DNA from: an uncultured Nitrososphaerota archaeon
Lineage (GTDB): Archaea > Thermoproteota > Nitrososphaeria > Nitrososphaerales > Gagatemarchaeaceae
NCBI GenBank assembly: GCA_963703285.1
Contig: OY969807.1
Span: forward strand, 32,001-96,000
DNA: 64,000 nucleotides
Direction: 5' to 3'
Shown here: positions 1 through 64,000 of the stretch, one piece after another
Layout of the letters: each line of letters begins with the position of its first letter
Numbering within the stretch: the stretch's first letter is position 1
The notes under the pieces: model-generated
Seen by the model: only the letters and a program-made list of their open reading frames with translations
What the model was told of the DNA's origin: nothing
The model's database searches: none
Program-made: the position numbers and the translations under genes

Positions 1-186
1 CTCGGGATGGTGCTTGTCTTCGTCCCCATCGACATCCTCCAGGAGCTGAAGGGAGACACGGGGGTGCTGCTCTATACCGGGTTCGTGGTGGCCCTGCTCT
101 TTGGAATCAGGAGGCGCTTCGTGCGGCTCAGGCACCCCGCGATGCACACGGCGTCCGACTCGGGCCACCAGTTGTCAAGCCGATAG
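1..186 (+). CDS. 3' end of a hypothetical membrane protein (partial, runs off the window start)
   Basis: Frame 1 is open from base 1: LGMVLVFVPIDILQELKGDTGVLLYTGFVVALLFGIRRR..., with two hydrophobic stretches, ending TAG 184-186. Confidence 0.6.
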   Translation, partial: LGMVLVFVPIDILQELKGDTGVLLYTGFVVALLFGIRRRFVRLRHPAMHTASDSGHQLSSR

Positions 187-254
187 CCTGCTGGGTGTGT
201 ATAGGGTTCATTGCGCCTCCACCGCCCTTAAAACCGTCCCGCCACACGTGCTTC

Positions 255-485
255 ATGAAATCGGAGAGCGCGCTTCGCACTGGCAGTGCCATAGATCTGC
301 GGCCCCTCAAGGAGAAGCTCAGGGAGAAGCTATCCCCTGACAGCCCGGTGCTGCTCGACCTGCTTCGCGAGCCCGACTCGATGCCGGTGGAAAGTGCCGA
401 GAGCCTGATACCCCACTACCTCCAAAGACTCGAAAGGGAGCTCGAGAGGTACGAAACGGCGGGACCGCTCGTCCTGCGCTCCTGA
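255..485 (+). CDS. small hypothetical protein (76 aa)
   Basis: ATG at 255, about 25 nt after a CTTAAAA TATA-like box; genome-typical codon usage. Confidence 0.6.
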   Translation: MKSESALRTGSAIDLRPLKEKLREKLSPDSPVLLDLLREPDSMPVESAESLIPHYLQRLERELERYETAGPLVLRS

Positions 486-486
486 C

Positions 487-690
487 CTACCCTTCTCTCG
501 GCCCTATCACGGCCTTGTCGTTTGGCAGGTCCCGCTTGTAGTCCCAACCCTGCTCTATCCAGCGCTCTAGCTCGGCTATCGGCACGACCTTCTGCGTCCC
601 CTGCTTCAGCCCCAGCATATGCTTCGACTTCTCGAGGATGAGCTCCTGCAGCCGGAGGACCACCCGTCGACCTTCAGGTACCCTTCAAAC
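487..690 (-). pseudogene. degenerate C-terminal fragment of an archaeal tyrosine integrase-like protein
   Basis: Minus strand reads FEGYLKVDGWS, then in another frame LQELILEKSKHMLGLKQGTQKVVPIAELERWIEQGWDYKRDLPNDKAVIG*. This resembles, from recall only, the C-terminal tail of archaeal site-specific integrases. No catalytic domain is present. Confidence 0.45.
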
Positions 691-717
691 CATCGCACCC
701 CCTACTGCACCCCCCAG

Positions 718-727
718 ACATTTAAGC
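718..727 (+). promoter_or_regulatory. TATA box of the tRNA-Ser gene
   Basis: TTTAAG at 721-726, about 25 nt upstream of the tRNA 5' end. Confidence 0.6.
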
Positions 728-749
728 CGAGGTTCGTAGGGGGCCTCCT

Positions 750-867
750 GCCGGGGTCGCCTAGCCTGGAAGGGCGCAGTTCCGCAGGGTGCGTAGGCCT
801 GGAAACTTTCGAGCTAGCAAGCCTGTCTCCTTTAGTGGGGTCGTGGGTTCAAATCCCACTCCCGGCG
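750..867 (+). tRNA. tRNA-Ser(GGA) with two introns (about 780-796 non-canonical in the anticodon stem; 805-819 at 37/38)
   Basis: Acceptor stem GCCGGGG/TCCCGGC, D-arm GCCTAGCCTGGAAGGGC, T-arm GTGGG-TTCAAAT-CCCAC, long variable arm, G discriminator. The anticodon stem CAGGC/GCCTG with loop CT-GGA-AA forms only after removing both inserts. Confidence 0.9.
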
Positions 868-1106
868 CTTATGCCCTAGCTCAGGGAGAGGCTCCGGACT
901 TCCCAACGGCCCAAACTACTCGGGCGGGGTCGTTTTGAATGCAAGACCCATGTCGATGCCGTGGGACTTGTTCCTGAAGTGGGCGATCGCGTATACGATT
1001 ATCGGGAGGCTTATGGAGACCGCGATGGCCTCGTAGACCGGGGTCTCCGGCCCGGATGCCGAGACCGGCAAAGGTTTATCCGAAATCCGGGGCAGACGGG
1101 AGAAGA

Positions 1107-1931
1107 TTGCCCCGCATCATCGACGCCCACGTTCACCTCTCCGGGCTACAGGATGACGAGCTCATCCCCTACGCCGCGCTCAACGGACTGAGCTACAACC
1201 TCGACGAACTGCTCGGGCTGATGAAGGCGAGCGGCGTCACGCGGGGGCTGCTTCTGAGCCCTCCACTCAAGGGAGGGGTGCCTCTCCCCAACGAACGGGT
1301 CCTCCAGATTTGCAGGTCGAGCGAAGGCGTGCTCTCCCCCGTCCTGACGGCCGAGCCGGCGCGGGAGAAGGTGGCGGATGCCGTGGCCCTCGCGAAGGAG
1401 CACCGCTCCGAGGCGAAGGGGTTCAAGATCAGGCTCGGATACCTGAAGGTCTCCGCCGACAATCCAGTGTACAACGACCTCTACGCCTACGCGGAGGCGG
1501 AGGACCTTCCGGTCATGTTCCACACCGGGGACACGGCTTCATCCACGGGGAGCCTGGAGCATTCTCATCCGCTCACCCTCGACCGTCTGGCGAACTCCCG
1601 GCCTGGCTTGAAGATCGTGGCATGCCACTTCGGAAACCCCTGGTTCGCCGACGTCGCCGAGCTGATCTACAAGCATCCCAACGTCTTCGCGGACATCTCG
1701 GGCCTTATTGTGGGCGGCGGCAAGTACCTGGAGGGTTACCTAGATTCGACGGCTGAACAGGTCCGGAGGGCCATCTACTACGCCGGCGGGGCGGAGAAGG
1801 TAATCTTTGGGACGGACTACCCTGTCTCCACCCTCTCGCTCGCCCTCGCCCTCATGGAGAAGCTCGGGATCGAGGACGAGGACTCGGAGAGGATTCTCTG
1901 GAAGAACGCAGCGAGGGTCTTCCACCTATGA
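1107..1931 (+). CDS. amidohydrolase family protein (Amidohydro_2-like)
   Basis: IIDAHVH, FHTG, CHFG, ADIS and IFGTDYP motifs; TTG start at 1107 about 30 nt after TTTATC. Confidence 0.9.
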   Translation: MPRIIDAHVHLSGLQDDELIPYAALNGLSYNLDELLGLMKASGVTRGLLLSPPLKGGVPLPNERVLQICRSSEGVLSPVLTAEPAREKVADAVALAKEHRSEAKGFKIRLGYLKVSADNPVYNDLYAYAEAEDLPVMFHTGDTASSTGSLEHSHPLTLDRLANSRPGLKIVACHFGNPWFADVAELIYKHPNVFADISGLIVGGGKYLEGYLDSTAEQVRRAIYYAGGAEKVIFGTDYPVSTLSLALALMEKLGIEDEDSERILWKNAARVFHL

Positions 1932-2455
1932 GCTCAGCGGCGGAGGGCTTCGAGGTGGTCGAGGCGGACCCGACGGAGAGGGCCTCGCTCGAGCCCATCC
2001 TCGAGGAGAGCTTCACGGGGATCTACCTGAGGCACGCCAAGAGGACGTTACACGACGTCGAGACCGTCCGGGTGGCCCGGGTCGGCGGGGCGGCCGTAGG
2101 CCTGGCGATGCTCAAGCTCCTCACGAAGGGGGCCGGGTACGTCTACTACATCGCGGTCCTCCCGTCGTCCCGCATGAAGGGTCTTGGCTCGAGGCTCCTC
2201 CTAGACTCGCTGGATTACTTCGCGCGCTCCGGCGCGACCGAGGTCTACGCCAGCGTCGGAGAGGACAACGTCGAGTCCAAGGCCCTCTTCTTTGGCAGGG
2301 GGTTCAGGAGGACGGACTTCTCGGAGGTCTCCAAGAAATACGGGACGATCAGGGCGCTCGCGATGTACAGGGGCATGTGGGTCGTTCCGGGCGAGATGCT
2401 CCTCGTCAAGGACACGGCGACCCTCCCCGATGGCGTCGCGCCCGGCGGCGCGTGA
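1928..2455 (+). CDS. GNAT family N-acetyltransferase
   Basis: IAVLPSSRMKGLGSRLL acetyl-CoA motif A and N..S..LF...GF motif; ATGA overlap with the upstream gene. Confidence 0.9.
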   Translation: MSSAAEGFEVVEADPTERASLEPILEESFTGIYLRHAKRTLHDVETVRVARVGGAAVGLAMLKLLTKGAGYVYYIAVLPSSRMKGLGSRLLLDSLDYFARSGATEVYASVGEDNVESKALFFGRGFRRTDFSEVSKKYGTIRALAMYRGMWVVPGEMLLVKDTATLPDGVAPGGA

Positions 2456-2461
2456 AGCTCC

Positions 2462-2938
2462 TCAGTCCTTGCGCGGTGCCTTCCTCGCAAGGTCCGCGAG
2501 GAGGGCGTTCCCCTCGATGAACTTGAGATTGAACCTGAAGGCGTCTATCCTCCAGCCGTCCTCCTCCCTCACAAGATGGAAGTCGTAGGTCCCGACGTAG
2601 GTGCACGTGTCCCTCCCCGTCGGGTTCGGGAAGTAGTGCGTGGCCGTGCCGTAGCAGAACGCGCTCGCCTCCTCACCCTCGACCTTCACGAGTGTATTGC
2701 CTATCTGGTGATGGACCGCGGCGAGCCCCCTCAGCCCCGACTCCCACTGGTCTGTTATCCTCTTCGAACTCACCCTGGAGGGCCTGTTCCCGTTCAGGGA
2801 GGACGTGTCGAAGAGAACCTTCGCTGCGAAACACTGGGTCACGCCCTGCCAGTTCCTCTCGTCGGTGTTGACAAACAACCTGGTCACCGTGTCCTCGACC
2901 TCCGCCCTCTCGGCCAGCGGTCCCCCCTTGGTCTCCAT
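2462..2938 (-). CDS. SnoaL-like / NTF2 family protein
   Basis: TDERNW, HHQIGN and GTYDFHLVREEDGWRI motifs; start taken at METKGG. Confidence 0.85.
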   Translation of the reverse strand: METKGGPLAERAEVEDTVTRLFVNTDERNWQGVTQCFAAKVLFDTSSLNGNRPSRVSSKRITDQWESGLRGLAAVHHQIGNTLVKVEGEEASAFCYGTATHYFPNPTGRDTCTYVGTYDFHLVREEDGWRIDAFRFNLKFIEGNALLADLARKAPRKD

Positions 2939-2993
2939 GGTTCCCGTCCGCGGAGGTACTCTCAATAAACCTTGGTCGCTGCGACCGGCTCCG

Positions 2994-3602
2994 CTAACGG
3001 GTAGGCCCGCTCGCCCGGAGGCGGCCAGAGTCGACTCCCGGGCTCGTCTCGTGGGACTTCCTGATGTCGTCCCTGAGCTTCTTGAAGTAGTAGAATCCTT
3101 CTCCCCCGAGTTTTGCATTGACCCCGTCCAGGAAGGGTTTCATCGCGTCCCAGGCCGTCTCGGTGAGGAACATGTCCTCGACCGTCTCGAGGGTCACTAT
3201 CTTCCGGTTCGCCAGGACGCCGAGCGACTCGAAGAGGGAGGCAATCTGGTAGAAGGAGACCTGCTCATCCTTGGGCAGCTTCTCGAACTCCTCGAACGAC
3301 TTCAGGTTGGAGTTCAAGACGGTCAACCAGGAAGTCTGGACCTCCCTCGTATTCGCGAACTCGTAGAGGCGCATTATCATGTCCATGTCGGCGATTTCGT
3401 TCGTCAGCTTCATCTGGTCGGAGCTCACCTTGGCCTGAATCCCGGCCGCCCTTGCCTGCTCGTTCGCGGCCTCGAGCATCCTCTTGTTGTCCCTCAGCTC
3501 GAACACCACGAAGAGGGCGCCGAGAATGATGGCCATCGAGCTGACGAAGGTGACCGCCGAGTCAGCCTCTCCGAAGCTGAAGCTGAGGACCTGGGCGATC
3601 AT
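2994..3602 (-). CDS. hypothetical protein with N-terminal TM helix (DUF4760-like)
   Basis: N-terminal hydrophobic helix, coiled segment and an FESLGVL motif. Confidence 0.7.
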   Translation of the reverse strand: MIAQVLSFSFGEADSAVTFVSSMAIILGALFVVFELRDNKRMLEAANEQARAAGIQAKVSSDQMKLTNEIADMDMIMRLYEFANTREVQTSWLTVLNSNLKSFEEFEKLPKDEQVSFYQIASLFESLGVLANRKIVTLETVEDMFLTETAWDAMKPFLDGVNAKLGGEGFYYFKKLRDDIRKSHETSPGVDSGRLRASGPTR

Positions 3603-3680
3603 CCGGTCGAAGTCCTCCCCAGCCCTACTTAAGAGCGCGGCCGCCCTACATCTGTCCGGACCCCAGACCAGACGGGGGCT

Positions 3681-5129
3681 CTAGCCATGCTCGTGCTCAC
3701 CCGCGGACTGCTCCAGCCCCAGGTGCCCCAGCATGTGGTGGTACTCCGGGGGCGTCATGAGCGAGAGGAAGGCCCGCTCGACGACCTCGCTCAGCGCAGG
3801 GTGGATGTGCATGGCGTGGGTTATCGTCGAGACGCTTTGGGCGGGCGTGTACATGACGTCGATGATCTCCTGAATCAAGATTGACGCGTGCGGCCCCACT
3901 ATCTGAGCCCCCAGGATCTTCATGCTGCTCCCCTGTACGACGGCCTTCACGAAGTAGCCCTTCGCGCCCATGGCCTCTCCCTTCGCCGTCTTCTCGTACT
4001 CGTAGAACCCTATGAGGACGTCCCCCTCCCCGTACCGACCCACGGCCTCCTTCTCGGTCAGTCCGACGCCGGCCACCTCAGGGTAGGTGAAGACCGCGTG
4101 GGGGACGGCGTGGTAGTCCACCGTCATTGGCCTCTTCAGCACCGCGTTGTAGTAGACCACCTGCGACTCGTAGTTGGCGACGTGCTTGAAGAGGTGCTTC
4201 CCGTCAGCGTCACCCAGGGCCCAGACGTTGGGCTGGGTCGTCTCTAGGTACTCGTTGACCTCAATCCAACCTTTGCTGTCCGTCTTGATCCCCGACATCT
4301 CGGGATGGAGGATGTCCGTGAGGGGCTCTCTCCCGCAGGCTAGCATCACCTGCTCCGCGGTGACCTCCGAGGTCTCGCCAGAAACCCCGTCCCTCGTGGT
4401 CAGGACCTTCGCCCCGTCTCTCTCGACTATCCCGACCACCTCCCGGTTCGTCGCGATCGTCATGTGCTTCTCGAGCTCCCTCCTCGCGACGAGCGCGACC
4501 TCGGGCTCGTAGCCGGGGAGGAACTGCGGGTTCCTGCCCAGGATGGTGACCTTTGATCCCAGGCTGGAGAAGAAGTGGCCGTACTCGGCCGCGATGTAGC
4601 CTCCGCCCACGATCGCCAAGCTCCCGGGCAGCTTCGAGAGCCTCAGGACGCTGTCGCTCGTTAGGTAGTCCAACTTCTCGAGGTTCTTGATCTGCGGGAT
4701 GGCTGTCCGGGAACCCGTGCAGAGGAAAATCTGCTTCGCCCTGACGGTCTCGTCTCCAATCCTCATCGTGTAGGGGGAGACGAACTCGGCGGAGGCATGG
4801 TAGTAGTCGATGTTCGGGCTGCTGGAGAGCCCCTCCCTGATTGCGTCAATGTCAGTGTCGATGATGGTCCGCATCCGCCTCATCACCTGGCCGAAGTCCA
4901 CGTTCACGACGGCGGAGACGCCGAGGTCCCTCCCGTCCTCGACCGTCCGTACGAGTTCGGCCGGATAGAGCAGCAGTTTTGAGGGTATGCACCCCCTAGT
5001 AAGGCAGATGCCCCCGGGTTCGTCCTTGTCTATCACTGCTATCCTGATCTTCGGGTTCTCCTGAATCATCGGGTCCAGCAGGTTCGTCGCTGAACCCGTG
5101 CCGACGACTATGAGGTCGTAGTCCTTCAT
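3681..5129 (-). CDS. dihydrolipoyl dehydrogenase / mycothione reductase-like disulfide oxidoreductase
   Basis: GGICLTRGCIPSK redox disulfide, GGGYIAAE NAD motif and HIHPALSE C-terminal motif. Confidence 0.9.
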   Translation of the reverse strand: MKDYDLIVVGTGSATNLLDPMIQENPKIRIAVIDKDEPGGICLTRGCIPSKLLLYPAELVRTVEDGRDLGVSAVVNVDFGQVMRRMRTIIDTDIDAIREGLSSSPNIDYYHASAEFVSPYTMRIGDETVRAKQIFLCTGSRTAIPQIKNLEKLDYLTSDSVLRLSKLPGSLAIVGGGYIAAEYGHFFSSLGSKVTILGRNPQFLPGYEPEVALVARRELEKHMTIATNREVVGIVERDGAKVLTTRDGVSGETSEVTAEQVMLACGREPLTDILHPEMSGIKTDSKGWIEVNEYLETTQPNVWALGDADGKHLFKHVANYESQVVYYNAVLKRPMTVDYHAVPHAVFTYPEVAGVGLTEKEAVGRYGEGDVLIGFYEYEKTAKGEAMGAKGYFVKAVVQGSSMKILGAQIVGPHASILIQEIIDVMYTPAQSVSTITHAMHIHPALSEVVERAFLSLMTPPEYHHMLGHLGLEQSAGEHEHG

Positions 5130-5265
5130 CGGAGAGTGCCGGCGCTTTGAAAAGTTAAGCTCTGCGGTCCGCCCGGTCAAGCCCGGTTGACCAGCTAAGC
5201 TCAGCCGTACTTACTTAGTAGCTGACGACTGCTCGGTATATTAGCCGAGGGCGAGGCGGTCCACC

Positions 5266-5622
5266 ATGGCCGTCCAGGTCGAGCCCTGCGCCCTCACCGA
5301 GAGGGAGTCCCTCTACCTGTGCAGAGGGGGCCTCGGCAGGGTCGCTACGGTCTCGCCCGATGGCCAGCCGCACGTCGTCCCCGTCGTCTTCGAATTCGAC
5401 GGTAGGTACGTCTACTTCAGCGGGAGGGCCCTCGCCAGAAGCCTGAAGCTCCGTCACCTTCTCAGCAACCCCAGGGTGGCGTTCGTGGTCGACGACCTGG
5501 TCTCTGTAAGCCCCTGGTATCCACGCGGGATCGAGATCAGGGGGTTCGCGGAGGTCTTCTCGGAGCGAGGGGTCCCCTACGTGAGGATAACCCCGGTCAC
5601 CAAGGTGAGCTGGGGCCTCTAG
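5266..5622 (+). CDS. PPOX-class (putative F420-dependent) oxidoreductase
   Basis: GRVATVSPDGQPHVVPV, NPRVAFVVDD, RGIEIRG and SWGL motifs. Confidence 0.85.
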   Translation: MAVQVEPCALTERESLYLCRGGLGRVATVSPDGQPHVVPVVFEFDGRYVYFSGRALARSLKLRHLLSNPRVAFVVDDLVSVSPWYPRGIEIRGFAEVFSERGVPYVRITPVTKVSWGL

Positions 5623-5709
5623 CGGAGACGTGCCCGCTACAGCTTTGACGCCAATTTGACTCGAACGCGTAGCATAGGGTTAAATCCACACAGGCTGAAC
5701 TGACGTTAT

Positions 5710-6948
5710 GTGCGCAATCTCTGCATCGTAGGCCTTCAGTGGGGGGATGAAGGCAAGGGCAAGATTGTCGACTACTACGCCGACGGTTTCAAGGCCGTTG
5801 TGAGGTACAACGGGGGGAGCAACGCCGGCCACACCATCGTCATCGGCGGGAGAACGTTCGTCTTCCACCTCCTGCCCTCCGGGTCGCTCAAGCGGAAGAA
5901 GCTCCTGATAGGCCCGGGGGTCGCTCTCGACCCGATCACGCTCGAGGAGGAGCTGGCGATGGTCTCGAAGGAGGGCGGCGAGGCAGACCTGATGGTGGAC
6001 GAGCGCTGCACGCTCGTCACGCCCCTCGAGAAGGAGATGGACTCCTTTGTAGAGGGCCTGAGAGGCGTCGGCGCAATCGGGACGACCAAGCGGGGCATCG
6101 GTCCGTCCTACGCGATGAGGGCGCTCCGGCTCACGCCGCGCGCGGGGGACCTGGCGGAGGGAGACTTCGAGCTGGACTCGGCGGTCAAGTTCTACCGGTC
6201 GTTCCTCAAGGAGATCCCCGACCTTTCCGCTTGGAAGGAGAGGTCGAGGCGGACCCTCGCGGGCAGGACAGGAGACGTCGGGGGCAAGGTGATGGAGCTG
6301 AACGACGCCGGGCACTCTGTCATCTTTGAGGGTGCGCAGGGCACCCTACTGGACCTCGTCTTCGGCACCTATCCATACGTGACCGGCGCTCACACCATCG
6401 CGAGCTACGTCCCAGCAGGCCTCGGGATACCCAACGCCTCCCTCGGCGACGTGATGGGAGTTGCGAAGGCCTACACCACGAGGGTGGGAGGCGGCCCCTT
6501 CCCCACCGAGATAACGGAAGTCACGGGGGAGCAGATCAGGACAGAGGGAAAGGAGTACGGCGCCACGACGGGTCGTCCCCGTCGCATCGGGTGGCTCGAC
6601 CTGGTCGGGCTGAAGTACGCGGTGAGGCTCAACGGCGTCTCAGAGCTCGCGCTCACGAAGATGGACATCCTCACCAAGGTGAGGGGGATGAAGGTCTGCG
6701 TAGGATACTCGATCGACGGCGCGGAGACCGGCGACTTCTCCCGGGCCCTGCCACGGCTCTCCGAGGTCAAGCCCGTCTACCAGATGATGCCGTCGCTCTT
6801 CGGCGTTGAGTTGAGGGAGAACCACCTGCCTCAGGCCGCCGAGCAGCTGGTCGAATTCCTCGAGGACGAGCTCAGGGTGAAGGTGAGCCTCGTCTCGACC
6901 GGAGAGGAGAGGTCGGCCACGATGCAGAGGAACCTAGCAAAAGTTTGA
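5710..6948 (+). CDS. purA: adenylosuccinate synthetase
   Basis: QWGDEGKGK, GGSNAGHT, EGAQG and EYGATTGRPRRIGWLD motifs. Confidence 0.97.
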   Translation: MRNLCIVGLQWGDEGKGKIVDYYADGFKAVVRYNGGSNAGHTIVIGGRTFVFHLLPSGSLKRKKLLIGPGVALDPITLEEELAMVSKEGGEADLMVDERCTLVTPLEKEMDSFVEGLRGVGAIGTTKRGIGPSYAMRALRLTPRAGDLAEGDFELDSAVKFYRSFLKEIPDLSAWKERSRRTLAGRTGDVGGKVMELNDAGHSVIFEGAQGTLLDLVFGTYPYVTGAHTIASYVPAGLGIPNASLGDVMGVAKAYTTRVGGGPFPTEITEVTGEQIRTEGKEYGATTGRPRRIGWLDLVGLKYAVRLNGVSELALTKMDILTKVRGMKVCVGYSIDGAETGDFSRALPRLSEVKPVYQMMPSLFGVELRENHLPQAAEQLVEFLEDELRVKVSLVSTGEERSATMQRNLAKV

Positions 6949-6974
6949 TAACGTAGCTACGGGTGCGCCGCCCG

Positions 6975-9347
6975 ATGAAATCAGTTCAGGTGACCGTCCA
7001 GGAGACAAGACGGCTGGTCGGACAATCTCTCAGGCGCTCCGAGGACCCCAAGTTCGTGACGGGTTCGGGCGGTTTTCTTGACGACCTTAGGTTTCCAGAC
7101 ACGCTCTATGCGGTCTTCGTGCGCTCCCCCTATGCGCACGCCAAGATCCTGGGCATCAGGACGGCGCCCGCACTGGCCTCTCCGGGGGTTTTCGGGGTCC
7201 TCACCGGGAGGGACTTGGAAGGGAAGGTCGAACTGATGCCGACCGTCGACAGCGGCGGCTCCGAGGGAGAGGGCGGCGGAGCCTCGGGGAAGGCGAAGAG
7301 GGCGACCGTTAGGAAGCCCCAGGCGGTCGGCGAGGTGAACTTCGCGGGGGAGGCGGTGGCCGCCGTCTTCGCGTCGAGCTACTATCAGGCCGAGGACGCT
7401 GCCGAGCTGGTCGAGGTGGATTACGAGCAGCTCGACGCAGTCGTAGACGCGGTGGCGGCGATGGTTCCCGGCTCTCCAAGGGTCCACGAGAACCTCCCGG
7501 ACAACGTAGCCTACCACTATGTGCACAGGTTCGGGGACGTCAAGGAGGCCTTCCGCAGCGCCGACAGGGTGGTCAAGGTCGAGCTCGTCAACCAGCGCGT
7601 CCACCCCGTCTCCATGGAGCCCCGAGGCATCGCAGCGAACTACGACGCCGGGAACGACGCGCTCACCATCTGGCTCTCCACGCAGGACCCCCACAGCATG
7701 AGGGACAGCCTGGCGGACCTCCTCAAGATGCGCCCCACGAACGTGCGCGTCGTAGCCCCTGACGTCGGGGGAGGGTTCGGGGGCAAGTCGGCTGCCTACC
7801 AGGAGGACGTCGTCGTCTGCTTCGCCGCGAGGCGCTTCAGGCGCCCCGTGAAGTGGGAGGAGAACAGGCGCGAACACATGCTCACGATGACCCACGGAAG
7901 GGGCCAGCACCAGTGGGCCGAGATGGCTGTGCGCAGCGACGGCAAGATACTCGGCTACAGGATAAAGATCGTCTCAGACGGAGGCGCCTACTCGGACGGC
8001 GCGACCACCGGGCTCCCCGAGCTGACGGCCAAGATGGGCACCGGCGTCTACGACATCCCGGCGTACGAGGCCGATATCTACTCCGTCTTCACGAACAAGG
8101 TCCCTCACGGCGCCTACAGGGGAGCGGGCCGCCCGGAGGCCGCGTTCCTCCTGGAGCGGACCGTCAACGTCCTCGCCACCCAGCTGAAGCTCGATCCGGT
8201 CAAGGTCCGCCGGCTGAACTACATCCGGAAGGAGAAGTTCCCCTTCAAGACCCCCGGAGGATACACCTACGACTCGGCCGACTACGACAAGAACATGACC
8301 AAGGCGCTCGAGGTTGCGGGTTACGAGGAGCTCCTGCGCGAGAGGCGGGACGCCAGGAGGGAGGGCCGTCTCCTTGGGATAGGCATCGCGACATGGACGG
8401 AGATCTGCGGGTTCGGCCCCGGCTTCCCTCAGACCGCGGCGGTGACTGTGCACAAGGAGGGGAGGGTCGTGATCACCATCGGCGGACAGCCCCACGGACA
8501 GGGGCACGCGATAGCCATGACACAGGTCGCCGCGGACGAGCTGGGACTGGGCGTCGACATGTTTCTCGTCCAGCACGGAGACACTAACATGCTGCCCTGG
8601 TCGACGGTGACAGCTGGAAGCCGGTCGGGGGCGTTGCTCGGTTCCGCCGTCCTGCTCTCCGCCCGCAAGATCAGGGAGAAGATGGCCCGGATAGCAGCGC
8701 ACGCCCTCCACGTGCCCGACCCGTCCAGGATGGTCTTCCAGGACGGCAGAATCTCCGCGAGGGGCGACCCCGAGAGGTCGCTGAAGTTCGAGGACGTCGC
8801 GGCGCTGGCCTACGACGCCGAGGCCATCCCCGAGGGGATGGAGCCCACACTCTTCGAGTACACCGCCTTCGCTCCCCCCAACTACACCTTCCCGTTCGGG
8901 ACGCACATCGCGGTCGTCGAGGTCGACAGGGACACGGGCAAGGTCAAGCTCCAGAAGTACTTCGGGATCGACGATTGCGGGAGGCTGATCAACCCCATGC
9001 TCGTCGAGGGACAGTTCCAGGGCGGCGTGGTGCAGGGTGCCGGTCAGGCGCTGATGGAGGAGATAGTCTACGACGACAACGGCCAACTCCTCACCTCGAC
9101 GCTAGCGGACTACGCCATACCGGCCTGCGACACGATGCCGAAGATGGTCTGGGCGAGGACGGAGACTCCGACCTACGCAAACCCTTTAGGCGTCAAGGGG
9201 ATAGGTGAGGCCGGCTCGATTGCAGCCACCCCTGTCATCATGAACGCGGTCGAGGACGCGCTCTCCGAGTACGGGGTGGTCGTGGAGAAGATGCCCGTCA
9301 GACCCGACTACGTCCTATCGCTCATCGCGAAAGCGGAGAAAGGCTAG
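6975..9347 (+). CDS. xanthine dehydrogenase family molybdopterin-binding subunit (CutA / form II CoxL-like)
   Basis: GGGFGGK, AYRGAGRPEA, GSRS and KGIGEAG motifs; lacks the form I AYxCSFR motif. Confidence 0.92.
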   Translation: MKSVQVTVQETRRLVGQSLRRSEDPKFVTGSGGFLDDLRFPDTLYAVFVRSPYAHAKILGIRTAPALASPGVFGVLTGRDLEGKVELMPTVDSGGSEGEGGGASGKAKRATVRKPQAVGEVNFAGEAVAAVFASSYYQAEDAAELVEVDYEQLDAVVDAVAAMVPGSPRVHENLPDNVAYHYVHRFGDVKEAFRSADRVVKVELVNQRVHPVSMEPRGIAANYDAGNDALTIWLSTQDPHSMRDSLADLLKMRPTNVRVVAPDVGGGFGGKSAAYQEDVVVCFAARRFRRPVKWEENRREHMLTMTHGRGQHQWAEMAVRSDGKILGYRIKIVSDGGAYSDGATTGLPELTAKMGTGVYDIPAYEADIYSVFTNKVPHGAYRGAGRPEAAFLLERTVNVLATQLKLDPVKVRRLNYIRKEKFPFKTPGGYTYDSADYDKNMTKALEVAGYEELLRERRDARREGRLLGIGIATWTEICGFGPGFPQTAAVTVHKEGRVVITIGGQPHGQGHAIAMTQVAADELGLGVDMFLVQHGDTNMLPWSTVTAGSRSGALLGSAVLLSARKIREKMARIAAHALHVPDPSRMVFQDGRISARGDPERSLKFEDVAALAYDAEAIPEGMEPTLFEYTAFAPPNYTFPFGTHIAVVEVDRDTGKVKLQKYFGIDDCGRLINPMLVEGQFQGGVVQGAGQALMEEIVYDDNGQLLTSTLADYAIPACDTMPKMVWARTETPTYANPLGVKGIGEAGSIAATPVIMNAVEDALSEYGVVVEKMPVRPDYVLSLIAKAEKG

Positions 9348-9781
9348 GCCAGCCTCTTCTCGAGCCGGCCTATGATCTGCTTCACGTACCTGTCTGCGGC
9401 GGAATCGATAAGCCTGGAGCCGACGTTGGCAAGCATCCCGCCGACCTTGGCCTCGGCGGCCCAGCTCACGTGGGTGCCTCCCGACGGCGCGTCCTCGAAG
9501 GTGAAGCTGCTCTCTAGGTCGACGGTGCTGTTCAGCCCCGTCCCGTTGGCCCTCAGCTTCGTGAAGGTCGGCCTCCTGTTGTCCAAGAGCGCCAGCTTGA
9601 CGTCCATCACGCCCTTGATGAAGGACATCCCGACCTGCGCCTTGACGGCGAAGTTGTTCGGGTCGATGACCTTGACGGACAGTACGTGGGGGAATATCGT
9701 CGTGACCTTGTTGGGGTCCGTCACGAAGTCATAGACCTTCTCCCTCGGGGCCGCCACGTCGAACGAACCTTCGTAGTGCAT
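9344..9781 (-). CDS. coxG: CoxG family (SRPBCC) protein
   Basis: F.V.APREKVYDF..DP and VGGMLANVGSRLID pattern. Confidence 0.85.
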   Translation of the reverse strand: MHYEGSFDVAAPREKVYDFVTDPNKVTTIFPHVLSVKVIDPNNFAVKAQVGMSFIKGVMDVKLALLDNRRPTFTKLRANGTGLNSTVDLESSFTFEDAPSGGTHVSWAAEAKVGGMLANVGSRLIDSAADRYVKQIIGRLEKRLA

Positions 9782-9787
9782 CTGACT

Positions 9788-10774
9788 TCACGCCCCCTCG
9801 ATGACCTCGGGATTTAACAGGTTGGGAGGCTTCTCTCCCTTGAGTCCGGCCACGAGGTTCCGAGCCGCCAGGACCGCCATCCCTGTCCTGCTCTCTATGC
9901 TCGCGCTGCCTATGTGTGGCGTCAGCACCACGTTCTTCATCGTCAGGAGAGGGCTGTCCATCGATATCGGCTCCCTCTCGAAGACGTCGAACGCCGCGCC
10001 CGCGATGGTCCCGGCACTCAGCGCCTCGGCTAGGGACTTCTCGTCCACGACGCCTCCCCTAGAGGTGTTCACGAGGAAGGCAGTCTTCTTCATCATCGCC
10101 AGCTCCCCGGCACCTATGCTGTTCCTGGTCTCCTCTGTCAGCGGGACGTGGACCGTCAGGAAGTCGCTCTCTCTCAGCAGATCTTCCTTCGACCTGTATT
10201 CGGCTCCGTACTCCTGCTCGACCTTGGGATCCCTCCGCCTGTTGTGGTAGATTACCTTCATCCCGAATCCGCGGGCTCGTCTGGCGACGGAGGAGCCGAT
10301 CCTCCCCATGCCGTATATCCCGAGAACCTTCCCGTGCACGTCACGCCCGACCATCATCATCGGGCTCCACTTCAGCCTCCACTCCCCTCCCCTGAGGTAC
10401 CCGTCCCCCTCGACGACCCGGCGAGCGACGGCCAGCATGAGCCCGAACGTCGCGTCCGCGACGGCCTCGGTTAGGACGCCAGGCGTGTTCGTCACCATGA
10501 CCCCCCTCGCGGTCGCCGCGGCAAGGTCAACGTGGTCGTATCCCACCGACATGCTCGAGACGATCTTCAGGCTCTTGCCGGCGTCCAGCAGCTCCCCGTC
10601 GACCCGCTCCGTGAGCAGACAGTAGAGACCGTCCACGTCCCTGACCTCGCGGAGGAGCTCCGCCCGGAACGGCGGACCATCGGTCTCGCGAATCCTGATT
10701 TCGGCGGCGCGCCTGATCATCTCGAGCGCAGGCTCGGGAACCTCGTTGCTCGTGACGTACACGCGCTTCGTCAT
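9788..10774 (-). CDS. gyaR: glyoxylate reductase / D-2-hydroxyacid dehydrogenase
   Basis: SVGYDHVD, NTPGVLT, GMGRIG, NTSRG, DVFEREP and PHIGSA motifs. Confidence 0.9.
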   Translation of the reverse strand: MTKRVYVTSNEVPEPALEMIRRAAEIRIRETDGPPFRAELLREVRDVDGLYCLLTERVDGELLDAGKSLKIVSSMSVGYDHVDLAAATARGVMVTNTPGVLTEAVADATFGLMLAVARRVVEGDGYLRGGEWRLKWSPMMMVGRDVHGKVLGIYGMGRIGSSVARRARGFGMKVIYHNRRRDPKVEQEYGAEYRSKEDLLRESDFLTVHVPLTEETRNSIGAGELAMMKKTAFLVNTSRGGVVDEKSLAEALSAGTIAGAAFDVFEREPISMDSPLLTMKNVVLTPHIGSASIESRTGMAVLAARNLVAGLKGEKPPNLLNPEVIEGA

Positions 10775-11232
10775 TGGCGTAGTCTTTTGGCTTTCGGACC
10801 CGCGTCGATGCGGACCTGCTTGCCCTCCCGCAGCCTGGGCAGCTTCACGACCACGATTCCGTTCCTGAATTTGGCCTTGCCCTGGTCGGGGTCGACCCTG
10901 ACTGGAAGCAGGACCTTCTTCGAGTACTGCACGAACTCGTCGCCCTCGCGGCGACCGCTGGCGACCCTCAGCCTCACCGGTCTCGTCATCTTCGCCTCCA
11001 CGCTGATCGTGTCCTCGGTACAGGTTATCGCGATTTCGTCCCGGCTCGCCCCGGGAAGGTCGAAGGTCGCCGTGACGGCGTCGTCGCCCACCTGGACGTT
11101 GAAGAGCGGCTGGAGGCTCCTGGACGCGATGTCGAAGAGCGTCCCTTCCATCGAGCCGAACATCTCCGAGAAGATGTTCTCTATCCCCCTGCCGAAGCTG
11201 TCGAACTCGTCGTCGCCACTCGTGGCCATCAC
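10771..11232 (-). CDS. Hsp20 / alpha-crystallin small heat shock protein
   Basis: DLPG and AKFRNGIVVVKLP motifs. Confidence 0.9.
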   Translation of the reverse strand: MMATSGDDEFDSFGRGIENIFSEMFGSMEGTLFDIASRSLQPLFNVQVGDDAVTATFDLPGASRDEIAITCTEDTISVEAKMTRPVRLRVASGRREGDEFVQYSKKVLLPVRVDPDQGKAKFRNGIVVVKLPRLREGKQVRIDAGPKAKRLRQ

Positions 11233-11982
11233 CTACCTGTACGCGCCCGGAGCCTGGCTCCCGGACTGCGTCGCCTGACGGGTCTGCTGCATCAGCTCCC
11301 TGGACTTCATCCTGATCTCCTCCGATTCTTTCATCAGCTCCTTCGTGTCGAGGTCGAGCGAGAGTAGCTTCCCGAGGACGTCAATGAGGGAGGCCGCCGC
11401 GGCCGGGTCGGGAAACTGCGTCAGTGACTCCGCGAGCAGCGTCAGGGCCGGCACCGCGCCGGAGCTGCAGTGCTTGAGGAGGCTTGCGTAGAACCCCGAG
11501 ACCACCCCATCCTCGAACGGCGAGGCGCCGCTCTTCTTCAGCGCTTCGACCACCTGTCCCGAGTTGCCCACCCCCACGACCGCGGGCTTGCCTTCACCCT
11601 GGGACTCGTCCCTCGCCTGGGAAGGCGCTCCCGTGACTCCGATCACCATCTTCGCCTTCAGTGACTTCGCCCATGAGGCTATCTTCTTCGCCACCTCGAG
11701 GGACGCGAAGGGCGGGAGCGGGACCTCGGAGAGGACCACGAGGAGGCTGCCCTTGCCGAAGATGTGGATGGGGTACGTCGCTGCCGAGTTGTGCACGATC
11801 ATGACCTGGGGAAGGAGGTCCGAGTCGATGAATCCCCTGTCGGACATCTTCAGCTGTTCCACCAGGTAGGAGCACGTGATTGTCCCGACCAGCCCCGCCT
11901 CGGGCACGCCGACGACTATGTTCGGCTTGGAGACCCTGGGACCCGTGTCGTTTATCTCGACGCGCAGTTCCTCGTCCGCCAT
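11233..11982 (-). CDS. PAC2 family proteasome assembly chaperone
   Basis: GVPEAGLVGTI and FPDPAAAASLI motifs. Confidence 0.88.
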   Translation of the reverse strand: MADEELRVEINDTGPRVSKPNIVVGVPEAGLVGTITCSYLVEQLKMSDRGFIDSDLLPQVMIVHNSAATYPIHIFGKGSLLVVLSEVPLPPFASLEVAKKIASWAKSLKAKMVIGVTGAPSQARDESQGEGKPAVVGVGNSGQVVEALKKSGASPFEDGVVSGFYASLLKHCSSGAVPALTLLAESLTQFPDPAAAASLIDVLGKLLSLDLDTKELMKESEEIRMKSRELMQQTRQATQSGSQAPGAYR

Positions 11983-12023
11983 GTCGCTCCCTCAGAGTTC
12001 CGGGGTCCGATAAAATCCTTCCC

Positions 12024-13052
12024 TCATTTGTTCTTGAAGACCCAGCTCAGGTCCGGGACCTCCTTCCTCTTCAAGACCTTCTCGCTCATGGCGTGGGTTA
12101 TGAGGGGAAGCGCGATGGTGGCGTCGCAGTAGACGACCGACCTCGTCGAGTCTGGGGCGATCTTACCCCAGCTGATGGCCTCCTCGAGGGTGCACCCCGA
12201 GAGCCCGCCCCACTGCGGGCTGTCCGTGGTGATCTGAATCGCATACTCGTGGGGCGTCGGCTCCTCGCCGCCCTTCGAGAGCGACTTTATGATGGTGGCG
12301 AGCTGGATCGTGTCCTTGGGCACCCCTCCCCCCACGTATACGACCGCGGTCCTCTTCGTCTTGTCCGCTATCTGGCCGAGCTCCTCCATGTCCTGGGTCT
12401 GATCCAGCCTTACCAACTTCCCCTCCTCCCTCTTGAGGAGGCTGAGCGCAACCCCGTACCCGCTGTCGATCAGACCCGGCGAGTACACAGGCACGCCGTA
12501 CTTCCACGCCGTCGCGGTGATGGACCTGATGCCCTTCTTCCACTGGTACTCCCCGAACCTGCTGAGGAACTCCCTGGTCGGGTAGGCGCGCTTCGTGTCG
12601 AGCGTGCTAGCGAACTTTCGGATGAGCCCCTCGAGCTCCCTGTAGTCGTATTCGTCGGCGTAGATGTCGTAGAACCTGTCGATCTTGGCCTCGAGCAGCT
12701 CCTCGTCGTTGGCCAGCCAGGTCCCCTGGTAGTACTTGTAGCCCATGGCCTCGAGGATGTCCTCCGAGATGTTCGCCCCCGTGCTGACCAGGACGTCTAT
12801 GTAGCGGTTTTCGATTAGCCACCTCACCATCTTCCACTGCCCCGTCGTGCTCAGCGACCCCGAGTAACCCATGAATATCGTGAGGCCCTTCTGCTGGGTC
12901 ATCTCCGACCATATCCTTGCGGCTTCTCCCAGCCTCTTCCCCTGGAATCCGGTCTGGGCCATCTCGTCCAAGAGGGCCGAGATTGACTTCTTCCCAACCT
13001 CGATTGATTTTTCAGGAGTGGTAAGGTACCGTTTCCTATCTTGCACGACCAA
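12024..13052 (-). CDS. dys: deoxyhypusine synthase
   Basis: GFQG, STGAN, GGGVPK, GGLSGCTLEEAISWGK and DATIALP motifs. Confidence 0.93.
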   Translation of the reverse strand: MVVQDRKRYLTTPEKSIEVGKKSISALLDEMAQTGFQGKRLGEAARIWSEMTQQKGLTIFMGYSGSLSTTGQWKMVRWLIENRYIDVLVSTGANISEDILEAMGYKYYQGTWLANDEELLEAKIDRFYDIYADEYDYRELEGLIRKFASTLDTKRAYPTREFLSRFGEYQWKKGIRSITATAWKYGVPVYSPGLIDSGYGVALSLLKREEGKLVRLDQTQDMEELGQIADKTKRTAVVYVGGGVPKDTIQLATIIKSLSKGGEEPTPHEYAIQITTDSPQWGGLSGCTLEEAISWGKIAPDSTRSVVYCDATIALPLITHAMSEKVLKRKEVPDLSWVFKNK

Positions 13053-13109
13053 CCGTCGAGCGGCTCGATATTAATTTTGTCTGTCTCGAGCCGGCGCCTG
13101 ACGGGGCTA

Positions 13110-14877
13110 TCACCGCACTGTGACCGACTTCGCAAGGTTGCGGGGATAATCGGGGTCGTACTTCCTCTCGGTTGCGATGAAGTAGGCAAGAAGCTGGAGG
13201 GGAACCACCTCGACAACGGGGGAGATGCTCTCGTCGGAGGGCGGAATCTGAATAAGGTGCCTGAAGACGGGGTGCTCCTTGTCCGATATCCCGATGATCT
13301 CGGCCCCCCTTGCCTGAAGCTCGAGGGCGTTGGAGATCGTGCTGTTGAATCCCTCTCCCCCCGGAGCTATGACGACGACCGGGGTCCCCTTCTCGATCAG
13401 GGCCAGGGTGCCGTGCTTCAGCTCGCTCGCGGGCATCCCCTCAGCGTGGACGTACGCGAGCTCCTTGAGCTTCAGGGCCCCCTCCTGGGCGATCGGGTAG
13501 TGATGCCCCCGTGCTATGAAGTAGAAGTCTGGCCTGTCGCTGAAGAGCTTCGCCAGCTCCCTCACCTTCCCCTCCGCGCGAGCGTGCCCCTGACGAAGTC
13601 GCCTATCCTCTTCGGATCCTCCGCGGCTTCCCTGCCGGAGAGCGCGTCCGCAATGGAGTTGCCGACCATCACCTGGGCCGTGAAGCTCTTCGTCGCCGCC
13701 ACCCCTATCTCGGGCCCGCAGTTCAGGGGCAGCACCTCGCTGGACTCGCGCGCAAGCGAAGAGCCGGCTGCGTTCACGACCGAGACTACGGTTGCGCCGC
13801 GTCGACTTCGCGACCCTGACTGCGTTGAGGAGGTCTGCTGTCTCCCCGCTCTGGCTGAAGGCGATCAACACCGTCCCTCTGTCGACGAAGTGAGCCTGGT
13901 CCTCGAACTCTCCCGCGAGGACCGCGTCGCATCTGCACCTTGAGCTCGCGGCTCAGCCTGTCCTTCAGAAGGAGCGAAGCGTGGAAGCTCGACCCCGAAG
14001 CTGTCAGCACAAGAGAGTCTGCGCCCCTTATCGCTCGGACGAAGGACTCGAGCCTCTTCGGGTCCTGGAGGAACGCTCTCTGGACCGTCTCGGGCTGCTC
14101 GTGGATCTCTTTGAGCGTGTAGTGGGCGTAGTCCAGCTTCGAGAGGTCGGAGAGCTCCCAGGCCAGCTGCGTGGGCTTCTTCCTGACCTCAATCCCATCC
14201 ATGCCAAAGACCCTGTACCCGCCGGCGGTGATGGAGACGACCTCCATGTTGTCTAGGAAGACCGCCCTGTCGGTCCTGGAGATGAACGCAAGGACGTCGC
14301 TGGCGAGGAACGTCTCCCTCTCGCCCACCCCGACTACCAGGGGAGCGTCGTTCCTCGCACCGGTGATGACGTCCGGGCGGTCCCGGAACGCAGCCACCAC
14401 TGCGAACTGGCCCCTGAGCTGTCTCGCGGCGCTGAGCGTGGCGTGGAGCGGGTCGTTCCCTCGCTTGCGCTCCTCCTCGATCAGGTGAGGGATGACCTCG
14501 GTGTCGGTCTCGCTCCTGAAGGCGTGCCCGCTCCTGGTCAGCCTCTCCTTCAGTTCGAGGTAGTTCTCGATTATGCCATTGTGAACCACCGCGACGGAGC
14601 CATCGCAGGAGAGCTGGGGGTGCGCGTTCTCCATGGTGACGCCTCCATGGGTCGCCCACCTCGTGTGGCCGATTCCAGTCCGCCCCGCCATCATCGAAAC
14701 ATGAGAACCGCTCTCGAGGTCGTCGATCCTCCCCACCGCCTTCCTCACCTCCAGTCTACCATCGTGGACCGTGGCGACGCCCGCAGAGTCGTACCCCCTG
14801 TACTCGACCCGTCTGAGCCCCTCGATCAGCAATGGAGCAATCTCTTCGTCAGAGATGCCCGCTATTATCCCGCACAT
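13110..14877 (-). pseudogene. glmS: glutamine--fructose-6-phosphate transaminase, interrupted by three single-base indels (probably sequencing errors)
   Basis: MCGII start at 14877, EYRGYDSAG, GHTRWATHG, SQSGETAD, EIGVAATKSFT, ELKHG and PRNLAKSVTV motifs. Frame changes near 13936, 13802 and 13578. Confidence 0.9.
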
Positions 14878-14951
14878 CCTGCGGCCGCAAATCTCACGCG
14901 GTAATAACATCAGTATCGTCGCTCGTTCATACATGCAAACAGCAGTTTGCA

Positions 14952-14982
14952 GGCCCGCCGGTCTCCGGGCCCGCCGGTCTCC
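14952..14982. repeat. 15-bp tandem direct repeat GGCCCGCCGGTCTCC x2 between divergent promoters
   Basis: Copies at 14952-14966 and 14968-14982. Confidence 0.85.
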
Positions 14983-15040
14983 CCAGAGTACTACCGACCA
15001 TGCATAACCATTTAATAATAGTCGGGGCAGAAGGGCTTCC

Positions 15041-15991
15041 ATGGTGAAGGAGAACCTCCTGGTGGACACGGACGCCGCGACGAGCAAGAGGGTCTCGGTC
15101 GCGGACGACCCGTCCCGCTTCTTCCCTGCCGCCATGGGGATGGGCAGCAGGATACTGAGGCTCCTCTCGAAGGGCCCGGCGTACCCCTCGGCGATAGCTC
15201 GCGAGTTGCGGGTCTACCACCAGACGGTCTACTACCACATGCGCAAGCTCGAGAAGGCCGGCCTCGTCAGGAAGGTCGGGCGGGAGGTCGTGAGGGGAGG
15301 GAGGGCCGACCTGTATGCGCTCGCTGTCGATGGGTTCGCCGTCGAATTTCCGGTCGAATCGGTCCCCTTCAGGGGTCCCTCGGCCGCCTCGACCTCCCCG
15401 CACCTCAGGGCTTTCCTCCGCGAGTTCATAAGCTCCGGAAGCTTCGACGGCTGGGTCGTGGTCGGTTCGCCCGAGCCGCACGGGCCCAACAAGACTCAGG
15501 GGAGGGACGGGCACTATGCGATCCAGCTCGGATTCGCCATCGGTCAGTTCGTCGGCGTTCCCCGCTCATTCCCGGTGAAGCTCGACGTGGACCTCAAGAA
15601 CGAGAAGCTTGAGGGCTCCAACCTCATAATCGTCGGAGGACCGCGAACCAACGTAATCTCGGCGGAGATCAACCCGCGCCTCCCCATCAGGTTTTCCGAG
15701 GAGGGGTTCTGGGGCGCCATCGTGGACGAGAGGGGGACGAAGTACCCCTCGGAGTGGGAGGCCGTTCTGGCGAAGGTGCGAAACCCCTGGAACGCGGATC
15801 GCTTCTGCATCGTGGCCGCCGGGCTCAGCGGCGCGGGGACCAAGGCCGCGATAATCGGGATGACCAACTTCGCCGACCAGGTCCTCAGGGGGTACTCGGG
15901 CGGCGAGTACGCGCTCGTTCTCCGCGGTTCCGACCTCGACGGCGACGGCAAGATCGATAGCGTGGAGGTCCTGCACACCGCAACCGGCTGA
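15041..15991 (+). CDS. ArsR-type wHTH regulator fused to a C-terminal alpha/beta domain (S-layer C-terminal-like)
   Basis: RILRLLSKGPAYPSAIARELRVYHQTVYYHMRKLEKAGLV HTH; NLIIVGGP..N motif; DLDGDG at the C-terminus. Confidence 0.85.
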   Translation: MVKENLLVDTDAATSKRVSVADDPSRFFPAAMGMGSRILRLLSKGPAYPSAIARELRVYHQTVYYHMRKLEKAGLVRKVGREVVRGGRADLYALAVDGFAVEFPVESVPFRGPSAASTSPHLRAFLREFISSGSFDGWVVVGSPEPHGPNKTQGRDGHYAIQLGFAIGQFVGVPRSFPVKLDVDLKNEKLEGSNLIIVGGPRTNVISAEINPRLPIRFSEEGFWGAIVDERGTKYPSEWEAVLAKVRNPWNADRFCIVAAGLSGAGTKAAIIGMTNFADQVLRGYSGGEYALVLRGSDLDGDGKIDSVEVLHTATG

Positions 15992-16095
15992 GCAACTCGC
16001 TGGAACTGCCCCGAGCTTGCCCTCCCAGCTGGCTGAGGGTAGTTTGAACCCATAATTCTTATAATCCAAGCGTTGAGGGCTGACCAGTCGCTCAT

Positions 16096-16593
16096 TTGTC
16101 GTCGGAGTTCAGGTATCTGGTAAGGATCAGGGGGAAGGACCTAGAGGGGAGGAAGAAGCTGATACCGGCGATAGCGGACCTCAAGGGAGTCGGAGACAAC
16201 TTTGCCCAGGCTGTGGTCAACAGCTTGGGGCTGGACCCGAAGCTGAGGCTCGGAACGCTGAGCGAGTCCCAGCTCAAGGAGCTCGAGAGGGCCCTGATCG
16301 ACGGGTCCTCGCTGAAGGTCCCGCAGTGGGCACTCAACCGGAGGAGGGACCCCGAGACGGGGGAGACGAAGCAACTCGTCGGGTCGGACCTCGACATGGC
16401 GCTCAAGACGGACCTCGACAGGGAGAAGAACGTACAGAGCTGGCGAGGCGTGAGGCATGGCCTCGGGCTGAAGGTCAGGGGTCAGAGGACGCGGACGACC
16501 GGGAGGAAGGGACGGACCGTCGGCGTCAGGAAGTCCGCGCTCCAGGCCGCGGCGGCCGCTGCCAGGACCGCCGAGGACAAGGAGAAGAAGTAG
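16096..16593 (+). CDS. rps13: 30S ribosomal protein S13 (uS13)
   Basis: SWRGVRHGLGLKVRGQRTRTTGR motif. Confidence 0.97.
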   Translation: MSSEFRYLVRIRGKDLEGRKKLIPAIADLKGVGDNFAQAVVNSLGLDPKLRLGTLSESQLKELERALIDGSSLKVPQWALNRRRDPETGETKQLVGSDLDMALKTDLDREKNVQSWRGVRHGLGLKVRGQRTRTTGRKGRTVGVRKSALQAAAAAARTAEDKEKK

Positions 16594-16602
16594 GTGCCAT
16601 AG

Positions 16603-17166
16603 ATGGGAGACCCTAGGAGACCACGAAGGACCTACTCGACGCCCAGGAGTCCCTGGCGGAGCGACCAGCTCGCCCAAGAGCTCTACCTTCTCGGGACCTA
16701 CGGCCTCAGGAACAAGCGCGAGCTCTGGAAGGCGTACACTCAGCTCAGCTCGATACGCAAGCAGGCGAGGCACCTGCTGGCAGCGTCCCCCGCGGTCCGG
16801 AGCCGCGACGAGGGGAAGCTCATTGACAGCCTCCTGAAGAAGGGCCTCCTCTCGACCGGGATGATCCTCGACGACGTGCTCAGCCTCAGCGTCGAGGACA
16901 TGCTTTCCAGGAGGCTGCAGTCGGTTATCTACAGGCGCGGGAGCGCGGTCTCGCCGTTGCAGGCGCGGCAGCTGATAGTCCACAGGCACGTGAAGATCGG
17001 AGAAAGAATAGTCACCGTGCCGGGCTACCATGTCACCGCGGAGGACGAGAAGAAGATCCAGCTCACGGGAGGCATCGGGACACCAAAGGTTCCCGAGCCC
17101 GCGAACGCCGCTCCTCAGGCGGGCCAGCAGGGTGCCGAACCGACGGAGCCGGCGCAGGGCCAGTGA
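16603..17166 (+). CDS. rps4: 30S ribosomal protein S4 (uS4)
   Basis: MGDPRR, YGLRNKRELW, RRLQS and QARQLIVHRH motifs. Confidence 0.97.
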   Translation: MGDPRRPRRTYSTPRSPWRSDQLAQELYLLGTYGLRNKRELWKAYTQLSSIRKQARHLLAASPAVRSRDEGKLIDSLLKKGLLSTGMILDDVLSLSVEDMLSRRLQSVIYRRGSAVSPLQARQLIVHRHVKIGERIVTVPGYHVTAEDEKKIQLTGGIGTPKVPEPANAAPQAGQQGAEPTEPAQGQ

Positions 17167-17172
17167 TAGCGC

Positions 17173-17241
17173 ATGTCTGAGGAAGAGTTTCTCAGAGACA
17201 AGTGGGCTACTTCTGCCGCGCTCCTAGTACCCGCTCGATAA
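17173..17241 (+). pseudogene. orphan N-terminal stub of rps11 (MSEEEFLRDKWA plus 10 read-through residues)
   Basis: ATG 6 nt after the rps4 stop; 8 of 11 residues identical to the N-terminus of rps11 at 18121-18153. Confidence 0.85.
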
Positions 17242-17926
17242 CTAATCTGCCGTAGCCGAAATCTATTGCTAGTTTGACTATCGGTACCCGGTCGGTGTTG
17301 TAACGGTAGCGAATCATTGATTGCTCTTCTTCGGTCACGCAAATCCTTGTCGCGGCGTGAGCTTTTTCGAGATTTAGGGCAACCTTCAGTCTCAGCCCCT
17401 CAGACCGTGTGTATGGAATCTTCGCTGTCTTTAGTATCCCCACCTTATTTCCAATTTCTACTTCGTGGTTCACACAGCGTACTAGTTCATCCCCCGTAGT
17501 TCTGTCTTCTAGATAATCAACTATGGCTTGCAGTTCCGCTCTTTTCTTATACACGTACGGCAGCATTTCTTTCGATGCGAGGAGTACTCCGTCGAGGTTG
17601 GGAATTCTAATCTGCCATGCCGATAACCGATGTTCGAATTTCTTTTTCGTGAGACCACCTGCCCGAATGCCCTTCAGACTTAGAAAATTTCCCACTGCGA
17701 TTAGCTGCCTGTCCCAATTGTCAGTGAATCCGATCTTGACATTGATTGTGAATTGGCCAAGTTTCTCTTCCACATTTCCGTCCCCATCGAAAAAACCGGC
17801 TACGACGGGCCAGCCTTTGTATCCATCATCCAATATCCCACAGGTTCTTGAATAAAGGTCCGGCGGTATCGGAAAATTCATTGGCGCGTTTTTCCGCGGC
17901 CTCCCAGGCCTCGGTTTGCTCTCCAT
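17207..17926 (-). CDS. single-motif LAGLIDADG homing endonuclease with N-terminal AT-hook-like and C-terminal HTH-like segments
   Basis: VVAGFFDGDG motif; PRPGRPRK at the N-terminus; PIVKLAIDFGYGRLVIERVL at the C-terminus; atypical codon usage. Confidence 0.85.
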   Translation of the reverse strand: MESKPRPGRPRKNAPMNFPIPPDLYSRTCGILDDGYKGWPVVAGFFDGDGNVEEKLGQFTINVKIGFTDNWDRQLIAVGNFLSLKGIRAGGLTKKKFEHRLSAWQIRIPNLDGVLLASKEMLPYVYKKRAELQAIVDYLEDRTTGDELVRCVNHEVEIGNKVGILKTAKIPYTRSEGLRLKVALNLEKAHAATRICVTEEEQSMIRYRYNTDRVPIVKLAIDFGYGRLVIERVLGARQK

Positions 17927-18153
17927 GATTGTGTAGGATGACCTTACTTATCATCACCACCCTCAGGAGTATCTCACACGACTAGGGAAAGCGATAACCA
18001 GGCAGTCTTCGGTCGCCGAAGCGGTCTTGAGTGTAGGTCATAGGCAGTTCGAGTATCGGGTGACTTGGGGAAGTTTCTTAAGGAGGTGGTAGACGGGCTC
18101 AACGATTCAAAGACTTGAGTTCTGACGAGGAGCTGTTGCGGGATCGTTGGGCT
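17209..18153. mobile_element. free-standing homing endonuclease cassette inserted in the rps11 5' end, carrying a new promoter and replacement rps11 N-terminus
   Basis: AT-richer segment bounded by TGGGCT at 17203-17208 and 18148-18153; removing it reconstitutes an in-operon rps11. Confidence 0.8.
18070..18083 (+). promoter_or_regulatory. putative BRE/TATA for the rebuilt rps11
   Basis: GAAG-TTTCTTAAG about 33-45 nt upstream of the TTG at 18115. Confidence 0.5.
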
Positions 18154-18522
18154 GTCGTGCACATCTACAGCTCCTACAACAACACCATAGTCCACATCAC
18201 CGACCTGACTGGTGCGGAGACCATCTCCTTCTCCTCGGGCGGGAGGCACGTGAAGGCCGACAGGTTCGAGGCCTCGCCCTACGCGGCGATGCGGTCGGCG
18301 TCCGCGGCGTCCGACGTCGCCAAGGGGAAGGGAATCACCGCCGTCCACATCAAGGTGAGAGCGGTTGGTGGCACGGGTCCGAGGACACCAGGTCCCGGCG
18401 CTCAGGCGGCGATCAGGGCCATCGCCCGCTCTGGCTTCAGGATAGGACGAATAGAGGACGCCACCCCCATACCTCACGACACGACCAGGAAGAAGGGTGG
18501 GCGCAGAGGAAGAAGGGCGTAA
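18115..18522 (+). CDS. rps11: 30S ribosomal protein S11 (uS11)
   Basis: [44 protein letters not shown] and GGRRGRR motifs. Confidence 0.97.
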
Positions 18523-18651
18523 GAAGACCTCACGACTTTACTGCGGCTAGTCTCCCGCCCAACTAGGCCTGAGAACCTGATGGCGTGTGAATGCTTTTAA
18601 ACCCCACACCCGCCCGCGTTAAAACTTAGCCCGCCGGAGTGATTGTTGGGA

Positions 18652-19296
18652 ATGGTTATCGCCAAGGTCAAAGTGCTCGAGGAGAGCGACGAGAAGGTCT
18701 CGTTACAGCTAGAGGGCGTAGACCGGTCCTACGCCAACGCCATCCGGCGCTTCTGCATCTCCGAGGTCCCCGCCATGGCCATCGACGACATCGTGATCCT
18801 CGAGAACTCCTCGGTGCTCTACGACGAGATCCTCGCCCACAGGCTTGGGATGATCCCCCTCCGCACCGACCTTGAGCGCTACGTCCTCCCCGAGAAGTGC
18901 GACTGCGGCAACCCGCTCGGGTGCCAGAAGTGCAGGGTGCTCATCGTCCTCGACGCCGTCGCGACCGACAAGCCGCGCACCGTCCTCTCCGGAGACCTGG
19001 TCTCCGAGGACAGGGAGATACGGCCCGTAAGCCCGAACATACCGATAGTCAAGCTGGCCGCTGGCCAGTCCGTGAAGCTCGAGGCGTACGCCAGGCTCGG
19101 GAGGGCCAAGGAGCACGCCAAGTGGCAGCCCTCGACCACGTCGGTGTTACTGGAGGGCAAGCCGGAGGGCTCGTTCATACTGAAGGTGGAGAGCTCGGGC
19201 TCGATGCCAGCCAAGGAGATTGTGACACGGGCTATCCAGAAGCTGGAGGAGAAGCTGCAGGACCTGCACACCGAAGTGAGTAGTAAGACAGAATGA
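18652..19296 (+). CDS. rpoD: DNA-directed RNA polymerase subunit D (Rpo3)
   Basis: ANAIRR, ENSSVLYDEILAHRLGMIPL, a Cys cluster and KEHAKWQP. Confidence 0.96.
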   Translation: MVIAKVKVLEESDEKVSLQLEGVDRSYANAIRRFCISEVPAMAIDDIVILENSSVLYDEILAHRLGMIPLRTDLERYVLPEKCDCGNPLGCQKCRVLIVLDAVATDKPRTVLSGDLVSEDREIRPVSPNIPIVKLAAGQSVKLEAYARLGRAKEHAKWQPSTTSVLLEGKPEGSFILKVESSGSMPAKEIVTRAIQKLEEKLQDLHTEVSSKTE

Positions 19297-19643
19297 AGTC
19301 CAACACAGTCCTCAGGACACAGGCAATAATGCTCGAGAGGCTCGGAAGGAAGCAGAAGATCGGCGTCTGGAGGGACGCCGCGGCCTACCTGAGCGCGCCG
19401 ACCCGCAACGAGACGATCGTCAACGTGACGAGGCTCGCCCGCGCAGAGGAGGGCGACGCACCGCTCTTCGTCCCGGGCAAGGTGCTGGGAGGGGGGGCGC
19501 TGGAGAAGAAGGTGGTCGTCGGCGCGTTCTCGTTCTCCTCCGCCGCTAGGAAGAAGATAGAGACCGCCGGGGGCGAGGCGCTGGGGATAGATGAGTTCGT
19601 GAAGCGGTTCCCAGACGGGAGTGGTGTCAGACTTGTCAAGTGA
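19293..19643 (+). CDS. rpl18e: 50S ribosomal protein L18e
   Basis: VPGKVLGGG and FSSAARKKI motifs; conserved gene order. Confidence 0.95.
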   Translation: MKSNTVLRTQAIMLERLGRKQKIGVWRDAAAYLSAPTRNETIVNVTRLARAEEGDAPLFVPGKVLGGGALEKKVVVGAFSFSSAARKKIETAGGEALGIDEFVKRFPDGSGVRLVK

Positions 19644-20076
19644 ACAGAACACGATCTACGTGGACGCCTCGGGGCAGATAGCGGGGCGCATGTGCTCCAA
19701 GGTCGCCCTCGAGCTGCTGTCCGGCAAGCGGGTCGTCGTCCTCAACGCGGAGAACGCCCTGGTCTCGGGCAGGGCCAGCAGCGTCTACCGGCAGTGGCAG
19801 GCGAGGCTTGAGATATACAGCCACGTGAACCCGATATACGGGCCCATCCATCCGCGGAGGCCCGACAACATCCTCCGAAGGATGGTCCGCGGCATGGTCC
19901 CGAAGACCAAGGCCAAGGGTGTGAGCGCCATGTCCCGGCTCCGTGTCTACATGGGAGTCCCGACCAAGTACGCAGGCGTCAAGGCGAGCAAGTTCGACGA
20001 CGCCCTTGCGACGAGGCCGCTCCCGAGCTACACGACGATCGCCGAGATAGCGAAGAACATAGGATGGAATGGTTAA
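19633..20076 (+). CDS. rpl13: 50S ribosomal protein L13 (uL13)
   Basis: VDASGQIAGR and GPIHPRRPDNILRRMVRGMVP motifs. Confidence 0.95.
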   Translation: MSSEQNTIYVDASGQIAGRMCSKVALELLSGKRVVVLNAENALVSGRASSVYRQWQARLEIYSHVNPIYGPIHPRRPDNILRRMVRGMVPKTKAKGVSAMSRLRVYMGVPTKYAGVKASKFDDALATRPLPSYTTIAEIAKNIGWNG

Positions 20077-20077
20077 G

Positions 20078-20500
20078 ATGGTATCCCAATCCAAGCAGAA
20101 GACGAAGCCCAAGCTCTATCCCGGCTCGAGGAAGACGTCCAGGGCGACGGCGGCGATACACGCAGGGCAGGGGCGGATACGCGTCAACGGGGTGCCGCTC
20201 GAACTCTGCGAGCCGGAGGTGGCCAGGCTGCACATGCTCTCCCCCGTCGCGGTCGTCGGGGACCTGAGGGAGAAGTACGACATCGACGTAAACGTCTCCG
20301 GCGGCGGATTCATGAGCCAGGCCGACGCGGTCGCCATGTCCCTTGCGAGGGCCTACGTCGACCAGGTGAAGGGGGCCGAGCTCCGGGAGAGGATGAACGC
20401 CTTCAGCAAGTACCTCCTGTCGGGCGACCCCAGGCAGACGGAGCCCAAGAAGTTCGGCGGCCCCGGGGCCAGGCGCAAGAGGCAGAAATCATACCGGTGA
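20078..20500 (+). CDS. rps9: 30S ribosomal protein S9 (uS9)
   Basis: [16 protein letters not shown] and [19 protein letters not shown] motifs. Confidence 0.97.
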
Positions 20501-20507
20501 GAATGAT

Positions 20508-20720
20508 ATGTTAGTACCCATCCGATGCTTCACGTGCGGGAAGCTCATAGGCGACAAGTTCTCCGAGCTCGAGGTCCGCGTCAAGGCCGGCGAGGACCCG
20601 GGGAAGGTCCTCGACGAGCTCCAGGTCACGAGGTACTGCTGCAGAAGGATGATGATAACATCAGTCGACCTGATCGACCAGGTCCTCCCCTACTACCAGC
20701 AGAAGAACCCCGGACCCTGA
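20508..20720 (+). CDS. rpoN: DNA-directed RNA polymerase subunit N (Rpo10)
   Basis: PIRCFTCG and RYCCRRM motifs. Confidence 0.97.
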
Positions 20721-20728
20721 GCTGAAGG

Positions 20729-21964
20729 ATGCAGATTCAGGACGTCCGGCTGAGAATCTGTTTCAACGGCCGTGGAGACCTCGGAATCGAGGCGGACGTC
20801 AGGGTGGGCGGGAAGCTCGGGCGAGCGCTCTCCCCCTCGGGGGCCAGCCGCGGTTCGAACGAGGCGCTCCCCTTCGCCGGAGGCAGCGCTGACAGAACGG
20901 TGGCGGAGTTCGAGACCTACAAGCGCAGGATCGTCGGCTTCGACGCCGCCGACATCGACGGGCTGGGCCGTCTCCTGAGGGAGATAGACGGGACGACGGA
21001 CTACTCCCGCATCGGCGGCTCGCTGGCCTACTCCGTGAGCGTCGCTGCGGCCGAGGCCGAGGCGAACGCAAGGGGCATCCCCCTCTGCAGGGTGATCGAC
21101 CCCGATTCTTCGGTGATCGCATTCCCCCTCGGGAACGTGATCGGTGGAGGCAAGCACGCCAGCGACCTCTCCCCGTCAGTCCAGGAGATACTCGTCACGG
21201 CGGTGGGCGCGGGGTCAGTGAGCGAGGCCGAGCAGCTGAACTTCGAGGTGCACAGGGCCGTTGGAAAGCGGCTCTCCAAGATGCTCTCCTACCCGCTCGG
21301 GAGGGGGGACGAGGGTGGCTGGGCCCCCGGGATAACGGACGAGCAGGCTCTGCTCGTGGTCTCCGAGGAGGCGGCGCGGGTCCAGGACGAGCGTGGCAGG
21401 AGGATCCGCGTGGGGGTCGACGTCGCAGCCGACAGCCTGCACGACGATAAGAAGGGCGGATACTTTTACCGGTCGACGGGGAAAACACTCTCGAGGGAGG
21501 AGCAGATCGCTTTCATCGGGGAGATCGTGGACAGGTTCGGCCTCTTCTACGTCGAGGACCCCCTCTACGAGGACGACTTCGAAGGCTACGCGAAGCTCCA
21601 CTCGTCGCTCGGCAGGACCCTGATAGTGGGCGACGACCTCTACACGACAGACCCCGAACGCCTCAGGACGGGGATTGAGAGGAAGAGCACCAACGGCGTG
21701 ATCGTCAAGGTGAACCAGATAGGGACGCTGGGAGAGGCCGCGCGCTTCTCCAAGCTCGCCCGCGAGCACGGCCAGCTCCTGGCGGCCTCCCACCGGTCGG
21801 GCGACAACGAGGGCGGCCACCTGGCCCACTTCGCCGTCGGGTTCGGCTGCGCCCTGATGAAGTGCGGCGTGGTCGGCGGCGAGAGGACGGCGAAGGTGAA
21901 CGAGCTTATCCGCATCTCGGAGACCCTCGGCGCGAACCCCGACCCGTCGTGGGCCGGTCCGTGA
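20729..21964 (+). CDS. eno: enolase
   Basis: PSGASRG, GDEGGW, EDP, VGDDL, KVNQIGT and SHRSG motifs. Confidence 0.93.
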   Translation: MQIQDVRLRICFNGRGDLGIEADVRVGGKLGRALSPSGASRGSNEALPFAGGSADRTVAEFETYKRRIVGFDAADIDGLGRLLREIDGTTDYSRIGGSLAYSVSVAAAEAEANARGIPLCRVIDPDSSVIAFPLGNVIGGGKHASDLSPSVQEILVTAVGAGSVSEAEQLNFEVHRAVGKRLSKMLSYPLGRGDEGGWAPGITDEQALLVVSEEAARVQDERGRRIRVGVDVAADSLHDDKKGGYFYRSTGKTLSREEQIAFIGEIVDRFGLFYVEDPLYEDDFEGYAKLHSSLGRTLIVGDDLYTTDPERLRTGIERKSTNGVIVKVNQIGTLGEAARFSKLAREHGQLLAASHRSGDNEGGHLAHFAVGFGCALMKCGVVGGERTAKVNELIRISETLGANPDPSWAGP

Positions 21965-22105
21965 CGGTGGCGTGCAACTCTTCGACCTCAATACGCTTAA
22001 AAGACGTTACCCGGGAAGCCGAAAGGCTCGAGACAGCAACATTGGTGAACTGGAATAAGTAACATTGCGGAACACGGCGATGACGAGGGCGGGTCTGAGG
22101 AGAAG

Positions 22106-22735
22106 ATGGTCATCCCCCAGCTCTCTGAGAAGGCCCTCCTGGCTACGGGCATCAGGATAGGGACCCAGGTCCGCACCAAGACAATGGAGCAGTTCACGAC
22201 AAGGCCGAGGCCTGACGGGCTCCACCTCATCGATTACTCCAAGACGCTCCACAGGATCGACGTCGCGGGCAGGTTCATCGCGTTCATGGGCGCTGCAAAC
22301 ACGGTGGTCTACGCGTCCAAGGACTACGGCAGGGTCCCGGTCGAGAAGTTCTGCGAGGTGACCGGGGCGATCGCGGTCACCGGTAGGTTCATGCCGGGGA
22401 CGTTCACCAACCCGCTCTACCCAGGCCACCTCGATGCCGAGCTGGTGGTCGTGGCCGACCCGGCCTCCGACACCCAGGCGATCATCGAGGCCGCGAAGAT
22501 GGGCATCCCGGTCATCGCCGTCTGCGACACAGACAACATCACCGACGACGTCGACGTCGTCATCCCTGGGAACAACAGGGGAAGGAAGGCGCTCGCGGCG
22601 ATATTCTGGCTCCTCGCCAGGTCGGTGCAGACCCACTCTGGGGCCCTAGCGGGGGACCAGCAGATGAAGTACACCATCGACGACTTCGAGACCAAGCTCC
22701 TCGAGTCCGACCTCGAGGGCGAGGAAGAAGAGTAA
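22106..22735 (+). CDS. rps2: 30S ribosomal protein S2 (uS2)
   Basis: GRFMPGTFTNP and IPGNNRGRKAL motifs; true start may be slightly upstream. Confidence 0.95.
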   Translation: MVIPQLSEKALLATGIRIGTQVRTKTMEQFTTRPRPDGLHLIDYSKTLHRIDVAGRFIAFMGAANTVVYASKDYGRVPVEKFCEVTGAIAVTGRFMPGTFTNPLYPGHLDAELVVVADPASDTQAIIEAAKMGIPVIAVCDTDNITDDVDVVIPGNNRGRKALAAIFWLLARSVQTHSGALAGDQQMKYTIDDFETKLLESDLEGEEEE

Positions 22736-22778
22736 GCTCCAAATCTCTTAAATCAAGACCACCGCCTCGGTATCCCCA

Positions 22779-23618
22779 ATGATTGCAAGGAGGCCTGTGG
22801 TCGCGGGTAGCTTCTACCCCGAGGATCCGGCGGAGCTGAGGTCTCTTATACGCAAGTCCTACAAGCACCCGCTCGGTCCGGGGTCGCTCCCACCGTCGAA
22901 GGTCGCCGCGGAGGGGGTCATGGCCTGCGTCTGCCCCCACGCCGGATACATCTACTCCGGCCCCGTCGCCGCCCACAGCTTCCTCTGGCTCTCGTCGCTT
23001 CGCCGGCCGGAGCTCGTCGTGATATTCGGTCCGAACCACTACGGCCTAGGGAGCGGCATCTCCACATTCCGGGAGGGAGCGTGGGCGACGCCGCTCGGCA
23101 ACCTCCAGGTCGACACCGAGGCGGCCGCGAGGATCGTCGAACTCACGGGGCTCGTCGACTACGACCCGGAGTCCCAGAGGAGGGAGCACTCGATAGAGGT
23201 CCAGCTGCCCTTCCTGCAGGAGATCTACACCTCCTTCAAGTTCCTCCCCATCTGCCTCTCGTTCCAGGACATCGAGACCGCCAGAGAGCTCGGCAGGGGC
23301 GTCTCCCGCCTCCTGAAGGGCCGCAACGCGATACTCATCGCCTCCTCCGACCTCACCCACTACGAGCCCGCCGCGGTCGCCAGGGAGAAGGACGCGGCCC
23401 TCCTCGAGACAGTGATGCGGCTCGACGTCGAAGCCTTCTACGGGGTCCTCGAGGCCCGGGGCGTGACGGCCTGCGGCTACGGGGCCATCGCAACCGTGAT
23501 GGAGGCGAGCCGTCTGCTCGGCTTCGGGCGCGGCGTACTGCAGAAATACGCAACCAGCGGGGAGACGACCGGAGACAACGATGCCGTCGTGGGCTATCCC
23601 TCCGTCGTATTCCGGTGA
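22779..23618 (+). CDS. MEMO1 family protein (AmmeMemoRadiSam protein B)
   Basis: RRPVVAGSFYP, PHAGYIYSG, EHSIEVQLPFL, SSDLTH and CG motifs. Confidence 0.93.
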   Translation: MIARRPVVAGSFYPEDPAELRSLIRKSYKHPLGPGSLPPSKVAAEGVMACVCPHAGYIYSGPVAAHSFLWLSSLRRPELVVIFGPNHYGLGSGISTFREGAWATPLGNLQVDTEAAARIVELTGLVDYDPESQRREHSIEVQLPFLQEIYTSFKFLPICLSFQDIETARELGRGVSRLLKGRNAILIASSDLTHYEPAAVAREKDAALLETVMRLDVEAFYGVLEARGVTACGYGAIATVMEASRLLGFGRGVLQKYATSGETTGDNDAVVGYPSVVFR

Positions 23619-23624
23619 CCCTGC

Positions 23625-24557
23625 TTGAAGGTCGTCGCCGAGGCTCCCGGAAAGGTCATCATAACCGGGGAACACTTCGTGGTGCACGGGGCGCTCGCCC
23701 TCGCGGCTGCCCTCGGCCAGAGGACAAGAGTGGAGGCCTCCCAGTCGGCCGGCCTCGTGGTGGAGACACCCGTCACCGGAGGCAGGCCCGCCGGTTCCGC
23801 GCCACTGCCCGTCGAGAAGGTGGTCAGGGAGATGTACAGGGAGAGGTCGATCGAGCCCCGGGTGAGGGTGGCGGTCAGCTCCGAGCTCCCCCCGGGGGCG
23901 GGTCTCGGTTCGTCAGCATCGACGATGGTCGCGGCCGTCGCCGCGGTCAGCAGGCTCGAGGGATGGAACATGGACCTCACCTCGATCATAGAGACGGCGA
24001 TGCTGGGGGAGAGGGCCATCCACGGCCAGCCCTCGGGGATCGACGTCGCGGTCTCCGCGATCGGCGGTGTCATCCAGTTCAGGGTCGGCGAAGAGCCAAG
24101 GAGGATCGACGTCCCGGCGCCCGTCAGGCTGCTTGTCGTCAACTCCGGGGAGAGGCGGTCGTCCAAGCGGCTCATCAGCAAGGTCTCCTCGATGAAGGGC
24201 GTCTACCCGCACCTCTTCTCGAAGCTCTGCGAGTCTGCCTCTCTCGTCACTCAGCTAGCCACCGAGCGCTTCCTAGACGGGAGGCTCGACGAGCTGGGCA
24301 GGATCATGACCTACAACCACGCGGTCCTCGCGACCGTCGGAGCCTCCAACTCGAGGCTCGACCGCCTCGTCGACCGCTGCATAGAGTTAGGGTGCTACGG
24401 GGCAAAGCTGACGGGAGCGGGAGGGGGCGGGAGCGTACTTGCGGTCGCGCCCCGAGCGATCGAGGAGAAGGTCGTGGCCCAGCTCGCGGGGCGGGGCTTC
24501 GCATGCTTTCCCACGGAGGTGCCGTCAGGAGGGGTCAAGGTGTGGACGACAGAATAG
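23625..24557 (+). CDS. mvk: mevalonate kinase
   Basis: PGKVIITGEHFVVHG, PPGAGLGSSA, HGQPSGID and KLTGAGGGG motifs. Confidence 0.95.
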   Translation: MKVVAEAPGKVIITGEHFVVHGALALAAALGQRTRVEASQSAGLVVETPVTGGRPAGSAPLPVEKVVREMYRERSIEPRVRVAVSSELPPGAGLGSSASTMVAAVAAVSRLEGWNMDLTSIIETAMLGERAIHGQPSGIDVAVSAIGGVIQFRVGEEPRRIDVPAPVRLLVVNSGERRSSKRLISKVSSMKGVYPHLFSKLCESASLVTQLATERFLDGRLDELGRIMTYNHAVLATVGASNSRLDRLVDRCIELGCYGAKLTGAGGGGSVLAVAPRAIEEKVVAQLAGRGFACFPTEVPSGGVKVWTTE

Positions 24558-25315
24558 TCGTGGTCAAGATCGGCGGCTCGCTCATGGGCAAGGAGCCCGA
24601 GTTTTCCTACAGGGCAGAGGCGGTCGCTCCCGTGGCGAGGGCGATAGCCCGCTCCGGCGTCAAGGTGGTCGTCGTCCACGGAGGCGGGGCGTTCGGCCAC
24701 CCCGTCGCGAAGAGATACGGCCTCTCTTCGAGCTCGACAAGCCGCTCATCGAGGGGCGTAAGCGAGACGCGGCGCGCCATGTTCGACCTCAACATCCGCG
24801 TCTGCGACTCGCTGATGGCCGAGGGGCTCCGCCCCTACGCCTTCTCGCCCTTCCCCCTACTCGCCTCCGCGGGGAGGAGGGGCGAGGCCTGGCTCCGCTG
24901 GCTGCTCTCCGAGTCGCTCACCCCGGTCACCTTCGGTGACGTCGTCCGCGACGGGGAGGGGTTCAGGGTACTTTCGGGAGACTCCATCGCCCGCCAGCTC
25001 TCGACGCTCCTGCGCGCGGAGCGCTGCGTCTTCGCGGTGGACGTCGAGGGCGTCATGGGGCCCCGCGGGCTCCTGAGCACCATCGACGCGAAGACCCTCG
25101 CCGAGCTGGAGTTCGCGGAGTCCCGCGACGCGACCGGAGGGATGCGGCAGAAGCTGAGGGAGGCGCTCGAGATCGCCAGCGCCGGGACCGAGGTCGCGAT
25201 CGTCTCCGGTCTCAGACCTGCAGAATTCTCCAAAGCCTTAAAGGGTCTCAGCTTTCACGGCACCACAGTCGAGGTTCCTTCCCGTGACCAAGAGCGAAGA
25301 CGCGAGCGTTCGTGA
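24542..25315 (+). CDS. ipk: isopentenyl phosphate kinase
   Basis: VKIGGS, VHGGGAFGH, SGD and DATGGMRQKL motifs; GTG start at 24542 inside the long 23081 ORF call. Confidence 0.92.
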   Translation: MDDRIVVVKIGGSLMGKEPEFSYRAEAVAPVARAIARSGVKVVVVHGGGAFGHPVAKRYGLSSSSTSRSSRGVSETRRAMFDLNIRVCDSLMAEGLRPYAFSPFPLLASAGRRGEAWLRWLLSESLTPVTFGDVVRDGEGFRVLSGDSIARQLSTLLRAERCVFAVDVEGVMGPRGLLSTIDAKTLAELEFAESRDATGGMRQKLREALEIASAGTEVAIVSGLRPAEFSKALKGLSFHGTTVEVPSRDQERRRERS

Positions 25316-26363
25316 AGTAGTCCGCAGGAAGGAAGAAGGGATCGACGTGGTCCTGGGGAAGGACGTCCAGGCTAGGGAGGTGACTACGCTGCTCGAGTGC
25401 GTCCACCTGATACACTGCGCGCTCCCGGAGATGGACATGGCCGAGATAGACCTCTCGACGGACTTCCTCGGAAAGAAGCTCCTCTCCCCGATCGTGGTGG
25501 ACTCGATGACCGGCGGCGCCCCCAAGGCGGAGGAGATCAACGGGACGCTCGCCGAGGTCGCCGAGGAGATGGGGTTCGCGATGGGGCTCGGGAGCCAGAG
25601 GGCCGGTCTGATCTCCGAGGAGATGGCCAGGACCTACTCCATCGCGAGGAAGAAGGCCCCCTCCGCCTTCCTCTTCGCGAACATCGGCGGTGCCCAGCTC
25701 GCCAAGGGGTTCACCGTCAAGGACGCAGAGAGGCTCGTCGCGATGATACAGGCAGACGCCCTCGCCGTCCACCTAAACCCGCTCCAGGAGGTCATCCAGC
25801 CGGAGGGCGAGGCCTCGTTCAAGGGTGTCCTCGCCTCGATAGCGCACCTCTGCGCGGAGATATCGGTCCCCGTCATCGTCAAGGAGGTCGGGGCGGGGAT
25901 AAGCAAGGACGTGGCCCTGGAGCTCGAGGGCGCCGGCGTGAAGGCCATCAACGTCTCGGGCGCAGGCGGGACGAGCTGGGCCGGCGTCGAGGCGATAAGG
26001 GCCGCCGAGAAGAGGAACTCGTCCAAGGCCTCCCTGGGGGCCCTCTTCTGGGACTGGGGGATACCGACCGCAGCCGCGCTCATCGAGGTAAGGGACGCCG
26101 TCTCCGTCCCCGTGATAGCCTCCGGCGGCCTGAGGAACGGCCTCGAGGTCGCCAAGTGCCTCTCCCTCGGCGCAGACCTCTGCGGGATGGCGAGGCCGAT
26201 GCTCGAGAGCGCGACCAGGGGGCGGAGGGCCCTCGAGGAGTTCGCGGAGCAGACCCTCCTGGAGCTGCGGACGTCGATGTTCGTCTCGGGCGCCAGGACA
26301 CCCGCCGAGCTCAGAGAGGTCAGGAAGATAATCACGCCCCCGCTGACCTACTGGGTTGACTGA
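25284..26363 (+). CDS. fni: type 2 isopentenyl-diphosphate delta-isomerase
   Basis: SMTGG, GSQRA, HLNPLQEVIQPEG, KEVGAG and GAGGTSW motifs. Confidence 0.95.
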   Translation: MTKSEDASVREVVRRKEEGIDVVLGKDVQAREVTTLLECVHLIHCALPEMDMAEIDLSTDFLGKKLLSPIVVDSMTGGAPKAEEINGTLAEVAEEMGFAMGLGSQRAGLISEEMARTYSIARKKAPSAFLFANIGGAQLAKGFTVKDAERLVAMIQADALAVHLNPLQEVIQPEGEASFKGVLASIAHLCAEISVPVIVKEVGAGISKDVALELEGAGVKAINVSGAGGTSWAGVEAIRAAEKRNSSKASLGALFWDWGIPTAAALIEVRDAVSVPVIASGGLRNGLEVAKCLSLGADLCGMARPMLESATRGRRALEEFAEQTLLELRTSMFVSGARTPAELREVRKIITPPLTYWVD

Positions 26364-26365
26364 CA

Positions 26366-27400
26366 ATGGTCGACTACGCGCCGATGCTCGACGAGATGAA
26401 GCGGTTCAAGGCGAGGGTCGACCGCCTCGTCCTGGACGAGATACTCCCGGGCTCCCACGCCATACCAGAGGTCGAGCTCCTCTACAGGATGATGAGGGAC
26501 TACCCCGAGCGGGGCGGAAAGGGCATGAGGCCCTACATCTGCGTCACCAGCTGCAGGGCCTTCGGCGGGTCGGAGGAGGACGTCCTGCTCACCGCCTCCT
26601 GCCTGGAGCTCTTCCAGAACTGGATACTCATCCACGACGACATCGAGGACGGGTCCGAGCTCAGGCGCGGGTTGCCGGCGCTCCACAAGAAGTACGACTG
26701 GACCCTCGCCCTCAACGCGGGCGACGCTCTCCACGGGCGGATGTGGCAGGCTCTCCTCGGCAACAAGGAGAGGCTGGGCGGGGAGAGGACGCTCGAGATA
26801 ATGCGAGAGTTCGGGCGAATGATCAACGAGACAACCGAGGGGCAGCAGATGGAGCTCAGCTGGGTCGTCAACAGGACCTGGAAGCTCTCTGAGCACGACT
26901 ACTTCCGGATGTGCACGAAGAAGACCTCCTGGTATACGGCGATAAGCCCCATGCGGCTCGGCGGCCTGGCGGCCGGCGCCGACCGAGACGCCCTAGAGAC
27001 CCTGATAGGCGCCGGGACGAACCTGGGCGTCGCCTTCCAGATACACGACGACGTCCTCAACCTCTCCGCCGGCGCCAAGTACGGCAAGCAGTACGCTGAC
27101 GACCTCCTCGAGGGCAAGCGCACCCTCATCCTGATCCGCCTGCTGGAGGTGTGCAGCCGTGAGGAGAGGCAGAGAGTGGTCGAGCTCTTCGGCCTGTCCA
27201 GGGAGGAGCGCAAGCCGAGGCTCGACGAGCTGCTGGACTTGATAGACAAGTACAAGGTCCTGCCCTTCGCGAACGCGCGGGCCAACCAGCTCCTGGACGA
27301 CGCCCTCGCGACCCTCGGGAAGGTCCGCTGGCCGGGCGACGCGCAGGCGGTCCGGAGGCTCGAAGAGGTGGCGCGCTACTCTGTAGAGCGGGACTGGTAG
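26366..27400 (+). CDS. polyprenyl (geranylgeranyl) diphosphate synthase
   Basis: GGKGMRP, LIHDDIEDGSELRRG, GQQME and FQIHDDVL motifs. Confidence 0.93.
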   Translation: MVDYAPMLDEMKRFKARVDRLVLDEILPGSHAIPEVELLYRMMRDYPERGGKGMRPYICVTSCRAFGGSEEDVLLTASCLELFQNWILIHDDIEDGSELRRGLPALHKKYDWTLALNAGDALHGRMWQALLGNKERLGGERTLEIMREFGRMINETTEGQQMELSWVVNRTWKLSEHDYFRMCTKKTSWYTAISPMRLGGLAAGADRDALETLIGAGTNLGVAFQIHDDVLNLSAGAKYGKQYADDLLEGKRTLILIRLLEVCSREERQRVVELFGLSREERKPRLDELLDLIDKYKVLPFANARANQLLDDALATLGKVRWPGDAQAVRRLEEVARYSVERDW

Positions 27401-29121
27401 TGACCTTGTCCATCAGCGAGCAGGACCGTTCATCGATGGAGAAGTACGCGCTGCAGAACGCCGTACGGCACGGCGGGAGGGCGGAGACGGGCGCGGTCGT
27501 CTCGAAGGTCCTGGGGGACTCCGCCTCCCTGAGGTCGATCGCGAAGGACGTCGCCCGGGAGTCGGCGGAGGTCGTGGCGGCCGTCAACAAACTCACCCCC
27601 GAGCAGCAGGAGCGGGCGCTTCGGGAGAAGTACCCCGAGGCGCTGGAGGAGCGGAAGCAGGAGCAGAGGGTCGGGCTCCCCCCGCTGCAGGACGCGGTGA
27701 AGGGCGAGTTCGTCGTGAGGCTCCCCCCCGAGCCGTCCGGGTTCATGCACATCGGGCACGCCATGGCCGCCACCATAAACGACGTCTACAGGCAGATGTA
27801 CGACGGGAAGCTCTGGCTGAGGTTCGAGGACACCAACCCGAGGAAGGTGCAGGAGCGCTACTACGAGAGCTTCCGAAGGGGCTACTCCTGGCTTGGGATA
27901 AAGTGGGACCACGAGAAGAACGTCTCCAGCGACGTCGAGCTCATCTACGAGCACGTCCAGGACCTCATCGAGGCGGGGTCCGCCTACGCCTGCTCGTGCG
28001 CCCCGGACGTCATGAAGAAGATGAGGTTCGAGGGCGTCCCCTGCGAGCACCGGTCGAATAGCGTCGAGAGGAACGTCGCCATCTGGGACGAGATGCTCGC
28101 GAGGAAGCACAAGGAGGGGACCTACGTCATCAGGCTCAAGGGGGACCTCTCCAGCCTCGACTACTCCCTCCGCGACCCGAACATCGCCAGGATAATCGAC
28201 TACCCGCACCCCCTCACCGGCGACAAGTACGTCGTCTGGCCGACCTACGACTTCGAGGTCGTCGTCGAGGACCAGGTCTGCTCCGTCACACACGTCCTCC
28301 GGTCCTCCGAGTTCCACGTCGGACTGCAGGAGCTCGTCAGGAAGCTCCTCGGGTTCCCCGAGGTCAGCGTGATCCAGTTCTCGAGATACAACTTCAAGGG
28401 GACGCCGGTCCACAAGAGGTACCTCAGGCCGCTCGTCGAGCAGAAGCTCGTCTCGGGGTGGGACGACCCGAGGATGCCCACCATCGAGGGGGTGATCCGC
28501 CGCGGGATACTCCCCGAGTCCATACGCCAGTTCACGATGGACGTGGGGTACAGCAAGTCGGAGCACACCTTCGACTGGTCGCTCCTATTCGCCGTGAACA
28601 GGAAGCTTCTCGACCCCGTCACAAGGAGGTACTACTTCGTCCCCGACCCCGTCAGGCTCTCGATAGACAACGCGCCCATCAAGGACACCACGATCCCGTA
28701 CCATCCCCTCGAGAACCTCGGTTCGCGTACGGTGAGGTCCGCGGGCGAGTTCTACATCCCGGCGAGCGACCTCGCCGCGGCCGCCCCGGGCCAGGTCATC
28801 AGGCTGATGGAGCTCTTCAACTTCCAGCTCGTCTTCAAGAGCGCCGACCGCGCTCTCGGGCGCTTCACCGACGACGACCTGGTCCAGGGCAGCAAGAAGG
28901 TCCAGTGGGTCGTGGCCGGCCGTTCGCTCGAGATCGAGGTCCTGGAGCCCTCTGAGCTCTACAGGGACGACGGGACCTTCAACCCCGACAGCCTGAAGAC
29001 ACGGAGGGGCTTCGTTGAGGAGTCCTTCAAGGACCTGAAGGTGGGCGACATCGTCCAGTTCCCGCGCTATGGGTTCGTAAGGCTGGACGCGCCGGGACGC
29101 TGCGTGCTCGCACACGGCTAG
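27400..29121 (+). CDS. gltX: glutamate--tRNA ligase
   Basis: PPEPSGFMHIGH, RFEDTNP and GWDDPRMPT motifs. Confidence 0.96.
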   Translation: MTLSISEQDRSSMEKYALQNAVRHGGRAETGAVVSKVLGDSASLRSIAKDVARESAEVVAAVNKLTPEQQERALREKYPEALEERKQEQRVGLPPLQDAVKGEFVVRLPPEPSGFMHIGHAMAATINDVYRQMYDGKLWLRFEDTNPRKVQERYYESFRRGYSWLGIKWDHEKNVSSDVELIYEHVQDLIEAGSAYACSCAPDVMKKMRFEGVPCEHRSNSVERNVAIWDEMLARKHKEGTYVIRLKGDLSSLDYSLRDPNIARIIDYPHPLTGDKYVVWPTYDFEVVVEDQVCSVTHVLRSSEFHVGLQELVRKLLGFPEVSVIQFSRYNFKGTPVHKRYLRPLVEQKLVSGWDDPRMPTIEGVIRRGILPESIRQFTMDVGYSKSEHTFDWSLLFAVNRKLLDPVTRRYYFVPDPVRLSIDNAPIKDTTIPYHPLENLGSRTVRSAGEFYIPASDLAAAAPGQVIRLMELFNFQLVFKSADRALGRFTDDDLVQGSKKVQWVVAGRSLEIEVLEPSELYRDDGTFNPDSLKTRRGFVEESFKDLKVGDIVQFPRYGFVRLDAPGRCVLAHG

Positions 29122-29286
29122 GACGCGGTCGGACGGGCGGTCGGCCGCAATCCCGGGTCACCGAGAGCAAGCCGAGATTGCCCGTGGAGCCCCCAAAGCG
29201 GCCTCAGGGCATCCTCGACTGGAGCGCGCTACCGACCAAGCTTATATGCACCCCGAAAACTGAGCCTGTGGGCGATATAGTTCGAG

Positions 29287-29667
29287 ATGACCCCGAAAGC
29301 CTATTTCGTAAAGTTCGAGACACCCAAGGAGGTATCGGAGGCTGCGTACGAGGTCCTGAGGCAGGCTTCCCGCTCCGGGAAGGTCCGGAAGGGGACCAAC
29401 GAGACGACCAAGGCGATAGAGCGCGGCCTGGCCAAGCTCGTCGTCATAGCCGAGGACACCGAGCCCCCCGAGGTCGTCGCGCACCTTCCTCTGCTATGCG
29501 ATGAGAGGAAGATCCCCTACGTCTTCGTCCCCTCCAAGGACCAGATCGGGCCGGCGATCGGCATAGACGTCCCGACGGCGGCCGCGGCCGTCATCGAAGC
29601 CGGTGAGGGGCAGCAGATCCTCGACCAGGTCACGCAGGAGCTGACCCGGGTGAGGTCCAAGCAATGA
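29287..29667 (+). CDS. rpl7ae: 50S ribosomal protein L7Ae
   Basis: [13 protein letters not shown] and [13 protein letters not shown] motifs. Confidence 0.97.
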
Positions 29668-29879
29668 GCAAGCAGGCCGCCGAGGACGTCACCCCCGCCG
29701 AGGTCGTCCAGATAGTCGGGCGGACCGGGGTCGCCGGGGAGATAACTCAGGTCAGGGTCAAGATCCTCGAGGGCAAGGAGAAGGGCAGGATCCTCACCAG
29801 GAACGTCAAGGGGCCCATAAGGCTGGCAGATGTGCTATTATTGCGAGATACGGAGCGCGAAGCTCGCAAGATAAAATAG
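29664..29879 (+). CDS. rps28e: 30S ribosomal protein S28e
   Basis: [23 protein letters not shown] and EREAR motifs; last ~17 codons are AT-rich. Confidence 0.96.
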
Positions 29880-29908
29880 AAATCTTTCATCATTTTGATG
29901 CTATTATC

Positions 29909-31186
29909 CTAAGACTTTCGTGTTGCCGCTTTTTTTCTGGATATACTCTCGCTTGGCATTGTCACCTTTCTGCTCCATCTTTGGACAGCCTCGAAGGAAA
30001 TGAGCAGGCCCATTGTTTCCGCAACTTCCTCGACAATGGCAGGAACGGATAGTCCTCGCCTCGTCAACTCGGCGATTCGATCTCGAATGTTCGCGGGCAG
30101 ACGTTCTTCCCGTCTGAGACGTCTGGTCGTGGCTAGAAGCTTCAGCTTCTGATAGCGGACCGTGTTCAGATGTGGCGCTAGAATTGGCGTCTGGAACGAC
30201 TTTACAGCTTGACTCTTTACGAGGTCGATTGCTTCTCTGCAGCGAAACGCCTTGAGACCGAAAGTCGCCAGGAAGCGAATCATAAGTTCCCAGTTTGGCC
30301 CAAGCCAGAGCTCCATCGATTGGGAGGCAACGTTGGGAGACCCATCTGACTCCGCAAGCCCCTGGAGAAGTCCAACTCTGAAGTCCTCAGGCGCAGACAG
30401 AATCCATTCCGATTTGATCGGGTGGTAAGTCGTGACTTCGCCGTCGCGCAATCCTAGCCCGACGCCGTAGAGCCAATCGATTAGCGGCGAGGATTGCGAA
30501 ATCCATTCGAAGAAGCCATTCGGTTTGCTCTCGGGCTTTGACAGGTCTGCCGCCCTATGCATTCGTAACCCCACACTCCACGCACAGACGCAAGTGAAAT
30601 CCCCGAGGGCGAGGTTTGTATCGTACTTCATGCTGAGCACCAGCCCAATATGTCTGTGGCCTGACTTCTGTTTGGATTTTGAACCATCGCCAATAATCAT
30701 TCCGTACAGAAAGCCGAGTAGGTATCTCCGGCTAAACGTCCTGTAATCAAGGGCCAAGGGCCTGAGTTGAAAGAGCACTTCCTCGACGTCGCTCCATGTC
30801 CTAACTTGGAGAGGAACTTGTACAAACTGACCGATGGGGATGGCGTACCCATGCGAACACTCAGTGTTAAGCCAGACTAGTCCCTGTCTCGCCATCCCCA
30901 ATTCAATGAATGCCTTAAGGTAATGCCCCAGCTTCGGCATTGTCTCGAGTAAGGACCATGAACGCACGGTTGTGTTGGAGGCCTTCAGACCCCAGCCGAT
31001 TGAGAATGGATTCTCGCCCCGGCATTTCGCCTGCATCACCCTCGCGAATTGGTGGTAACCAGTTACGTCTCTTTCTAGGGGTTCGCACCCTTTCCAGAAG
31101 CATTTCGTGAAATCTAGGCTGTCGCCATGCTCTGAGATATACGACCGGAGCGCATCCTTCCAGGGTTCCTCAGGCTGTCCTTCCAC
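29909..31186 (-). CDS. double-motif LAGLIDADG homing endonuclease with C-terminal HTH-like segment
   Basis: FLYGMIIGDGS and LLQGLAESDGS motifs; atypical codon usage; convergent with rps28e. Confidence 0.85.
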   Translation of the reverse strand: MEGQPEEPWKDALRSYISEHGDSLDFTKCFWKGCEPLERDVTGYHQFARVMQAKCRGENPFSIGWGLKASNTTVRSWSLLETMPKLGHYLKAFIELGMARQGLVWLNTECSHGYAIPIGQFVQVPLQVRTWSDVEEVLFQLRPLALDYRTFSRRYLLGFLYGMIIGDGSKSKQKSGHRHIGLVLSMKYDTNLALGDFTCVCAWSVGLRMHRAADLSKPESKPNGFFEWISQSSPLIDWLYGVGLGLRDGEVTTYHPIKSEWILSAPEDFRVGLLQGLAESDGSPNVASQSMELWLGPNWELMIRFLATFGLKAFRCREAIDLVKSQAVKSFQTPILAPHLNTVRYQKLKLLATTRRLRREERLPANIRDRIAELTRRGLSVPAIVEEVAETMGLLISFEAVQRWSRKVTMPSESISRKKAATRKS

Positions 31187-31270
31187 GCAATCCTATTCCA
31201 CGGTGCATTTAAGCGGCGAGGATCCAATTCGAACTAACTGTAATCGAACTGCGTCCTTCTCGAAAATGCA

Positions 31271-32701
31271 CTACCTCCGGCCCGGTGGTCTTCCCTTGAC
31301 GGTGTAACCTGCCGTCAGTCCTATGATTAGCAGCACCGCCATCGCCGCGTATGCCCACGATGGTGTCGCCGAAGCTGCGGGGGTCGCCGTTGAGGTTATC
31401 GTCTGTGTAGTCACGGTCGTCGGTTGCACGCTCGACGTGGATGCGGGTAGTGTCACAGTTACGGTCGGACCCGTAACCGTTATCGTGGGCCCGGTCGCGA
31501 TCTGAGTAATTGTCGCTGTCATGGATTCGGAAACCGTGGCCGTCACGGTCTGGGTAACAGTCACGAGGTTGGTAGTAGTCGTGGTCGTAGTGACCGTGGA
31601 CGCCGAGGGCTGCTGGCTAGAAGACGCCGTCTGCGTGGGCGACTGGGTCGCGCTCGACGAGGACGTGACGGCTGAGGACGAGGTGAAGGTGGACGACTGG
31701 CTGGGGTTGGACGCGGTCACCGACGGGTTGAGGGCGTCGAGAAGGTTGTAGGCGCTGCAGTCGTCGTGCATGCACGGCAAGCCGAATATCGACTCGATAA
31801 CCGTCGGGATTGAGTAGTGGCTCGCCAGATTGTGGTCGATTATCCCATTGGGCCCGTAGGGGGCGAGCATGATCATCGGGACCCGGTACCCGAACTGGCC
31901 CGGCGGCGTAACGTGGTCGTACCAACCGCCGGAGTCGTCCCAGGTGAGAAGCACCACCGTCGATTTCAGGTAGCCTGAGGAGTTGAGGTCGTCGATGACC
32001 CCGTGTATCCACGCCTGGCCTAGGGTCAGGTTAGCCGGCGGCTCGTCGCTCACCTCGTCGCTGTCTGGCATCACAAAAGACACGTCGGGTAGGGTGTGCG
32101 TCTTGATATCGGAGATGAGTGTCGTCGTGTCTTGCTCGTTGTTAAGCCAGCTGGGAGATTGCGTGAAGAACGACAGGGGGCACTCGTTGTAGTTGCAGTT
32201 GAAGTAGTCCCAGGACACGCCCGCCGCTGTCATCTCGTCGAGTATCGTCGTGTTGGAGCGCCAGGGGAAGGCTTGCCCGGAGGTGTTCCAGTCGGTCACG
32301 AAGCCGAGGGTCGAGCCCGCTATCATCGCCATGCGGTTGGGCAGGCTGGCCAGCGGCGAGACCGTGAAGTAGTTGTCGAAGAGGATGCTCTCGTTCGCTA
32401 GGGCGCAGTAGTACGGGATGTCGCTGCAGGTGAAGTAGCCGTAGTTCTCGGGATGACCCACGAACCCCCCGAGGCTCTGATTCTCGTAGACCTCATCGGT
32501 CGTATCGTGGAAGATGGGCGCTGTCGAACCCTGCAGCCCGTTGGCGCCGGGGTAGAAGCCGAAGAAGTTGTCGAAGGTATGGTTCTCCTGGACGAAGATT
32601 ACCACGTGCTGGATCGCGGGTGCAGGCTGGGCCGTCGGGAGCTCCGGGATGGCGAACAGGAGCAGGAACGCCACGGCGGCAGCGAGGATGAGGTTCCTCA
32701 T
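31271..32701 (-). CDS. secreted phosphoesterase (phospholipase C / acid phosphatase family) with Ser/Thr-rich stalk and C-terminal membrane anchor
   Basis: Signal peptide, IQHVVIFVQENHTFDNFFG, PNR, TWDDSGGWYDHVTPP and GYRVP motifs; C-terminal TM helix. Confidence 0.9.
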   Translation of the reverse strand: MRNLILAAAVAFLLLFAIPELPTAQPAPAIQHVVIFVQENHTFDNFFGFYPGANGLQGSTAPIFHDTTDEVYENQSLGGFVGHPENYGYFTCSDIPYYCALANESILFDNYFTVSPLASLPNRMAMIAGSTLGFVTDWNTSGQAFPWRSNTTILDEMTAAGVSWDYFNCNYNECPLSFFTQSPSWLNNEQDTTTLISDIKTHTLPDVSFVMPDSDEVSDEPPANLTLGQAWIHGVIDDLNSSGYLKSTVVLLTWDDSGGWYDHVTPPGQFGYRVPMIMLAPYGPNGIIDHNLASHYSIPTVIESIFGLPCMHDDCSAYNLLDALNPSVTASNPSQSSTFTSSSAVTSSSSATQSPTQTASSSQQPSASTVTTTTTTTNLVTVTQTVTATVSESMTATITQIATGPTITVTGPTVTVTLPASTSSVQPTTVTTQTITSTATPAASATPSWAYAAMAVLLIIGLTAGYTVKGRPPGRR

Positions 32702-33177
32702 CAATGTCCCGCCACCCAAAGACAGTCGCGTCCGGGGAGCGTCTGCTCGGTCGTCATATTCGTGCAGCCCGGTGGTCCTACTTGGCACGATTGCGTGCAA
32801 GGTACGGGCCGATTACCTTCAGGGGCCAATATCGAAGCGATGAAACTTCGTCTCCAGGGGGGCCTACCGCGGTCACAGCATTCCATCGCTACCCACCAAG
32901 TGCGGACGACCTTGGTCGAGTATATAATGCCGGCCTGCCATTCTCATCTTTGAGACGCACTTCTATCAGGTTTATTCTAACGGCGTTAATTTTCTCTCCA
33001 ACGGTGTTGACCCCAGGCTCACGTCAAGCCGGGCGGATGTCGTGGCCTTGGCCGGCGGCCCATCACTGGTTGGAATGGATTGCCGTCGCGAACTTCACTC
33101 CGGCTCGTTCTTTCACATCGTTTGCTTTATATGCAGATGCTGCGGGCCTCCGCCGAATTACTCGTCAGGCGATTGTC

Positions 33178-33354
33178 TTGTACACACCCAAGAAATGCTT
33201 CTTCTGCGGCAAGGACGTCCACCTCGGCGAGGGGATAATGCTCGTCTTGAACGACGGGTCGACCAAGAGCTACTGCTCCTCCAAGTGCAAGGTGAACGAC
33301 CGCAAGCTGAAGCGGGACCCACGCAAGTTCAAGTGGGCGAGGGAAAACAGGTAA
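33178..33354 (+). CDS. rpl24e: 50S ribosomal protein L24e
   Basis: CFFCG...G.GIM.V.NDG...YCSSKC...KRDPRKFKWA; TTG start at 33178. Confidence 0.95.
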   Translation: MYTPKKCFFCGKDVHLGEGIMLVLNDGSTKSYCSSKCKVNDRKLKRDPRKFKWARENR

Positions 33355-33767
33355 TGTCCCTCCCGCCCGTGGAGAGGACGCTCGTAGTCGTGAAGCCTGA
33401 CGCCGTGGGGCGGGGCCTCGTCGGCGAGATCATTGGGAGGTTCGAGAGGCGCGGCCTGAAGCCCGTAGAGATCAGGATGCAGACGGTGACCAAGGCCAAG
33501 GCCACTCAGTTCTACATCGTGCACAAGGACAAGCCGTTCTTCGGGGACCTCGTATCCTTCATCAGCAGCGGGCCCAGCGTCGGCGTCGTGCTCGAGGGTA
33601 GGGACGCGATCGCGCTCGTCCGCCGGGCGATAGGCTCCACCAAGAGCTGGGAGGCCGCCTCGGGGACTATAAGGGGAGACTACGCGACAGGGCTCCTGGA
33701 CAACGCCATCCACGCCTCCGACTCGAAGGAATCCTTCGACTGGGAGAGCAAGACCTACTTCTCGTAA
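33354..33767 (+). CDS. ndk: nucleoside-diphosphate kinase
   Basis: ERTLVVVKPDAV, GTIRGD and NAIHASDS motifs. Confidence 0.96.
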   Translation: MSLPPVERTLVVVKPDAVGRGLVGEIIGRFERRGLKPVEIRMQTVTKAKATQFYIVHKDKPFFGDLVSFISSGPSVGVVLEGRDAIALVRRAIGSTKSWEAASGTIRGDYATGLLDNAIHASDSKESFDWESKTYFS

Positions 33768-33833
33768 TCATGCCGAGCTCATTCGATAACTTATATTAAC
33801 CAGCCCTCGGGCTGAAGGTCAAGTTGTTCTCGG

Positions 33834-35627
33834 ATGTCCCAGCCCACACAGACGTTACGGCAGCCTGTAGTCGTCGTACTGGGTCACGTTGACTCTGGGA
33901 AAACCTCATTTTTGGACCGCATAAGGGGCACCGCCGTCCAAGCTCGAGAGGCCGGGGGCATCACACAGGAGATAGGCGCGAGCTTTTTCCCGATGGAGAC
34001 GCTATTCGCGATCTGCGGGCCGCTCTTGGACAAGTCGGGCGCGCAGCTGAAGATCCCTGGGCTGCTCGTCATCGACACGCCGGGCCACGAGATCTTCTCG
34101 AACCTGAGGATGCGTGGCGGGTCGGCCGCCGACATCGCCATCCTGCTCGTCGACGTCAACAAGGGCTTGGAGAACCAGACCATCGAGTCCATCGAGATCC
34201 TGAGGCAGCGGAAGGTTCCCTTCCTCGTCGCGCTCAACAAGATCGACATGATCCGGGGCTGGAGGAAGGAGACGACCGGGTCCCTTGCGAGCGCGCTGAA
34301 GCAGCAGCCGCCCGAGTGGAACGACGAGCTCGAGGAGAGGCTATACAACGTGGTCGGTGCCCTCTCCAGGCTCGGGTTCAACTCCGACGCATTCTACCGG
34401 GTGAAGGACTTCCGCAAGCAGGTATCGATTGTGCCGATCTCCGCCAGGTACGGGATAGGGATGCCCGAGATCATGGCCGTGCTCATCGGTCTCGCCCAGC
34501 AGTTCCTCGCGGAGAAGCTCGTCGCCATCGACGAGAACGGGAGGGCGAGGGGGATCATCCTCGAGCTCCAGGAGGAGGTCGGCATCGGGGAGACGGCCAA
34601 CGTGATCCTCACGGAGGGGAAGCTCTCCGTCGGGGACAGACTCGTTCTTGTGAAGAAGGAGGGGGCGGTCGAGTCCAGGGTCAAGGCGCTGTTCATGCCC
34701 AAACCCCTCGACGAGATGCGCGACCCGCGCGACAAGTTCACCCCGGTCCAAGAAGTCTACTCGGCGGCGGGGGTGAAGCTCGTCTCGCCCGACCTCGCCG
34801 GCGTGATCCCCGGGACCTCGGTCATCTCGTTCAAGTCACCCGAGGAGTTCCACTCCGTAAAAGCCGAGGCGGAGAAGGACCTCACGACGCTGGTCACCAA
34901 GACGGACATCGACGGCGTCGTCGTCAAGGCGGGTAGCATAGGGGGGCTGGAGGCGCTCCTGAGGATGCTCGAGCAGAGGCAGATACCCGTGCGGTCGGCG
35001 GACATCGGCGACATATCCAGGAACGACATCGTGGAGGCGGAGGCCGTCGCGGAGCACGACCCATACCTGGGGGTCATCATCGGCTTCGACGTCAAGGTCA
35101 TCCCGGACGCAAGGGAACAGGCGACCATGGCCCAGATAATCACCTCCGACGTGATATACGACGCGGTGGAAGGCTACGTCAAGTGGGCGGCCAACAAGAG
35201 GGACGAGGACCAGAGGAACGCGCTCTCCACGATAACCGGCCCGGCGAAGATCAAGGCGCTCCCTGGAATGTTCTTCAGGAGGAACGACCCCGCGGTCTTC
35301 GGGGTCGAGGTGGTGGGCGGCAAGCTCAGACCGAAGGTCCGGCTGATGGACGCGTCCGGCGTGGAGCTCGGCACCGTCGAGCAGATTCAGGACAACGGCA
35401 AGCCGGTCCCCGAGGCCACCCTCGGCATGCAGGTGGCGATATCGGTCCGGGGCCCGACGCTCGGCCGCCAGATCAAGGAGAACGACATCCTCTTCACGTT
35501 CCCCACCTCAGCCGACGTCAGGCTCCTCAGGGGGAAGTACGTGGGCAGTCTCAGTGCCGATGACGAGGCCGTGCTGGAGGAGATCGTCTCCATCCGTTCG
35601 GTCAAGGACATGATGTACGGGTTCTGA
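33834..35627 (+). CDS. infB: translation initiation factor aIF5B (IF-2)
   Basis: LRQPVVVVLGHVDSGKT, EAGGITQ, DTPGHE and NKID motifs. Confidence 0.97.
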   Translation: MSQPTQTLRQPVVVVLGHVDSGKTSFLDRIRGTAVQAREAGGITQEIGASFFPMETLFAICGPLLDKSGAQLKIPGLLVIDTPGHEIFSNLRMRGGSAADIAILLVDVNKGLENQTIESIEILRQRKVPFLVALNKIDMIRGWRKETTGSLASALKQQPPEWNDELEERLYNVVGALSRLGFNSDAFYRVKDFRKQVSIVPISARYGIGMPEIMAVLIGLAQQFLAEKLVAIDENGRARGIILELQEEVGIGETANVILTEGKLSVGDRLVLVKKEGAVESRVKALFMPKPLDEMRDPRDKFTPVQEVYSAAGVKLVSPDLAGVIPGTSVISFKSPEEFHSVKAEAEKDLTTLVTKTDIDGVVVKAGSIGGLEALLRMLEQRQIPVRSADIGDISRNDIVEAEAVAEHDPYLGVIIGFDVKVIPDAREQATMAQIITSDVIYDAVEGYVKWAANKRDEDQRNALSTITGPAKIKALPGMFFRRNDPAVFGVEVVGGKLRPKVRLMDASGVELGTVEQIQDNGKPVPEATLGMQVAISVRGPTLGRQIKENDILFTFPTSADVRLLRGKYVGSLSADDEAVLEEIVSIRSVKDMMYGF

Positions 35628-35630
35628 GGT

Positions 35631-36047
35631 TCAACTCTCGCCTGGGCGGTCCGAGATGGCCCGCGAGGGCTCGAGCCGCGGTACATCCAGCCCGTCGAAG
35701 TGACGATCGAAGCTGACTATCGCTCGAGCACCGAGTTTCTTCGCCACATAGTACTGGAGCGAGTCGTCGAAGTCCATCCGTCTTTCGGAAGCTAACAGCC
35801 CTACCGCCATCTCCTCCGTCGTTGTCGTGTCGTAGACGTGAAGGCCCGAGGAGGTCTCTATGTTCCGCAGGAAGTTCGTCAGGTCGTTTCCACCTCCGAG
35901 GATTGCCTCTACGGCGTGTATCGTGAAGTGCGTGACGGTTGCTTCCTCCTCGCCCTTCGACATGCGATCCAGGAGCGCCCTGCATTCGGGACCGCGCTTC
36001 TGGCCGAGCATGAACTCGAGGAAGACGTTCGTGTCTAGGACGATCAA
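35631..36047 (-). CDS. vapC: VapC / PIN-domain toxin
   Basis: IVLDTNVFLE, DFDDS and IVSFDRHFD motifs. Confidence 0.9.
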   Translation of the reverse strand: MIVLDTNVFLEFMLGQKRGPECRALLDRMSKGEEEATVTHFTIHAVEAILGGGNDLTNFLRNIETSSGLHVYDTTTTEEMAVGLLASERRMDFDDSLQYYVAKKLGARAIVSFDRHFDGLDVPRLEPSRAISDRPGES

Positions 36048-36277
36048 TCCTGTCTGCGCCAGGCTTGGTGTTGGAGCTCAACGGAAGTCATCTTGCTCGG
36101 GGCGAGCACCCCGTCGAGCTTCGACCAGTCTGGCTCCCCCGGAGAGACGAACTTCCTGATCGCCGCTTCCATGGCCTTCTTCATGGCTCCCTTCTTGTAG
36201 CCGTAGGTCTCCATCGCCTTCTTCCGGAACCTTCTCGCCAGCGCGTCGTCGATCTCCACTTTTATCGTCTCGGTCAT
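36044..36277 (-). CDS. putative RHH-type antitoxin (VapB)
   Basis: MTETIKVEIDDALARRFRKKAMETYG...; 4-nt overlap with the toxin start. Confidence 0.8.
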   Translation of the reverse strand: MTETIKVEIDDALARRFRKKAMETYGYKKGAMKKAMEAAIRKFVSPGEPDWSKLDGVLAPSKMTSVELQHQAWRRQD

Positions 36278-36368
36278 TCCACCATAAGTACATTTGTCCG
36301 TATATTTAACCGCCTCGACGCGCGGCACCAATCCTTTTATTAACAAACCCGGGGGCGGCTGATGAAAG

Positions 36369-36710
36369 ATGCCGACGTTCAAGATCGTGATCTCAGATTC
36401 CAAGACGGGCAGGTCCGAGGTGATGGAGGCGAAGGACTCGCAGGCACAGATATTCATGGGCAGGAAGATTGGCGACGTCATCGACCTCAGCGTCATCGGG
36501 CAGAACTACAAGGTCAAGCTCACGGGCGGCTCGGACAGGGCCGGCTTCCCCATGAGAGGCGACGTCATGGGCAGCGGCAAGAGGCACGTCCTGATGACCG
36601 AGGGCATCGGGTTCAGGCACTCCGTCGAGGGCGAGAAGCGCAGGAAGCTCGTCAGGGGCGGCACGGTGACCGAAGAGGTCTACCAGCTCAACGCAGTCAA
36701 GACTCAATAG
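36369..36710 (+). CDS. rps6e: 30S ribosomal protein S6e
   Basis: LTGGSDRAGFPMR and RRKLVRG motifs. Confidence 0.96.
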   Translation: MPTFKIVISDSKTGRSEVMEAKDSQAQIFMGRKIGDVIDLSVIGQNYKVKLTGGSDRAGFPMRGDVMGSGKRHVLMTEGIGFRHSVEGEKRRKLVRGGTVTEEVYQLNAVKTQ

Positions 36711-36767
36711 ACAACACCGCAGCAGCTTTATCTATCCCAGAAAGCCGAAGTTCTCGAATCATCTCTC

Positions 36768-39700
36768 ATGGCCCAGACGATGTCCACGGTCCCGACGATG
36801 CGCATCCCCAAGCAGCCGGAGTGCAACATAGGCAGCGCAGGCCACGTGGACTCCGGGAAGTGTCAAAGAATCGACCAGTATGTCCTGCTCGAAGGCGTTC
36901 CTGTCACGGGGTCTCAGATTCTCCAGAAAGCGAAGTCGAGGGGTGTCTTGCTCGGGCGGATTGATGGTGGAGAGGTCTACGAGTTCGATGGAAGCAACGT
37001 AGTCTGCGTGGACGACAGATTCGAACCTGTGACCGCTGGCTCGAAGCTCTTCGTACAAGACTACAGCGGTCCCATGTATACCGTCATAGGTAAAAGTGGA
37101 AGATCAATCTGCATAACGCCAGAACACCCACTGCTCGTCAACAGAATGGGAAATCTCCAATGGATGAAAGCCAAGGATATACGCGAAGGCGATTACGCCG
37201 CGTTCCTTAGCCGCGTTCCCTTGGGGGAATCCATAACTCTTCCCGATGCCTTACCATCACTGAGAGAACGCTACGACGTGCTGACCTGGGAAGACTATAG
37301 TGAGTTGAGGTCAGCGACTTCGGACTTCACAGAGTTCGCGACCCTGCCCCAGAACAAGTTCGAAAAGATGAGGCTGCTGACCGGTCTCTCGGCATCTGGT
37401 CTCTCCAGGAAAGCAGGCATAAGTCGGGAAGCCTACTATAGAGTTCGTAGAGGAAAGACCATGCGCGCCCTCATAGGCGAGAAGGTGCGGCGGGCGTTTG
37501 CGAATTCAACTCTCGTTCCACTCTCTCCGCAGGAATTCCTCGTCGAGAGAAGCAGAGGGCACGGGAGGAGTGTGTCGAGGCTCGTGGATGTGGGGCAAGT
37601 CGATGGCGACATCGTAAAGTGGTTTGCGTTCGTCTGGGCCGAAGGTACGAGTCGGTCGTCCTTTGTTGGGGTCACGCAGACAGTTCAACGCAGGATGCTA
37701 GAGGAGTTCCTCAGGGTTACGAAGGAAAAGATGGGTCAGGAGATCGCGGGCTACGAAGACGGGAACTTCAGAATCCACAGCACAGCCTTCGTCGATTACC
37801 TTCGCGCCAGATTCGACTACGCTCCCGGCAACGAGTCCGTGTGTGGGATAGCCGATTGGGTCTGCAAGCTTCCTAGGAGTCTCAAGGCGACATTCCTCAG
37901 GTGGTTCCTCACCCTCGATGGCGAATTCGATGACAAAGGCGTCATATCCGTCACGCAGCTGAACGACAGAAATGTCGTCATAATCTCCTACCTCCTTCAC
38001 TCGTTTGGCATAGTCCCGCGCTTCTCCATCAAGAGAAGCCCGACCAAAGGCGGCATGAAGCTGTACCCGAGGCTGTCCGTTTCCGGTCGAGAGAACCTCA
38101 GGCTCTTCGCGGAGCTCATCGGGTTTGAGGATTCTCGCATACAGGGAAGATTGCTTGGGTACCTCTCCAAAATCAAGAAAGAAAGCAAAGAGACGGATCT
38201 TAGCATCCCCATCAACATCGAGTCTATTCGTCTGCTATTCAGGAGTTGCGGGATCCAGCGAGAGGCATTCGACCGAAACTCGACTATACCACAAATGAAG
38301 GGGTCTGCTTGGTACAAGGCCTACGAAGGCGCCGTAAGATCAGGCAGGATTTCAAGGAGAAAGCTCTCCCTCGTGGTGGCAGCCATAGATGAGCACCTGA
38401 AGTCGACCGAGAGGTCCTTGTCTGTGCTCAGGGCAGAAGGAAACTCTGCGCGGTATCACATGGCGCTCATGGGTGCCTCGATTGAATCTGTCGCGAGCGA
38501 ACTCGGAACTACACAAAAGGTGCTGAGACGCATTCTGCGGAGGGGGTCCGAGAGCGAGCTGGCACCCATCGTCAAGTATCTCAGGGCGGAGACGCGGGGG
38601 ATTCTTCATTACGCCGCTGGCTCCCTAGAGCAATTGCGTCTGCTTGCTTCTTCGCCTCTGGAATTCGACAGAATCGTCTCCGTGCAGACCGAGGAGTACA
38701 GCGGTCTAGTCTACGACCTCAGCGTTCCCGAGTACGCTAACTTCGTTGCTGGCAAGGGAGCGACGGTCTGCCACAACACATCAATTGTAGCGAGCATAAC
38801 CGGCGTGTGGGCGAGTGCTCACAGCGAGGAGCTGAAGAGGGGCATCACCATTAAGGTGGGGTACGCGGACGCGGCATTCTACAAATGCGCGCACACGCCC
38901 CCTCCAGAGGCGTTCTCGACCTCCCCTGTCTGTCCGGTATGCGGCCAGGAGACACAGCTGCTCAGGGCCGTCAGCTTTGTCGACGCGCCGGGCCACGAGA
39001 GCCTGATGACGAACATGCTAGCGGGGGCCGCGCTCATGGACGGCGCCTTCCTCGTGATAGCGGCGAACGAGCCCGTCCCGATGCCCCAGACAAGGGAGCA
39101 TATGCTCGCCCTCCAGATGCTCGGAATGAAGAAGATGGTTGTGGTACAGAACAAGATTGACAGGGTAGACGCCGAGGGGGCAAGGAAGAACTACGAGGCG
39201 ATCAAGAGTTTTCTCGCCAACACCATCGCGGCCGATGCCCCTGTGATCCCCGTCTCGGCTCAGCACGGCATCAACATCGACGCCCTGATACAGGCGTTCG
39301 AGGAGAACATCCCCACACCGGCAAGGGATCCGTCGGCGGTGTCGCAGATGTACGTGCTGAGGTCGTTCGACGTAAACAAGCCGGGATCGGAGATTCGCTC
39401 GCTCGTGGGCGGGGTGCTGGGCGGAAGTCTAGTCAGGGGAGAGCTGAAGGTGGGCGAGGAGATCGAGATATCTCCGGGGCTTCCGGACGAGAGGGGGAAG
39501 TACGCCCCCATCCTCACGAAGATAGCGAGCCTCGGGACCGGCGCTGGGATGGCCGATAAGGTCGGCCCCGGCGGTCTGATATCCCTCGGAACATATCTCG
39601 ACCCCGCGCTTACCAAGGGTGACCTGATGGTCGGGTCGCTCGTCGGCAGACCCGGGACGCTCCCTGCTCCCAAGACCCACTTCACGGTCGAGCTCCAGCT

Positions 39701-39938
39701 CTTCGAGCAGGCGGTGGGTTCGGCGGAGCTGATGAAGGTCGAGAAGGTGAGGATGGGCGAGTCCCTCAGGCTCAACATCGGCACGGCTGCGACCCTCGGC
39801 TCGGTGACCTCCGTGAGGGACACGGTGGCGGAGCTGGACCTGCGCAAGCCCGTCGTCGCAGAACCCGAGACGCGCGTCGCGATCAGCAGGAGGCTGGCGG
39901 ACCGTTGGCGGTTGATCGGCTCGGGCCTGATAAAGTAG
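36768..39938 (+). CDS. eif2g: translation initiation factor aIF2 gamma subunit, intein-containing precursor
   Basis: QPECNIG..GHVD.GK, HSEELKRGITIKVGYAD, DAPGHE, QNKID, RSFDVNKPG and WRLIGSG motifs. Confidence 0.96.
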   Translation: MAQTMSTVPTMRIPKQPECNIGSAGHVDSGKCQRIDQYVLLEGVPVTGSQILQKAKSRGVLLGRIDGGEVYEFDGSNVVCVDDRFEPVTAGSKLFVQDYSGPMYTVIGKSGRSICITPEHPLLVNRMGNLQWMKAKDIREGDYAAFLSRVPLGESITLPDALPSLRERYDVLTWEDYSELRSATSDFTEFATLPQNKFEKMRLLTGLSASGLSRKAGISREAYYRVRRGKTMRALIGEKVRRAFANSTLVPLSPQEFLVERSRGHGRSVSRLVDVGQVDGDIVKWFAFVWAEGTSRSSFVGVTQTVQRRMLEEFLRVTKEKMGQEIAGYEDGNFRIHSTAFVDYLRARFDYAPGNESVCGIADWVCKLPRSLKATFLRWFLTLDGEFDDKGVISVTQLNDRNVVIISYLLHSFGIVPRFSIKRSPTKGGMKLYPRLSVSGRENLRLFAELIGFEDSRIQGRLLGYLSKIKKESKETDLSIPINIESIRLLFRSCGIQREAFDRNSTIPQMKGSAWYKAYEGAVRSGRISRRKLSLVVAAIDEHLKSTERSLSVLRAEGNSARYHMALMGASIESVASELGTTQKVLRRILRRGSESELAPIVKYLRAETRGILHYAAGSLEQLRLLASSPLEFDRIVSVQTEEYSGLVYDLSVPEYANFVAGKGATVCHNTSIVASITGVWASAHSEELKRGITIKVGYADAAFYKCAHTPPPEAFSTSPVCPVCGQETQLLRAVSFVDAPGHESLMTNMLAGAALMDGAFLVIAANEPVPMPQTREHMLALQMLGMKKMVVVQNKIDRVDAEGARKNYEAIKSFLANTIAADAPVIPVSAQHGINIDALIQAFEENIPTPARDPSAVSQMYVLRSFDVNKPGSEIRSLVGGVLGGSLVRGELKVGEEIEISPGLPDERGKYAPILTKIASLGTGAGMADKVGPGGLISLGTYLDPALTKGDLMVGSLVGRPGTLPAPKTHFTVELQLFEQAVGSAELMKVEKVRMGESLRLNIGTAATLGSVTSVRDTVAELDLRKPVVAEPETRVAISRRLADRWRLIGSGLIK
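36861..38777 (+). mobile_element. intein (639 aa) with DOD/LAGLIDADG endonuclease and two HTH-like inserts
   Basis: Starts with Cys after GHVDSGK; block B ITPEHPLL; endonuclease motifs FVWAEG and FLTLDGE; block F/G VYDLSVPEYANFVA...VCHN followed by Thr+1. Confidence 0.95.
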
Positions 39939-40324
39939 GGCGGACCAGAAGGGTCCTCTTCGACACCAGCTTCCTCCTCTCTGTGATGGAACACCCGACT
40001 CCGTGGCAGGACGACATCCTGGGTGCGCTGGGCGGTTTCGAGGGCGTGGTCCTCCAGCCAGTCTACTCGGAGCTCAAGCGTCTCTCCGAGGGGAGTGCGA
40101 GGTCGTCGCGGTTCGCGCTGCTCGCCCTCGGGCTCGTCGACCGCGGGGCGATTAGGGTCGAGCCCTCCGGTCCGGGCGGGGCGGACGACGAGCTGGTATC
40201 CAGCGCCCTGGGGGACGGAGCCGCCGTGGCGACCCTGGACCGCGACCTCATTCGAATGCTGCTGGCTTCGCACGTCGACGTTGTGTCCCTCAGGCGCGGC
40301 AGGGTCGAGGTTCGCCGCAGCTGA
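39905..40324 (+). CDS. PIN-domain protein (Fcf1/Utp23-like); start uncertain
   Basis: VLFDTSFL, ADDELV and VATLDRDL motifs; conserved position after aIF2g. Confidence 0.85.
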   Translation: MAVDRLGPDKVGRTRRVLFDTSFLLSVMEHPTPWQDDILGALGGFEGVVLQPVYSELKRLSEGSARSSRFALLALGLVDRGAIRVEPSGPGGADDELVSSALGDGAAVATLDRDLIRMLLASHVDVVSLRRGRVEVRRS

Positions 40325-40382
40325 AATCGCCAACAATCTTATATTAGGGACGCCGAGGGTGGTCAGTTTCTCTGGTTTAGAC

Positions 40383-40964
40383 ATGTTTCAGCTTGTTGAG
40401 CTCGACGATGTGGTGCGCGTTCCACCAAACCGTTTCGGTTCATCGCTCGAAGCTGTGGCTCTGGAGCTGCTGAAGCAGAAGTACGAGAGCACGATCAACC
40501 CCGACTACGGGTATCTGGTCCTCGTTACCAACGTCAAGGTCGACAAGATAGGGAAGATCATCGCCGGCGACGGCGCGACGTACCACAAGGTCAAGTTCGA
40601 GGTCTTCGCCTTCTTCCCTCTGAAGCAGGAGATAATCGAGGGAGAGGTCGTCGAGATCACGGACTTCGGAGCCTTCGTCAGGATCGGCCCGACGGACGCC
40701 CTCCTTCACCTGAGCCAGATAATGGACGACTACCTGACGAGCGACGTGAAGTCGGGCGTGATCACGGCCTCGCAGTCCAAGAGGACGCTCAAGGTGGGGT
40801 CGAAGGTGAGGGTCAGGATAACGGCAGTCTCGCTGGGGCACGGGATATCGATGGGCAAGATCGGGGTCACATGCAGGCAGCCCTTCCTGGGAGCGCTCGA
40901 GTGGATCGACGACGAGGTCGCGAGGGCGACGAAGCAGGCCAAGGCCGAGGCCCGGGCGGCTTAG
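40383..40964 (+). CDS. rpoE1: DNA-directed RNA polymerase subunit E' (Rpo7)
   Basis: DVVRVPP, GDGATYH, FGAFVRIGPTDALLHLSQI and TCRQPFLG motifs. Confidence 0.96.
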   Translation: MFQLVELDDVVRVPPNRFGSSLEAVALELLKQKYESTINPDYGYLVLVTNVKVDKIGKIIAGDGATYHKVKFEVFAFFPLKQEIIEGEVVEITDFGAFVRIGPTDALLHLSQIMDDYLTSDVKSGVITASQSKRTLKVGSKVRVRITAVSLGHGISMGKIGVTCRQPFLGALEWIDDEVARATKQAKAEARAA

Positions 40965-40976
40965 TAGTGATCTTGG

Positions 40977-41162
40977 TTGAAGGAACTAGCCTGCAGGAAA
41001 TGCCACATGCTGACGACCGAGAAGAAGTGCCCGAACGACGGGTCCAACGAGCTGAGCGATGAATGGTCGGGCCTCATAATCGTGCTCGACCCAAAGAACT
41101 CCAAGGTAGCCGAGACGCTCGCCATCAAGGTGCCCGGAAGATACGCGCTCAAGGTCAGCTAG
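40977..41162 (+). CDS. spt4: transcription elongation factor Spt4 (RpoE'')
   Basis: ACRKC..CP, WSGLIIVLDP..SKVA and PGRYALKV motifs. Confidence 0.95.
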   Translation: MKELACRKCHMLTTEKKCPNDGSNELSDEWSGLIIVLDPKNSKVAETLAIKVPGRYALKVS

Positions 41163-41680
41163 AACCAGAAGCCGACAGGCTCGTACTGACCCCGTACCTT
41201 CGAAGGAGGCTGAAGAGGCCCGTAGGCAAGCTCTACACGGCTAGGCAGCTGCGGTCTGGCGAATTCCTCCAAGCCCTCCGTGCCTCTCCGCTGGTGATCT
41301 CCGTCGGGGACCGTGTCACCGAGTCCCTCCAGGAGCTCGGGAGAACCCCGGACGTCCAGGTCATCGACGAGACGGAGAGGAGGGTCAGGAGGCAGCCGCC
41401 CGAGGTCCCCTACCTGACCCTGCTGCGCGCAAGGAACCCGGCGGGGACGATAACGTTCGAGGCCATCGCCGCGATACGCAGCGCCCTAGAGGGGCGGAAA
41501 CCGGCGCGGGTGCTCATAGAGGGGGAGGAGGACCTGCTCGCGATCCCAGTCATGGAAGCGGCCCCTGCGGAGTCCAGCCTCTACTACGGTCAGCCCGGGG
41601 AGGGCGTGGTGCGCGTCGTCGTCGACGGACGGGCGAAGGAGTCTGCGGCGAGGATTCTCGCCTCGATGGGGCGCGAATGA
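41159..41680 (+). CDS. GTP-dependent dephospho-CoA kinase (DUF359); start uncertain
   Basis: SVGDRVT, NPAGTI, GEEDLL and YGQPGEG motifs. Confidence 0.88.
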   Translation, partial: LEPEADRLVLTPYLRRRLKRPVGKLYTARQLRSGEFLQALRASPLVISVGDRVTESLQELGRTPDVQVIDETERRVRRQPPEVPYLTLLRARNPAGTITFEAIAAIRSALEGRKPARVLIEGEEDLLAIPVMEAAPAESSLYYGQPGEGVVRVVVDGRAKESAARILASMGRE

Positions 41681-41710
41681 TTTCCTACCCCCGGGGGCCG
41701 CGGCATCCGC

Positions 41711-42172
41711 TCAGGATTCCGGATACATCACCATAGTCTCGGTCTGGGCGGCCGTCCCCGGGGCGAAGTCGACCTTCACCGTAAGGATGTACTCCTGTCC
41801 CGACGCGATGCCCGACACGGCGATGCTTCCCGTCCCCAGCTGCCCCGCCGGCAGCGGACTAGACGGGGTCACGAGGTTGCCGTTGAACTCCACGAACGAG
41901 GAGTTTGCGACTCCCGCTATCTGAGGCTGTACAGATACCACTGTTATCCCGGTGATCGGAGAGCAGGTGGTGTTGGTTACCGTCAGGGTCAGGTTGCTGC
42001 CCACCGACCCGGTCGGGAGAGAGATCTTCCCGAACATCGTGACCAAAGTGGTCGCGCTCCGTGAGCAGCTGGCGCTGGCCTGTTGCTGTGTGATGATGTA
42101 AGAAGTGAGGGCGAGGACCACCGCAAGAGAAGCGACGATGGCGACTATCAAGATGACCCGAGAGCGCTTCAT
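41711..42172 (-). CDS. hypothetical membrane-anchored/secreted protein
   Basis: N-terminal TM helix followed by a beta-rich domain with NxT/S sequons. Confidence 0.7.
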   Translation of the reverse strand: MKRSRVILIVAIVASLAVVLALTSYIITQQQASASCSRSATTLVTMFGKISLPTGSVGSNLTLTVTNTTCSPITGITVVSVQPQIAGVANSSFVEFNGNLVTPSSPLPAGQLGTGSIAVSGIASGQEYILTVKVDFAPGTAAQTETMVMYPES

Positions 42173-42309
42173 GAACCGCCTTCCCCTTCCCGGAGCGGGT
42201 AATTATCTCTCAACCCGCCGCCCTGTCCTACCCGGCCCCGTTACGGGTCTGGGGAGGCCACCTCCTGTGACTACTTTATTTACCCCCCTCCTCTGCACCG
42301 TCGGAAGCT

Positions 42310-42666
42310 ATGGAGATTATCAGCCGCAAGGACTCGAAGCTCCTCGGGAGGAGCGAGGTCAGGGTCCTCTTCGCCGGCAAATCGGGGGCCATCGACAGGA
42401 AGGAGGCCGTTAAGGAGGTAGCCCAGGCCATGAACTCGGTTGAAGGCAAGGTCACCCTGGTGAAGCTCTCGCCCCAGTCGGGCTCGCGGAACCTGGTGGG
42501 GTTGTTTCAAGTCTACGACTCAGAGCAGGGGCGCAAGGACCTTTCGCACCGCTACCTTTCCGTCCGACTCCTGACGAAGGAGGAGAAGGATGCCCTGAAG
42601 GCCGCGAAGAAGAAGGCAGAGGCGGCCGCCGCTGCGGCCGCTCCGGCGCCAAAGAAGAAGAAGTGA
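42310..42666 (+). CDS. rps24e: 30S ribosomal protein S24e
   Basis: LLGRSEV...; conserved position before rps27ae. Confidence 0.88.
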   Translation: MEIISRKDSKLLGRSEVRVLFAGKSGAIDRKEAVKEVAQAMNSVEGKVTLVKLSPQSGSRNLVGLFQVYDSEQGRKDLSHRYLSVRLLTKEEKDALKAAKKKAEAAAAAAAPAPKKKK

Positions 42667-42672
42667 TAGCAG

Positions 42673-42987
42673 ATGTCCAAAGAAGCGAAGGATGCCAAGG
42701 CCCCGGTCAAGGGCGCACCGGCCCCGGCTGCCGCACCCGCTCCTGCGCCTGCAGCGGCGCCACCGGTTGAAGGAGAGGGAGCGGCGCCCAAGGTAAAGAA
42801 GGAGCGCAAGGAGAAGAAGCCGAAGGCGAACGTGCAGGTCTGGAAGCTCTACAAGGTCGAGGACACCACGCTGACGAGGCTGAAGAAGGAGTGCCCGAGG
42901 TGCGGCAGGGGCTACTTCATGGCCGAGCACAAGGACAGGATGTCCTGCGGCAACTGCGGCTTCACGACATTCAAGACAAAGAGCTAG
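42673..42987 (+). CDS. rps27ae: 30S ribosomal protein S27ae with Ala/Pro-rich N-terminal extension
   Basis: CPRCGRGYFMAEHKDRMSCGNCG motif. Confidence 0.95.
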   Translation: MSKEAKDAKAPVKGAPAPAAAPAPAPAAAPPVEGEGAAPKVKKERKEKKPKANVQVWKLYKVEDTTLTRLKKECPRCGRGYFMAEHKDRMSCGNCGFTTFKTKS

Positions 42988-42988
42988 C

Positions 42989-44614
42989 TCAGCCCGCGTG
43001 GCTTTCCAGCGAGCCCCTTATCGCCTTCAGGACCTGATACACCACGAGGGGTCTGAAGGGCGTAAGGTATTTTGACGCCATCGCCTTAGCCACGGTCTCG
43101 CTCCCGCCCGTCTCCCGGTATCCGTCCAGGAATGAGTTGGCCACGGACCTCATCGCTTCCTCCCTGATGGAGAGCTTCCCAGCATAGTAGAGGAACTCCG
43201 CGATGTCCCAAGCCTGGTCGCCGCCCTCTTCCGCCTGCTCGAGGTCCGTGAAGTAGAGGCTGTCGTCCTTGACCACGATGTTCTCGGCCTTCGCGTCGCC
43301 CAGCGCGAACCCGGCCCTGTGCATCTTCCCCATGTCCCTGCCGTAGCTCCTGACGTACGTGTTGTCATGGGAGCTCCCCCGAAGGATCTGCTCGACATAC
43401 TTCGAGAGCGGCCTCCCGTCGACGAACTCCTTCACCAGGACCCTGTCGTCGATGGCGGCGCCGAGAACCCTCTGCGTGCTCACCCCGGCGCTCCTCATCC
43501 TCAGCGTGGCGATGTACTCCCTGTGCATCCTCGCCTGCGGCGACAGGCTGAACTTCATCCTGGGAGCCCAGACGTTCAGGAGCGCCCACTTCATCGACCG
43601 GATGTCAGCGAAGTGCTTGAAGACGTAGCTCAGCTGCCTCTCGCCCTCTATAGTGACCAGCTTGGCGGTCGAGTAGACTTCACCGAGGTTCTTCGTCTTG
43701 TGGCTGTAGGTCGAGAGACCCGCCTGCTCTGCGAGAGCCTGGATCATGTCCGCCGTCTTGGCCACGACCAGTCCCTCCTCCAGCCTGAGCAGCTCCTTCG
43801 GTCGGAGGAGCTCCGCCGGCGGTTCGATCTTCTGCTGCATCCTCTTGACCTTCGATAGCGCCTCGTCCTTCACCACCGTGAAACCCACCCTCCCCGCGTA
43901 GCCGTGGACAGCGTACTGCCTGACTCCCCTCGCCGTCAGGTTGAAGAGGGCAAGGAGCTTCGCGAACGCCTTCCCCCTGAGCCTCTCGGCGGAGAGCCGC
44001 ACCTGGTCCCCCCGCATCTCCAAGAATCCCTGGGATGCGAGCAGCTTCGACGCCTCTCTGAATCCGTCCAGGCTGCTCGCCCTGTTCTGCGCGGCGGACG
44101 GGCACGTGTAGGTCTTGATGTAGCTGTAGAGGACCGGGGGGTAGATCGACGCCCTCTTGTGCAGTTTGTCGAAGAGGAAGTAGTCGAGCGGGATGAGCAG
44201 GTCCTGGGAGAACTCCCCGTTCCAAGACGAGAGCTCGAGGATGGCCTCGGCGATGACCCGCTTCTTGCTCTCCACCTCCGCTTCCCTGGTGAAGTCGGCG
44301 TTGAGGAGGGGTTCGTGGACGTTCAGCAACCTCCCCGACACGAACTCCCCCAGCGAGGCCTTCTTCGCGTCTGAGAGGAAGAGTTCGTCGCGCACGATGA
44401 GCGCCGAGGCCTTGACGGGCGAGTCGACGTACCTGTACCTCACGCGGCCCCTGAAGCCCTTCGACGTCACTATGATGTCGTAGTCCGAGTCCGGCCTTGA
44501 GTAGCCCGCCACCTTGGAACCGTAGGCTGTCACCGACGTGACCTCGTCCTGGACCAGACTGCGGGCGAGACCGAGGAGCTTCTCCTTCTCGTCTTCGGTC
44601 AGAGCCTGGCTCAA
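42989..44614 (-). CDS. nucleotidyltransferase domain fused to an atypical kinase domain (Kdo/Bud32-like)
   Basis: N-terminal YGSKVAGYSRPDSDYD; C-terminal H..GFALGDAKAENI and FTDLEQ motifs. Confidence 0.8.
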   Translation of the reverse strand: MSQALTEDEKEKLLGLARSLVQDEVTSVTAYGSKVAGYSRPDSDYDIIVTSKGFRGRVRYRYVDSPVKASALIVRDELFLSDAKKASLGEFVSGRLLNVHEPLLNADFTREAEVESKKRVIAEAILELSSWNGEFSQDLLIPLDYFLFDKLHKRASIYPPVLYSYIKTYTCPSAAQNRASSLDGFREASKLLASQGFLEMRGDQVRLSAERLRGKAFAKLLALFNLTARGVRQYAVHGYAGRVGFTVVKDEALSKVKRMQQKIEPPAELLRPKELLRLEEGLVVAKTADMIQALAEQAGLSTYSHKTKNLGEVYSTAKLVTIEGERQLSYVFKHFADIRSMKWALLNVWAPRMKFSLSPQARMHREYIATLRMRSAGVSTQRVLGAAIDDRVLVKEFVDGRPLSKYVEQILRGSSHDNTYVRSYGRDMGKMHRAGFALGDAKAENIVVKDDSLYFTDLEQAEEGGDQAWDIAEFLYYAGKLSIREEAMRSVANSFLDGYRETGGSETVAKAMASKYLTPFRPLVVYQVLKAIRGSLESHAG

Positions 44615-45300
44615 GAAGCGACCTTCACTTCCAGCTCTCTGATCTTGGCGAGGACCATGGGGTCGAACGCCGTGTTCGCAATCACTTCGGCGCCGATGCT
44701 CACGACGTTCTCTTCGGGTGAGACCCTCTTCGTGGGAAGGCCCTTCTCAATCCAGTTCTTCGCGACCTTCTCGTTGAGCTTTTCGTCGGAGAGACCCACC
44801 ACGAACTTTTTCTTGACCAGAGCGGCAAGCTTCTTGTCGCCCGTAAAAATCCTGGCCGGGTCGACCAGCCTCTCCTCGTCTGCATACGCGGACTCGAACA
44901 GCGTCCCGACCCTCTCGTCGCTCGTGACCTGCATCCTGCTGAACCTCCTGACGAGGTCGATGTAATGCGTGAACTCGTGGGCCGCGACCGCCTCGATGGT
45001 GCCCTTCAACCCGAAGGCTACGAGAGGCGCGGTGAACTGCACGATGATGGAGAGCCTGCCTTCGAACTTCGCTGGGATTACCCTAGCGTAGAGCGCCCCC
45101 ACGGTCCCGAACTCCAACGAGCTCGTTGCCAGTGGCATGGACGGTTCGATGTAGTACGGCGGATAAGTCAGCCCCGACGCCTTCTGGACCCTCTCGACGG
45201 AGGCAGTCAGGTACTTCGACCTCTCCCTGACCTTGCTTGCCATGGAGGCTTTCAGGTGACCCTGTGAGACCGACTGGTCGAGCAAGACGAAGGGGTCCAA
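44611..45300 (-). CDS. hypothetical protein with HExxH motif
   Basis: AVAAHEFTHY; overlaps the start of the downstream gene. Confidence 0.75.
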   Translation of the reverse strand: MDPFVLLDQSVSQGHLKASMASKVRERSKYLTASVERVQKASGLTYPPYYIEPSMPLATSSLEFGTVGALYARVIPAKFEGRLSIIVQFTAPLVAFGLKGTIEAVAAHEFTHYIDLVRRFSRMQVTSDERVGTLFESAYADEERLVDPARIFTGDKKLAALVKKKFVVGLSDEKLNEKVAKNWIEKGLPTKRVSPEENVVSIGAEVIANTAFDPMVLAKIRELEVKVAS

Positions 45301-45337
45301 GTGATTCGGCCTGCGGGTGCCTTGCTATAATAGAGTA

Positions 45338-45808
45338 TCAGGTTGGGGGCTCGTTGGCAATCCTGAACTTCACGACGGGCCTGATCTTCTCCACCTGTAT
45401 GAAGGTCTCAGCCTGATTAACGCCGGGGACCTTGCCGAGGCTTTCGGCCACGATCTTGTAGATGTCCTCTATGGTCTTCGCTCTCAGCGTTATGAACGCG
45501 TCGAACCTGCCGGTCACCTCCTGTATCGTCCTCACCTCGTCGAGCTTCGCTATCTCGCTGAGCGCCTGGTCGCGCTGCTTCGGGTCGAGGTTCAGACCCA
45601 CCATCGCCGAAGCGGGGAGGCCGAGTTTGTCCTCGTCTACGATTATCGTGAACTGCTTGATTATCTGGCGCTTCGAGAGCCGCTTTATTCTGCTGTACGT
45701 CACGGAGAGATTCAGCCCGAGGTCCTTGCTGAGCGAGGGTATCGAGACCGACGCGTCCTGGTAAAGAGAGCCCAGTATTTTCATGTCCACTTCGTCAAGT
45801 TTTCCCAT
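45338..45808 (-). CDS. Lrp/AsnC family transcriptional regulator
   Basis: LDEVDMKIL..L..DA, RIKRL and VTGRFD motifs. Confidence 0.93.
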   Translation of the reverse strand: MGKLDEVDMKILGSLYQDASVSIPSLSKDLGLNLSVTYSRIKRLSKRQIIKQFTIIVDEDKLGLPASAMVGLNLDPKQRDQALSEIAKLDEVRTIQEVTGRFDAFITLRAKTIEDIYKIVAESLGKVPGVNQAETFIQVEKIRPVVKFRIANEPPT

Positions 45809-45979
45809 TTGGAGCCACTTTAGTTGCAATTAATTCATGTCATGTATATACGTCTTTTGCTATTGCACGAGAATGTTAGTCATTTTCCGAACTTATTTCC
45901 AAGTGCGCGCTAAAATGCCCAGTTGCGCCGACCTTCGTGGGCAAGAAAACTAATCAATCTCGAATTCGAGGCGCGTCAC

Positions 45980-46552
45980 GTGCAGCGCAAGAGCAGATAC
46001 AATTCCAAAATTGGCAAGCTTGTCTTCTTCGCTCCCGCTGCCATAATCATAATACTCGTTGTCTATGCTTTCGTCCAGCTGAATTCACCGGGCACGTTGG
46101 TCGTGCGGGCTGAAGACCAGAATTTCAAACTGCTCAACGTCCCCTTCACAATCAACGGGAACTCCTACACCACGCCGAAGAACGTGTCGTTGTCGCAGGG
46201 GTCCTACGTTGTGGACTTTGGCGTCATAACTTGGTACTACGCGCCGGCTTCAAGGGACGTAACGGTCACACCCGGCCACACCGTGTATGCCGTCGGATCC
46301 TACACGCCGGCCACGAAGTTCGTACAGGTCACCGGCAGTGGGTTCAACGTCACTTCGGTCTCCGCGCTCCACGGTGTCACACCCGTCGAGTGGATCAACC
46401 CTTCCGACTCTGTGGTGACGTTCAGCGGAGGCCCGTTCCAGCAGGTCAGGTTAGAGCCCGACCAGTCCTACACCTATACGTTCCCTACGGCGGGGACCTT
46501 CATCGTCAATGTCGGAACCACCAACGAGACCCTTACGATCAACGTCCAGTAA
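45980..46552 (+). CDS. membrane-anchored protein with cupredoxin-like C-terminal strands
   Basis: N-terminal TM; V.W.N and L.PDQSYTYTF..AGTF pattern, without obvious Cys/His/Met copper ligands. Confidence 0.65.
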   Translation: MQRKSRYNSKIGKLVFFAPAAIIIILVVYAFVQLNSPGTLVVRAEDQNFKLLNVPFTINGNSYTTPKNVSLSQGSYVVDFGVITWYYAPASRDVTVTPGHTVYAVGSYTPATKFVQVTGSGFNVTSVSALHGVTPVEWINPSDSVVTFSGGPFQQVRLEPDQSYTYTFPTAGTFIVNVGTTNETLTINVQ

Positions 46553-46743
46553 CCGCACGTCCTATCCCATGGCCATGCATTCTGGAATCGTCTGGACTGG
46601 ATTCGGCCCGCGGGTGTGCGTCGATTCAAAGCTCGGCTTGGCGCCCTCTCGACCCTTCGAGGCGAGGAATGGAATATTAGTGAGATTTGTGCCACGATTA
46701 TTTTTTAGAGCCCTAAAACGGTTCTCTTGCCCCTAGAATCGCC

Positions 46744-46780
46744 CGAATTGTAGACAATTCGTCCACTCTCCTTATATACT
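46744..46780 (+). promoter_or_regulatory. palindromic site plus TATA box upstream of the putative S-layer operon
   Basis: CGAATTGT-AG-ACAATTCG (46744-46761), then CTTATATA (46772-46779). Confidence 0.65.
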
Positions 46781-46798
46781 GATTTCAAGCGACCTGCC

Positions 46799-49700
46799 AT
46801 GAAAATAATGAATACATCTTCGATGTATTTCAACAAATTCAGTTCGGGAACTATACTAGCATTGCTAGCACTGTCAGGAATGCTGTTGCTGGTACCAGCA
46901 GTGGTACCGGCACATGCAGCAGGAAACGCAAGTCTTCCATCCCTCACCGCTGCGCCAAACACATTGCTTAGCGCGAACACCCCAGTCACCTTCACAACGA
47001 CTAACCCCTCGTCAAACGCATACGCACTAACCAGCATGACGATCATCGCACCAAGCGGTTGGTCGTTTGTCCTTGCCACCTTCTCTTGTCCAACAGGACT
47101 AACGTTACTCGGGGCCTCGTCGACCTCAGCGTTCCAATGCACGGGAACTCTGCCTCCTGGCTTCAGTGCCACCGCAACAGGCACAGTAACGCCAGTCACC
47201 GCAAACACAGGTCCGGCAGCCACGGGCACATTCTCGTCTGCCGTTGTTGACGCGTCTTCAAGCGCATCGTACAACGGTCCGACGGTCGTCTTGTACTCGA
47301 TAGCAGCTGGAACCACCGTCTCTTGTGTAACCCCAATCGGCGCAGGCACCTGTGCAGCCCCAGGAGGAACGAACTTCATCGCAGGTAGCGCTCCGATAAC
47401 CGTTACGGCGACCCTGAGCACCAACCAGGCAGGCGTGCCCATCGTCTTCTCCGTGACGACGGCTCCATCGGCAGGCTTCACCGCGACTGTCTCACCGACA
47501 TCTTCAACGACAACAGCTGGTGCAACACAAAGCAGCGCAACGACATCCTTCACTCCAAGCAACCACTTCCCTGACACGACGACCATAACCGCAACCATCG
47601 GCACCTCAGGCACACACGGCGCATCTGGTGTCATCTCGACCGTTGCCGGAAGTCCGTCAACTGTCGGATGGACCTACGCAGGCCCCACATCGTTCAACGC
47701 TGGAAAGACATTCTACCTCAGCACCGGATACTTCGGCCTTCCCACATACGCAGGAGCCACGAGGATGGCTGAATTCCCATTCGGAGCGCTAAGTGGCCCG
47801 TTCACGGTCTCGGTGTCTGATTCCTTTGGCAACGCCATCGCCTACAACAACGCCAATCTCGCCGGCGTGGCCATCACCGTCGCCGCTTCTGGCGGCTCAG
47901 GCTTCGATAACGGTGGAACCGCGCTGCTCAGCACGATATCTTGTGCAACAGTCGGCATCAACAACTGCAACGCAGCCGGCGGCGGACAGATCGACCTCAA
48001 CTACTTCCAGGGCTATACCTATGGATTCGTTGGGGCCCTGAGCGCGCTGATAACCGGCACCTACTTCGGTACCGCGTTCTCAGTTAGCTCGACCAGCGGG
48101 AACATCATCACCGGAACCGACACGACATACACGATAGCGGCAGCCTCTCTCGCCCCAGGTGCAGGAACTACCGACAAGATCACCGTCACACCAGTAGGTG
48201 GCCTTACTCAGCCGGGAGTCCCAGTGACCTTCAACCTCTGCGGATTCCAGGTAGGAGCCACCGTATGTCCGGGCGTAACGACCGGATACACGGGAAGCTT
48301 CGTCGGTGGAGGCCAGACCGGCTTCGGAGCGACGACAGGCGGCGCAACCGGAACAGCGACGGCGACCTACACAGTCGATACGGCGCTGAACAGCAAGGGT
48401 GAATGGAACGCAACATACGCAGCACCAACTACAGCAGCTCCAAAGACGGTCGCTAGCGCGGGCCTAACCGGCGTCGCGATTACAGGACCGGGCGCGGCAG
48501 CCTCCTTCACGTCTCTAGTCTACTTCGACCAAGGAGTCACGGCGCTCAGTAGCACGCCCTCCATCGTTCCAGGCGGAATCATGTACGTCAACGTGCAACT
48601 CGTGGACGAATTCGGCAACCCCACGACGAACACGGGCGTAACCCAGATTCAGGTCCAGCTGTCCGTAACCGCACCCTCGACGATCGCGGTCCAGTCGGCC
48701 TACATCCCATTCGGCGGCTCCAACACGGTCGCAACCTTCGGGTACATCCAATGGACGGTTCCATCCACGGTCGCAGTCGGCTCGGTGCTGACCCTGACCA
48801 TGAACGGAGTAGTCAATGGGATCCAACTCTCACCAGCTCCATCGTACACAGTGAAGGTCGTCTCACCACTACCGACCCTGAACGTCCTGGCACCGACTCC
48901 ATCCTCGAGCGGATACATCTACTCATCCACGACAGGGGTAACCTTCAAGGGATGGGCTAACGTCTCCGCAGGTTACTCCCCGCTGACGACACACATAGCA
49001 ACCGTAGGCTACAAGGTCGGCACGACACCGTGGGTACAGACGGCAGGCTCGGGTACCGCGACTGACAACTACATCCTCTCCCTCTTCATGCCAGTCGGCC
49101 TGAGCACCCTCCAGATCAACGCAACAGACAACACACACGCAAAGAACACGGCTGTAAGCCAAGTCTACAACGTACTTGTGGACACGCAGCCCCCGACGTT
49201 CACCTTCAGCACAGCTTCTTCCAACAACGGATGCGTCACTGTGACAGCGGCGACCGCTGAGGGCGACTTCAACGAAGCCCTTACCGGCACAGGTGCATTC
49301 AGCGCCTCGTTCGGCGGAGTAGCAGTCTCAAGCGGAGCCATAACATGGGCCGGAACGCAGACGCCCGGAACAGCCGGGAGCGTCGCCGCGACCATCTGTG
49401 GCCTCGTCTCTCAGACGGCAACATTCTCCGTGACGGGCAGCACCCTGGCTGGATTGAGCTCGACAAACAGTGAGTCACTCACAGTCACTGTTCCGTTCGC
49501 AGACTCGGTCACCTTCAACACAGCGACAGCAACCTACGGAACTGTTGGCGCCTACTCGGGTGTCACAGTCACCGTGACCAACGGTTGGAACACAGCTCAG
49601 ACCCTAGTCATCTACGCGACCTTCAAGTCCGGAACCAGCATCTACGTGGCAGACGGTACGGTAACCCTCGCCGCCGGTGCATCCGCGCCAGTGTTCTGCA

Positions 49701-49810
49701 TTGACGTGATCCCCATCCCGGCAGGTTCGTACACTGTCACATTCGCGGCCGTGACCACCTCCAACCAGGCGGTCTCCGCACCAACAACTGGCATCACCCT
49801 GGTAACTTAG
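46799..49810 (+). CDS. large secreted Thr/Gly/Ala-rich surface protein, probable S-layer main subunit (SlaA-like)
   Basis: Signal peptide, 1003 aa, very few charged residues, beta-rich, several Cys pairs, no C-terminal TM. Confidence 0.7.
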   Translation: MKIMNTSSMYFNKFSSGTILALLALSGMLLLVPAVVPAHAAGNASLPSLTAAPNTLLSANTPVTFTTTNPSSNAYALTSMTIIAPSGWSFVLATFSCPTGLTLLGASSTSAFQCTGTLPPGFSATATGTVTPVTANTGPAATGTFSSAVVDASSSASYNGPTVVLYSIAAGTTVSCVTPIGAGTCAAPGGTNFIAGSAPITVTATLSTNQAGVPIVFSVTTAPSAGFTATVSPTSSTTTAGATQSSATTSFTPSNHFPDTTTITATIGTSGTHGASGVISTVAGSPSTVGWTYAGPTSFNAGKTFYLSTGYFGLPTYAGATRMAEFPFGALSGPFTVSVSDSFGNAIAYNNANLAGVAITVAASGGSGFDNGGTALLSTISCATVGINNCNAAGGGQIDLNYFQGYTYGFVGALSALITGTYFGTAFSVSSTSGNIITGTDTTYTIAAASLAPGAGTTDKITVTPVGGLTQPGVPVTFNLCGFQVGATVCPGVTTGYTGSFVGGGQTGFGATTGGATGTATATYTVDTALNSKGEWNATYAAPTTAAPKTVASAGLTGVAITGPGAAASFTSLVYFDQGVTALSSTPSIVPGGIMYVNVQLVDEFGNPTTNTGVTQIQVQLSVTAPSTIAVQSAYIPFGGSNTVATFGYIQWTVPSTVAVGSVLTLTMNGVVNGIQLSPAPSYTVKVVSPLPTLNVLAPTPSSSGYIYSSTTGVTFKGWANVSAGYSPLTTHIATVGYKVGTTPWVQTAGSGTATDNYILSLFMPVGLSTLQINATDNTHAKNTAVSQVYNVLVDTQPPTFTFSTASSNNGCVTVTAATAEGDFNEALTGTGAFSASFGGVAVSSGAITWAGTQTPGTAGSVAATICGLVSQTATFSVTGSTLAGLSSTNSESLTVTVPFADSVTFNTATATYGTVGAYSGVTVTVTNGWNTAQTLVIYATFKSGTSIYVADGTVTLAAGASAPVFCIDVIPIPAGSYTVTFAAVTTSNQAVSAPTTGITLVT

Positions 49811-49818
49811 GTGAGAGC

Positions 49819-51006
49819 ATGAAACTCCAACTCCTCGCAATCCCGCTGCTCTTGGCACTGGTGCTGTCACCCTTGGCGGCAGCCGCGGCGACCGGCTCGA
49901 TATCTTTCACGAGTCCGACCGCCGGGTCGTCGTTCACCGGTACAGCATCCTACACGATCAGCGGAACAATCACTCCGACCCCAACACTCCCTGACAACGT
50001 CTTCATCTCGGTCACGAATCCGGCCGGAGCCGTCGTAGACGCGCAGCAAGTGTCCGCGGCCGCAGGTGGAACTTTCTCCTACCCCACAAACGTAGGAGCA
50101 AGCTCCGCGTGGTCCAGCGGAACGTACACGATCACGGCCACCGACTCTAACGGCGCGACAGGGACGACGACGTTCAAGTACACCGCATCAGTCTCAACCA
50201 CAACAGGAGCCGTAACGGTCTTCGGACCCAGCGTGCTAACGACAGGTCAGACAGCGGACATAGTCATCTGGTCCTCGGCGCCCGGGACGGTAACGGCCTG
50301 GGTACTGCCGGCAGGTGCAACGTCCACTACTCCCCTGACGACGGCACGGGTCAGCCTCGGAGCCGGATACTACGTCTACACGGGTAGCTATGCGGTCGCA
50401 GCGACAGCTGCTACCGGACCCTACCTCGTGGGCGCATCTATCTCCAACTCGACCTCAGGGTTCACCGGAAGTGGCATTAGCTCGTTCACAGTGAACGGCG
50501 GACTCGCCACCTCGGCGGCTCAAGCCCAGATCCTCACCAACATCGGGACACTCACCACCAACCTCGCCACACTTCAGACCGCAGTCACTACGGGCTTTGC
50601 AGGGCTGACGACAAACATCGCCAACATCGGCAAGAACCTGACCGCGGACACTGCTACAATCACCAGCACACTCGGCACGATCTCCAGCTCTCTCACCGGC
50701 ATAGCATCAGCTGCGACAGCGGCGCAAACTGCGGCCCAGGCAGCCCAAACGGCTGTCACGAGCCTGCAGAACACCGTGAACACCCTCTCCACTACAGTCA
50801 ACGGCATCACTGGCACCCTCACTGCCATCCAGTCGTCTCTGAGCACCATCAGTTCAACTGTTAGCGGCCTATCGGGTCTCACGACCTCCGTTAACAACAT
50901 GAACTCGACGGTCTCGAACGACCAGACCTACATTCTGGTCGTAGCGGCTCTGGTAGTCATAACCCTAGTCCTCGAACTCGCCATATTGATCAGAAAGATG
51001 TCCTAA
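49819..51006 (+). CDS. probable S-layer anchor/stalk subunit (SlaB-like)
   Basis: Signal peptide, Ig-like region, long heptad-like Thr/Ser/Ala helix and C-terminal TM followed by RKMS. Confidence 0.7.
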   Translation: MKLQLLAIPLLLALVLSPLAAAAATGSISFTSPTAGSSFTGTASYTISGTITPTPTLPDNVFISVTNPAGAVVDAQQVSAAAGGTFSYPTNVGASSAWSSGTYTITATDSNGATGTTTFKYTASVSTTTGAVTVFGPSVLTTGQTADIVIWSSAPGTVTAWVLPAGATSTTPLTTARVSLGAGYYVYTGSYAVAATAATGPYLVGASISNSTSGFTGSGISSFTVNGGLATSAAQAQILTNIGTLTTNLATLQTAVTTGFAGLTTNIANIGKNLTADTATITSTLGTISSSLTGIASAATAAQTAAQAAQTAVTSLQNTVNTLSTTVNGITGTLTAIQSSLSTISSTVSGLSGLTTSVNNMNSTVSNDQTYILVVAALVVITLVLELAILIRKMS

Positions 51007-51014
51007 ACGGGCAC

Positions 51015-51035
51015 CTTTCTCTTCCTCTTTTTATT
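51015..51035 (+). terminator. pyrimidine/T-rich archaeal terminator
   Basis: CTTTCTCTTCCTCTTTTTATT just after the stop codon. Confidence 0.55.
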
Positions 51036-51100
51036 AGAAGACTCCTAGCGTAAGCTCCGCCGTTCTCTGGCGCTTAAATAAGCCCCCGCCGTCCTCTGTC

Positions 51101-52643
51101 ATGAAGGCTATCAGCTCCGTCTACGGCTTCATCCTCATCTTCCTGCTCTCGATGGCTTCGATTCAGACCTGGTCGTCCGCCGTGGGGGCGATGGAGGGCA
51201 TCCAGGGGGCCGCTGACGAGGGTCACCAGCAACAGCAACTCCAGGGCCTGGAGCACCTCTCGCTCTCCGTCTCGGGCCAGAACCTCACTATCACCAACGA
51301 CGGACAGATACCCTCGACTCTCGAGTACCTGAGGTACGTTTCAGAGAACAGCTCGCGGACGGTTCCGATCGGGGTGCAGCTCGGAGTCGGAGGTTCGGTC
51401 GTGGAGAGGGTGACGGGCTCGGTCTCGGTCGAGGTGCTGACCTCCTTGGGAAACGTCTTCGTCCTCTCACCCGGTTCTGAGCCTCCCGGCATGGTCTGGT
51501 CGCAACCCTCGGGGGCGGCCGGGGCGGGAAACGACCAGAATCTTCGAACCCTACGAAGGATCCTACTTCTACGTCAGCTCGGGACCGCGGGTCTACGCGT
51601 TCTCCTCATCCGGGGCGTACCTGTGGTCCTTCGATGCCGGCGCAGGCGAGGTCACAGACGTGATGCCAATCTCAGGAGGGTTCGTCTACGTCTCGGTCGC
51701 GTACGGCTCTATCACCGACGTCGGGGCACTCTTCGAGCTGGACTCGGCAGGCCGGGTCCTAGCCTCCTTCACGGTCAGGGTCCTCGCCACGTCTAGCCCC
51801 TCGCTCTATCCGGTTTCGCAGTCAATCTCGATGGGTGAGGACTCGGGATACGTCTACTACGACGGCTGGTTCTACGGCCCCGGCGGCCCGTCGGTCTCCC
51901 TCACGGCCGAGGACCCGCAGCTCGCGTCCACCGACTCCTCGAGCTTCTACGTGTACTCGCCTCTCGGGGGGTCCAGCAACGGAGCCTGCCAGCCGGGCGG
52001 AAATGAGGAGGTCTTGAGCTCCTACCACCCTGGCCCGGGTACCAACGGTACTTCCGCGACCAACTGGACAGCCTACGCGTACGTCGGACCATGCACCCGC
52101 TACGACCCGCAGCTCCTCGGCGCGAGCACGGGCGGCGGACTCCTGGTGGCGCTCTTCGGGGCGCCGTACTTCAGCAACTCTCTCGCCGGGGCGCTGCCCG
52201 GGTACGACCCCTACATCGTGGCCATCTCCCAGTCCGGGGAAGTCAAGTACGACGCACAGGCTCCGACTAACGGCTTTGCGGCGATCGCGACCGACGGGTC
52301 GAACGTCTATCTCTCGTTGCCGGAGCTCGATGAGGTGGACGTGCTCTCGCTGTCCACGAACTCTACGAGCACGTACAACCTAGGGTTCCCGGCGACGGAC
52401 CTGATATGCGACTTCGGCCTGCTCTTCGCGGTATCCCGGAGCCAGGTGAACGTATACGACGGCAGCATGCAGCTGATAAAGTCAATCAGCCTGGAGCCGC
52501 TTTCTCTCTCTTCTTTCTCGAACTCGCTCTCACTAGGCTCCGCGATGCAAGCCCCGTCGTTTGTTGTGCTCAATGACACGAGCTACGCGGCCCTGGCCGT
52601 GAACGCCACCGGGTTCTCCTCCCTCGTCGTGGGGAGTTACTGA
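51101..52643 (+). CDS. surface protein with class III signal-like N-terminus and beta-propeller-like C-terminus; one frameshift near 51539
   Basis: MKAISSVYGFILIFLL N-terminus; frame continues as IFEPYEGSYFYVSSGPRVYAF... into the 51660 ORF. Confidence 0.65.
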
Positions 52644-52673
52644 AGCCGTCGGAATCCCATCTCTTAATTAGCC

Positions 52674-54302
52674 TTGGGCGGAACCGAGGCGCCAATCCGG
52701 AGAAACATCAGCCAGTTGTCCCACGCCGAGATCGCCCGCAGGTCCGCCCGTGGTTCCGTCGCCCTGTTCGCGGGGAACTTCACCACGACGGCCATCGCCT
52801 TCGTCGCCATCACCATCATCGCACGGCTGCTGGGCCCGAGCCAGTACGGCGTCTACACCCTCTCCATCCTGATTCCAAACCTCCTCCTCAACGTCCTGGG
52901 ATTCGGCGTCACTTCGGGCATAACCCGCTACGCGGCGTACCACATCTCGCGCGGGAACCCCGACGAGGCGAGGAGGATGACCCTGAACGGCGTGTCCTTC
53001 ATACTGATCTTCGGCGCCGTGCTGGCCGCCGTCTCGTTTGCGAGCGCCGGGTTCCTCGCGGACCTCGTCCTCAAGAGGCCCGAGATCGCGCCGCTCGTCA
53101 GGTTCGCCTCCCTCCTCATCTTCGGTCAGGCCATATTCCAGTCGGGCATCGCCGCGCTACTGGGCTGGAGCCAGATGGGCGACATCAGCATCACGAACGT
53201 CTCCCAGGCGATCCTCCGACTGCTCGTCGCAGTCCCCCTCGTGGTGATCGGCTTCGCGGTCTACGGCGCGCTAGCAGGCTACGTCGTCTCGCTCTGCGTC
53301 GCCGGCATCATCGCGTTGCTCATGGTCTTGAGGAAGATGAAGGGCGCCCGGTTCAGGCCTTTGCAGAGCTTCACCTCAGACGTCCGCACGATGCTGGCGT
53401 ACTCTCGGACGCTCTTCGTCGGCCTCTTCGCCTCGAACATCATGCCACAGTACGTCGTCGTCGTCTTGGCCGCCTTCGCCGCCAACAGCTACGTCGGATT
53501 CTACCAGTCGGCGAACAACTACGTTACAGCGATAACCCTCACCTCCGGCGCGATGACCCAGGCTCTATTCCCAGCGTTCGCCCATCTCGAGGGCACGAAG
53601 GGCGACCTGAAGCTCGCCTTCGCATACGCGGCGAAGTACATGGGCTTCGTGCTCGCCCCGATCATCTTCTTCTTGATGGGTGCCTCGGTCCAGCTGATCC
53701 GAGTGACCTTGGGGTCCTCCTACAGCGTCGCCTCCGGATACCTCTCGCTCCTCGCATTCGCCAACATCTCGATCCTCTTCGGTCAGGGCGTGCTGCCGTC
53801 CTTCTTCAACGGCGTCGGAAGCCCGAGGTACTACATGATGTTCAGCCTCGTGGCAGCGGGCTCCCTCTTTGCGCTCGCCCCCGCCCTCTCCATCGGCCTC
53901 GGGATCGGAGTGCCTGGACTCATCTACTCGATTCTGGCAGCGAACCTAATCGGCGTTAGCGTTGGCCTCTACCTTGGGAGGCGTCATTTCGCCGCGCAGA
54001 TAGACGTGAAGGCGACCCTGTCAATCCTGGCCTCCTCGATTCTTGCGTTCCTCGCAGTGGTCCCGCTCGAGACCTCTCACTTCGACGGCGTCGTCCTGCT
54101 GCTGGCTGAGATAGCCATCTTTGTCGCAGTATACCTCACGGCAGCGCCCATCCTCAGGGCGCTCACGACCCAGGATCTCGAAGTTCTGGAGTCGGCTGTT
54201 GCTGGTCTGGGCAGGTTCAAGTCGCTGGTCCTCCCAATCCTGGGCTACGAGCGCTTTGTGATTCTTCACACTCGTGGAGAGGGCGGGTCTGGTCAGCCCT
54301 AG
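52674..54302 (+). CDS. oligosaccharide flippase family (Wzx/MOP) protein
   Basis: IARLLGPSQYG motif, many TM helices, VGFYQSA and LFPAF. Confidence 0.88.
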   Translation: MGGTEAPIRRNISQLSHAEIARRSARGSVALFAGNFTTTAIAFVAITIIARLLGPSQYGVYTLSILIPNLLLNVLGFGVTSGITRYAAYHISRGNPDEARRMTLNGVSFILIFGAVLAAVSFASAGFLADLVLKRPEIAPLVRFASLLIFGQAIFQSGIAALLGWSQMGDISITNVSQAILRLLVAVPLVVIGFAVYGALAGYVVSLCVAGIIALLMVLRKMKGARFRPLQSFTSDVRTMLAYSRTLFVGLFASNIMPQYVVVVLAAFAANSYVGFYQSANNYVTAITLTSGAMTQALFPAFAHLEGTKGDLKLAFAYAAKYMGFVLAPIIFFLMGASVQLIRVTLGSSYSVASGYLSLLAFANISILFGQGVLPSFFNGVGSPRYYMMFSLVAAGSLFALAPALSIGLGIGVPGLIYSILAANLIGVSVGLYLGRRHFAAQIDVKATLSILASSILAFLAVVPLETSHFDGVVLLLAEIAIFVAVYLTAAPILRALTTQDLEVLESAVAGLGRFKSLVLPILGYERFVILHTRGEGGSGQP

Positions 54303-54344
54303 CCAATGCAAGGCTTTTATCGAAGTGGCTGGCCCCGTTTTTCA

Positions 54345-55163
54345 ATGAACCGGGCGAGGATGGTCCTTCCGGCACTTGCCCTTGCGGCTCTGCTGCTGGG
54401 CGCCGTCGGGACGGTGAGCGCTGCGAGTCCGGGTTACGCGGTCTACGGGGTCCAGGTGTCTTACATGGGGACTTCGCACAGCGTAACGGTGAACGAGTCA
54501 CTCTCCGCGACCACCAGCGCGAGCTACGACAAGCTCATCCTCTCCGTCGTCTCGGGCAACTCCACGTACAGCTACTCCACGCAGATAAACTCGTCACTGG
54601 ACGTATCCCCCTTCGTGCCCTCCATCTCCAACCAGAGCTTCACCTACACGTCCAACTCGACGACCGTTTCTGTATCAGTCATGAAGAACGGGTCGACACC
54701 GGTCCAATTCCACGGGTCTAGCTACTCCCTGACGAGCTACGCGGTGAAGGCGGCAGCCACCTCCAACGGGACCACCGAGACGGTCGACGCGGGACTCTTG
54801 ACCTTCCCATCTGGTTTGATTTACTCTGTAAAGGCCAGCATCCCTGTCCCCAACATCGATAGTCTGGGGAACCTCACCGTGCCCGGCCTGACAACGGGCG
54901 CTGGGCTCGGCTCGCTGGGCCTTGGTCCGGACACCGCCGTCTCGTCGATTGCGACCACCTCCGGAACGGCGACGCTGAGCGTCACACTTCTATCCACATC
55001 GCTGCAACTATCGGGTCCCGCTTCATCCGCGACCGAGCAGGTCGCGTCGATTGGTATCGGCGCCGGCGCTGTGGCGGGGGTACTCGCGCTCGGGCTGAGC
55101 GTCCACAACAGGCGCAGGCACAAGCCGGAAGCAGCTCCGAAGCCCGAGTACGCTGTGGACTGA
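54345..55163 (+). CDS. secreted protein with C-terminal membrane anchor
   Basis: Signal peptide, Ser/Thr-rich body, C-terminal TM and basic tail. Confidence 0.75.
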   Translation: MNRARMVLPALALAALLLGAVGTVSAASPGYAVYGVQVSYMGTSHSVTVNESLSATTSASYDKLILSVVSGNSTYSYSTQINSSLDVSPFVPSISNQSFTYTSNSTTVSVSVMKNGSTPVQFHGSSYSLTSYAVKAAATSNGTTETVDAGLLTFPSGLIYSVKASIPVPNIDSLGNLTVPGLTTGAGLGSLGLGPDTAVSSIATTSGTATLSVTLLSTSLQLSGPASSATEQVASIGIGAGAVAGVLALGLSVHNRRRHKPEAAPKPEYAVD

Positions 55164-55195
55164 CACCCGACCCTTCGTTCCAGATGGGACAATAG

Positions 55196-56128
55196 TTGGA
55201 CGATGTTCTAAGATTCGAAGAAGCGGTCAAGGATTACGGCTCGAAGAAGATTGGTCCCATCAGCCTCTCGGTGAAGCGGGGAGAGGTTCTCGGGCTGCTG
55301 GGCCCGAACGGCGCGGGGAAGTCGACCTCGATCAGGCTCGCGCTGGGGCTCTCGCGCCCGTCTTCGGGCAGGGTGTTCACAATGGGACTGAACCCGATCC
55401 GGGACCACGTCGGGGCGCTCCGCAATGTCGGATACTCCCCAGAACTGCCGAACCTTCAGACCTTTCTTACTCCGGGCGAGCTGCTGGAGCTCATCGGCAG
55501 AGAGCTCGGGCTGAGCTCCTCAGCGTCGGGGGCGCAGATACCCGTCGTCCTGGAGTCGGTGGGTCTCCTCGAGTACCGTGACCAGCGAATAGGACGGCTG
55601 TCAAAGGGGATGGTCCAGAGGCTTAGCGTCGCGCAGGCGCTGCTCGGCACTCCTTCTCTCCTGATACTCGACGAGCCCATGATAGGGATAGACCCGGCGG
55701 GGGTCGTCCACTTCCGGTCCCTCTTCAGGCAGTTCGTGGCCAACGGGGGGACTATTGTCATGTCCTCCCACGTGATGCCCGAGGTTGAGAACCTCTGCAC
55801 CAGCGTGGCGATAGTCCACTCCGGGAGGCTGGTCTTCAGGGGGGAAATCTCGGACTTCATAACGAGCTCGCTCGACACGCGGCTGGTACTGGTCGAGGTG
55901 CAATCTCCCTCGGCGGAGCTTGTCGAGAGGCTGAAGAAGATACCCGGGGTCGTGAGCGTCGCGGCCGCCGGCACCGAGGTGACCATCAAGACCGAGAAGG
56001 GCGCCGACCCCAGGGGCGAGATCTCCAGCGCGGTCGTGGAGATGAACGCGGGGCTGCTCGCCATGGGATACTCTAGGAGCGAGATAGACGAAGCCTACCT
56101 CGCCGCCATAAGGGGGTCAAGCGCGTGA
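55196..56128 (+). CDS. ABC transporter ATP-binding protein
   Basis: GPNGAGKST, LSKGM, ILDEP and SSH motifs. Confidence 0.95.
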   Translation: MDDVLRFEEAVKDYGSKKIGPISLSVKRGEVLGLLGPNGAGKSTSIRLALGLSRPSSGRVFTMGLNPIRDHVGALRNVGYSPELPNLQTFLTPGELLELIGRELGLSSSASGAQIPVVLESVGLLEYRDQRIGRLSKGMVQRLSVAQALLGTPSLLILDEPMIGIDPAGVVHFRSLFRQFVANGGTIVMSSHVMPEVENLCTSVAIVHSGRLVFRGEISDFITSSLDTRLVLVEVQSPSAELVERLKKIPGVVSVAAAGTEVTIKTEKGADPRGEISSAVVEMNAGLLAMGYSRSEIDEAYLAAIRGSSA

Positions 56129-57006
56129 ACGCCGCGCGAGTCTGGGCGTTCGCCCGCTACGAGATCAGGAGGGCCACGGCCCGAAAGAAGGTCCTCGTGC
56201 TCGTCATCATGACCATCCTCGTGAGCACAGTCCCGGTGGTCCTTATCAGGTCCGTCGGGCTTTCGTTGGCGAGTTCGGCACAGGGTCCCGCCGGAGGTTC
56301 TCTCCTCACACCTCAAGACTATCCTTACATGTGGGTCTTGGGGATATTCCTCGTGCAGGGCTTCTTCCTCCCCTTCACCGCCCTGCTCATCGCCGCCGGG
56401 TCTATGTCCGAGGAGTACGAGCAGGGGACGGCCGAGGTCCTCCTCTCCAAGCCCGTGACGAGGGACGACTACTTCGCAGGCAAGTTCCTCGGTGGCTTCA
56501 TCCTCATCACGGCGGTGATTCTTCTGGGCGCAACCCTGAGCGTGACAGCATCGACCTTCACCTTCGGGGTTCAGGAAGCTCTTAACATCGTTCCGCCCGT
56601 CGTGCTCTCCCAGGTGTATTCTGCCCTGGTCTTCTTCACGGTGGCGTTCATGTCGGGTGAGCTTCTCAGGCGGTCCTCGCTCTCCTACATCACCGCCTCC
56701 GCGGTGTACTTCGTCAGCGAGGTAGCGGGCATAATCCTGAGGATCATCTACACCCTCACGGGCGACTCATTCTACCAACAGATCAACGTCTACCTCCCCA
56801 CCACCCCCGTCACCTCCCTGCCACTTCAGATCGGACTTCCAGGACTTCCTGCCGGAGCGAAGTCCATCCTCTCGATTATAGGGACCGGGCCCGCCGAGAC
56901 TTCCGTTGCGCTCTCGATTGGGCTGATAGCGGCCTACGCGATCGTCGCCACGGCGATAGCGCGCACCTACTTCAACTGGGTCGACGTCGCCAAGCGCGTC
57001 TCCTGA
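56125..57006 (+). CDS. ABC-2 type transporter permease
   Basis: SEEYEQGT.EVLLSKPVTR...GKF motif and multiple TM helices. Confidence 0.9.
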   Translation: MNAARVWAFARYEIRRATARKKVLVLVIMTILVSTVPVVLIRSVGLSLASSAQGPAGGSLLTPQDYPYMWVLGIFLVQGFFLPFTALLIAAGSMSEEYEQGTAEVLLSKPVTRDDYFAGKFLGGFILITAVILLGATLSVTASTFTFGVQEALNIVPPVVLSQVYSALVFFTVAFMSGELLRRSSLSYITASAVYFVSEVAGIILRIIYTLTGDSFYQQINVYLPTTPVTSLPLQIGLPGLPAGAKSILSIIGTGPAETSVALSIGLIAAYAIVATAIARTYFNWVDVAKRVS

Positions 57007-57072
57007 CACCGAACCTGATTAATAACGTCAGGAGACCATGCTGGCCGAGAACGCGTTGGCCACGAGGATCCC

Positions 57073-57807
57073 TTGCCTCCACTTCCGCGAAGCAGTTGGG
57101 ACCAAACCGTGACGATCCTCGCCATCGTGGTCACCAGGGAGGACCCGTCCGGAGCTCTGAGCAGCCTGGAAGCGCAGACCGTGAAGGCCGACAGGGTCGT
57201 CGTCTCCGACCACCGCTTCAGCGATGGCAAGACGGGGACCCGCGTCGCTAGGTCGATGAACATGACCCTGGCCGAAGTGCCCTGGCGAGGCTACGACTAC
57301 ATCCTGCGGTTGGATGGCGACTCGAAGATACCTCCCGACTTCATCGAGAAGGCTCTACGCGAGAACGCAGACATGGTCGGGTCGGGAGGGTCAGGGCTGC
57401 TGCTGAAACGAGGGGTTCTCGAGGCGATGGGGGGGCGCTGGCCCGTGCTGGACCCGGAGGACTCCTACTTCATCTGGAAGGCGCGACAGCTGGGCTTCAG
57501 CCACAGGCAACCCAGCGTGAGGGGGACGGGACGGCCCTTCGGGAGCGAGTACAACCTCTCTCGGTTCCTCAGCTGGGGGTTCAACGCCTACTGGTTGGGA
57601 TACGAACCGGTCTACTTCCTGAGGATGGTCTTATTGAGCGCCAGGGCTGCGAAGAGGCCCGGTTTCGTCTTGGCCATTCCCGTGTACCTCGACTGTTTGC
57701 TGATAAGGAAGCGGCGCCTCGACGTCGCGGACTTCGTGACGAGAACCCAAGTCAGGCTCATCTCTCGTGGGCTGAGCGGTTCGCGCCCTAGGCGCGTTTC
57801 TAACTAA
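57073..57807 (+). CDS. glycosyltransferase family 2-like protein; start uncertain
   Basis: SLEAQT, YILRLDGD (DxD) and PED motifs. Confidence 0.75.
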   Translation: MPPLPRSSWDQTVTILAIVVTREDPSGALSSLEAQTVKADRVVVSDHRFSDGKTGTRVARSMNMTLAEVPWRGYDYILRLDGDSKIPPDFIEKALRENADMVGSGGSGLLLKRGVLEAMGGRWPVLDPEDSYFIWKARQLGFSHRQPSVRGTGRPFGSEYNLSRFLSWGFNAYWLGYEPVYFLRMVLLSARAAKRPGFVLAIPVYLDCLLIRKRRLDVADFVTRTQVRLISRGLSGSRPRRVSN

Positions 57808-57866
57808 AGCGGAACACCATATCAGGTCCATCGTATGAGGGGATGGTCCACAACGGGGACCCCGGG

Positions 57867-58661
57867 CTACCATCCGCCTATCATCGGCGGGTAGACGCGC
57901 TTGTGCGCGGAGCTCCGGTGGCGTCTGACCACCTCTTCGATGATTTTCAGGTCCACACCGGTCTTCTTCGAGACCTCGGGGGGTGGGAGCTTCTCGTCGA
58001 AGAGGCATATCAGAACCGGATCCAGACGGTCATAGTCGAGCGGGATCTCGTCGACTGCCCTGTGTCCGGGCCAGAGCTGAGGGGAGGAGGGCTTCTGCAC
58101 GACTCGCTCTGGCAGGCCGAGGTACGCGCCCAGCCGCCTGACCTGCGTCTTGTAGAGGTGAGCTATAGGAAGGAAGTCTACGCCGCCATCCCCAAATTTC
58201 GAGAAGAACCCGATCTCGTCTTCGGACTTGTCGCCCGTGCCCGCGACGAGCATTCCTTTGGTATTGGCAAAATAGTAATTGATAATCATCCTGATTCTCG
58301 CTTTGACGTTGGCGTAGGCGATCTTCGTCTCTCCCTCTCTGGGTAGAGTCTTCTCGAATGCCGAGAAGATCGGGTCGATTCCCATCTCATAGGTCTTGAT
58401 TCCCCACCCCTTGGCAAGCGACCTCGCGTCCTCCGTATCCTCCTTCGGGGTGTGGGATGCAGGCATCAGTATCCCGATGACCTTGTCCTTGCCAAGCGCC
58501 CTGACAAGAAGTGCACCCACGACCGCGCTGTCGATGCCCCCACTGAGTCCGATGACGGCCCCATCCCTCCCGGAGTCCGAAACAACCTTTCTGATGAAAC
58601 GCAGAATCTCCTTCTCCGCCTTTGCGCAGTCCAACGACGAAGCCTTGGAATTGATCTGCAC
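57867..58661 (-). CDS. nadE: NH3-dependent NAD+ synthetase
   Basis: GLSGGIDSA, NVKARIRM, KFGDG, LYKTQVR, KPSSPQLW and HKR motifs. Confidence 0.95.
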   Translation of the reverse strand: MQINSKASSLDCAKAEKEILRFIRKVVSDSGRDGAVIGLSGGIDSAVVGALLVRALGKDKVIGILMPASHTPKEDTEDARSLAKGWGIKTYEMGIDPIFSAFEKTLPREGETKIAYANVKARIRMIINYYFANTKGMLVAGTGDKSEDEIGFFSKFGDGGVDFLPIAHLYKTQVRRLGAYLGLPERVVQKPSSPQLWPGHRAVDEIPLDYDRLDPVLICLFDEKLPPPEVSKKTGVDLKIIEEVVRRHRSSAHKRVYPPMIGGW

Positions 58662-58912
58662 TCTACCAAGAAGCGACTCCTACGGATTAAAAGTGTTGGG
58701 TGGCGGGCTCTGGCGCCTATGTGAATGGGAATATCGGTCAGCCATTGACCGTCTCAGGAATTTGGGGTACTCCGTTGACGTTGCGCCGTCGAACCTAACG
58801 AAATTCGACGGAGCCGTGTCCGCACCCCTGATTCGCTTGGTGAGTGGCTTGGGCACTACGGAGGGGATATTTGAGCACAACACTATTATAGCCCAGTTCG
58901 CTGGTTCGATCT

Positions 58913-59323
58913 GTGTTCGTAAGAGCCAAGAGGGTCGGGCGGAGGCGATACCTCTACCTGGTCGAAGGGAGAAGGGACAACGGAAAGGTCAGGCAGGTCA
59001 CGCTCTGCTACCTCGGCCCCCTGTCGGAATTGGCCTCTGGCGTGCCAGAGGCCCTCAGGAGAGGGATTGACGTCCGTCTCCGCGTCGACTGGCAGAGGGT
59101 GAACGACGAGATTGGTCAGATCCCTCTGACGTTCGAGGAACTCTCAGAGGCGAGGAGGGCACAGTTCGCCCTTTCCGCCAGGGCGAGGACCCAGCGAGGG
59201 CGTCCCACCCAGGGCGACTTGCCGAGAAAGGAGGGGGAACTCTCCGCGCTTTCGAAGCTGGCAGCATTGAGATTCGAAGAGCTCTTCGAGGAAACCGGAG
59301 CGCTCACCTTTCGGATGAGGTGA
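58913..59323 (+). CDS. hypothetical DNA-binding protein with IS1634-N-terminus-like beta domain (putative antitoxin)
   Basis: MFVRAKRVGRRRYLYLVEGRRDNGKVRQVTLCYLG; GTGA overlap with the next gene. Confidence 0.6.
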   Translation: MFVRAKRVGRRRYLYLVEGRRDNGKVRQVTLCYLGPLSELASGVPEALRRGIDVRLRVDWQRVNDEIGQIPLTFEELSEARRAQFALSARARTQRGRPTQGDLPRKEGELSALSKLAALRFEELFEETGALTFRMR

Positions 59324-59928
59324 GGAAGATGATTCCGAGCAGAAGAACCCCAGCCGGGCCACGCAAGGGGCCCCGGCGCACACCACCGCGAATCATCCTA
59401 GCGCAGCTCAGGAAGGAGCCGAACGAGCTGAAGAAAAAGATGCTCCTCCTCGGATTCATCTCTGATGAACTATCGAGAAAGGATGGTTTCCTCTTCCTCG
59501 TCGGGGGGCAGGCGGTCGAGACCTACACCGCCGGTCAGTTCACGACCGGAGATGTCGACATCACCACCACTGACCAGGAGGCGACGGAGAACTTGCTGAG
59601 CCGATTGGCCTTCAAGAGAGAGGGGATGGTCTGGCTGAACGAGAAACTGGCCATCGCAATCCACATCGTCGGCTCTTATCCAACGAGGACTGAGAAGGTT
59701 CGCACCCTGGAGGTCGGAGGGTACTTGGTCAGGATAGTTGGGATTGAGGAGTTGATAATAGACAGGCTGAAAGCAGCGAAGTTCTGGAAGAGCAGACGAG
59801 ACTCCGAGCAGGCCGTTGTCCTCTTCGACGGTTTCAGGGAGCGCATTGACCGTGAATATCTCAGGAAGAGAGCCAGAGAGGAGAAGGTCGATGACATCCT
59901 TCCCGAAGTTGGGCGGATGAACGGTTAG
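59320..59928 (+). CDS. AbiEii/DUF6036-like nucleotidyltransferase
   Basis: LVGGQAVETYT...TGDVDI motif and EELIIDRL. Confidence 0.75.
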   Translation: MRKMIPSRRTPAGPRKGPRRTPPRIILAQLRKEPNELKKKMLLLGFISDELSRKDGFLFLVGGQAVETYTAGQFTTGDVDITTTDQEATENLLSRLAFKREGMVWLNEKLAIAIHIVGSYPTRTEKVRTLEVGGYLVRIVGIEELIIDRLKAAKFWKSRRDSEQAVVLFDGFRERIDREYLRKRAREEKVDDILPEVGRMNG

Positions 59929-60071
59929 CAGGTAACTCGGGACAGAGCCTCGATGCGGTTATCTCGAGCACGATGTTTGGCCAGAAGTAGAGCAAGAGAC
60001 CTCAAAATCAATAAAGACTCTCACTGGGAGAAGCCGGAGTCGACGGCGATGCTTTGACCGGGCCCAAAGGG

Positions 60072-60152
60072 ATGAAGATTTTGTCGATCCTGTGGGCCCC
60101 ATTCGGGTTTCGCGTGTTGCTTAAATCTTCGTTCCACCTGTCAAACAGTTGA
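60072..60152 (+). pseudogene. orphan N-terminal stub of the downstream glycosyltransferase (MKILSILWAPFGFR plus read-through)
   Basis: Aligns ungapped with MKTIVLVWGPFGFR at 60887; its TGA overlaps the TTG start of the nuclease gene. Confidence 0.8.
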
Positions 60153-60929
60153 GAAGAGGATCGCACCATTCCGTCGAGGCCAAGCGGAAGGTGTCGGAGG
60201 CTAGAAGAGGAAATCATCCAAAGACAGAGTTCAAGAAGGGTAACACCCTGTGGGTAGGAAGGCATCACTCTGAGGAGTCGAGACAGAGGATTTCTCGGGC
60301 GCTCATCGGTAGGACAGAGTCCGTTGAAACTCGAGCCCGAAAATCTAGGGCACACATGGGAAAGATCCCTTGGAACAAGGGTCTGACAAAAGAGACGACG
60401 CCAAGCTTGGCAAGGATCGGGGAGAAGAAAAGATCGTGGTGGACCGATGATAGGAAGAAACAACTAGCTGAGCGTAACCACTGGTTCTTCAGAGAATGGT
60501 GGAGAAAACATCCCGAACACGCGGAAACAATGGCGAGGGTCGCCAGGCCAACAACAATCGAGATGCTCGCGAGAGAGTCTCTGACGAAGAGAGGGGTGAA
60601 GTTCTCAGTCTGCAAGAGGGTCGAAGAGATTTGTTTTCCCGATCTCTTCCTTCCTGATGAAAAAATCGCGATATTCTGCAACGGTTGTTACTGGCACGCT
60701 TGTCCGAAGCACTGTCCAAGCGTGCCAGACTGGCTTCGAAAGAAGATTAAGGACCGACAAATCTATGAAGAGCTCGGAAGACGTGGTTGGAAGGTGCTAG
60801 CCATCTGGGAACATGAGTTCAAGCTTAATCACGATGTAGCTGGAGAGAGACTTGAACAGATGCTCCATGACGCGAGAGGTGAGTGAATGAAAACCATAGT
60901 CTTGGTTTGGGGTCCCTTTCGGCTTTCGT
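60114..60929. mobile_element. free-standing nuclease cassette inserted in the glycosyltransferase 5' end, with replacement N-terminus
   Basis: AT-richer block between two copies of the W-x-P-F-G-F-R coding segment. Confidence 0.75.
60149..60886 (+). CDS. NUMOD3-repeat DNA-binding region fused to a Vsr/DUF559-like endonuclease
   Basis: HSVEAKRKVS, HHSEESRQRIS, ESVETRARKS, PWNKG; then PTTIE, FPD, FCNGCYWH and GWKVLAIWE. Confidence 0.85.
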   Translation: MRRGSHHSVEAKRKVSEARRGNHPKTEFKKGNTLWVGRHHSEESRQRISRALIGRTESVETRARKSRAHMGKIPWNKGLTKETTPSLARIGEKKRSWWTDDRKKQLAERNHWFFREWWRKHPEHAETMARVARPTTIEMLARESLTKRGVKFSVCKRVEEICFPDLFLPDEKIAIFCNGCYWHACPKHCPSVPDWLRKKIKDRQIYEELGRRGWKVLAIWEHEFKLNHDVAGERLEQMLHDARGE

Positions 60930-61895
60930 GCTGATGAACTCGCGGAATCCGTGGGTGCCGAGAGGGTCAGCATCACCGTCCTCTACGGCCCGCGATACTT
61001 CGCACCCATCCGCTACGTGGCGCTCTTCTTCAAGACCCTTCTGATACTCTCCCAGCGGAAGCCGGATGTCGTCTACGCCCAGAACCCTCCGGTGTTCTGC
61101 CCCCTCACCTGCATGCTCTACTGCCGTGCCACCGGCAAGAAGCTGGTCATAGACCACCACTCGGTTTGGAAGGTCAAGACCCTCGGCCGGGGGCCACTAT
61201 CCAGAATCATAGGGGTCCTTGAGGGGGTCGTCTCCCGCTCGGCCGCTGGGAACACCGCTCCCCACGTCTTCTGGGCCGAGATGCTCAGGTCGATGGGCGC
61301 TAGGAACGTTCTGGTGGTGCACGACTATGTCGAGAGGAACACCAACGCGCGCGACGAAAAGCTGCGGCTCTCCTTCACGGACAGGCCCTTGGTGGCGGTC
61401 TGCTCCCACGGCGGGCATCCCCTCGAGCGTATCGAGGCCGAGGCGTCCGGCGTCGGTCAGGTCGGCTCCGTCGAGCTGCTGATCACCGGCCCGAAAGAGA
61501 AGCTCGAGCGCAGGCTCTCAGCGGTCGCGCTCCCGGAGAACGTCCGGTACCTGGGCTTCCTCCCGAGGCAGACCTACGAGTCGCTCAAGGCCTCCGCCGA
61601 CATGGCGATCAACGTGACCGACGAGCCCTTCACCCTCTCTCACGTGCTCCTGGAGTATGCGGCCAGCTCCCTCCCGGTGATATCCTCCAGGGAGGAAGTG
61701 GTGCGGGGGTTCTTCGGGGACGCCCTGCTGTACACCGACACCACGGACTCCGCCGAGGTCGCGGAGAAGGTGAGGATGATGCTCGACCCGGCCGTCCGTG
61801 ACGAGTACAGGGAGAGGGTGACGAGGTGGTACGGCGAGCTCTCCCTCTCGCACCAGGCCGAGGTGCGGTCGCTCAGGTCGCTGCTGGGCCGATAA
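60887..61895 (+). CDS. glycosyltransferase (GT-B, family 4-like); +1 frameshift near 60917
   Basis: KPDVVYAQNPP, IDHH, YLGFLP and EYAASSLPVISS motifs; ATG 60887 joins the 60951 ORF after skipping one base. Confidence 0.85.
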
Positions 61896-63390
61896 CCGGT
61901 TTCAGGAGGGCCCTCGTGAGCCGCCGGAAGTTCCCGTCGGTCGCGAACAGGAACGCGAAGTAGATCAGCACGCCCAGGATGCCGATCACGGCGAGCTCCT
62001 CCGTGAAGTCGAGGCTGCGAACATGGTAGCTCAGGTAGCCGCCCGCTGCCAGGAAGAAGACACCCATCAGCGCCGACCCCGTCACGTACTTGAGGAACGA
62101 GGGTCTCAGGGAGAGCTTCCCGCTCTTCCTGATTCTGACGACCCGCGCAGCCACGAAGACCGAGAAGACGACCAGCTGGGCGGCCGCCCACGCGTCGATT
62201 ATCGCCTCGGGCGAGGCCCCGATGTGTGCCCCGACGGCGACGATCACGAGGACAGAGAGCACGTAGGCCACGGCGCTCGCGATATCAACGAGGAAGACGA
62301 AGAACAGGTTGCTGTGGAGGAAGTGCGTGAACCCGGCCGAGTCGTCGGCGTCGACCGTCACCCTCCCGGAGAGGACGTTGTCGAGGATCTGTGCCATCGC
62401 GTAGACGAGCGCGGAGAACGCCAGGATTTCCAGGGCCGTCGTGCTCTCGACGTAGTACATCGACTTCGGACTGAGCACGAAGAGTATCGGCTTCGCAAGG
62501 GTCGCAGCCCCGACGGCCATGGGGATTCCGAAGAGGAGCGAAAGGTCGAGCGTGATCGTGGGCAGCTCCTCGGAGCCCGCCCCGCCCCTGAGGAGGAGCG
62601 GGTAGAGCGCCGCCCCAAGGTAGTAGGAATACCCGGCGAGCGTCGCCACCGCGGCCGCCGCCTGATAGAACCCGACCGTCATCGTCCCTCCGGCGACGAG
62701 GCTAGCCACGAAGGTGTCCGCGATGCCGAGTATGTATGGTAGCGTCGCGAGGGAGGGCAGCCAGGCCCGCCTCCACCACCTCCTCCCAGAGTCAGGGTCG
62801 AACGGGAGCTGCAGCGCCCCCCTCGCGAGGAGCGTGGAGCTAGCCGCCTGGGCGAAGTTCGCCGCCATCAGGGAGACTATGACGCCGTCGATGCCCACGT
62901 GGAAGACGATCAGGAGGGGGTACGCGAAAGCAAGCTTGCTGACCTCCGAGGCCATCGTCGAGTAGCCCAGCACAATGGGGTCGTAGCCCGAGACGATGGC
63001 GTTCGATGCCTGGCTCCAGTACGCTATCGGCACGAGGAAGATTGCGAGGAGCATCGTCGTCAGGTCCGAGTGTCCTATTCGGGCGGACGTGGCGAAGGAG
63101 AGCACCGCGTAGAGCGCCATCCCCCCCAGGCTTAGGACCATGTTCATCCCGAGGGCCGTCTTTCCGAGCATCCGCCCCCTCGCTATGTCGCGCGTTGCCC
63201 AGTAGACGAGTATCCCTGCTGGGTACGAGGCGAAGGTGACGAGGTCGAGTACCACCTCCCAGAGCCCGAACTGGGAGACGGAGAGCGACCTGGTCATCAT
63301 GAGGAGGAACGCAAGACCGGTGAAGATGCTGACGAGCCTGAACGAGAAGACCGCGAACCCAGTTCTCCTGACGGAGATGCGTTTCGCCAT
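61873..63390 (-). CDS. polysaccharide biosynthesis / flippase-like membrane protein
   Basis: TRSLSVSQFGLW, VGFYQAA, LYPLLL and many TM helices. Confidence 0.82.
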   Translation of the reverse strand: MAKRISVRRTGFAVFSFRLVSIFTGLAFLLMMTRSLSVSQFGLWEVVLDLVTFASYPAGILVYWATRDIARGRMLGKTALGMNMVLSLGGMALYAVLSFATSARIGHSDLTTMLLAIFLVPIAYWSQASNAIVSGYDPIVLGYSTMASEVSKLAFAYPLLIVFHVGIDGVIVSLMAANFAQAASSTLLARGALQLPFDPDSGRRWWRRAWLPSLATLPYILGIADTFVASLVAGGTMTVGFYQAAAAVATLAGYSYYLGAALYPLLLRGGAGSEELPTITLDLSLLFGIPMAVGAATLAKPILFVLSPKSMYYVESTTALEILAFSALVYAMAQILDNVLSGRVTVDADDSAGFTHFLHSNLFFVFLVDIASAVAYVLSVLVIVAVGAHIGASPEAIIDAWAAAQLVVFSVFVAARVVRIRKSGKLSLRPSFLKYVTGSALMGVFFLAAGGYLSYHVRSLDFTEELAVIGILGVLIYFAFLFATDGNFRRLTRALLKPVIGPAAT

Positions 63391-63396
63391 GTTCGA

Positions 63397-64000
63397 CTAG
63401 TCCAAGAACTTCAAGTTCTTCTCGACCAGCTCGTTGTCCAGCTTCTCGTACGACTCGGTCGTCCCGACGTCGTACCAGAAACCCTCGATGTAGAAGGGCG
63501 AGACGAGCATCCCCCGCTCGACCACCATAGGAACGAAGTGACTCATTATGTCCGGCGCCTCCTTCCCTGCCGCGGCCTCCCTCAGGACGGGGACGCACTC
63601 CTTCGATATGACCAGCGCCCCCACCGTCACGTTGAGGGGGAGGGAGGGCTTCTCCGCAAAGGAGACCACCCTGTCCTTCTCGACCTTGGCCACACCGACG
63701 GGCACCTTGTAGTCTCTGGAGAGCACGAGCGTCACCGCCGACCGCCGCTCCTCGTGCTGTTTCACGAGCCCGCGTATGTCGAGGGTCGTGAGGACGTCCC
63801 CGTAGTAGACGACGAGCGTGTCGAACCCCCTAAGGCTCTCCCCATCGAGCGCGCCGACGAGCGATGCCGCCGTCCCCCTCCTCCCGGGCGGGTCCCTGGA
63901 GTAGCTCATCCTGACGCCGTAGCCGCGTCCGTCGCGGAAGTAGTCCTCGATCTCCTCCGACCGGTGTCCCGTGAGCAGCGTGACGTCCTCGATGCCGTTG
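63397..64000 (-). CDS. sugar-phosphate nucleotidyltransferase (partial, start beyond the window)
   Basis: Open to the window edge: GIEDVTLLTGH...YFRDG, GTA, YGD, FAEKP and FWYDVGT motifs. Confidence 0.9.
   Translation of the reverse strand, partial: NGIEDVTLLTGHRSEEIEDYFRDGRGYGVRMSYSRDPPGRRGTAASLVGALDGESLRGFDTLVVYYGDVLTTLDIRGLVKQHEERRSAVTLVLSRDYKVPVGVAKVEKDRVVSFAEKPSLPLNVTVGALVISKECVPVLREAAAGKEAPDIMSHFVPMVVERGMLVSPFYIEGFWYDVGTTESYEKLDNELVEKNLKFLD

Follow-up and report, generated by a model that had tools for sequence, protein, structure and literature searches.

Putative homing-endonuclease cassettes carrying spare gene starts in the genome of a soil archaeon

The window analysed here, a stretch of 64,000 nucleotides from the genome of an uncultured Nitrososphaerota archaeon (G000), contains three free-standing nuclease genes lying at the ends of host genes. 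Sequence comparisons suggest that this soil archaeon harbours selfish nuclease genes, presumably homing, within the starts of genes for essential and cell-surface functions, each with a spare gene start. As a whole, the data are quite probably best explained by free-standing homing-endonuclease cassettes that occupy host 5′ ends. Such cassettes would be neither introns nor inteins, and their residence inside host 5′ ends would be possible because each of them brings a replacement copy of the gene start. Comparison with relatives gives the following order: a dead stub made up of the ancestral start codon and first 12–14 codons is left upstream; the nuclease gene comes next (sense at the glycosyltransferase, antisense at rps11), then an N-terminus that is element-borne and divergent in DNA, and finally the untouched gene body. 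The three nuclease ORFs lie where an earlier note on this DNA had placed them (Table 1), and its family assignments proved right, with two LAGLIDADG folds recognized by Foldseek and one NUMOD3–Vsr protein by Pfam. A literature search found no published account of such cassettes in archaeal chromosomes. The genus genomes compared below are kin rather than independent samples.

Table 1. Coordinates of the features discussed, numbered from the first nucleotide of the window
Feature	Position	Strand	Basis or remark
rps4 (uS4), upstream of first insertion	16603..17166	+	ORF; tblastn: adjoins rps11 in relatives
Orphan stub, ancestral first 12 codons of rps11, MSEEEFLRDKWA	17173..17208	+	Sequence
LAG1, free-standing single-motif LAGLIDADG endonuclease gene	17207..17926	-	Antisense to operon
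Promoter-like block TTTCTTAAGG	18074..18083	+	31 nt before new rps11 start; putative function
rps11 with element-borne replacement N-terminus	18115..18522	+	Pfam Ribosomal_S11 2.4e-42
rps28e	29664..29879	+	Last 16 codons (29829-29876) turn low-GC3
LAG2, free-standing double-motif LAGLIDADG endonuclease gene	29909..31186	-	Between rps28e and rpl24e
Secreted phosphoesterase gene	31271..32800	-	Pfam Phosphoesterase 4.9e-49; not part of cassette
TATA-like TTTATATG	33126..33133	+	About 45 nt before rpl24e start; putative function
rpl24e, parted from rps28e by insertion	33178..33354	+	Pfam Ribosomal_L24e 4.4e-14
Orphan glycosyltransferase N-terminal stub MKILSILWAPFGFR...	60072..60152	+	Homologous to codon 14 (...PFGFR)
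NUMOD3 + Vsr-type endonuclease gene	60149..60886	+	Host-gene strand; Pfam NUMOD3 1.7e-10, Vsr 2.2e-8
Replacement N-terminus MKTIVLVWGPF	60887..60919	+	In nuclease frame; ATG directly after nuclease TGA
CCC_TTT_C	60914..60920	+	Site where frame must move +1
GT4 body in +1 frame	60921..61895	+	Pfam Glyco_trans_1_4, Glycos_transf_1, Glyco_trans_4_4

The rebuilt start of rps11

The protein encoded by the stub behind the rps4 stop at 17166 is the rps11 start of G009 and G002, where it stands at equal spacing after rps4, and a targeted search with the rps11 N-terminus recovered the stub at a p of about 0.007 (against 300 random genome segments). More generally, the rps4 stop, a few bases and then TTG with a stub-like SEE(E/D)... 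start are seen at eight of the 22 rps11 loci displayed (G009, G010, G002, G005, G014, G001, G003 and G015; exact in G009 and G002). The empty alleles that the earlier note proposed to seek among relatives thus exist: in congeners that lack the nuclease, the gene begins with exactly the stub sequence. The stop codon of LAG1 overlaps the end of the stub. The gene itself has a GC content of 0.48, and the GC content over 17201–18000 is 0.48–0.49 as compared with 0.59–0.67 in the flanking bins. The reading frame of rps11 restarts at the TTG at 18115, and its replacement part (codons 1–11, 18115–18147) diverges in DNA from both the stub and the empty alleles. Since rps11 is single-copy in this genome (one match), the rebuilt gene must work. 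The three element-type rps11 alleles (G000, G012 and G021) all have TTCTTAA in the promoter-like block.

LAG1 gave no sequence match in Pfam or the PDB. It is nevertheless predicted to fold like I-CreI, since the best Foldseek matches of its AF2 model (pLDDT 86) are I-CreI, I-MsoI and I-CvuI (E 5e-7), and the GDG motif is nearly invariant among 14 LAG1 homologues. Among the 29 rps11 loci of other genomes, only that of G021 has a homologue (sharing about 55% identity and placed in antisense between rps4 and rps11), yet no stub was seen there; a further one is present at the rps11 locus of a groundwater MAG (L105). In G012 the nuclease is absent, while the element-type promoter block and the recoded rps11 N-terminus are kept. 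Across its junction the rebuilt copy is nearly identical to the natural empty allele of G014, so that recoding does not visibly destroy the target there; the proposal in the earlier note that the element destroys its own target is accordingly not evident at rps11. A pseudo-palindrome sought at this junction was no better than random.

The layout of the LAG1 family recurs at a third gene, that of the 2-oxoacid dehydrogenase E2 component, in another genus. In a Ca. Gagatemarchaeum MAG (L110), the interval from the E1-beta stop to the E2 start contains a LAG1 relative in antisense orientation, preceded by the 8-codon stub MFQYELKL, which resembles the uninterrupted E2 start MVQHEFKL of G000.

A probable genus-wide resident between rps28e and rpl24e

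LAG2 matches no Pfam family, and is predicted to fold like I-DmoI, the best Foldseek match of its AF2 model (pLDDT 81.6, E 2.4e-4), followed by the endonuclease domains of inteins and by WhiA. In seven of ten genomes outside the genus, at most about 17 nt separate the rps28e stop from the rpl24e start. The codon-usage switch claimed for the 3′ end of rps28e is real, with a GC3 of 7/16 in the last 16 codons versus 50/55 in codons 1–55 (Fisher p=1.8e-4). It is found at p<0.01 in 8/13 genus genomes and in 0/4 outgroups, and is not seen in three genus genomes that have LAG2 or its remnant. Neither the rps28e C-terminus nor the rpl24e N-terminus was found as an orphan copy at the locus. The terminus-replacing interpretation, which is upheld by the architecture of the rps11 and glycosyltransferase loci, therefore does not extend to a duplicated terminus at rps28e, and an insertion between the two ribosomal-protein genes would explain this case just as well; that the LAG2 element took the rps28e 3′ end along is likely but unproven.

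LAG2 homologues occupy the same position at nine of the 12 other genus loci; LAG2 is present or remnant there in 11 of the 12, and is absent outside the genus. The best explanation would be an older, genus-wide resident lying between both genes. The same distribution could arise if LAG2 were a domesticated, vertically inherited WhiA-like DNA-binding protein that is no longer mobile, the codon switch being due to local composition, and the WhiA fold match and the missing orphan terminus would suit this possibility. We consider it unlikely, since both LAGLIDADG-motif aspartates, which WhiA is not known to have, are invariant in 8/8, and since G002, G009, G013 and G016 have broken or reduced copies and G007 has none, as would be seen in a cycle of decay. 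Moreover, LAG2 copies diverge far more than host genes, also at synonymous sites: between G000 and G001, pS is 0.83 and pN 0.32, as compared with 0.53 and 0.13 for the glycosyltransferase. The excess of pS over pN is in keeping with a nuclease that is maintained and exchanged, rather than with a silent relic.

The phosphoesterase gene is a further insertion, seen in this genome only, with a 14-nt inverted repeat nearby (31179–31192/32789–32802). At the loci that reach rpl24e (L037, L042 and L045), LAG2 directly adjoins the upstream region of rpl24e, and TTTATATG precedes rpl24e in these three as well as in the window.

A frame difference in the glycosyltransferase

The third nuclease joins a NUMOD3 domain to a Vsr domain and contains the Vsr active-site block, its PD...GC(F/Y)WH being aligned with that of E. 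coli Vsr (1cw0, E 1.5e-7); it also matches the endonuclease phrog_13076 (1.2e-17). The stub in front of it runs from the ATG at 60072 to a TGA at 60150–60152 that overlaps the TTG start of the nuclease at 60149. In 11 empty alleles, the in-frame N-terminus corresponds to this stub, for which the stub test gave a p of about 0.003; the stubs of G000, G001, L101 and L104 end at a shared point, ...PFGFRA. The claim of a stub before the nuclease and a DNA-divergent copy of the N-terminus after it thus holds for both rps11 and the GT4 glycosyltransferase.

At CCC_TTT_C, the frame changes by +1 between the replacement N-terminus and the glycosyltransferase body. This frame difference had been overlooked in the earlier reading. 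In empty alleles, the corresponding site reads CCN TTC GGN, in frame, and 11 genus alleles are in frame with no nuclease within 1.5 kb. Five of the 23 genus genomes carry TGGGGNCCCTTTCGG, two of them without the nuclease: the latter lies directly upstream in G000, G001 and G021 and is missing from G003 and G013, which have kept the replacement terminus after its loss. Every nuclease-bearing allele has the frameshift, with no exception. CCC_TTT_C is invariant in 13/13 distinct sequences, bearing in mind that the 11 metagenome contigs were retrieved by searching for the site itself, so that their having it is by construction, and that three of them duplicate sequences already in the set. These contigs have a like layout, ten with a NUMOD3–Vsr gene or remnant upstream, the genes being 39–87% identical to the nuclease of the window. 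In the five genomes and 11 contigs, third positions of the N-terminal frame vary and second codon positions never do. Past the shift site, variation follows the +1 frame, and conservation is of the coding type in both frames. The body frame (324–326 codons) has no start codon conserved among alleles.

The best reading of these patterns is that the mobile cassette brings with it a programmed +1 ribosomal frameshift. Ribosomes would shift at CCC_UUU_C either by re-pairing of the peptidyl-tRNA-Phe from the rare UUU to UUC (TTT accounts for 2.4 and TTC for 36.4 per thousand codons) or by re-pairing of tRNA-Pro from CCC to CCU, and both routes would give the native ...WGPFGFRADELAE. Alternatively, the frameshift may be left undecoded, the occupied alleles being nuclease-driven and either null or N-terminally truncated, and their conservation merely a matter of shared ancestry. 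Indeed, CCC_TTT_C is not depleted in frame (seven in 351,120 codons; 20 CCC-TTT pairs versus 16.9 expected), which indicates that the heptamer alone is not obviously shift-prone, and no covariation-supported, potentially stimulatory RNA structure was found around the shift site (1/27 pairs compensatory, covariation term +0.41). In addition, one contig (L100) carries a second frameshift within the gene, so that some alleles may be decaying, and G000 has a GTG in the body frame 10 codons downstream. This GTG is not kept, however, being GTC or GTA in G001, G003 and G013; the body ORF is intact in the five frameshifted genomes, with dN/dS of 0.15–0.34 at near-saturated dS (0.9–1.6); the 11 upstream codons, read in the frame to which they belong, show only synonymous or conservative changes; and the frameshifted start has outlasted nuclease loss in G003 and G013. 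An undecoded frameshift consequently seems rather improbable.

An assembly or sequencing artefact, such as chimerism at the junctions or a homopolymer miscounted by one base, might be suspected as the genome apparently derives from a soil metagenome. This is hardly credible, since the genome is a single 2.25-Mb contig and since four other genus genomes, as well as metagenome contigs of other records, show the same junctions and extra base. The check for chimeric assembly raised by the earlier note was likewise reassuring at the left junction and the shift site: run contigs cover 59900–60247, 60120–60768 and 60863–61013 without differences or gaps, but they come from one soil study whose runs may be the source samples, and so do not provide independent support.

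Mobile cassettes and their phage parallel

If the host had tandem-duplicated its gene starts first and intergenic nuclease genes had later landed between the copies, the replacement terminus would not be part of the mobile unit. The duplicate termini are indeed short, and no boundary repeats mark an element: repeat searches at the first and third loci returned 0 families and 0 boundary pairs of terminal inverted or direct repeats, and none of the three nucleases matched Hint or intein families, the absence of terminal inverted repeats and of intein motifs being as the earlier note had stated. Furthermore, most other free-standing LAGLIDADG genes of the genome are intergenic and without stubs, and no stub emerged from 14 targeted neighbour-terminus tests on ten other free-standing nuclease genes. 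A host-side origin is nonetheless very unlikely. The stub is the native start of close relatives; the downstream copy at rps11 matches those of G012 and G021, which have different host backgrounds, while that of the glycosyltransferase is common to 13 distinct sequences, occupied or scarred; a third gene, with a related nuclease, shows the layout as well; and no relative has two terminus copies without a nuclease or remnant, as the earlier reading would lead one to expect.

We therefore return to mobile cassettes. Within the genus, empty and occupied alleles are found side by side with alleles that have lost the nuclease but kept the replacement, as expected from the cycle of invasion, decay and loss of homing endonuclease genes. 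The nuclease may cut the empty allele close to the stub end, whereupon the cassette would be copied in by repair. The first insertion could have involved one-sided homologous repair and end joining, in which case the N-terminus of the recipient would remain as far as the break. The cassettes would bring a promoter for rps11 and rpl24e, and, at the glycosyltransferase, a ribosome-binding site and a start right after the nuclease stop. The extra base may serve to keep the rebuilt, protein-constrained target safe from the cassette's own nuclease.

The glycosyltransferase cassette with its putative +1 frameshift may be regarded as an archaeal parallel to phage T4 mobA/gene 60. The mobA element encodes a homologous replacement region together with a recoding signal that blocks self-nicking, and this signal outlasts loss of the nuclease (bioRxiv 10.1101/2022.08.31.505936).

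Two ribosomal-protein operons

Three free-standing nucleases at host gene ends, beside duplicated or recoded termini, had been claimed in the earlier note, and comparison of stubs (orphan ancestral N-termini lying before a nuclease gene) with alleles from relatives, together with a GC3 switch, confirms this observation. The terminus-replacing model built on it holds as anatomy at the rps11 gene and at a GT4 glycosyltransferase gene; at rps28e/rpl24e it is plausible, without an orphan terminus. As for the mechanism, we infer that the three nucleases would home by cleavage of the gene-less allele followed by gene conversion.

Features of the three nuclease loci and of neighbouring parts of the window
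Feature	Position	Strand	Remarks
rps11 stub	ATG 17173	+	12 codons, MSEEEFLRDKWA; after rps4 stop (about 17164–17169)
LAG1 ORF	17207–17926	-	
rps11 restart	TTG 18115	+	second N-terminus (18 residues, not spelled out)
LAG2	29909–31186	-	425 aa; AF2 pLDDT 81.6
Inverted repeat, 14 nt	31179–31192 / 32789–32802		93% complementary
Phosphoesterase gene	31271–32800		
aIF2-gamma gene	36768–39938	+	contains intein
ORFs in low-GC stretch	45923–46552; 46705–47634	+; -	no Pfam match
Two ORFs, 136 and 202 aa	58913–59928	+	between nadE and glycosyltransferase stub
Glycosyltransferase stub	ATG 60072 to TGA 60150–60152	+	MKILSILWAPFGFR, then unrelated codons
NUMOD3+Vsr endonuclease gene	TTG 60149–60886	+	start overlapped by TGA of stub
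Replacement N-terminus	ATG 60887	+	MKTIVLVWGPF; directly after nuclease TGA

The first operon reads rps13-rps4-rps11-rpoD-rpl18e-rpl13-rps9 from its ORFs and Pfam matches, with the insert between rps4 and rps11; the GC content drops to 0.48–0.49 across 17201–18000. The frame of the rps11 stub continues into the 3′ end of LAG1. Loci were sought in 40 relatives, with a match in 39 of 41 genomes when the source genome (G000) is counted, and in eight genomes of the genus (G009, G010, G002, G005, G014, G001, G003 and G015) a TTG and a stub-like start lie a few bases past the rps4 stop, SEEEFLRDKWA being encoded exactly at the rps11 start of G009 and G002. This identifies the stub as the ancestral start and the alleles of these relatives as empty. 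Among the 29 other rps11 loci a LAG1 homologue was found in G021 only (about 55% identity, same position and orientation, no stub), and a third LAG1-type ORF occupies the rps11 site in a groundwater MAG (L105). The genome G012 has no LAG1 ORF and retains about 65 nt of element-type sequence and the recoded rps11 N-terminus; it is read as an allele that would have lost the nuclease while keeping the replacement. The block TTCTTAA, about 33 nt 5′ of the rps11 start, is invariant in G000, G012 and G021. A pseudo-palindrome at the rps11 junction was considered as the LAG1 target and dropped, since its 6–7 symmetric positions out of 11 equal the random median of 6.

Because Pfam searches up to E 10, PHROGs and phmmer against the PDB all failed for LAG1 and LAG2, structure prediction was needed. 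For LAG1 there was no Pfam family even at that threshold, no PDB sequence match, no worthwhile PHROG match and no match to any curated family model; its relatives number only 14 among 5.8 billion clusters, none of them annotated. The AF2 model built from these 14 sequences (pLDDT 86) contains the alpha-beta-beta-alpha-beta-beta-alpha core of LAGLIDADG enzymes (H39–49, E50–56, E61–69, H72–84, E93–97, E100–108, H111–121), and Foldseek matched it to I-CreI, I-MsoI and I-CvuI (E 5e-7 to 2e-6, probability 1.0). The motif, GFFDGDG, has the conserved acidic residue at its end, and across the 14 sequences conservation is 90% or more at G44, D47, G48, D49 and G50. As modelled, LAG1 belongs to the LAGLIDADG enzymes with one motif and has a helical domain at its C-terminus.

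The second operon, likewise defined from ORFs and Pfam matches, is rpl7ae-rps28e-rpl24e-ndk, and its insert separates rps28e from rpl24e. LAGLIDADG_3 reaches only E 0.023 with LAG2, under its cut-off; Foldseek matched the predicted structure to I-DmoI (E 2.4e-4, TM 0.65 on the target) as well as to intein endonuclease domains and WhiA, and the motif aspartates D167 and D281 of its two core domains are invariant in 8 of 8 sequences. A homologue lies in the same place at 9 of the 12 other genus loci (50–62% identity, two copies broken), an 80-aa remnant at two and nothing at one, while none of ten loci outside the genus has one and in seven of these ten the distance from the rps28e stop to the rpl24e start is about 17 nt at most. 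A GC3 switch in the final 16 codons of rps28e is significant in G000, reaches p<0.01 in 8 of 13 genus genomes and is absent in four outgroups. A TATA-like TTTATATG lies upstream of rpl24e in the genus. No orphan rps28e C-terminus or rpl24e N-terminus could be seen by eye, and the best match in a targeted test (p~0.03, 4/18 identities) was rejected as a duplicated terminus. The LAG2 copies are more diverged than the host genes (pS 0.75–0.89, with pN < pS), which would fit an element that is exchanged or reinvades, not one in quiet vertical descent; domestication of LAG2 is a possible alternative.

The phosphoesterase gene between LAG2 and rpl24e is an extra insertion seen in G000 only, and the inverted repeat that brackets it is perhaps the mark of a segment that was inserted or can invert, or perhaps a chance match. 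Beside LAG2 in G015, G003 and G011 (loci L036, L042 and L045), the rps28e stop has become a sense codon and the ORF extends by about 20–80 codons, the extension in G015 being hydrophobic where the sequence was printed.

The glycosyltransferase cassette and its probable +1 shift

Most interesting is the third locus, where the Vsr nuclease is associated with a conserved +1 frameshift that can be tested directly. The nuclease protein contains both NUMOD3 (41.1 bits, cut-off 20.4) and Vsr (34.2 bits, cut-off 27) by Pfam; aligned to 1cw0, it retains the PD...GC(F/Y)WH block, and a sequence search of solved structures matched Vsr itself alone and not I-Bth0305I. In 11 genus genomes the glycosyltransferase is in frame, starts with (M/V/L)K(I/T)L..(V/L)WGPFG(F/Y)RADELA and has no nuclease gene within 1.5 kb; these are, judged by their layout, the empty alleles. 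Stubs ending in ...PFGFRA were found in G000, G001 and two metagenome contigs (L101 and L104). The nuclease gene lies upstream in G000, G001 and G021, the G021 copy being only 40% identical over its C-terminal part; it is absent upstream of the frameshifted gene in G003 and G013, and in the latter the upstream sequence aligns with that of the empty alleles. The extra base is present in all three nuclease-bearing genus alleles, the nuclease in none of the 11 in-frame ones, and two alleles have the extra base without the nuclease.

In G000, G001, G003 and G013 the second N-terminus lies in the nuclease frame, whereas ...GFRADELAE and the next 324–326 codons lie one base further on. A pattern search found the site TGGGGNCCCTTTCGG in five of the 23 genus genomes, adding G021. 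A +1 move after either CCC or TTT yields ...WGPFGFRADELAE, as in the in-frame alleles. Over the 11 upstream codons of the five genomes, second positions are constant while third positions and the first positions of Leu/Ile/Val codons vary; 3′ of CCC TTT C, variation tracks the +1 frame. The body of the gene has a dN/dS of 0.15–0.34 at dS 0.9–1.6, and its frame is closed by stops immediately upstream and lacks a conserved start, the GTG at 60951 in G000 being GTC or GTA in other genomes. Two overlapping frames, each under coding selection, are joined at a conserved slip site where a +1 shift would restore the full-length homologue, as expected of a programmed +1 frameshift. A metagenome scan for the shift site yielded 11 contigs, in which its presence is by construction since the site itself retrieved them; all have the same layout, and ten carry a NUMOD3-Vsr gene or remnant upstream (39–87% identity). 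As three contigs duplicate known sequences, there are 13 distinct sequences overall, and the site is invariant in all of them.

Since both frames show coding-type variation, body dN/dS is low, no body start is conserved and the +1 move restores the ...WGPFGFRADELAE of the in-frame alleles, the shift is read as probably decoded. Alternatively, the gene may simply be broken. Three observations count against decoding: the heptamer CCC_TTT_C is not depleted in frame elsewhere, a conserved RNA structure around the site is unsupported, and one metagenome contig carries a further frameshift. With respect to the slip itself, TTT is rare in G000 (2.4 per thousand codons versus 36.4 for TTC), so tRNA-Phe would re-pair better on UUC; the codon that follows TTT in the unshifted frame, CGG, is used at 10.4 per thousand. 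Aragorn listed 16 tRNAs without and 42 with introns in G000, some doubtful, which is an incomplete inventory for CGG and UUU decoding, and in neither mode did it detect a tRNA-Phe. Several of the predictions with introns have very long ones, about 385–3000 nt (on C1, the contig of G000, at 914325–915358 and 1252895–1255983), which might hold nuclease genes or be false calls.

We tentatively suggest, with somewhat less than even confidence, that the Vsr-type nuclease gene, the replacement N-terminus and CCC_UUU_C form one mobile cassette in which the extra base confers self-immunity and a programmed +1 frameshift repairs the frame. The single extra base would break the nuclease target inside WGPFGFR, a motif that cannot be recoded away, and ribosomes shifting by +1 would restore the glycosyltransferase reading frame.

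Two side observations concern the same locus. In L101 (519–700) the stub shares one open frame with the ORF that follows it (...PFGFRALKSLGNL...), and the nuclease there may be made as a fusion to the host glycosyltransferase N-terminus. The 136-aa ORF (no family) and the 202-aa ORF (a weak DUF6036 nucleotidyltransferase match, E 0.0077) found in G000 upstream of the stub gave no tblastn match at the corresponding loci of the relatives, and the distance between nadE and the glycosyltransferase is about 270 nt in G014 and G010; the pair is a further local insertion, possibly toxin–antitoxin-like.

Element type and other nuclease genes

Each nuclease is encoded by an ORF of its own, in two cases on the opposite strand; none of the three proteins matches Intein_splicing or Hint, and no repeats were found at the element ends. 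The earlier note's view that transposon and intein signs are lacking is thereby borne out, as is its assignment of LAG1 and LAG2 to LAGLIDADG and of the third nuclease to NUMOD3-Vsr, on which folds, motifs and Pfam domains agree. The duplicated termini are similar as proteins and divergent as DNA, unlike a target-site duplication, which is identical in DNA. Alleles occur as empty, occupied and nuclease-lost forms, and the empty ones that the earlier note proposed to look for in relatives exist for both rps11 and the glycosyltransferase.

The genome G000 is a single 2.25-Mb contig; MAGs with close relatives of its nuclease genes are labelled Thaumarchaeota, Nitrososphaerales and Candidatus Gagatemarchaeum, and the locus itself occurs in sequencing runs of soil metagenomes. 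It has 16 LAGLIDADG_3 matches, about seven in large ORFs (inteins, the aIF2-gamma one among them) and about nine free-standing, in addition to one LAG1 paralogue and one LAG2-like fragment. In a six-frame alignment of flank against flank, random pairs scored as high (median 51, maximum 84) as the two true-stub loci (51 and 41), and this approach was therefore replaced by targeted tests. These revealed no stub at ten other G000 nuclease genes (14 neighbour termini); the single match, near C1:1870170, was dismissed as tRNA-like sequence.

Eight LAG1 relatives were examined in other genomes. L105 repeats the rps11 site, whereas in L110 (Ca. Gagatemarchaeum) the nuclease gene has entered a 2-oxoacid dehydrogenase operon, where it lies in antisense orientation after the E1-beta stop and before the E2 start. 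There, an 8-codon stub, MFQYELKL, precedes the nuclease and matches the uninterrupted E2 start of G000, MVQHEFKL, while the E2 restart is MEFMLKLPDIGEG. This case is weaker than rps11 and the glycosyltransferase because the stub is short. In a Nitrososphaerota MAG (L107:3180–3260), a LAG1-family gene ends 32 nt 5′ of rps6e, whose start is apparently displaced by a 7-nt tandem repeat, which puts the ATG out of frame with the conserved ...QFKVIISD; either a further frame problem next to a nuclease gene or the use of an alternative GTG start may explain this. Another MAG (L109:2438–3697) has two tandem LAG1-family genes, the first internally broken, just upstream of a GTPase gene.

The aIF2-gamma intein, which coincides with a GC dip at about 36.8–38.8 kb, carries a LAGLIDADG_3 endonuclease domain (Intein_splicing 4e-18, LAGLIDADG_3 1.7e-6), so intein-borne and free-standing nucleases occur in one window. 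Elsewhere on C1, four free-standing LAGLIDADG_3 ORFs of one paralogous family (220666–221652, 859505–860342, 1311315–1312336 and about 1869220–1870330) lie about 30–110 nt from tRNA-Cys, tRNA-Gln, tRNA-Ser and a tRNA-like stretch; three of these four apparently have introns, the tRNA-Cys prediction having none. Low GC also marks 45601–47200 of the window (0.50–0.56) and an island at C1:1134850–1139850 (0.42–0.54), which holds a LAG2-like C-terminal fragment (1137096–1137647), an HNH-motif ORF and other ORFs and may be an integrated element.

Implications and related systems

The usual view is that free-standing homing endonuclease genes occupy intergenic sites only, since inside a gene they need an intron or an intein; a 2026 paper describes them as generally limited to intergenic targets (PMC13619312). 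The present loci suggest a third solution in archaeal chromosomes, a spare gene start carried with its expression signals, so that the element can occupy essential genes present in one copy, and either persist there or leave a recoded scar behind. Indeed, rps11 is such a single-copy essential host, at the head of the rps11-rpoD-rpl18e-rpl13-rps9 gene row. Our literature search, thin on subscription journals, returned no terminus-replacing nuclease cassettes in archaeal chromosomes, in agreement with the earlier note, and no nuclease-linked +1 frameshift. Two LAGLIDADG families, LAG1 and LAG2, are invisible to Pfam, and genes of the kind found here are mis-annotated as truncated or as pseudogenes.

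As with the free-standing homing endonucleases of T-even phages and Haloferax, the genes stand alone and would spread by break repair with co-conversion of flanks, but those are reported as intergenic; in the Haloferax glycosylation islands, a stand-alone LAGLIDADG gene lies beside archaeal glycosylation genes, its flanks being described as without coding similarity (PMC5867893). In fungal mitochondria (Allomyces atp6, Ophiostoma rps3, Phlebia atp6 and cox2), alternative or duplicated gene C-termini are documented beside endonuclease genes, the native terminus remaining downstream as an orphan (PMC4019555). There too, the endonuclease gene is free-standing and placed at the end of a host gene, and a foreign in-frame terminus replaces the native one. 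Contrary to these organellar 3′-end cases, 5′ ends are replaced here, in chromosomal operons of an archaeon, and the element must therefore also supply transcription and translation start signals.

At the protein level, LAG1 and LAG2 have the fold of homodimeric I-CreI and I-MsoI and monomeric I-DmoI, as well as their motif including the acidic residue, but differ from these intron-encoded enzymes in lacking a significant Pfam match and in having extra helical domains of DNA-binding type. The third nuclease resembles E. coli Vsr and the Vsr-like homing endonucleases (I-Bth0305I, the 'fractured genes' family) in combining a Vsr core with N-terminal NUMOD-type repeats (PMC3239194, PMC2677866), whereas the known family members reside in introns, inteins or between split-intein halves. 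Its gene is free-standing.

In the +1 shift of the prfB type, the P-site tRNA slips forward onto an overlapping cognate codon, with a G-rich Shine–Dalgarno-like run upstream. The glycosyltransferase site would likewise involve a forward slip of the P-site tRNA, and has a Shine–Dalgarno-like TGGGG one codon upstream of the shift codon; unlike prfB, which has a characteristic Shine–Dalgarno sequence (PMC10798248), it has CGG rather than a stop codon in the A site, and the organism is an archaeon. A 2021 review lists a single -1 frameshift as demonstrated in Archaea and +1 shifting as only suggested, for a virus (PMC8211752). The conserved site that the glycosyltransferase cassette adds is therefore a candidate +1 signal that is compact, at about 40 nt, and open to test.

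The closest system to this cassette is T4 mobA/gene 60. It comprises a nuclease gene and an element-encoded homologous replacement region 67–81% identical to the parent; a 50-nt bypass signal a few bases from the nuclease site blocks self-nicking, which polymorphisms alone did not; and the signal is retained after nuclease loss, Vsr-family nucleases replacing MobA in some metagenomic clades (bioRxiv 10.1101/2022.08.31.505936). Our cassette shares the free-standing nuclease gene in a coding region, the homologous replacement of the presumed nuclease-site segment, a putative recoding signal near that site and kept after nuclease loss, and a Vsr-family nuclease as in some of those clades. It differs in lying in a glycosyltransferase gene of an archaeal chromosome, in leaving that gene unsplit rather than divided into two proteins, and in using a putative one-base +1 shift at CCC_UUU_C instead of a hop over 50 nt; protection by the extra base is likewise putative. 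If the proposed reading is true, the cassette would be the equivalent of T4 mobA/gene 60 on an archaeal chromosome. Its +1 frameshift would be the first in Archaea that is both conserved and needed by a cellular gene, and a selfish nuclease would have recruited translational recoding a second time, independently, giving a second natural system besides gene 60 in which to ask whether such nucleases drive the evolution of recoding.

Follow-up and report, generated by a model that had tools for sequence, protein, structure and literature searches.

The last codons of the ribosomal protein gene rps28e in an uncultured Nitrososphaerota archaeon depart in base composition from the rest of the gene, and they lie beside a convergent gene, HEG-A, for a candidate homing endonuclease. 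In our reading, to which we assign a probability of roughly 0.6, HEG-A is a free-standing homing endonuclease gene (HEG) that would home together with a recoded 3' end of rps28e. The window, i.e. the whole stretch of DNA that was analysed, is 64,000 nucleotides long, and all positions given below refer to it. An initial annotation of the window had proposed that the element brought in a cleavage-resistant rps28e 3' end, and the comparison of related genomes reported here bears on the two parts of that proposal, import and resistance, to different degrees.

The rps28e gene and its codon-composition break

Table 1. Features of the rps28e-rpl24e region, with positions in the window.
Feature	Position	Strand	Description
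rpl7ae	29287..29667	+	Operon gene upstream of rps28e; Pfam Ribosomal_L7Ae, E 7.6e-30; native composition, GC3 0.87
rps28e	29664-29879	+	71 aa; Pfam Ribosomal_S28e, E 1.1e-30
rps28e codons 1-54, native head	29664..29825	+	GC3 0.93
rps28e codons 55-71 and TAG stop, recoded tail	29826..29879	+	GC3 0.41; amino-acid sequence conserved
Spacer, AT-rich	29880..29908		29 nt; separates the two convergent stop codons
HEG-A, intact free-standing double-LAGLIDADG gene (predicted)	29909-31186	-	425 aa; GTG start; convergent with rps28e
TATA-like box TTAAAT (minus strand)	31207..31212	-	About 20-26 nt upstream of the HEG-A GTG start; putative promoter
Phosphoesterase-family gene	31271..32800	-	Between HEG-A and rpl24e; PF04185, E 4.9e-49; Ser/Thr-rich tail, hydrophobic end
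TATA box TTTATATG	33126..33133	+	About 45 nt upstream of the rpl24e start; rpl24e's own promoter
rpl24e	33178..33354	+	TTG start

As the initial annotation stated, rps28e uses mostly G/C-ending codons up to ...GGG CCC ATA AGG CTG and then an AT-rich set (GCA GAT ... AAA TAG), while the protein sequence stays normal. The codons quoted there match the window letter for letter, and GC3 drops between head and tail (Table 1). The GC3 profile that had been suggested as a check was computed in 10-codon blocks (1.0, 0.9, 0.8, 1.0, 1.0, 0.5, 0.5 and 0.0) and confines the fall to the last blocks of the gene. In the window, G+C dips from about 0.65 to 0.38-0.57 over positions 29830-31250. The nuclease stop, first placed 30 nt past that of rps28e, does belong to a convergent ORF close by, but the measured distance is 29 nt. 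The last rps28e codons (AAG ATA AAA TAG AAA) correspond to four consecutive T on the nuclease strand. When the spacer is read by eye in the rps28e frame, it gives 10 more codons, mostly hydrophobic, followed by TAA.

In the genome background, a GC3 of at most 7/17 occurs in 0.3% of 295,348 17-codon windows (829 ORFs with GC3 of at least 0.8), and a C-terminal drop in GC3 (tail minus body) of at least 0.5 in 0.59% of the ORFs of at least 150 aa from the same genome (10/1707). The drop in rps28e is therefore unusual yet not unique in its genome. Since the tail comprises merely 17 codons and ten long ORFs have an equal or larger drop, the AT3-rich tail might be ordinary local codon-use variation beside an inserted gene. 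We disfavour this explanation and consider it extremely improbable, in view of the family-wide link between tail composition and occupancy of the site, the comparison of three close relatives (G312, G343 and G194) and the link to nuclease lineage, all described below.

The HEG-A protein and its predicted fold

The 425-aa ORF very probably is a LAGLIDADG homing endonuclease gene, as judged mainly from a predicted structure. The protein begins with a helical, HTH-like region, followed by a core that contains the motifs ...GMIIGDGS and ...GLAESDGS and by a second HTH-like region at the C-terminus. The AlphaFold2 model (mean pLDDT 86, pTM 0.84) gave 15 Foldseek matches in the PDB at E ≤ 0.001, the top ones being PI-SceI, the TliVMA intein endonuclease, WhiA and I-DmoI, with a probability of 1.00 and TM scores normalised to I-DmoI of 0.56-0.66. 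The predicted fold agrees with the monomeric LAGLIDADG architecture, in which two alpha-beta-beta-alpha-beta-beta-alpha domains pack against each other by their LAGLIDADG helices. At the sequence level, no Pfam family was matched by HEG-A at E ≤ 0.01. LAGLIDADG_3 reached 15.4 bits, under its curated cut-off of 22.5, and only 3 of 12 HEG-A family members matched a Pfam LAGLIDADG profile even at E ≤ 10. A sequence search of the PDB returned one chance match (E 1.4) with the protein and none with a 12-sequence profile. The term "double-LAGLIDADG" used in the initial annotation is thus supported by the predicted fold but not by Pfam at its threshold. Residues G166, D167, E279, S280, D281, G282 and S283 are invariant in 12/12 aligned homologues, among them D167 (G-D-G/A) and D281 (E-S-D-G-S), which by analogy with I-CreI and I-DmoI we take to be the catalytic acidic positions. 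Two close orthologue pairs show dN/dS values of 0.18 and 0.23, i.e. purifying selection.

Database searches found 124 homologous proteins at E ≤ 1e-5, and among the matches listed the annotation, where there was one, read only "hypothetical protein", bar one "transposase-like protein". A location of HEG-A inside an intron (group I or other RNA family) or an intein was rejected, since the gene is an ORF of its own on the strand opposite to the ribosomal protein genes and a search of 29000-33600 against Rfam returned nothing at E ≤ 1. An A/T box can be read upstream of the gene at a similar distance in 12/12 intact homologues, and the HEG-A mRNA is putatively leaderless or short-leadered, starting from the TATA-like box.

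Distribution of HEG-A and occupancy of the site

HEG-A matches were found in 51/401 genomes of the order, all in one family (50/96 and the window's own genome), with none in 304 genomes from the other families of the order. High-scoring orthologues that share both site and orientation occur in genera g1, g2, g20, g21 and g23, i.e. in at least five genera of a single Nitrososphaerota family. In the window's genus HEG-A is present at 16/19 loci, comprising 12 intact genes, one with two in-frame stops, one frameshifted and two C-terminal remnants, and three loci are without it; across the family HEG-A is present at 29/91 loci. On a flank tree of 86 genomes occupancy switches at least 18 times. 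G015 and G012 are sisters on this tree (98/91), a pairing that the nuclease tree rejects (p-AU 9e-7), and the flank tree in turn rejects the carriers of the H1 nuclease as a single clade (p-AU 0.02), values to be read with a flank tree of about 640 columns and with AU-test groups that were chosen post hoc, with the trees at hand. The HEG-A gene tree conflicts with the host flank tree, which points to horizontal spread. Four soil-metagenome runs yielded short contigs only and no joints.

The same rps28e-rpl24e site is occupied in seven genomes by HEG-B, an unrelated LAGLIDADG gene. It was assigned on the basis of an ESM Atlas structure, a sub-threshold Pfam match (E 0.0099) and its motifs, while a structure prediction from a 3-sequence alignment had a mean pLDDT of 34 and was left aside. 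A profile-profile comparison of HEG-A with HEG-B gave no similarity.

The distribution also bears on whether HEG-A could be a domesticated LAGLIDADG protein with a WhiA-like host role, for instance in regulation close to ribosomal protein genes, and with a patchiness that stems from loss. Several of the best fold matches (ranks 6, 7, 17 and 21) are to WhiA, in which a LAGLIDADG fold is followed by an HTH, HTH_23 is matched by 8 of 12 HEG-A family members, and purifying selection on the gene and a position conserved across the whole family would likewise fit such a role. WhiA, though, is not known to have the catalytic acidic residues, and both of these positions are invariant in HEG-A. Pseudogenes, remnants and clean absences among close relatives, the conflict between nuclease and flank trees, the unrelated gene at the same site and the foreign base composition of HEG-A (GC 0.53 and GC3 0.60, versus 0.64 and 0.87 for rpl7ae) also argue against domestication, which we regard as very unlikely.

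The phosphoesterase-family gene between HEG-A and rpl24e has a GC3 of 0.82, hence a host-like composition. Among the genus loci examined, it is found between rps28e and rpl24e only in the window's genome, G001, G002 and G009, and it looks like a separate occupant of the gap outside the nuclease element. In genomes outside the family and in six unoccupied genomes of the family, rpl24e starts 1-13 nt after rps28e, and empty sites in the window's genus are equally compact (1-13 nt from stop to start). Most family members have a spacer of 90-220 nt ahead of rpl24e and a separate promoter for this gene. The element was rejected as the source of this promoter, a TATA box about 45-60 nt upstream of rpl24e being found also in unoccupied family genomes that have the spacer.

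The rps28e tail in occupied and unoccupied loci

Occupied loci have AT3-shifted and hyper-divergent rps28e tails, and unoccupied loci mostly do not. The mean tail-minus-head GC3 is -0.21 for HEG-A loci (n=29), -0.12 for HEG-B loci (n=7) and +0.045 for unoccupied loci (n=52), where in 16 of the 52 rpl24e was absent from the fetched 2.1-2.6 kb and the content of the gap was checked by tblastn with HEG-A and HEG-B only. Of 18 path-independent pairs, 13 had the lower tail-minus-head GC3 in the occupied member and 4 in the unoccupied one, with one tie (sign test p 0.025; Wilcoxon p 0.028). This test takes branches whatever their support, and a separate one limited to well-supported branches comprised only 6 pairs and was not significant. 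The ratio of tail to head nucleotide divergence is 1.64 in the window's genus versus 1.07 in 34 unoccupied g20 genomes.

A close trio of genomes consists of G312 with an empty site, G194 with HEG-B and G343 with HEG-A. Over nt 1-162 of rps28e both carriers differ from G312 at 5/162 positions, and over nt 163-213 at 17/51 (G194) and 9/51 (G343) positions (Fisher p 2.9e-6 and 0.006, respectively). The run of differences begins at nt 171 in G194, and the first tail differences in G343 are at nt 165 and 175. For close pairs in general, the tail/head divergence ratio is 1.33 between empty loci (46 pairs), 3.8 between HEG-A and empty loci (5 pairs) and 11 between HEG-B and empty loci (1 pair). As expected for an imported 3' end, tail divergence among close relatives exceeds that of the head only with a nuclease gene present.

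Tail distance is correlated with nuclease distance when head distance is given (partial Mantel r 0.35, p 0.002), and it tracks head distance about equally well (partial r 0.33, p 0.008). The head of the window's rps28e is 86-90% identical in nucleotides to those of G009, G002, G014 and G001 regardless of nuclease lineage; its tail is 86% identical to that of G009, which carries the same nuclease lineage, and 67-73% identical to those of G002, G014 and G001, which carry another. Three different nuclease lineages share the tail haplotype CTA TTR TTG CGA GAT, which is found in either species clade. Tail and nuclease have thus not always been inherited together. G021 and G003, with near-identical nucleases, have tails that differ at 7/17 codons (counted by hand), which disfavours a strong nucleotide-level constraint on the tail.

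According to the initial annotation, the same AT-rich tail in element-free relatives would count against an imported 3' end. The outcome was mixed, mostly in favour of import: the mean of the 52 unoccupied loci is positive, although nine of them lie at -0.1 or below, and of the element-free members of the window's genus G022 has an unshifted tail (0.76 vs 0.80 in the head), while that of G019 is AT-shifted (0.53 vs 0.81) and has the rare codons TTG TTG CGA in common with carriers. As G019 and G022 are nested among carriers, the tail of G019 is explicable by secondary loss of the element. The core of the initial claim, that the element brought the rps28e 3' end, is supported by the comparison, in that tail divergence follows nuclease lineage and occupied loci are AT3-shifted. 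On this pattern the tail probably arrived with the element, and rps28e would contain a foreign in-phase C-terminal segment. We infer that flanking host sequence was co-converted with HEG-A.

A search of 32 loci for a displaced copy of the native rps28e 3' end upstream of rpl24e found none, the only matches being to the GGTGAT ribosome-binding site and spacer (z 0.9 in the window). Within 300 nt past the nuclease start, 2/29 HEG-A loci reached p ≤ 0.05, about as expected by chance (p 0.20 in the window). The description of the locus as a mirror image of the rps11 case holds only loosely, since rps11 keeps a duplicated 5' fragment and no displaced native 3' end was found for rps28e in these searches.

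A tail of foreign origin need not serve the element. The enzyme might target the junction of the rps28e stop and the rpl24e start, which is split by the insertion, and the tail might have hitch-hiked passively from lower-G+C donors with no role in immunity. A conserved 20-bp target spanning that junction would be available where empty sites are compact, as they are in the genus and in genomes outside the family. Three carriers (G011 and G018, both 0.76, and G016 with a remnant, 0.82) have GC-rich tails despite carriage. The shift in occupied loci is -0.31 in the window's GC-rich genus (n=16) and -0.09 elsewhere (n=13), which is the contrast expected from donor and host composition, and the GC3 of the nuclease gene (0.60) is likewise below that of its neighbours (0.87-0.94). 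On the other hand, two genera and two unrelated nuclease families agree in where the excess of differences sets in (nt 165-171), and a fixed break inside rps28e fits this better than variable resection from the junction. Moreover, empty sites in the family do not usually have the compact junction, since rpl24e there mostly has its own promoter and spacer. Passive hitch-hiking is in our opinion unlikely, although it deserves serious consideration.

Convergent ends and oligo-T runs

The stop codons of rps28e and HEG-A lie within -48 to +72 nt of each other in 29/29 loci. A run of at least four T on the nuclease strand within rps28e codons 66-71 (plus 12 nt) is present in 19/29 HEG-A, 1/7 HEG-B and 2/52 unoccupied loci, and Lys69 is encoded by AAA in 16/29 HEG-A versus 8/52 unoccupied loci. 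These figures would also suit an old insertion, inherited vertically, beside which the tail drifted or was selected in place toward A/T to serve two convergent terminators or antisense-control signals. Recoding of this kind accounts for the last 3-5 codons only and not for the CTA TTA TTG CGA GAT block 30-45 nt upstream, and the tails of HEG-B carriers have been replaced too, with a T-run in just one of the seven. These carriers are 0.20-0.26 apart in the head and only 0.13-0.21 in the tail. Furthermore, the differences between G194 and G312 in the tail, set against those in the head, are too many for in-place change, and the nuclease tree conflicts with the flank tree. In-place recoding is thus improbable as the source of the tail.

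A proposed model for homing with a recoded gene end

In the reading that we prefer, homing together with the rps28e end, HEG-A is placed in the rps28e-rpl24e gap and would be transcribed toward rps28e from its own TATA-type promoter. The element would spread by intronless homing among related archaea, the enzyme cutting alleles that are devoid of HEG-A at a site in or beside rps28e codons ~50-60, after which repair of the break from the carrier allele would copy the nuclease gene with its adjoining DNA. Since the nuclease gene ends 8-72 nt past the canonical rps28e end in 29/29 HEG-A loci, the last ~17 codons of rps28e would travel along as a synonymous AT3-shifted version. The A-rich last codons may in addition double as an oligo-T terminator of the convergent nuclease transcript. 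The boundary of tail divergence is, from the aligned genes, near codon 55-57. Whether carriers are protected is a separate matter: that the recoded tail confers resistance to cleavage is a tentative proposal, to which we give slightly less than even odds.

A bolder joint reading would take the rps28e-rpl24e junction as a contested landing pad of at least two unrelated free-standing LAGLIDADG lineages, each taking along, as it homes, a portable rps28e 3' cassette with synonymous recoding, which would act as an immunity determinant and, in family A, also as terminator of the nuclease transcript. Many family A cassettes would swap the rps28e stop for a conserved hydrophobic extension of 18-25 codons (..LLAL.LGL..A..L..), so that a selfish element would be rewriting and lengthening a universal ribosomal protein. 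Taken as a whole, we consider this joint reading doubtful.

If the preferred reading, homing with the recoded end, is correct, it would be evidence that species of uncultured soil Nitrososphaerota still exchange DNA and use it in homologous repair, and rps28e, which serves as a phylogenetic marker, could hold a foreign history at its 3' end. It would also provide a range of natural LAGLIDADG enzymes whose candidate targets are readable from empty alleles. With the G312/G343/G194 trio and two enzyme families competing for one site, the homing cycle would be directly testable.

Comparison with known systems

Free-standing HEGs that cut a conserved neighbour and carry a protected end are textbook knowledge in phage T4 and are known in fungal mitochondria. 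In the literature, as covered by titles and the beginnings of abstracts, no such HEG is described in archaeal chromosomes or at ribosomal protein operons, and the related work concerns organelles, phages and general reviews.

In T4, SegA-G and MobE are free-standing endonucleases that promote intronless homing (PMC2988022; PMC2330249; PMC2790892). The nuclease gene is located in a gap between conserved genes, and the enzyme cuts the conserved gene next to it at some distance from the insertion, which requires co-conversion of the DNA between cut and nuclease gene (PMC2988022). HEG-A resembles these T4 genes in being an intergenic nuclease gene, patchy among relatives, whose insertion must suit host transcription (promoters, antisense), and would resemble them in cutting a neighbouring conserved gene with co-conversion, the HEG-A cut site being putative. 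The T4 cuts are hundreds to thousands of bp off (PMC2988022), while the inferred distance for HEG-A is ~50-120 bp. Unlike HEG-A, which is of LAGLIDADG type and resides in a cellular archaeal chromosome, the T4 enzymes are GIY-YIG or HNH and reside in phage genomes, which come together when a cell is co-infected.

The mobile ORFs (mORFs) of fungal mitochondria make hybrid genes, e.g. atp6 in Allomyces and atp6, atp9, cox2 and nad3 in Glomus (PMC3630166). As in the HEG-A loci, the endonuclease ORF there arrives with a foreign in-phase C-terminal part of a host gene, the protein being kept and the nucleotides being far more divergent than in the rest of the gene. In the fungal cases (PMC3630166) the native C-terminus stays downstream as a duplicate, whereas none was found at the HEG-A loci searched; the fungal ORF is usually co-oriented with and often fused in frame to the host gene, whereas HEG-A is convergent; and the setting is an organelle genome rather than an archaeal chromosome.

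HEG-A resembles the LAGLIDADG enzymes of archaeal rRNA introns and inteins (I-DmoI, I-Tsp061I, PI-SceI-type domains) in its model, which has a monomeric core of the double-LAGLIDADG type in which each motif helix ends in an acidic residue. It differs from them in lying outside any intron or intein, in having ~140 extra N-terminal and ~85 extra C-terminal residues, both HTH-like, and in a sequence that is under the Pfam threshold and has no PDB sequence match. By analogy, the HEG-A system appears comparable to intronless homing in T4 and to the mobile ORFs of fungal mitochondria.

Composition of rps28e and its neighbourhood

The host genome is a single contig of 2.25 Mb with 60.6% G+C. Outside the window's genus, rpl24e lies within about 220 nt of rps28e in 10 of 11 loci examined (from the order's other families), and none of the 11 contains HEG-A, the 425-aa ORF found between the two genes in the window. 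HEG-A is convergent with rps28e, its stop lying 29 nt past the rps28e stop, and its base composition is foreign, with a GC3 (G+C at codon position 3) of 0.60 compared with 0.87-0.94 in the adjoining genes.

The codons that the initial annotation quoted for the end of rps28e are present in the window, and the shift in codon use it read from them is confirmed by the GC3 profile, which is 0.93 in codons 1-54 (the head) and 0.41 in the last 17 (the tail), or 1.0, 0.9, 0.8, 1.0, 1.0, 0.5, 0.5 and 0.0 per ten-codon block. Such a drop is rare within the host genome, yet not unique: equally AT3-rich windows of 17 codons make up 0.3% of those in GC3-rich ORFs, and C-terminal drops as large occur in 0.59% of 1707 long ORFs.

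Features of the rps28e and rps11 loci and related reading frames (window positions unless a locus or contig is named)
Feature	Position	Strand	Remarks
239-aa ORF	17207-17926	-	between rps4 and rps11; GC 0.49; ..GFFDGDGN.. motif
rps11 case, whole	17173-17926 and 18115-18522		
Copy of rps11 N-terminus	17173-17210		right after rps4 stop; 12 codons, AT-richer; MSEEEFLRDKWA
GluRS	27400-29121	+	
rpl7ae	29287-29667	+	
rps28e	29664-29879	+	
rps28e TAG and following codons	29877-29912		10 mostly hydrophobic in-frame codons after the stop
HEG-A, 425-aa ORF	29909-31186	-	strand opposite to rps28e
Phosphoesterase-family gene	31271-32800	-	PF04185; Ser/Thr-rich stalk, hydrophobic end
rpl24e TATA box	33126-33133		
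rpl24e	33178-33354	+	followed by ndk and aIF5B
LAGLIDADG_3 match	~37884-38123		in a long open frame
HEG-A-like frame L002	G000:C1:1137102-1137581		184 aa
LAGLIDADG_3 matches, examples	G000:C1: 1311864, 1869811, 221164, 1594329, 344687, 859671, 371129		host genome
HEG-B	L096:1608-2471; L085:1688-2494; L103:1042-1785		four more loci

The rps28e tail in occupied and unoccupied loci

Loci with a nuclease gene between rps28e and rpl24e, either HEG-A or a second family, HEG-B, were compared with unoccupied ones. The mean tail-minus-head GC3 was -0.21 with HEG-A (n=29), -0.12 with HEG-B (n=7) and +0.045 in unoccupied loci (n=52; Mann-Whitney p 6e-8, kinship ignored). An AT-rich tail in element-free relatives, the observation named by the initial annotation as telling against an imported 3' end, was seen in some empty genomes, G019 among them, but not in the average of the 52, of which nine are at -0.1 or below. 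In 18 path-independent occupied/unoccupied pairs, drawn on the best tree at any branch support, the occupied member had the lower value in 13, the higher in 4 and a tied one in 1 (p 0.025 by sign test and 0.028 by Wilcoxon test); a stricter version confined to supported branches comprised 6 pairs only and had no power.

Divergence was elevated as well. Within the window's genus the tail diverges 1.64 times as much as the head at the nucleotide level, with its protein sequence nearly invariant, compared with 1.07 among 34 unoccupied genomes of genus g20 of the same family. For close pairs (head differences at most 14/135; pairs not independent) the tail/head ratio was 1.33 between empty loci (n=46), 3.8 between HEG-A and empty (n=5), 11 between HEG-B and empty (n=1), 3.2 between HEG-A and HEG-B (n=3) and 2.2 between HEG-A carriers (n=8).

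Judged from sequence comparison, the clearest case for a link between tail and element is a trio of close relatives, of which G312 is empty, G343 carries HEG-A and G194 HEG-B. Both carriers differ from G312 at 5/162 positions over rps28e nt 1-162, but at 9/51 (G343) and 17/51 (G194) over nt 163-213. The run of differences starts at nt 171 in G194, and the first tail differences of G343 are at nt 165 and 175, an onset matched in the window's genus, where the GC3 drop begins near residue 57. The tails of G194 and G312 encode identical amino acids, as read from the codons, and G194 lies closer to the other HEG-B carriers in its tail (distance 0.13-0.17) than in its head (0.22-0.24).

The tail also follows the nuclease lineage. 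Head identity between the window and four congeners is 86-90%, whereas the window's tail is 86% identical to that of G009, which shares its nuclease lineage, and 67-73% identical to those of G002, G014 and G001, which carry another. Tail and nuclease distances remained correlated when head distance was removed (partial Mantel r 0.35, p 0.002), while head and nuclease distances, with tail distance removed, were not significantly so (r 0.16, p 0.09). On the other hand, three carriers (G011, G018 and G016) are GC-rich in the tail, the AT-shifted tail of empty G019 shares the carriers' rare codons, the tail haplotype CTA TTR TTG CGA GAT is found alongside three nuclease lineages and in the two species clades alike, and G021 and G003, with near-identical nucleases, differ at 7/17 tail codons by our own count. 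The link between tail and nuclease can therefore be broken, which is what successive conversion tracts of unequal length would give, with codon use gradually returning to that of the host afterwards. The proposal that the element brought in the rps28e 3' end is well supported by the GC3 shift, the tail divergence, the lineage link and the trio.

Distribution and mobility of HEG-A

The HEG-A family was found in 51 of 401 genomes of the order, all from the window's family (50 of 96 family genomes plus the window's own), and in 0 of 304 genomes of the other families. High-scoring copies occupy the identical place and orientation in five genera. Within the window's genus HEG-A is present at 16 of 19 loci, at 12 of them intact; G002 has two in-frame stops, G009 a frameshift, and only the last ~80 codons are left in G013 and G016. 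G007 has a 642-nt gap without HEG-A, and in the empty genomes G019 and G022, which fall among carriers in the flank tree, 9 nt separate rps28e and rpl24e. The flank tree of 86 family genomes requires at least 18 changes of occupancy, and the nuclease tree conflicts with it: for groups chosen after the trees were seen, the nuclease tree rejected (p-AU 9e-7) the sister pairing of G015 and G012 in the flank tree (98/91), and the flanks rejected (p-AU 0.02) a clade made up of the carriers of nuclease clade H1. By sequence, a homing endonuclease gene undergoing invasion, decay and loss would be expected to give such a pattern.

The gap holds other cargo. The phosphoesterase-family gene between HEG-A and rpl24e recurs in three congeners (L033, L036, L038), and others have different cargo, such as a 375-aa repeat protein in G013, so that the gap is a general insertion hot spot. 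Outside the window's family rps28e and rpl24e abut; within it, a spacer of 90-220 nt separates the two genes and rpl24e has a TATA box of its own some 45-60 nt upstream, and many genomes lacking a nuclease gene show this arrangement too. The spacer may have been left behind by past occupancy. The promoter as part of the element was rejected, since unoccupied family genomes having the spacer carry the same one.

Two probable LAGLIDADG-type nuclease families

HEG-A matched no Pfam family at threshold and nothing in the PDB by sequence, and the family is without a name in protein databases, where the organisms given for its homologues point to Nitrososphaerota/Thaumarchaeota. An AlphaFold2 model from an alignment of 12 orthologues (mean pLDDT 86) gave as best PDB fold matches PI-SceI, the TliVMA intein endonuclease, WhiA, I-DmoI and I-Tsp061I, all LAGLIDADG proteins. 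The two motif ends, G-D-G/A and E-S-D-G-S, are unchanged in 12/12 aligned sequences, and additional helical parts at both ends give weak HTH-family matches (HTH_23 in 8/12). Two close orthologue pairs have dN/dS of 0.18 and 0.23, 12/12 intact copies have a TATA-like box some 20-30 nt upstream of the start, and no intron-like RNA was found at the locus.

Elsewhere in the host genome, the frame L002 resembles only HEG-A residues ~250-408 (24% identity, E 8.5e-14) and is probably a fragment of a related gene. The genome also has 14 above-cut-off matches to Pfam LAGLIDADG_3; 7 lie in open frames of 929-1680 aa and are likely inteins, the other 7 in frames of 185-332 aa, free-standing in appearance.

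HEG-B occupies the same gap in the orientation of HEG-A in 7 genomes (G041, G197, G320, G177, G160, G194, G338), one copy being decayed. Its ORF of ~250-290 aa contains LAGLAYGDG- and GLSDAEGS-type motifs, shows no similarity to HEG-A in profile comparison and matches LAGLIDADG_3 below threshold (E 0.0099). Our own fold model reached a pLDDT of only 34, but in the ESM Atlas HEG-B falls among LAGLIDADG_3 clusters, with a structural match of TM 0.77 over 214 residues and its best ten family-bearing feature matches all of that family or clan. These comparisons indicate a LAGLIDADG-like family unrelated to HEG-A.

Proposed mechanism

The best-supported account of the locus is intronless homing, as in T4. 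The HEG-A enzyme would cut empty alleles, and repair from the carrier allele would copy the nuclease gene together with the DNA between cut and gene. Since the onset of replaced sequence is common to two enzyme families and two genera, the cut may lie in or near rps28e codons ~50-60, which would be a stable target because the encoded peptide is almost invariant. Carriers would have to differ at the cut, with selection on the protein permitting synonymous recoding only; the suggestion of the initial annotation that the recoded tail would confer cleavage resistance is plausible.

A run of at least four T on the nuclease strand is present in the last rps28e codons of 19/29 HEG-A, 1/7 HEG-B and 2/52 unoccupied loci; in the window it is four T long. 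As oligo-T tracts terminate transcription in archaea, this run may act as terminator for the nuclease transcript that converges on rps28e.

Of the 91 family loci, 26 (e.g. L006, L013, L015, L019, L020, L079, L083) have an rps28e that lacks the canonical stop and reads on through 18-25 hydrophobic codons: 16/29 with HEG-A, 8/52 unoccupied, 0/7 with HEG-B and 2/3 unclassified. The putative extension, of the pattern ..LLAL.LGL..A..L.., is conserved between genera and in two unoccupied genomes stops 1-4 nt upstream of rpl24e. Judged from the reading frame, it would be a membrane-helix-like tail, odd for a ribosomal protein.

Comparison with known systems

Our literature search, of papers without their supplements, found no published description of HEG-A-type homing at rps28e. 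A displaced native rps28e 3' end was searched for upstream of rpl24e in 32 loci and within 300 nt past the nuclease start in 29 HEG-A loci and not found, unlike at rps11, where the copy after the rps4 stop shows that a displaced duplicate persists; the 239-aa ORF there had no Pfam match at E <= 1. As far as the sections consulted of the two sources go, the principle matches T4 Seg/Mob homing, in which a neighbouring gene is cut and co-conversion is obligatory (PMC2988022), and fungal mitochondrial mORF hybrids, in which an endonuclease ORF arrives with a foreign in-phase C-terminus (PMC3630166). Compared with what those sections describe, rps28e shows no displaced native terminus, and HEG-A is a LAGLIDADG protein too divergent for Pfam, is convergent with its target gene, and resides in a ribosomal protein operon of an archaeal chromosome.

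Follow-up and report, generated by a model that had tools for sequence, protein, structure and literature searches.

The closest described system is the MobA element of phage T4, which combines a homing nuclease with a homologous replacement region and the 50-nt bypass of gene 60 (PMC5009743; bioRxiv 10.1101/2022.08.31.505936, describing Bonocora et al. 2011). As presented in the relevant sections of these accounts, MobA nicking is blocked by the bypass but not by the substitutions alone, and the bypass outlasts loss of the nuclease (PMC5009743; bioRxiv 10.1101/2022.08.31.505936). The locus analyzed here lies in a 64,000-nt stretch of an archaeal chromosome (the window, to which all positions refer). 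As in T4, a free-standing putative homing nuclease is located inside a conserved ORF without intron or intein, and is accompanied by a diverged version of the host sequence that surrounds the target. Within this version lies an insertion that would need ribosomal recoding, and this signal outlives decayed or lost nucleases. The host differs (archaeal chromosome rather than phage), as does the nuclease (Vsr-like, EDxHD-type, rather than HNH). Here a new start codon is supplied and the first 15 codons are replaced, whereas in T4 the host gene is split and yields two subunits to which tails have been added. The insertion is 1 nt with a proposed +1 shift, in contrast to the 50-nt bypass, and protection from cleavage, demonstrated in T4, is a property that we infer here from design logic and the T4 precedent.

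Nucleases of the EDxHD family (I-Bth0305I, PDB 3R3P; phage Hef; metagenomic 'fractured gene' ORFs) carry N-terminal NUMOD repeats and a C-terminal Vsr-like domain with E, D, H and D residues and an Asn at the Vsr His64 position, and free-standing members are known. The nuclease of the window is predicted to share this architecture. It contains NUMOD3, whereas NUMOD2 is described for the published prototype in the corresponding part of its report (PMC3239194). Unlike I-Bth0305I it retains a Cys/His cluster (C180, H183, C185, H188) aligned with the Vsr zinc-site region, and an archaeal nuclease with a glycosyltransferase target is unlike the known family. The initial annotation of the locus took Vsr-like homing endonucleases as established in phage introns and saw in a free-standing one a potential sign of convergence; free-standing enzymes of this kind were already described (PMC3239194).

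Free-standing nuclease genes of fungal mitochondria (atp6, cob) also travel with a copy of the adjacent host-gene end and leave the original end as a remnant. The cases set out in that source are organellar, show duplication of the 3' end (C-terminal), involve LAGLIDADG or GIY-YIG enzymes and need no recoding (PMC6279837). An archaeal cellular gene in two frames that is expressed by recoding is represented by fucA1 of Saccharolobus solfataricus; unlike the present locus, fucA1 uses a programmed -1 shift on A_AAA_AAT and involves no mobile element (PMC8211752). In the section of this 2021 review that treats Archaea, one frameshift is listed as demonstrated, of the -1 type, and a +1 shift as suggested only, in a haloarchaeal virus (PMC8211752). 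Bacterial +1 shifts are favoured at UUU_Ynn and also occur in Yersinia yopN-tyeA, and the influenza A PA-X shift site is given as UCC_UUU_CGU (PMC5009743, sections on +1 sites). The site proposed here is of the same form, NCC_UUU_CGN, with potential re-pairing of tRNA-Phe from UUU to UUC while an Arg CGN codon occupies the A site. Unlike these precedents, CGG is not rare in this genome and CCC_U offers a second slip. The shifted product would be the only useful product here, so that frameshifting would be corrective, unlike at the UUU_Y precedents.

Organisation of the locus

All features are on the + strand. The stub (60072..60113) contains the displaced native first 14 codons of a glycosyltransferase, MKILSILWAPFGFR, and is probably a decaying remnant. 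Its ORF begins with ATG at 60072, reads MKILSILWAPFGFR and then VLLKSSFHLSNS, and stops with TGA at 60150-60152; the segment 60114..60152 comprises the left junction of the cassette and this out-of-context tail. A TATA-like box, CTTAAAT (60120..60126), is the putative promoter of a leaderless mRNA of the nuclease's own. The nuclease gene (60149..60886) starts with TTG at 60149-60151, overlapping the stub stop, and encodes 245 aa with NUMOD3 repeats and a predicted Vsr-like (EDxHD-type) catalytic domain. Its stop, TGA 60884-60886, is followed with 0 nt between by ATG 60887, the beginning of the replacement 5' end (60887..60932), which consists of the new ATG and recoded transferase codons 1-15 with one extra base. 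The proposed +1 frameshift site CCC_TTT_CGG (60914..60922), at which C 60920 or an equivalent base would be skipped, leads into the body of a GT4 glycosyltransferase (60921..61895), in the +1 frame, of 324 codons plus stop. Leader and body would give a 335-aa transferase.

The cassette extends over approximately 60114-60932 and is made up of the TATA-like box, the nuclease gene, a Shine-Dalgarno-like GGTGA with the stop abutting the start, and recoded transferase codons 1-15. GC content was 0.48-0.53 over the nuclease versus 0.60-0.70 in the transferase. Pfam detected GT4/GT1 domains in the downstream frame, and the target gene sits in a surface-glycan gene cluster. The coordinates of the initial annotation (stub, TGA, TTG overlap, replacement ATG and CTTAAAT box) were all reproduced. 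That annotation described the glycosyltransferase as split; instead, the first 15 codons have been displaced and replaced.

In the ATG frame the replacement start encodes MKTIVLVWGPF, and a shift by one base continues it with GFRADE.... After correction for one base, 8 of 14 residues were identical to the stub when counted by hand, in agreement with the initial count, and the two DNA copies, which had been called divergent, were too diverged to register as a repeat. When the 64-kb window was translated in all six frames, the motif W.[PA][FYWL]G.[RK] occurred only once, and this was at the stub; the match between stub and replacement is therefore not due to chance. The stub agrees with the true N-termini of uninterrupted orthologues (...KILSLVWGPFGFRADELAE...) and of empty alleles. 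This orthology to native 5' ends ruled out an unrelated decayed paralogue as the source of the stub, and no transferase paralogue was found in the same genome at E<=0.001.

Stubs equivalent to that of the window ended at the same place in the loci G001, G020, L049, L051 and L055. Homology to empty alleles ended after codon 14-15, with the left junction there in 8 cassettes, and beyond this point the cassette-specific ...CTTAAATC... was present in the window, G020, the second G019 copy, L045, L049 and L051. The G001 stub and its upstream DNA were collinear with the empty G010 allele. At the other end, the nuclease stop abutted or overlapped the transferase start in 9/9 complete cassettes, extending the junction noted in the initial annotation beyond the window. 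The TATA-like box (CTTAAAT/CTTTTTATT) was located exactly 29 nt ahead of the nuclease start in all cassettes with a complete 5' end (8/8; the window and 7 other loci), a fixed spacing that suggests a nuclease promoter of its own. No Shine-Dalgarno-like sequence was seen upstream of the nuclease start. A TTG start is unusual on a leaderless mRNA.

The nuclease

Pfam analysis of the 245-aa ORF identified NUMOD3 (E 1.7e-10, 2 stretches) and Vsr (E 2.2e-8), and phmmer matched PDB 1cw0 (Vsr) with E 1.5e-7. The earlier description was upheld in that the transferase contains the cassette of a free-standing, Vsr-like nuclease and has its N-terminus duplicated and recoded. The nuclease sequence was nearer to Vsr than to 3R3P. 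A Foldseek search with the model returned 1cw0 (4.6e-5), 1vsr (2.6e-4) and 3r3p_B (7.6e-4; TM 0.77 on target), the catalytic-domain model being only moderately confident (pLDDT about 54-84 per 10-residue block). The AlphaFold model of the whole nuclease (mean pLDDT 55; below 50 for residues 1-95) was poor except in the catalytic domain. Catalytic positions were assigned by alignment to Vsr and the residue equivalences reported in the pertinent part of PMC3239194. The predicted catalytic residues E138, H183 and D202 were invariant in 7/7 sequences and D165 in 6/7 (Gly in L055), and N178 occupied the Vsr His64 position, as in I-Bth0305I. Judged by alignment and model, the nuclease has the EDxHD traits, with a predicted Vsr fold, E/D/H/D residues and NUMOD-type repeats. 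Databases name it 'DNA mismatch endonuclease Vsr'.

The nuclease of the window is without 33 residues that were found in 6 relatives and may be impaired by their loss. Nuclease dN/dS was 0.10-0.23 (4 pairs with computable dS). Decayed nucleases were observed with frameshifts (L051, L053 and the first G019 copy), as a remnant (L044), in a decayed state in G021, and with the catalytic Asp changed to Gly (L055). The close nuclease family is small, with about 19 clusters at >=48% identity, and was found only beside this transferase. Viral contigs yielded no close relative, the best match listed having 30% identity (best 80 of 84 relatives in 598 candidate stretches), and a viral vector for the cassette was rejected on the distance of these relatives.

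Distribution among alleles

A search for empty glycosyltransferase alleles, suggested in the initial annotation, gave 20 readable alleles in the genus, comprising 13 empty alleles, 4 occupied at the same site (G000, G001, G019, G020) and 3 scars (G013, G003, G021) in which only the replacement start and 5 to 72 nuclease codons were left. Linkage of the nuclease to this site was confirmed. Homologous nucleases were present there in 3 other genomes of the genus, with one further remnant; nuclease sequence lay directly upstream in 10/11 metagenome alleles found by the shift-site pattern, and a groundwater MAG carried a 49% identical nuclease at the same site. Nuclease, replacement region and recoding insertion were contiguous in all occupied first-type alleles. 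A second cassette type has an in-frame Phe-to-Asp recoding (WGPFGDR). In G019 it is nested, at the same site, within the replacement start of a decayed first-type cassette, and in G020 it is located in a native allele.

Occupied and empty alleles were interspersed on the transferase tree, with labels as scattered as shuffled labels. The best tree required 8 changes, of which at least 3 were forced by well-supported branches, and the empty G010 allele was sister to the occupied G001 allele with support of 98. Nuclease divergence was equal to or above transferase divergence, giving no sign of very recent transfer. Nuclease dS was not lower than host dS, so losses are not separable from gains, and the pattern could come partly from an old insertion plus losses. 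Presence, decay and absence across alleles is the pattern of a homing endonuclease gene.

The extra base and the proposed +1 shift

The sequence CCC_TTT_C/GG was invariant in 17/17 first-type alleles (14 distinct), even with the nuclease long gone. These alleles were from 5 genomes, 11 of 12 metagenome pattern matches and one groundwater MAG; the metagenome pattern left three positions of CCC_TTT_CGG free. The extra base was also present in an independently assembled public contig (60863-61013, 0 differences, 0 gaps, low depth of 2.5) from a comparison with four DNA contig sets, all of low depth, that came from a single soil study. The extra base, which the initial annotation had corrected away, is a conserved feature and not an error. 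Among the 13 empty alleles the Pro codon was CCC in 4, the Phe codon was TTT in 4 and both were found in 1. Genome-wide, TTT accounts for 10% of Phe codons.

The leader MKTIVLVWGPF was kept in frame 0 over 14 distinct alleles, and pN/pS for leader codons 2-7 was 0.36 in frame 0 versus 0.84 and 2.70 in the other frames. For the 60 codons past the site, variable columns per codon position were 22/12/52 in frame +1. Ahead of the site the +1 frame contained stops and no ATG, GTG or TTG. GTG 60951 of the window, the start of the automatic ORF call, was not conserved (other alleles have GTC, ATC or GTA there). Past the site, the transferase body was open in 11/12 distinct full-length cases, the three scars included; the L050 allele had a second frameshift. 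Transferase body dN/dS was 0.11-0.34, a low value that could date from a time when the alleles were empty.

CGG is used at 12.5 per 1000 codons (16% of Arg), and a tRNA-Arg(CCG) was predicted with aragorn, in an incomplete survey without tRNA-Phe or tRNA-Gly that settles little; a 'hungry A-site' is therefore unsupported. RNAalifold analysis of 13 alleles 3' of the site gave -12.8 kcal/mol with 0/22 predicted pairs compensatory, and thus no evidence of a stimulatory structure. No stimulatory element, whether rare A-site codon, structure or Shine-Dalgarno-like sequence, was found near the shift site. Such elements are described as not obligatory at UUU_Y sites in the section on these sites (PMC5009743). 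A four-letter code word (CCCT or TTTC) for the gene was considered and dropped, since both words appear in frame again further along the gene, where they would corrupt the product. It is probable that the extra base is under selection and requires +1 recoding.

Discussion

The locus is very probably a site-specific mobile nuclease cassette with a replacement 5' end. The fuller reading, a homing cassette plus +1 recoding, is on balance the one we favour. The cassette would be a homing-endonuclease gene cassette of soil Thaumarchaeota with one target, GT4 glycosyltransferase codons 15/16. The nuclease would cut empty alleles near ...FGFRA/DELAE..., and repair off an occupied allele would copy the cassette in. 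The native first 14-15 codons would remain as a dead stub, with the transferase re-expressed from the cassette start. This design regenerates the whole target beside the nuclease gene, so the copy must be uncuttable and still encode the conserved motif. In the main cassette type, the 1-nt insertion CCC_UUU_C/GGN would disable the regenerated target site, and the ribosome would correct it by a +1 shift (a slip of tRNA-Phe from UUU to UUC, of tRNA-Pro from CCC to CCU, or of both) that produces WGPF-GFR. The Phe-to-Asp recoding of the second type would be an alternative way to an uncuttable copy. By analogy, the locus may be an archaeal counterpart of the phage T4 mobA/gene 60 bypass cassette.

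Protection from the cassette's own nuclease is a role that we assign to the extra base tentatively, by analogy with T4. The base lies ~12 nt from the insertion point with the sequence from TTCGG to that point unchanged, which leaves protection plausible but not evident from sequence, and entry of a second-type cassette into the first-type allele of G019 means that the 1-nt insertion does not protect against every relative. Both observations also favour the possible, though less likely, alternative that the recoding is real and the base unrelated to immunity, being a hitch-hiking compensated indel or a throttle on transferase expression. Linked mildly harmful changes can ride on homing elements, and UUU_C is shift-prone by nature according to the passages on such sites (PMC5009743). 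Against it, the site is invariant in 17/17 alleles over saturated synonymous divergence, including three scars, although a one-base deletion in the C3T3 run would easily restore the frame; the second type alters the same stretch, as expected if it must differ from the target; and T4 MobA/gene 60 is a direct precedent. That the base inactivates the gene, leaving the transferase dead or N-terminally truncated from a downstream start, is improbable. The L050 frameshift and the automatic call from GTG 60951 fit this account, but that GTG is not conserved, the intact bodies (11/12) include those of scars that have lost about 280 nuclease codons, conservation is frame-specific on either side of the site, and the stubs, true remnants of the same codons, do decay. 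Known polymerase slippage tracts are far longer than runs of three C and three T. Removal of one base from the RNA by slippage or editing is very improbable, and the site agrees with the published description of UUU_Y sites at which ribosomes are known to shift by +1 (PMC5009743). Homopolymer errors are common, and Vsr-like nucleases are reported from introns and split inteins in part of PMC3239194, yet an assembly error, self-splicing intron or intein can practically be dismissed. The 17 independent assemblies agree, as does the separate public contig. Rfam families gave no match in 59800-61200 at E<=1, Pfam found no intein domain on the nuclease ORF, and stop codons and a separate start flank the nuclease; intron and intein were rejected on these grounds.

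It is unlikely that the nuclease depends on the host transferase promoter and on termination-reinitiation where the stub stop and the TTG overlap. The overlap of TGA 60150-60152 with TTG 60149 would allow it, stub stops lie a few nt from the nuclease start in G020 and G001 too, and read-through transcription that begins at the native promoter is to be expected anyway. The stub ORF is however not maintained, with an internal TGA in L049, no start in G001, a degenerate, unrecognisable stub in L045 and none in the scars (G021, G003, G013). The fixed 29-nt spacing of the box and the lack of a Shine-Dalgarno-like sequence before the start also speak against this wiring. Of the wiring into the host transcription unit and translational coupling proposed in the initial annotation, the 3' stop/start junction has held, whereas coupling to the stub ORF at the 5' end is not conserved and the box points to a promoter of the nuclease's own. 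Rather improbable, too, is a cassette that is not, or no longer, mobile, descending from one ancient vertical insertion with a domesticated or tolerated nuclease and several losses. Nuclease dS not below that of the transferase, the small family confined to this transferase and the merely distant viral relatives are compatible with it. It would however need many precise losses of stub, nuclease, replacement start and extra base, each bringing back a 5' end that looks native (the 8 changes, at least 3 forced). The second type was inserted twice independently (G019, G020), into different substrates at the same nucleotide position; the replacement leader (KTL...) is like the native starts of the other transferase clade and unlike the local stub (KIL...); and purifying selection on the nuclease beside many decayed copies is the classic homing cycle. 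A transposon was rejected on the lack of terminal inverted or long direct repeats.

No earlier account of a frameshifting homing endonuclease in Thaumarchaeota was found in the literature. The main text of the Gagatemarchaeaceae genome paper mentions neither endonuclease, frameshift nor glycosyltransferase; its supplements could list such genes. We advance with reserve the proposal that selfish cassettes which regenerate their own target in a conserved coding motif repeatedly evolve recoding as self-immunity. The locus could then follow T4 gene 60 as the second natural case, independent, with another nuclease family and in Archaea, and also the first programmed +1 frameshift in a cellular archaeal gene, at a minimal CCC_UUU_CGG almost identical to the influenza PA-X site.

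If this is true, the T4 gene 60 oddity would become a principle, by which a homing cassette free of intron and intein is rendered harmless and self-immune through a replacement gene end and a recoding signal. For Archaea, the locus would provide a candidate +1 shift site that is short and validated by phylogeny, and the nuclease may serve as a site-specific tool in a lineage that lacks genetics. It also illustrates two annotation traps, with the nuclease labelled as a mismatch endonuclease and a transferase that would pass as truncated or as a pseudogene. For uncultured soil Thaumarchaeota, it would mean that gene-drive-like elements act on chromosomal surface-glycan genes.

Structure of the interrupted transferase locus

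A glycosyltransferase gene on the forward strand of the window has had its first 15 codons displaced by a nuclease gene and replaced; the gene is not split. The displaced native codons (the stub) begin at ATG 60072, read MKILSILWAPFGFR and are followed by 12 unrelated codons and a stop (TGA 60150-60152). The nuclease ORF (+, 245 aa) runs from TTG 60149 to TGA 60884-60886; Pfam detects in it NUMOD3 repeats at E 1.7e-10 plus, at E 2.2e-8, a Vsr domain. A recoded 5′ end brought by the cassette, the replacement start, follows without a gap at ATG 60887 (+). MKTIVLVWGPF is translated from this ATG, and the frame of the GT4/GT1 glycosyltransferase (Pfam) downstream of the nuclease ORF (GFRADELAE...) resumes one base further on; the gene is therefore a single base too long, the surplus lying in CCC_TTT_C (60914-60920). 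GC content was 0.48-0.53 for the nuclease gene versus 0.60-0.70 for the transferase, and both are single-copy in the 2.25-Mb genome. The transferase neighbours are surface-polysaccharide genes (Polysacc_synt, ABC-2 transporter, NTP_transferase).

Two overlapping ORFs of lower GC content (0.54-0.57) lie between nadE and the stub (58913-59928, +; 136 aa and 202 aa), the 202-aa ORF having a weak sub-threshold match to a DUF6036 nucleotidyltransferase. The nadE shadow is much nearer the stub in G001, another genome of the genus, so the pair may be a separate small insertion.

Site occupancy in the genus

Of the 23 genomes of the genus, 21 contain the transferase; the other two (76% and 54% complete) gave no match. 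One allele was cut by a contig end, leaving 20 readable 5′ ends. Uninterrupted (empty) alleles, which the initial annotation had proposed seeking, were present in 13 of these and start ...K(I/T)L..(L/V)W.PFGFRADELAE; any nuclease match in the same genomes was on another contig and to the Vsr domain only. In one of them (G009, contig L019) the transferase is frameshifted and aligns as two segments, residues 6-82 and residues 75-329; either misassembly or gene decay may account for this.

A nuclease lies directly upstream of the transferase in four genomes: the window's own (G000), G001 (81% identical), G020 (56%) and G019 (two tandem copies). Scars, in which the replacement start is preceded by residual nuclease codons, were found in G021 (last 72 codons only, with an internal stop), G003 (∼15 codons) and G013 (∼5 codons). 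Codon 14-15 is the last one retained in the stubs of G001, G020 and three metagenome contigs (L049, L051 and L055). The G001 stub and the DNA upstream of it line up collinearly with the corresponding region of the sister genome G010, where the allele is empty. These same-site nucleases and matching stubs remove both objections anticipated by the initial annotation, that the stub belonged to an unrelated decayed paralogue and that homologous nucleases were not linked to the site.

A conserved extra base

The sequence TGG GGN CCC TTT C GGN was present in 5/5 genus genomes with a cassette of the window's kind (first type). Metagenome contigs were searched with a pattern leaving the Pro wobble, the Phe wobble and the inserted base free. 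Of 12 matches, one (L052) was unrelated and 11 were alleles of this transferase, all reading CCC TTT C. Groundwater MAG L057, with a nuclease only 49% identical, also carries CCC TTT C; its motif reads GYR, so it could not have been found by the pattern. Altogether, 17/17 first-type alleles (14 distinct sequences) share the site. In the 13 empty alleles, CCC encodes the Pro in four, TTT the Phe in four, and the two codons occur together in one; TTT accounts for only 10% of Phe codons in the window's genome.

Leader codons 2-7, unconstrained by the search pattern, gave a pN/pS of 0.36 when read in the ATG/GTG frame; the two alternative frames gave 0.84 and 2.70. Over the 60 codons past the shift site, the first, second and third positions of +1-frame codons had 22, 12 and 52 variable columns. 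The +1 frame 5′ of the site contains stops and no ATG, GTG or TTG, and GTG 60951, chosen by the ORF finder, is not conserved, other alleles having GTC, ATC or GTA there. Of 12 distinct full-length transferase bodies downstream of the site, 11 were open (324-331 codons). Among first-type alleles the dN/dS of the body was 0.11-0.34, in itself weak evidence, as this divergence may have arisen before insertion. The transferase of metagenome contig L050 has a second frameshift, after ...SHGGHP. In the three scars the roughly 280-codon nuclease gene is almost gone, and the start codon, 11-codon leader, site and body are retained.

The extra base, which the initial annotation had corrected away, is a conserved feature and the most interesting one of the locus. 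Sequencing or assembly error, or simple pseudogenisation, fits poorly with an invariant site, conservation of both frames, the scars, and recovery of the base in a separately assembled public contig. A selected +1 recoding event is the explanation best matching these alignments. Slippage of either tRNA-Phe (UUU to UUC) or tRNA-Pro (CCC to CCU) would give the product WGPF-GFR. UUU_Ynn is described as unusually prone to +1 shifts, and the influenza A site is UCC_UUU_CGU (PMC5009743), compared with CCC_UUU_CGG here. Speaking against a strong 'programmed' signal, CGG is no rare codon in the window's genome, a tRNA-Arg(CCG) is predicted, and a search for covarying structure 3′ of the site found none.

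Nuclease and cassette anatomy

The nuclease aligned to E. coli Vsr (1cw0; E 1.5e-7). E138, H183 and D202 are common to 7/7 cassette nucleases and D165 to 6/7; Asn occupies position 178 in five of them and His in the other two. The nuclease ORF of L055 is open, with the catalytic Asp (D165) replaced by Gly (PGL for PDL). In I-Bth0305I, Asp196, Asn208, His213 and Asp222 correspond to Vsr Asp51, His64, His69 and Asp97, and the EDxHD family is described as defined with N-terminal NUMOD repeats, free-standing members and phage Hef included (PMC3239194). Confidence in the structural model was modest, with a mean pLDDT of 55 and values for 10-residue blocks of about 54-84 across the catalytic domain; its three best PDB matches were Vsr and I-Bth0305I. 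By architecture, residues and predicted fold the nuclease was filed as EDxHD-type, with putative cleavage specificity. The window's copy is without 33 residues that the six other cassette nucleases have, and may be weakened. Nuclease dN/dS was 0.10-0.23 (four pairs with computable dS). Close relatives of the nuclease form a small family of about 19 clusters (≥48% identity), some of them carrying the source annotation 'DNA mismatch endonuclease Vsr'. On viral contigs, the best 80 of the 84 relatives found in 598 candidate stretches were all distant (≤30% identity).

The left end of the cassette reads ...TT(Y) CGN (GCN), then a CTTAAAT(C) box, with CTTTTTATT instead in the G001 type. The first base of the box is exactly 29 nt from the nuclease start codon (TTG in five, ATG in three) in all eight cassettes with a complete 5′ end, two of which are from the same species. 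No Shine-Dalgarno-like sequence was seen ahead of this start in the cassettes compared, and the box would be an archaeal TATA box driving a leaderless nuclease mRNA. At the right end the nuclease stop comes after a conserved G(G/A)GGTGA; in 9/9 cassettes this stop abuts or overlaps the new transferase start or precedes it by 4 nt. Stubs have an in-frame TGA in L049, have lost the start codon in G001, are barely recognisable in contig L045 and are absent from scars. As stubs are not maintained in relatives, the stub-to-nuclease overlap in the window, previously read as translational coupling, is probably incidental. The observation behind the initial annotation is confirmed, and its interpretation is partly right.

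Mobility and a second cassette type

Occupied and empty alleles were interspersed on the transferase-body tree, with 8 changes needed and at least 3 forced by well-supported branches; the labels were as scattered as shuffled ones. Nuclease divergence was not below host divergence, so no recent transfer was seen among the sampled genomes; the scatter may reflect gains, losses or both.

Second-type cassettes, found in G019 and G020 with nucleases 58-60% identical to the window's, end TAG-ATG and continue with an in-frame replacement start, WGPFGDR. The G020 cassette lies within a native allele. The G019 cassette lies at the same position, nested within the replacement start of a decayed first type. 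The double cassette (L034, reverse strand, about 1399-3115) has the order decayed first-type nuclease, its replacement start as stub, intact second-type nuclease and WGPFGDR transferase; the relic reads CCC TTT T GGG. These are two separate insertions at one nucleotide position. A nuclease-free allele in G008 (L020) reads WSPFGDR and groups near the second-type carriers on the tree; it may be a second-type scar or a naturally resistant variant.

Proposed mechanism

Insertion site, replacement 5′ end, invariant extra base, box spacing and decay series were read directly from the alignments. In the proposed mechanism the nuclease would cleave empty alleles around codons 15/16, with an occupied allele serving as repair template so that the cassette is copied. 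In contrast to introns and inteins, such a cassette would recreate a complete target beside the nuclease gene, within the stretch encoding the putatively targeted and most conserved N-terminal motif of the transferase. Few single substitutions are reported to lower cleavage by I-Bth0305I (PMC3239194), which would leave two ways of escaping self-cutting: a ribosomally corrected indel ∼12 nt away from the insertion point, or the replacement of all three bases of one codon. In the T4 MobA element, replacement-region polymorphisms are described as not stopping nicking and the gene 60 bypass insert as doing so, and phages without the MobA nuclease still keep the bypass (PMC5009743; bioRxiv 10.1101/2022.08.31.505936); by analogy, a recoded insert may protect the archaeal cassette likewise. 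Reversion to an in-frame allele would recreate a target, which would explain retention of the extra base in scars.

Other features of the window

A 239-aa ORF (17207-17926, -) with a LAGLIDADG-like motif (...GFFDGDG...) lies between rps4 (16603-17166) and rps11 (18115-18522), on the opposite strand, and is presumably the 'rps11 element' of the initial annotation. It matched no Pfam family at E≤1e-5, the motif being read from the translation. The aIF2-gamma gene (36768-39935, +; GTP_EFTU, eIF2_C) has an intein carrying LAGLIDADG_3 (Intein_splicing, E 4e-18), the third selfish nuclease element in this one 64-kb window. Three further ORFs (+) have long N-terminal stretches ahead of their Pfam domains, which start at residue 111 (NDK, 33042-33764), 129 (Rpb7, 40023-40961) and 492 (AA_kinase, 23081-25312); the stretches may reflect fusions, additional insertions or wrongly called starts.

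Relation to known systems

Free-standing Vsr-like homing nucleases, UUU_C shift sites and one recoding-protected cassette (T4) are already known, and gene-end duplications beside homing nuclease genes are described from fungal mitochondria (PMC6279837). A 2021 review gives one demonstrated frameshift only in Archaea (-1, fucA1), with +1 merely suggested for a haloarchaeal virus (PMC8211752). No paper linking Thaumarchaeota, homing endonuclease and frameshift was found in the literature, and the main text of the Gagatemarchaeaceae genome paper mentions none of these genes. New here are the combination of nuclease, replacement end and probable recoding in an archaeal chromosome, the 'restart' of a host gene from a cassette-borne start and, as the alignments suggest, a conserved +1 shift in Archaea.
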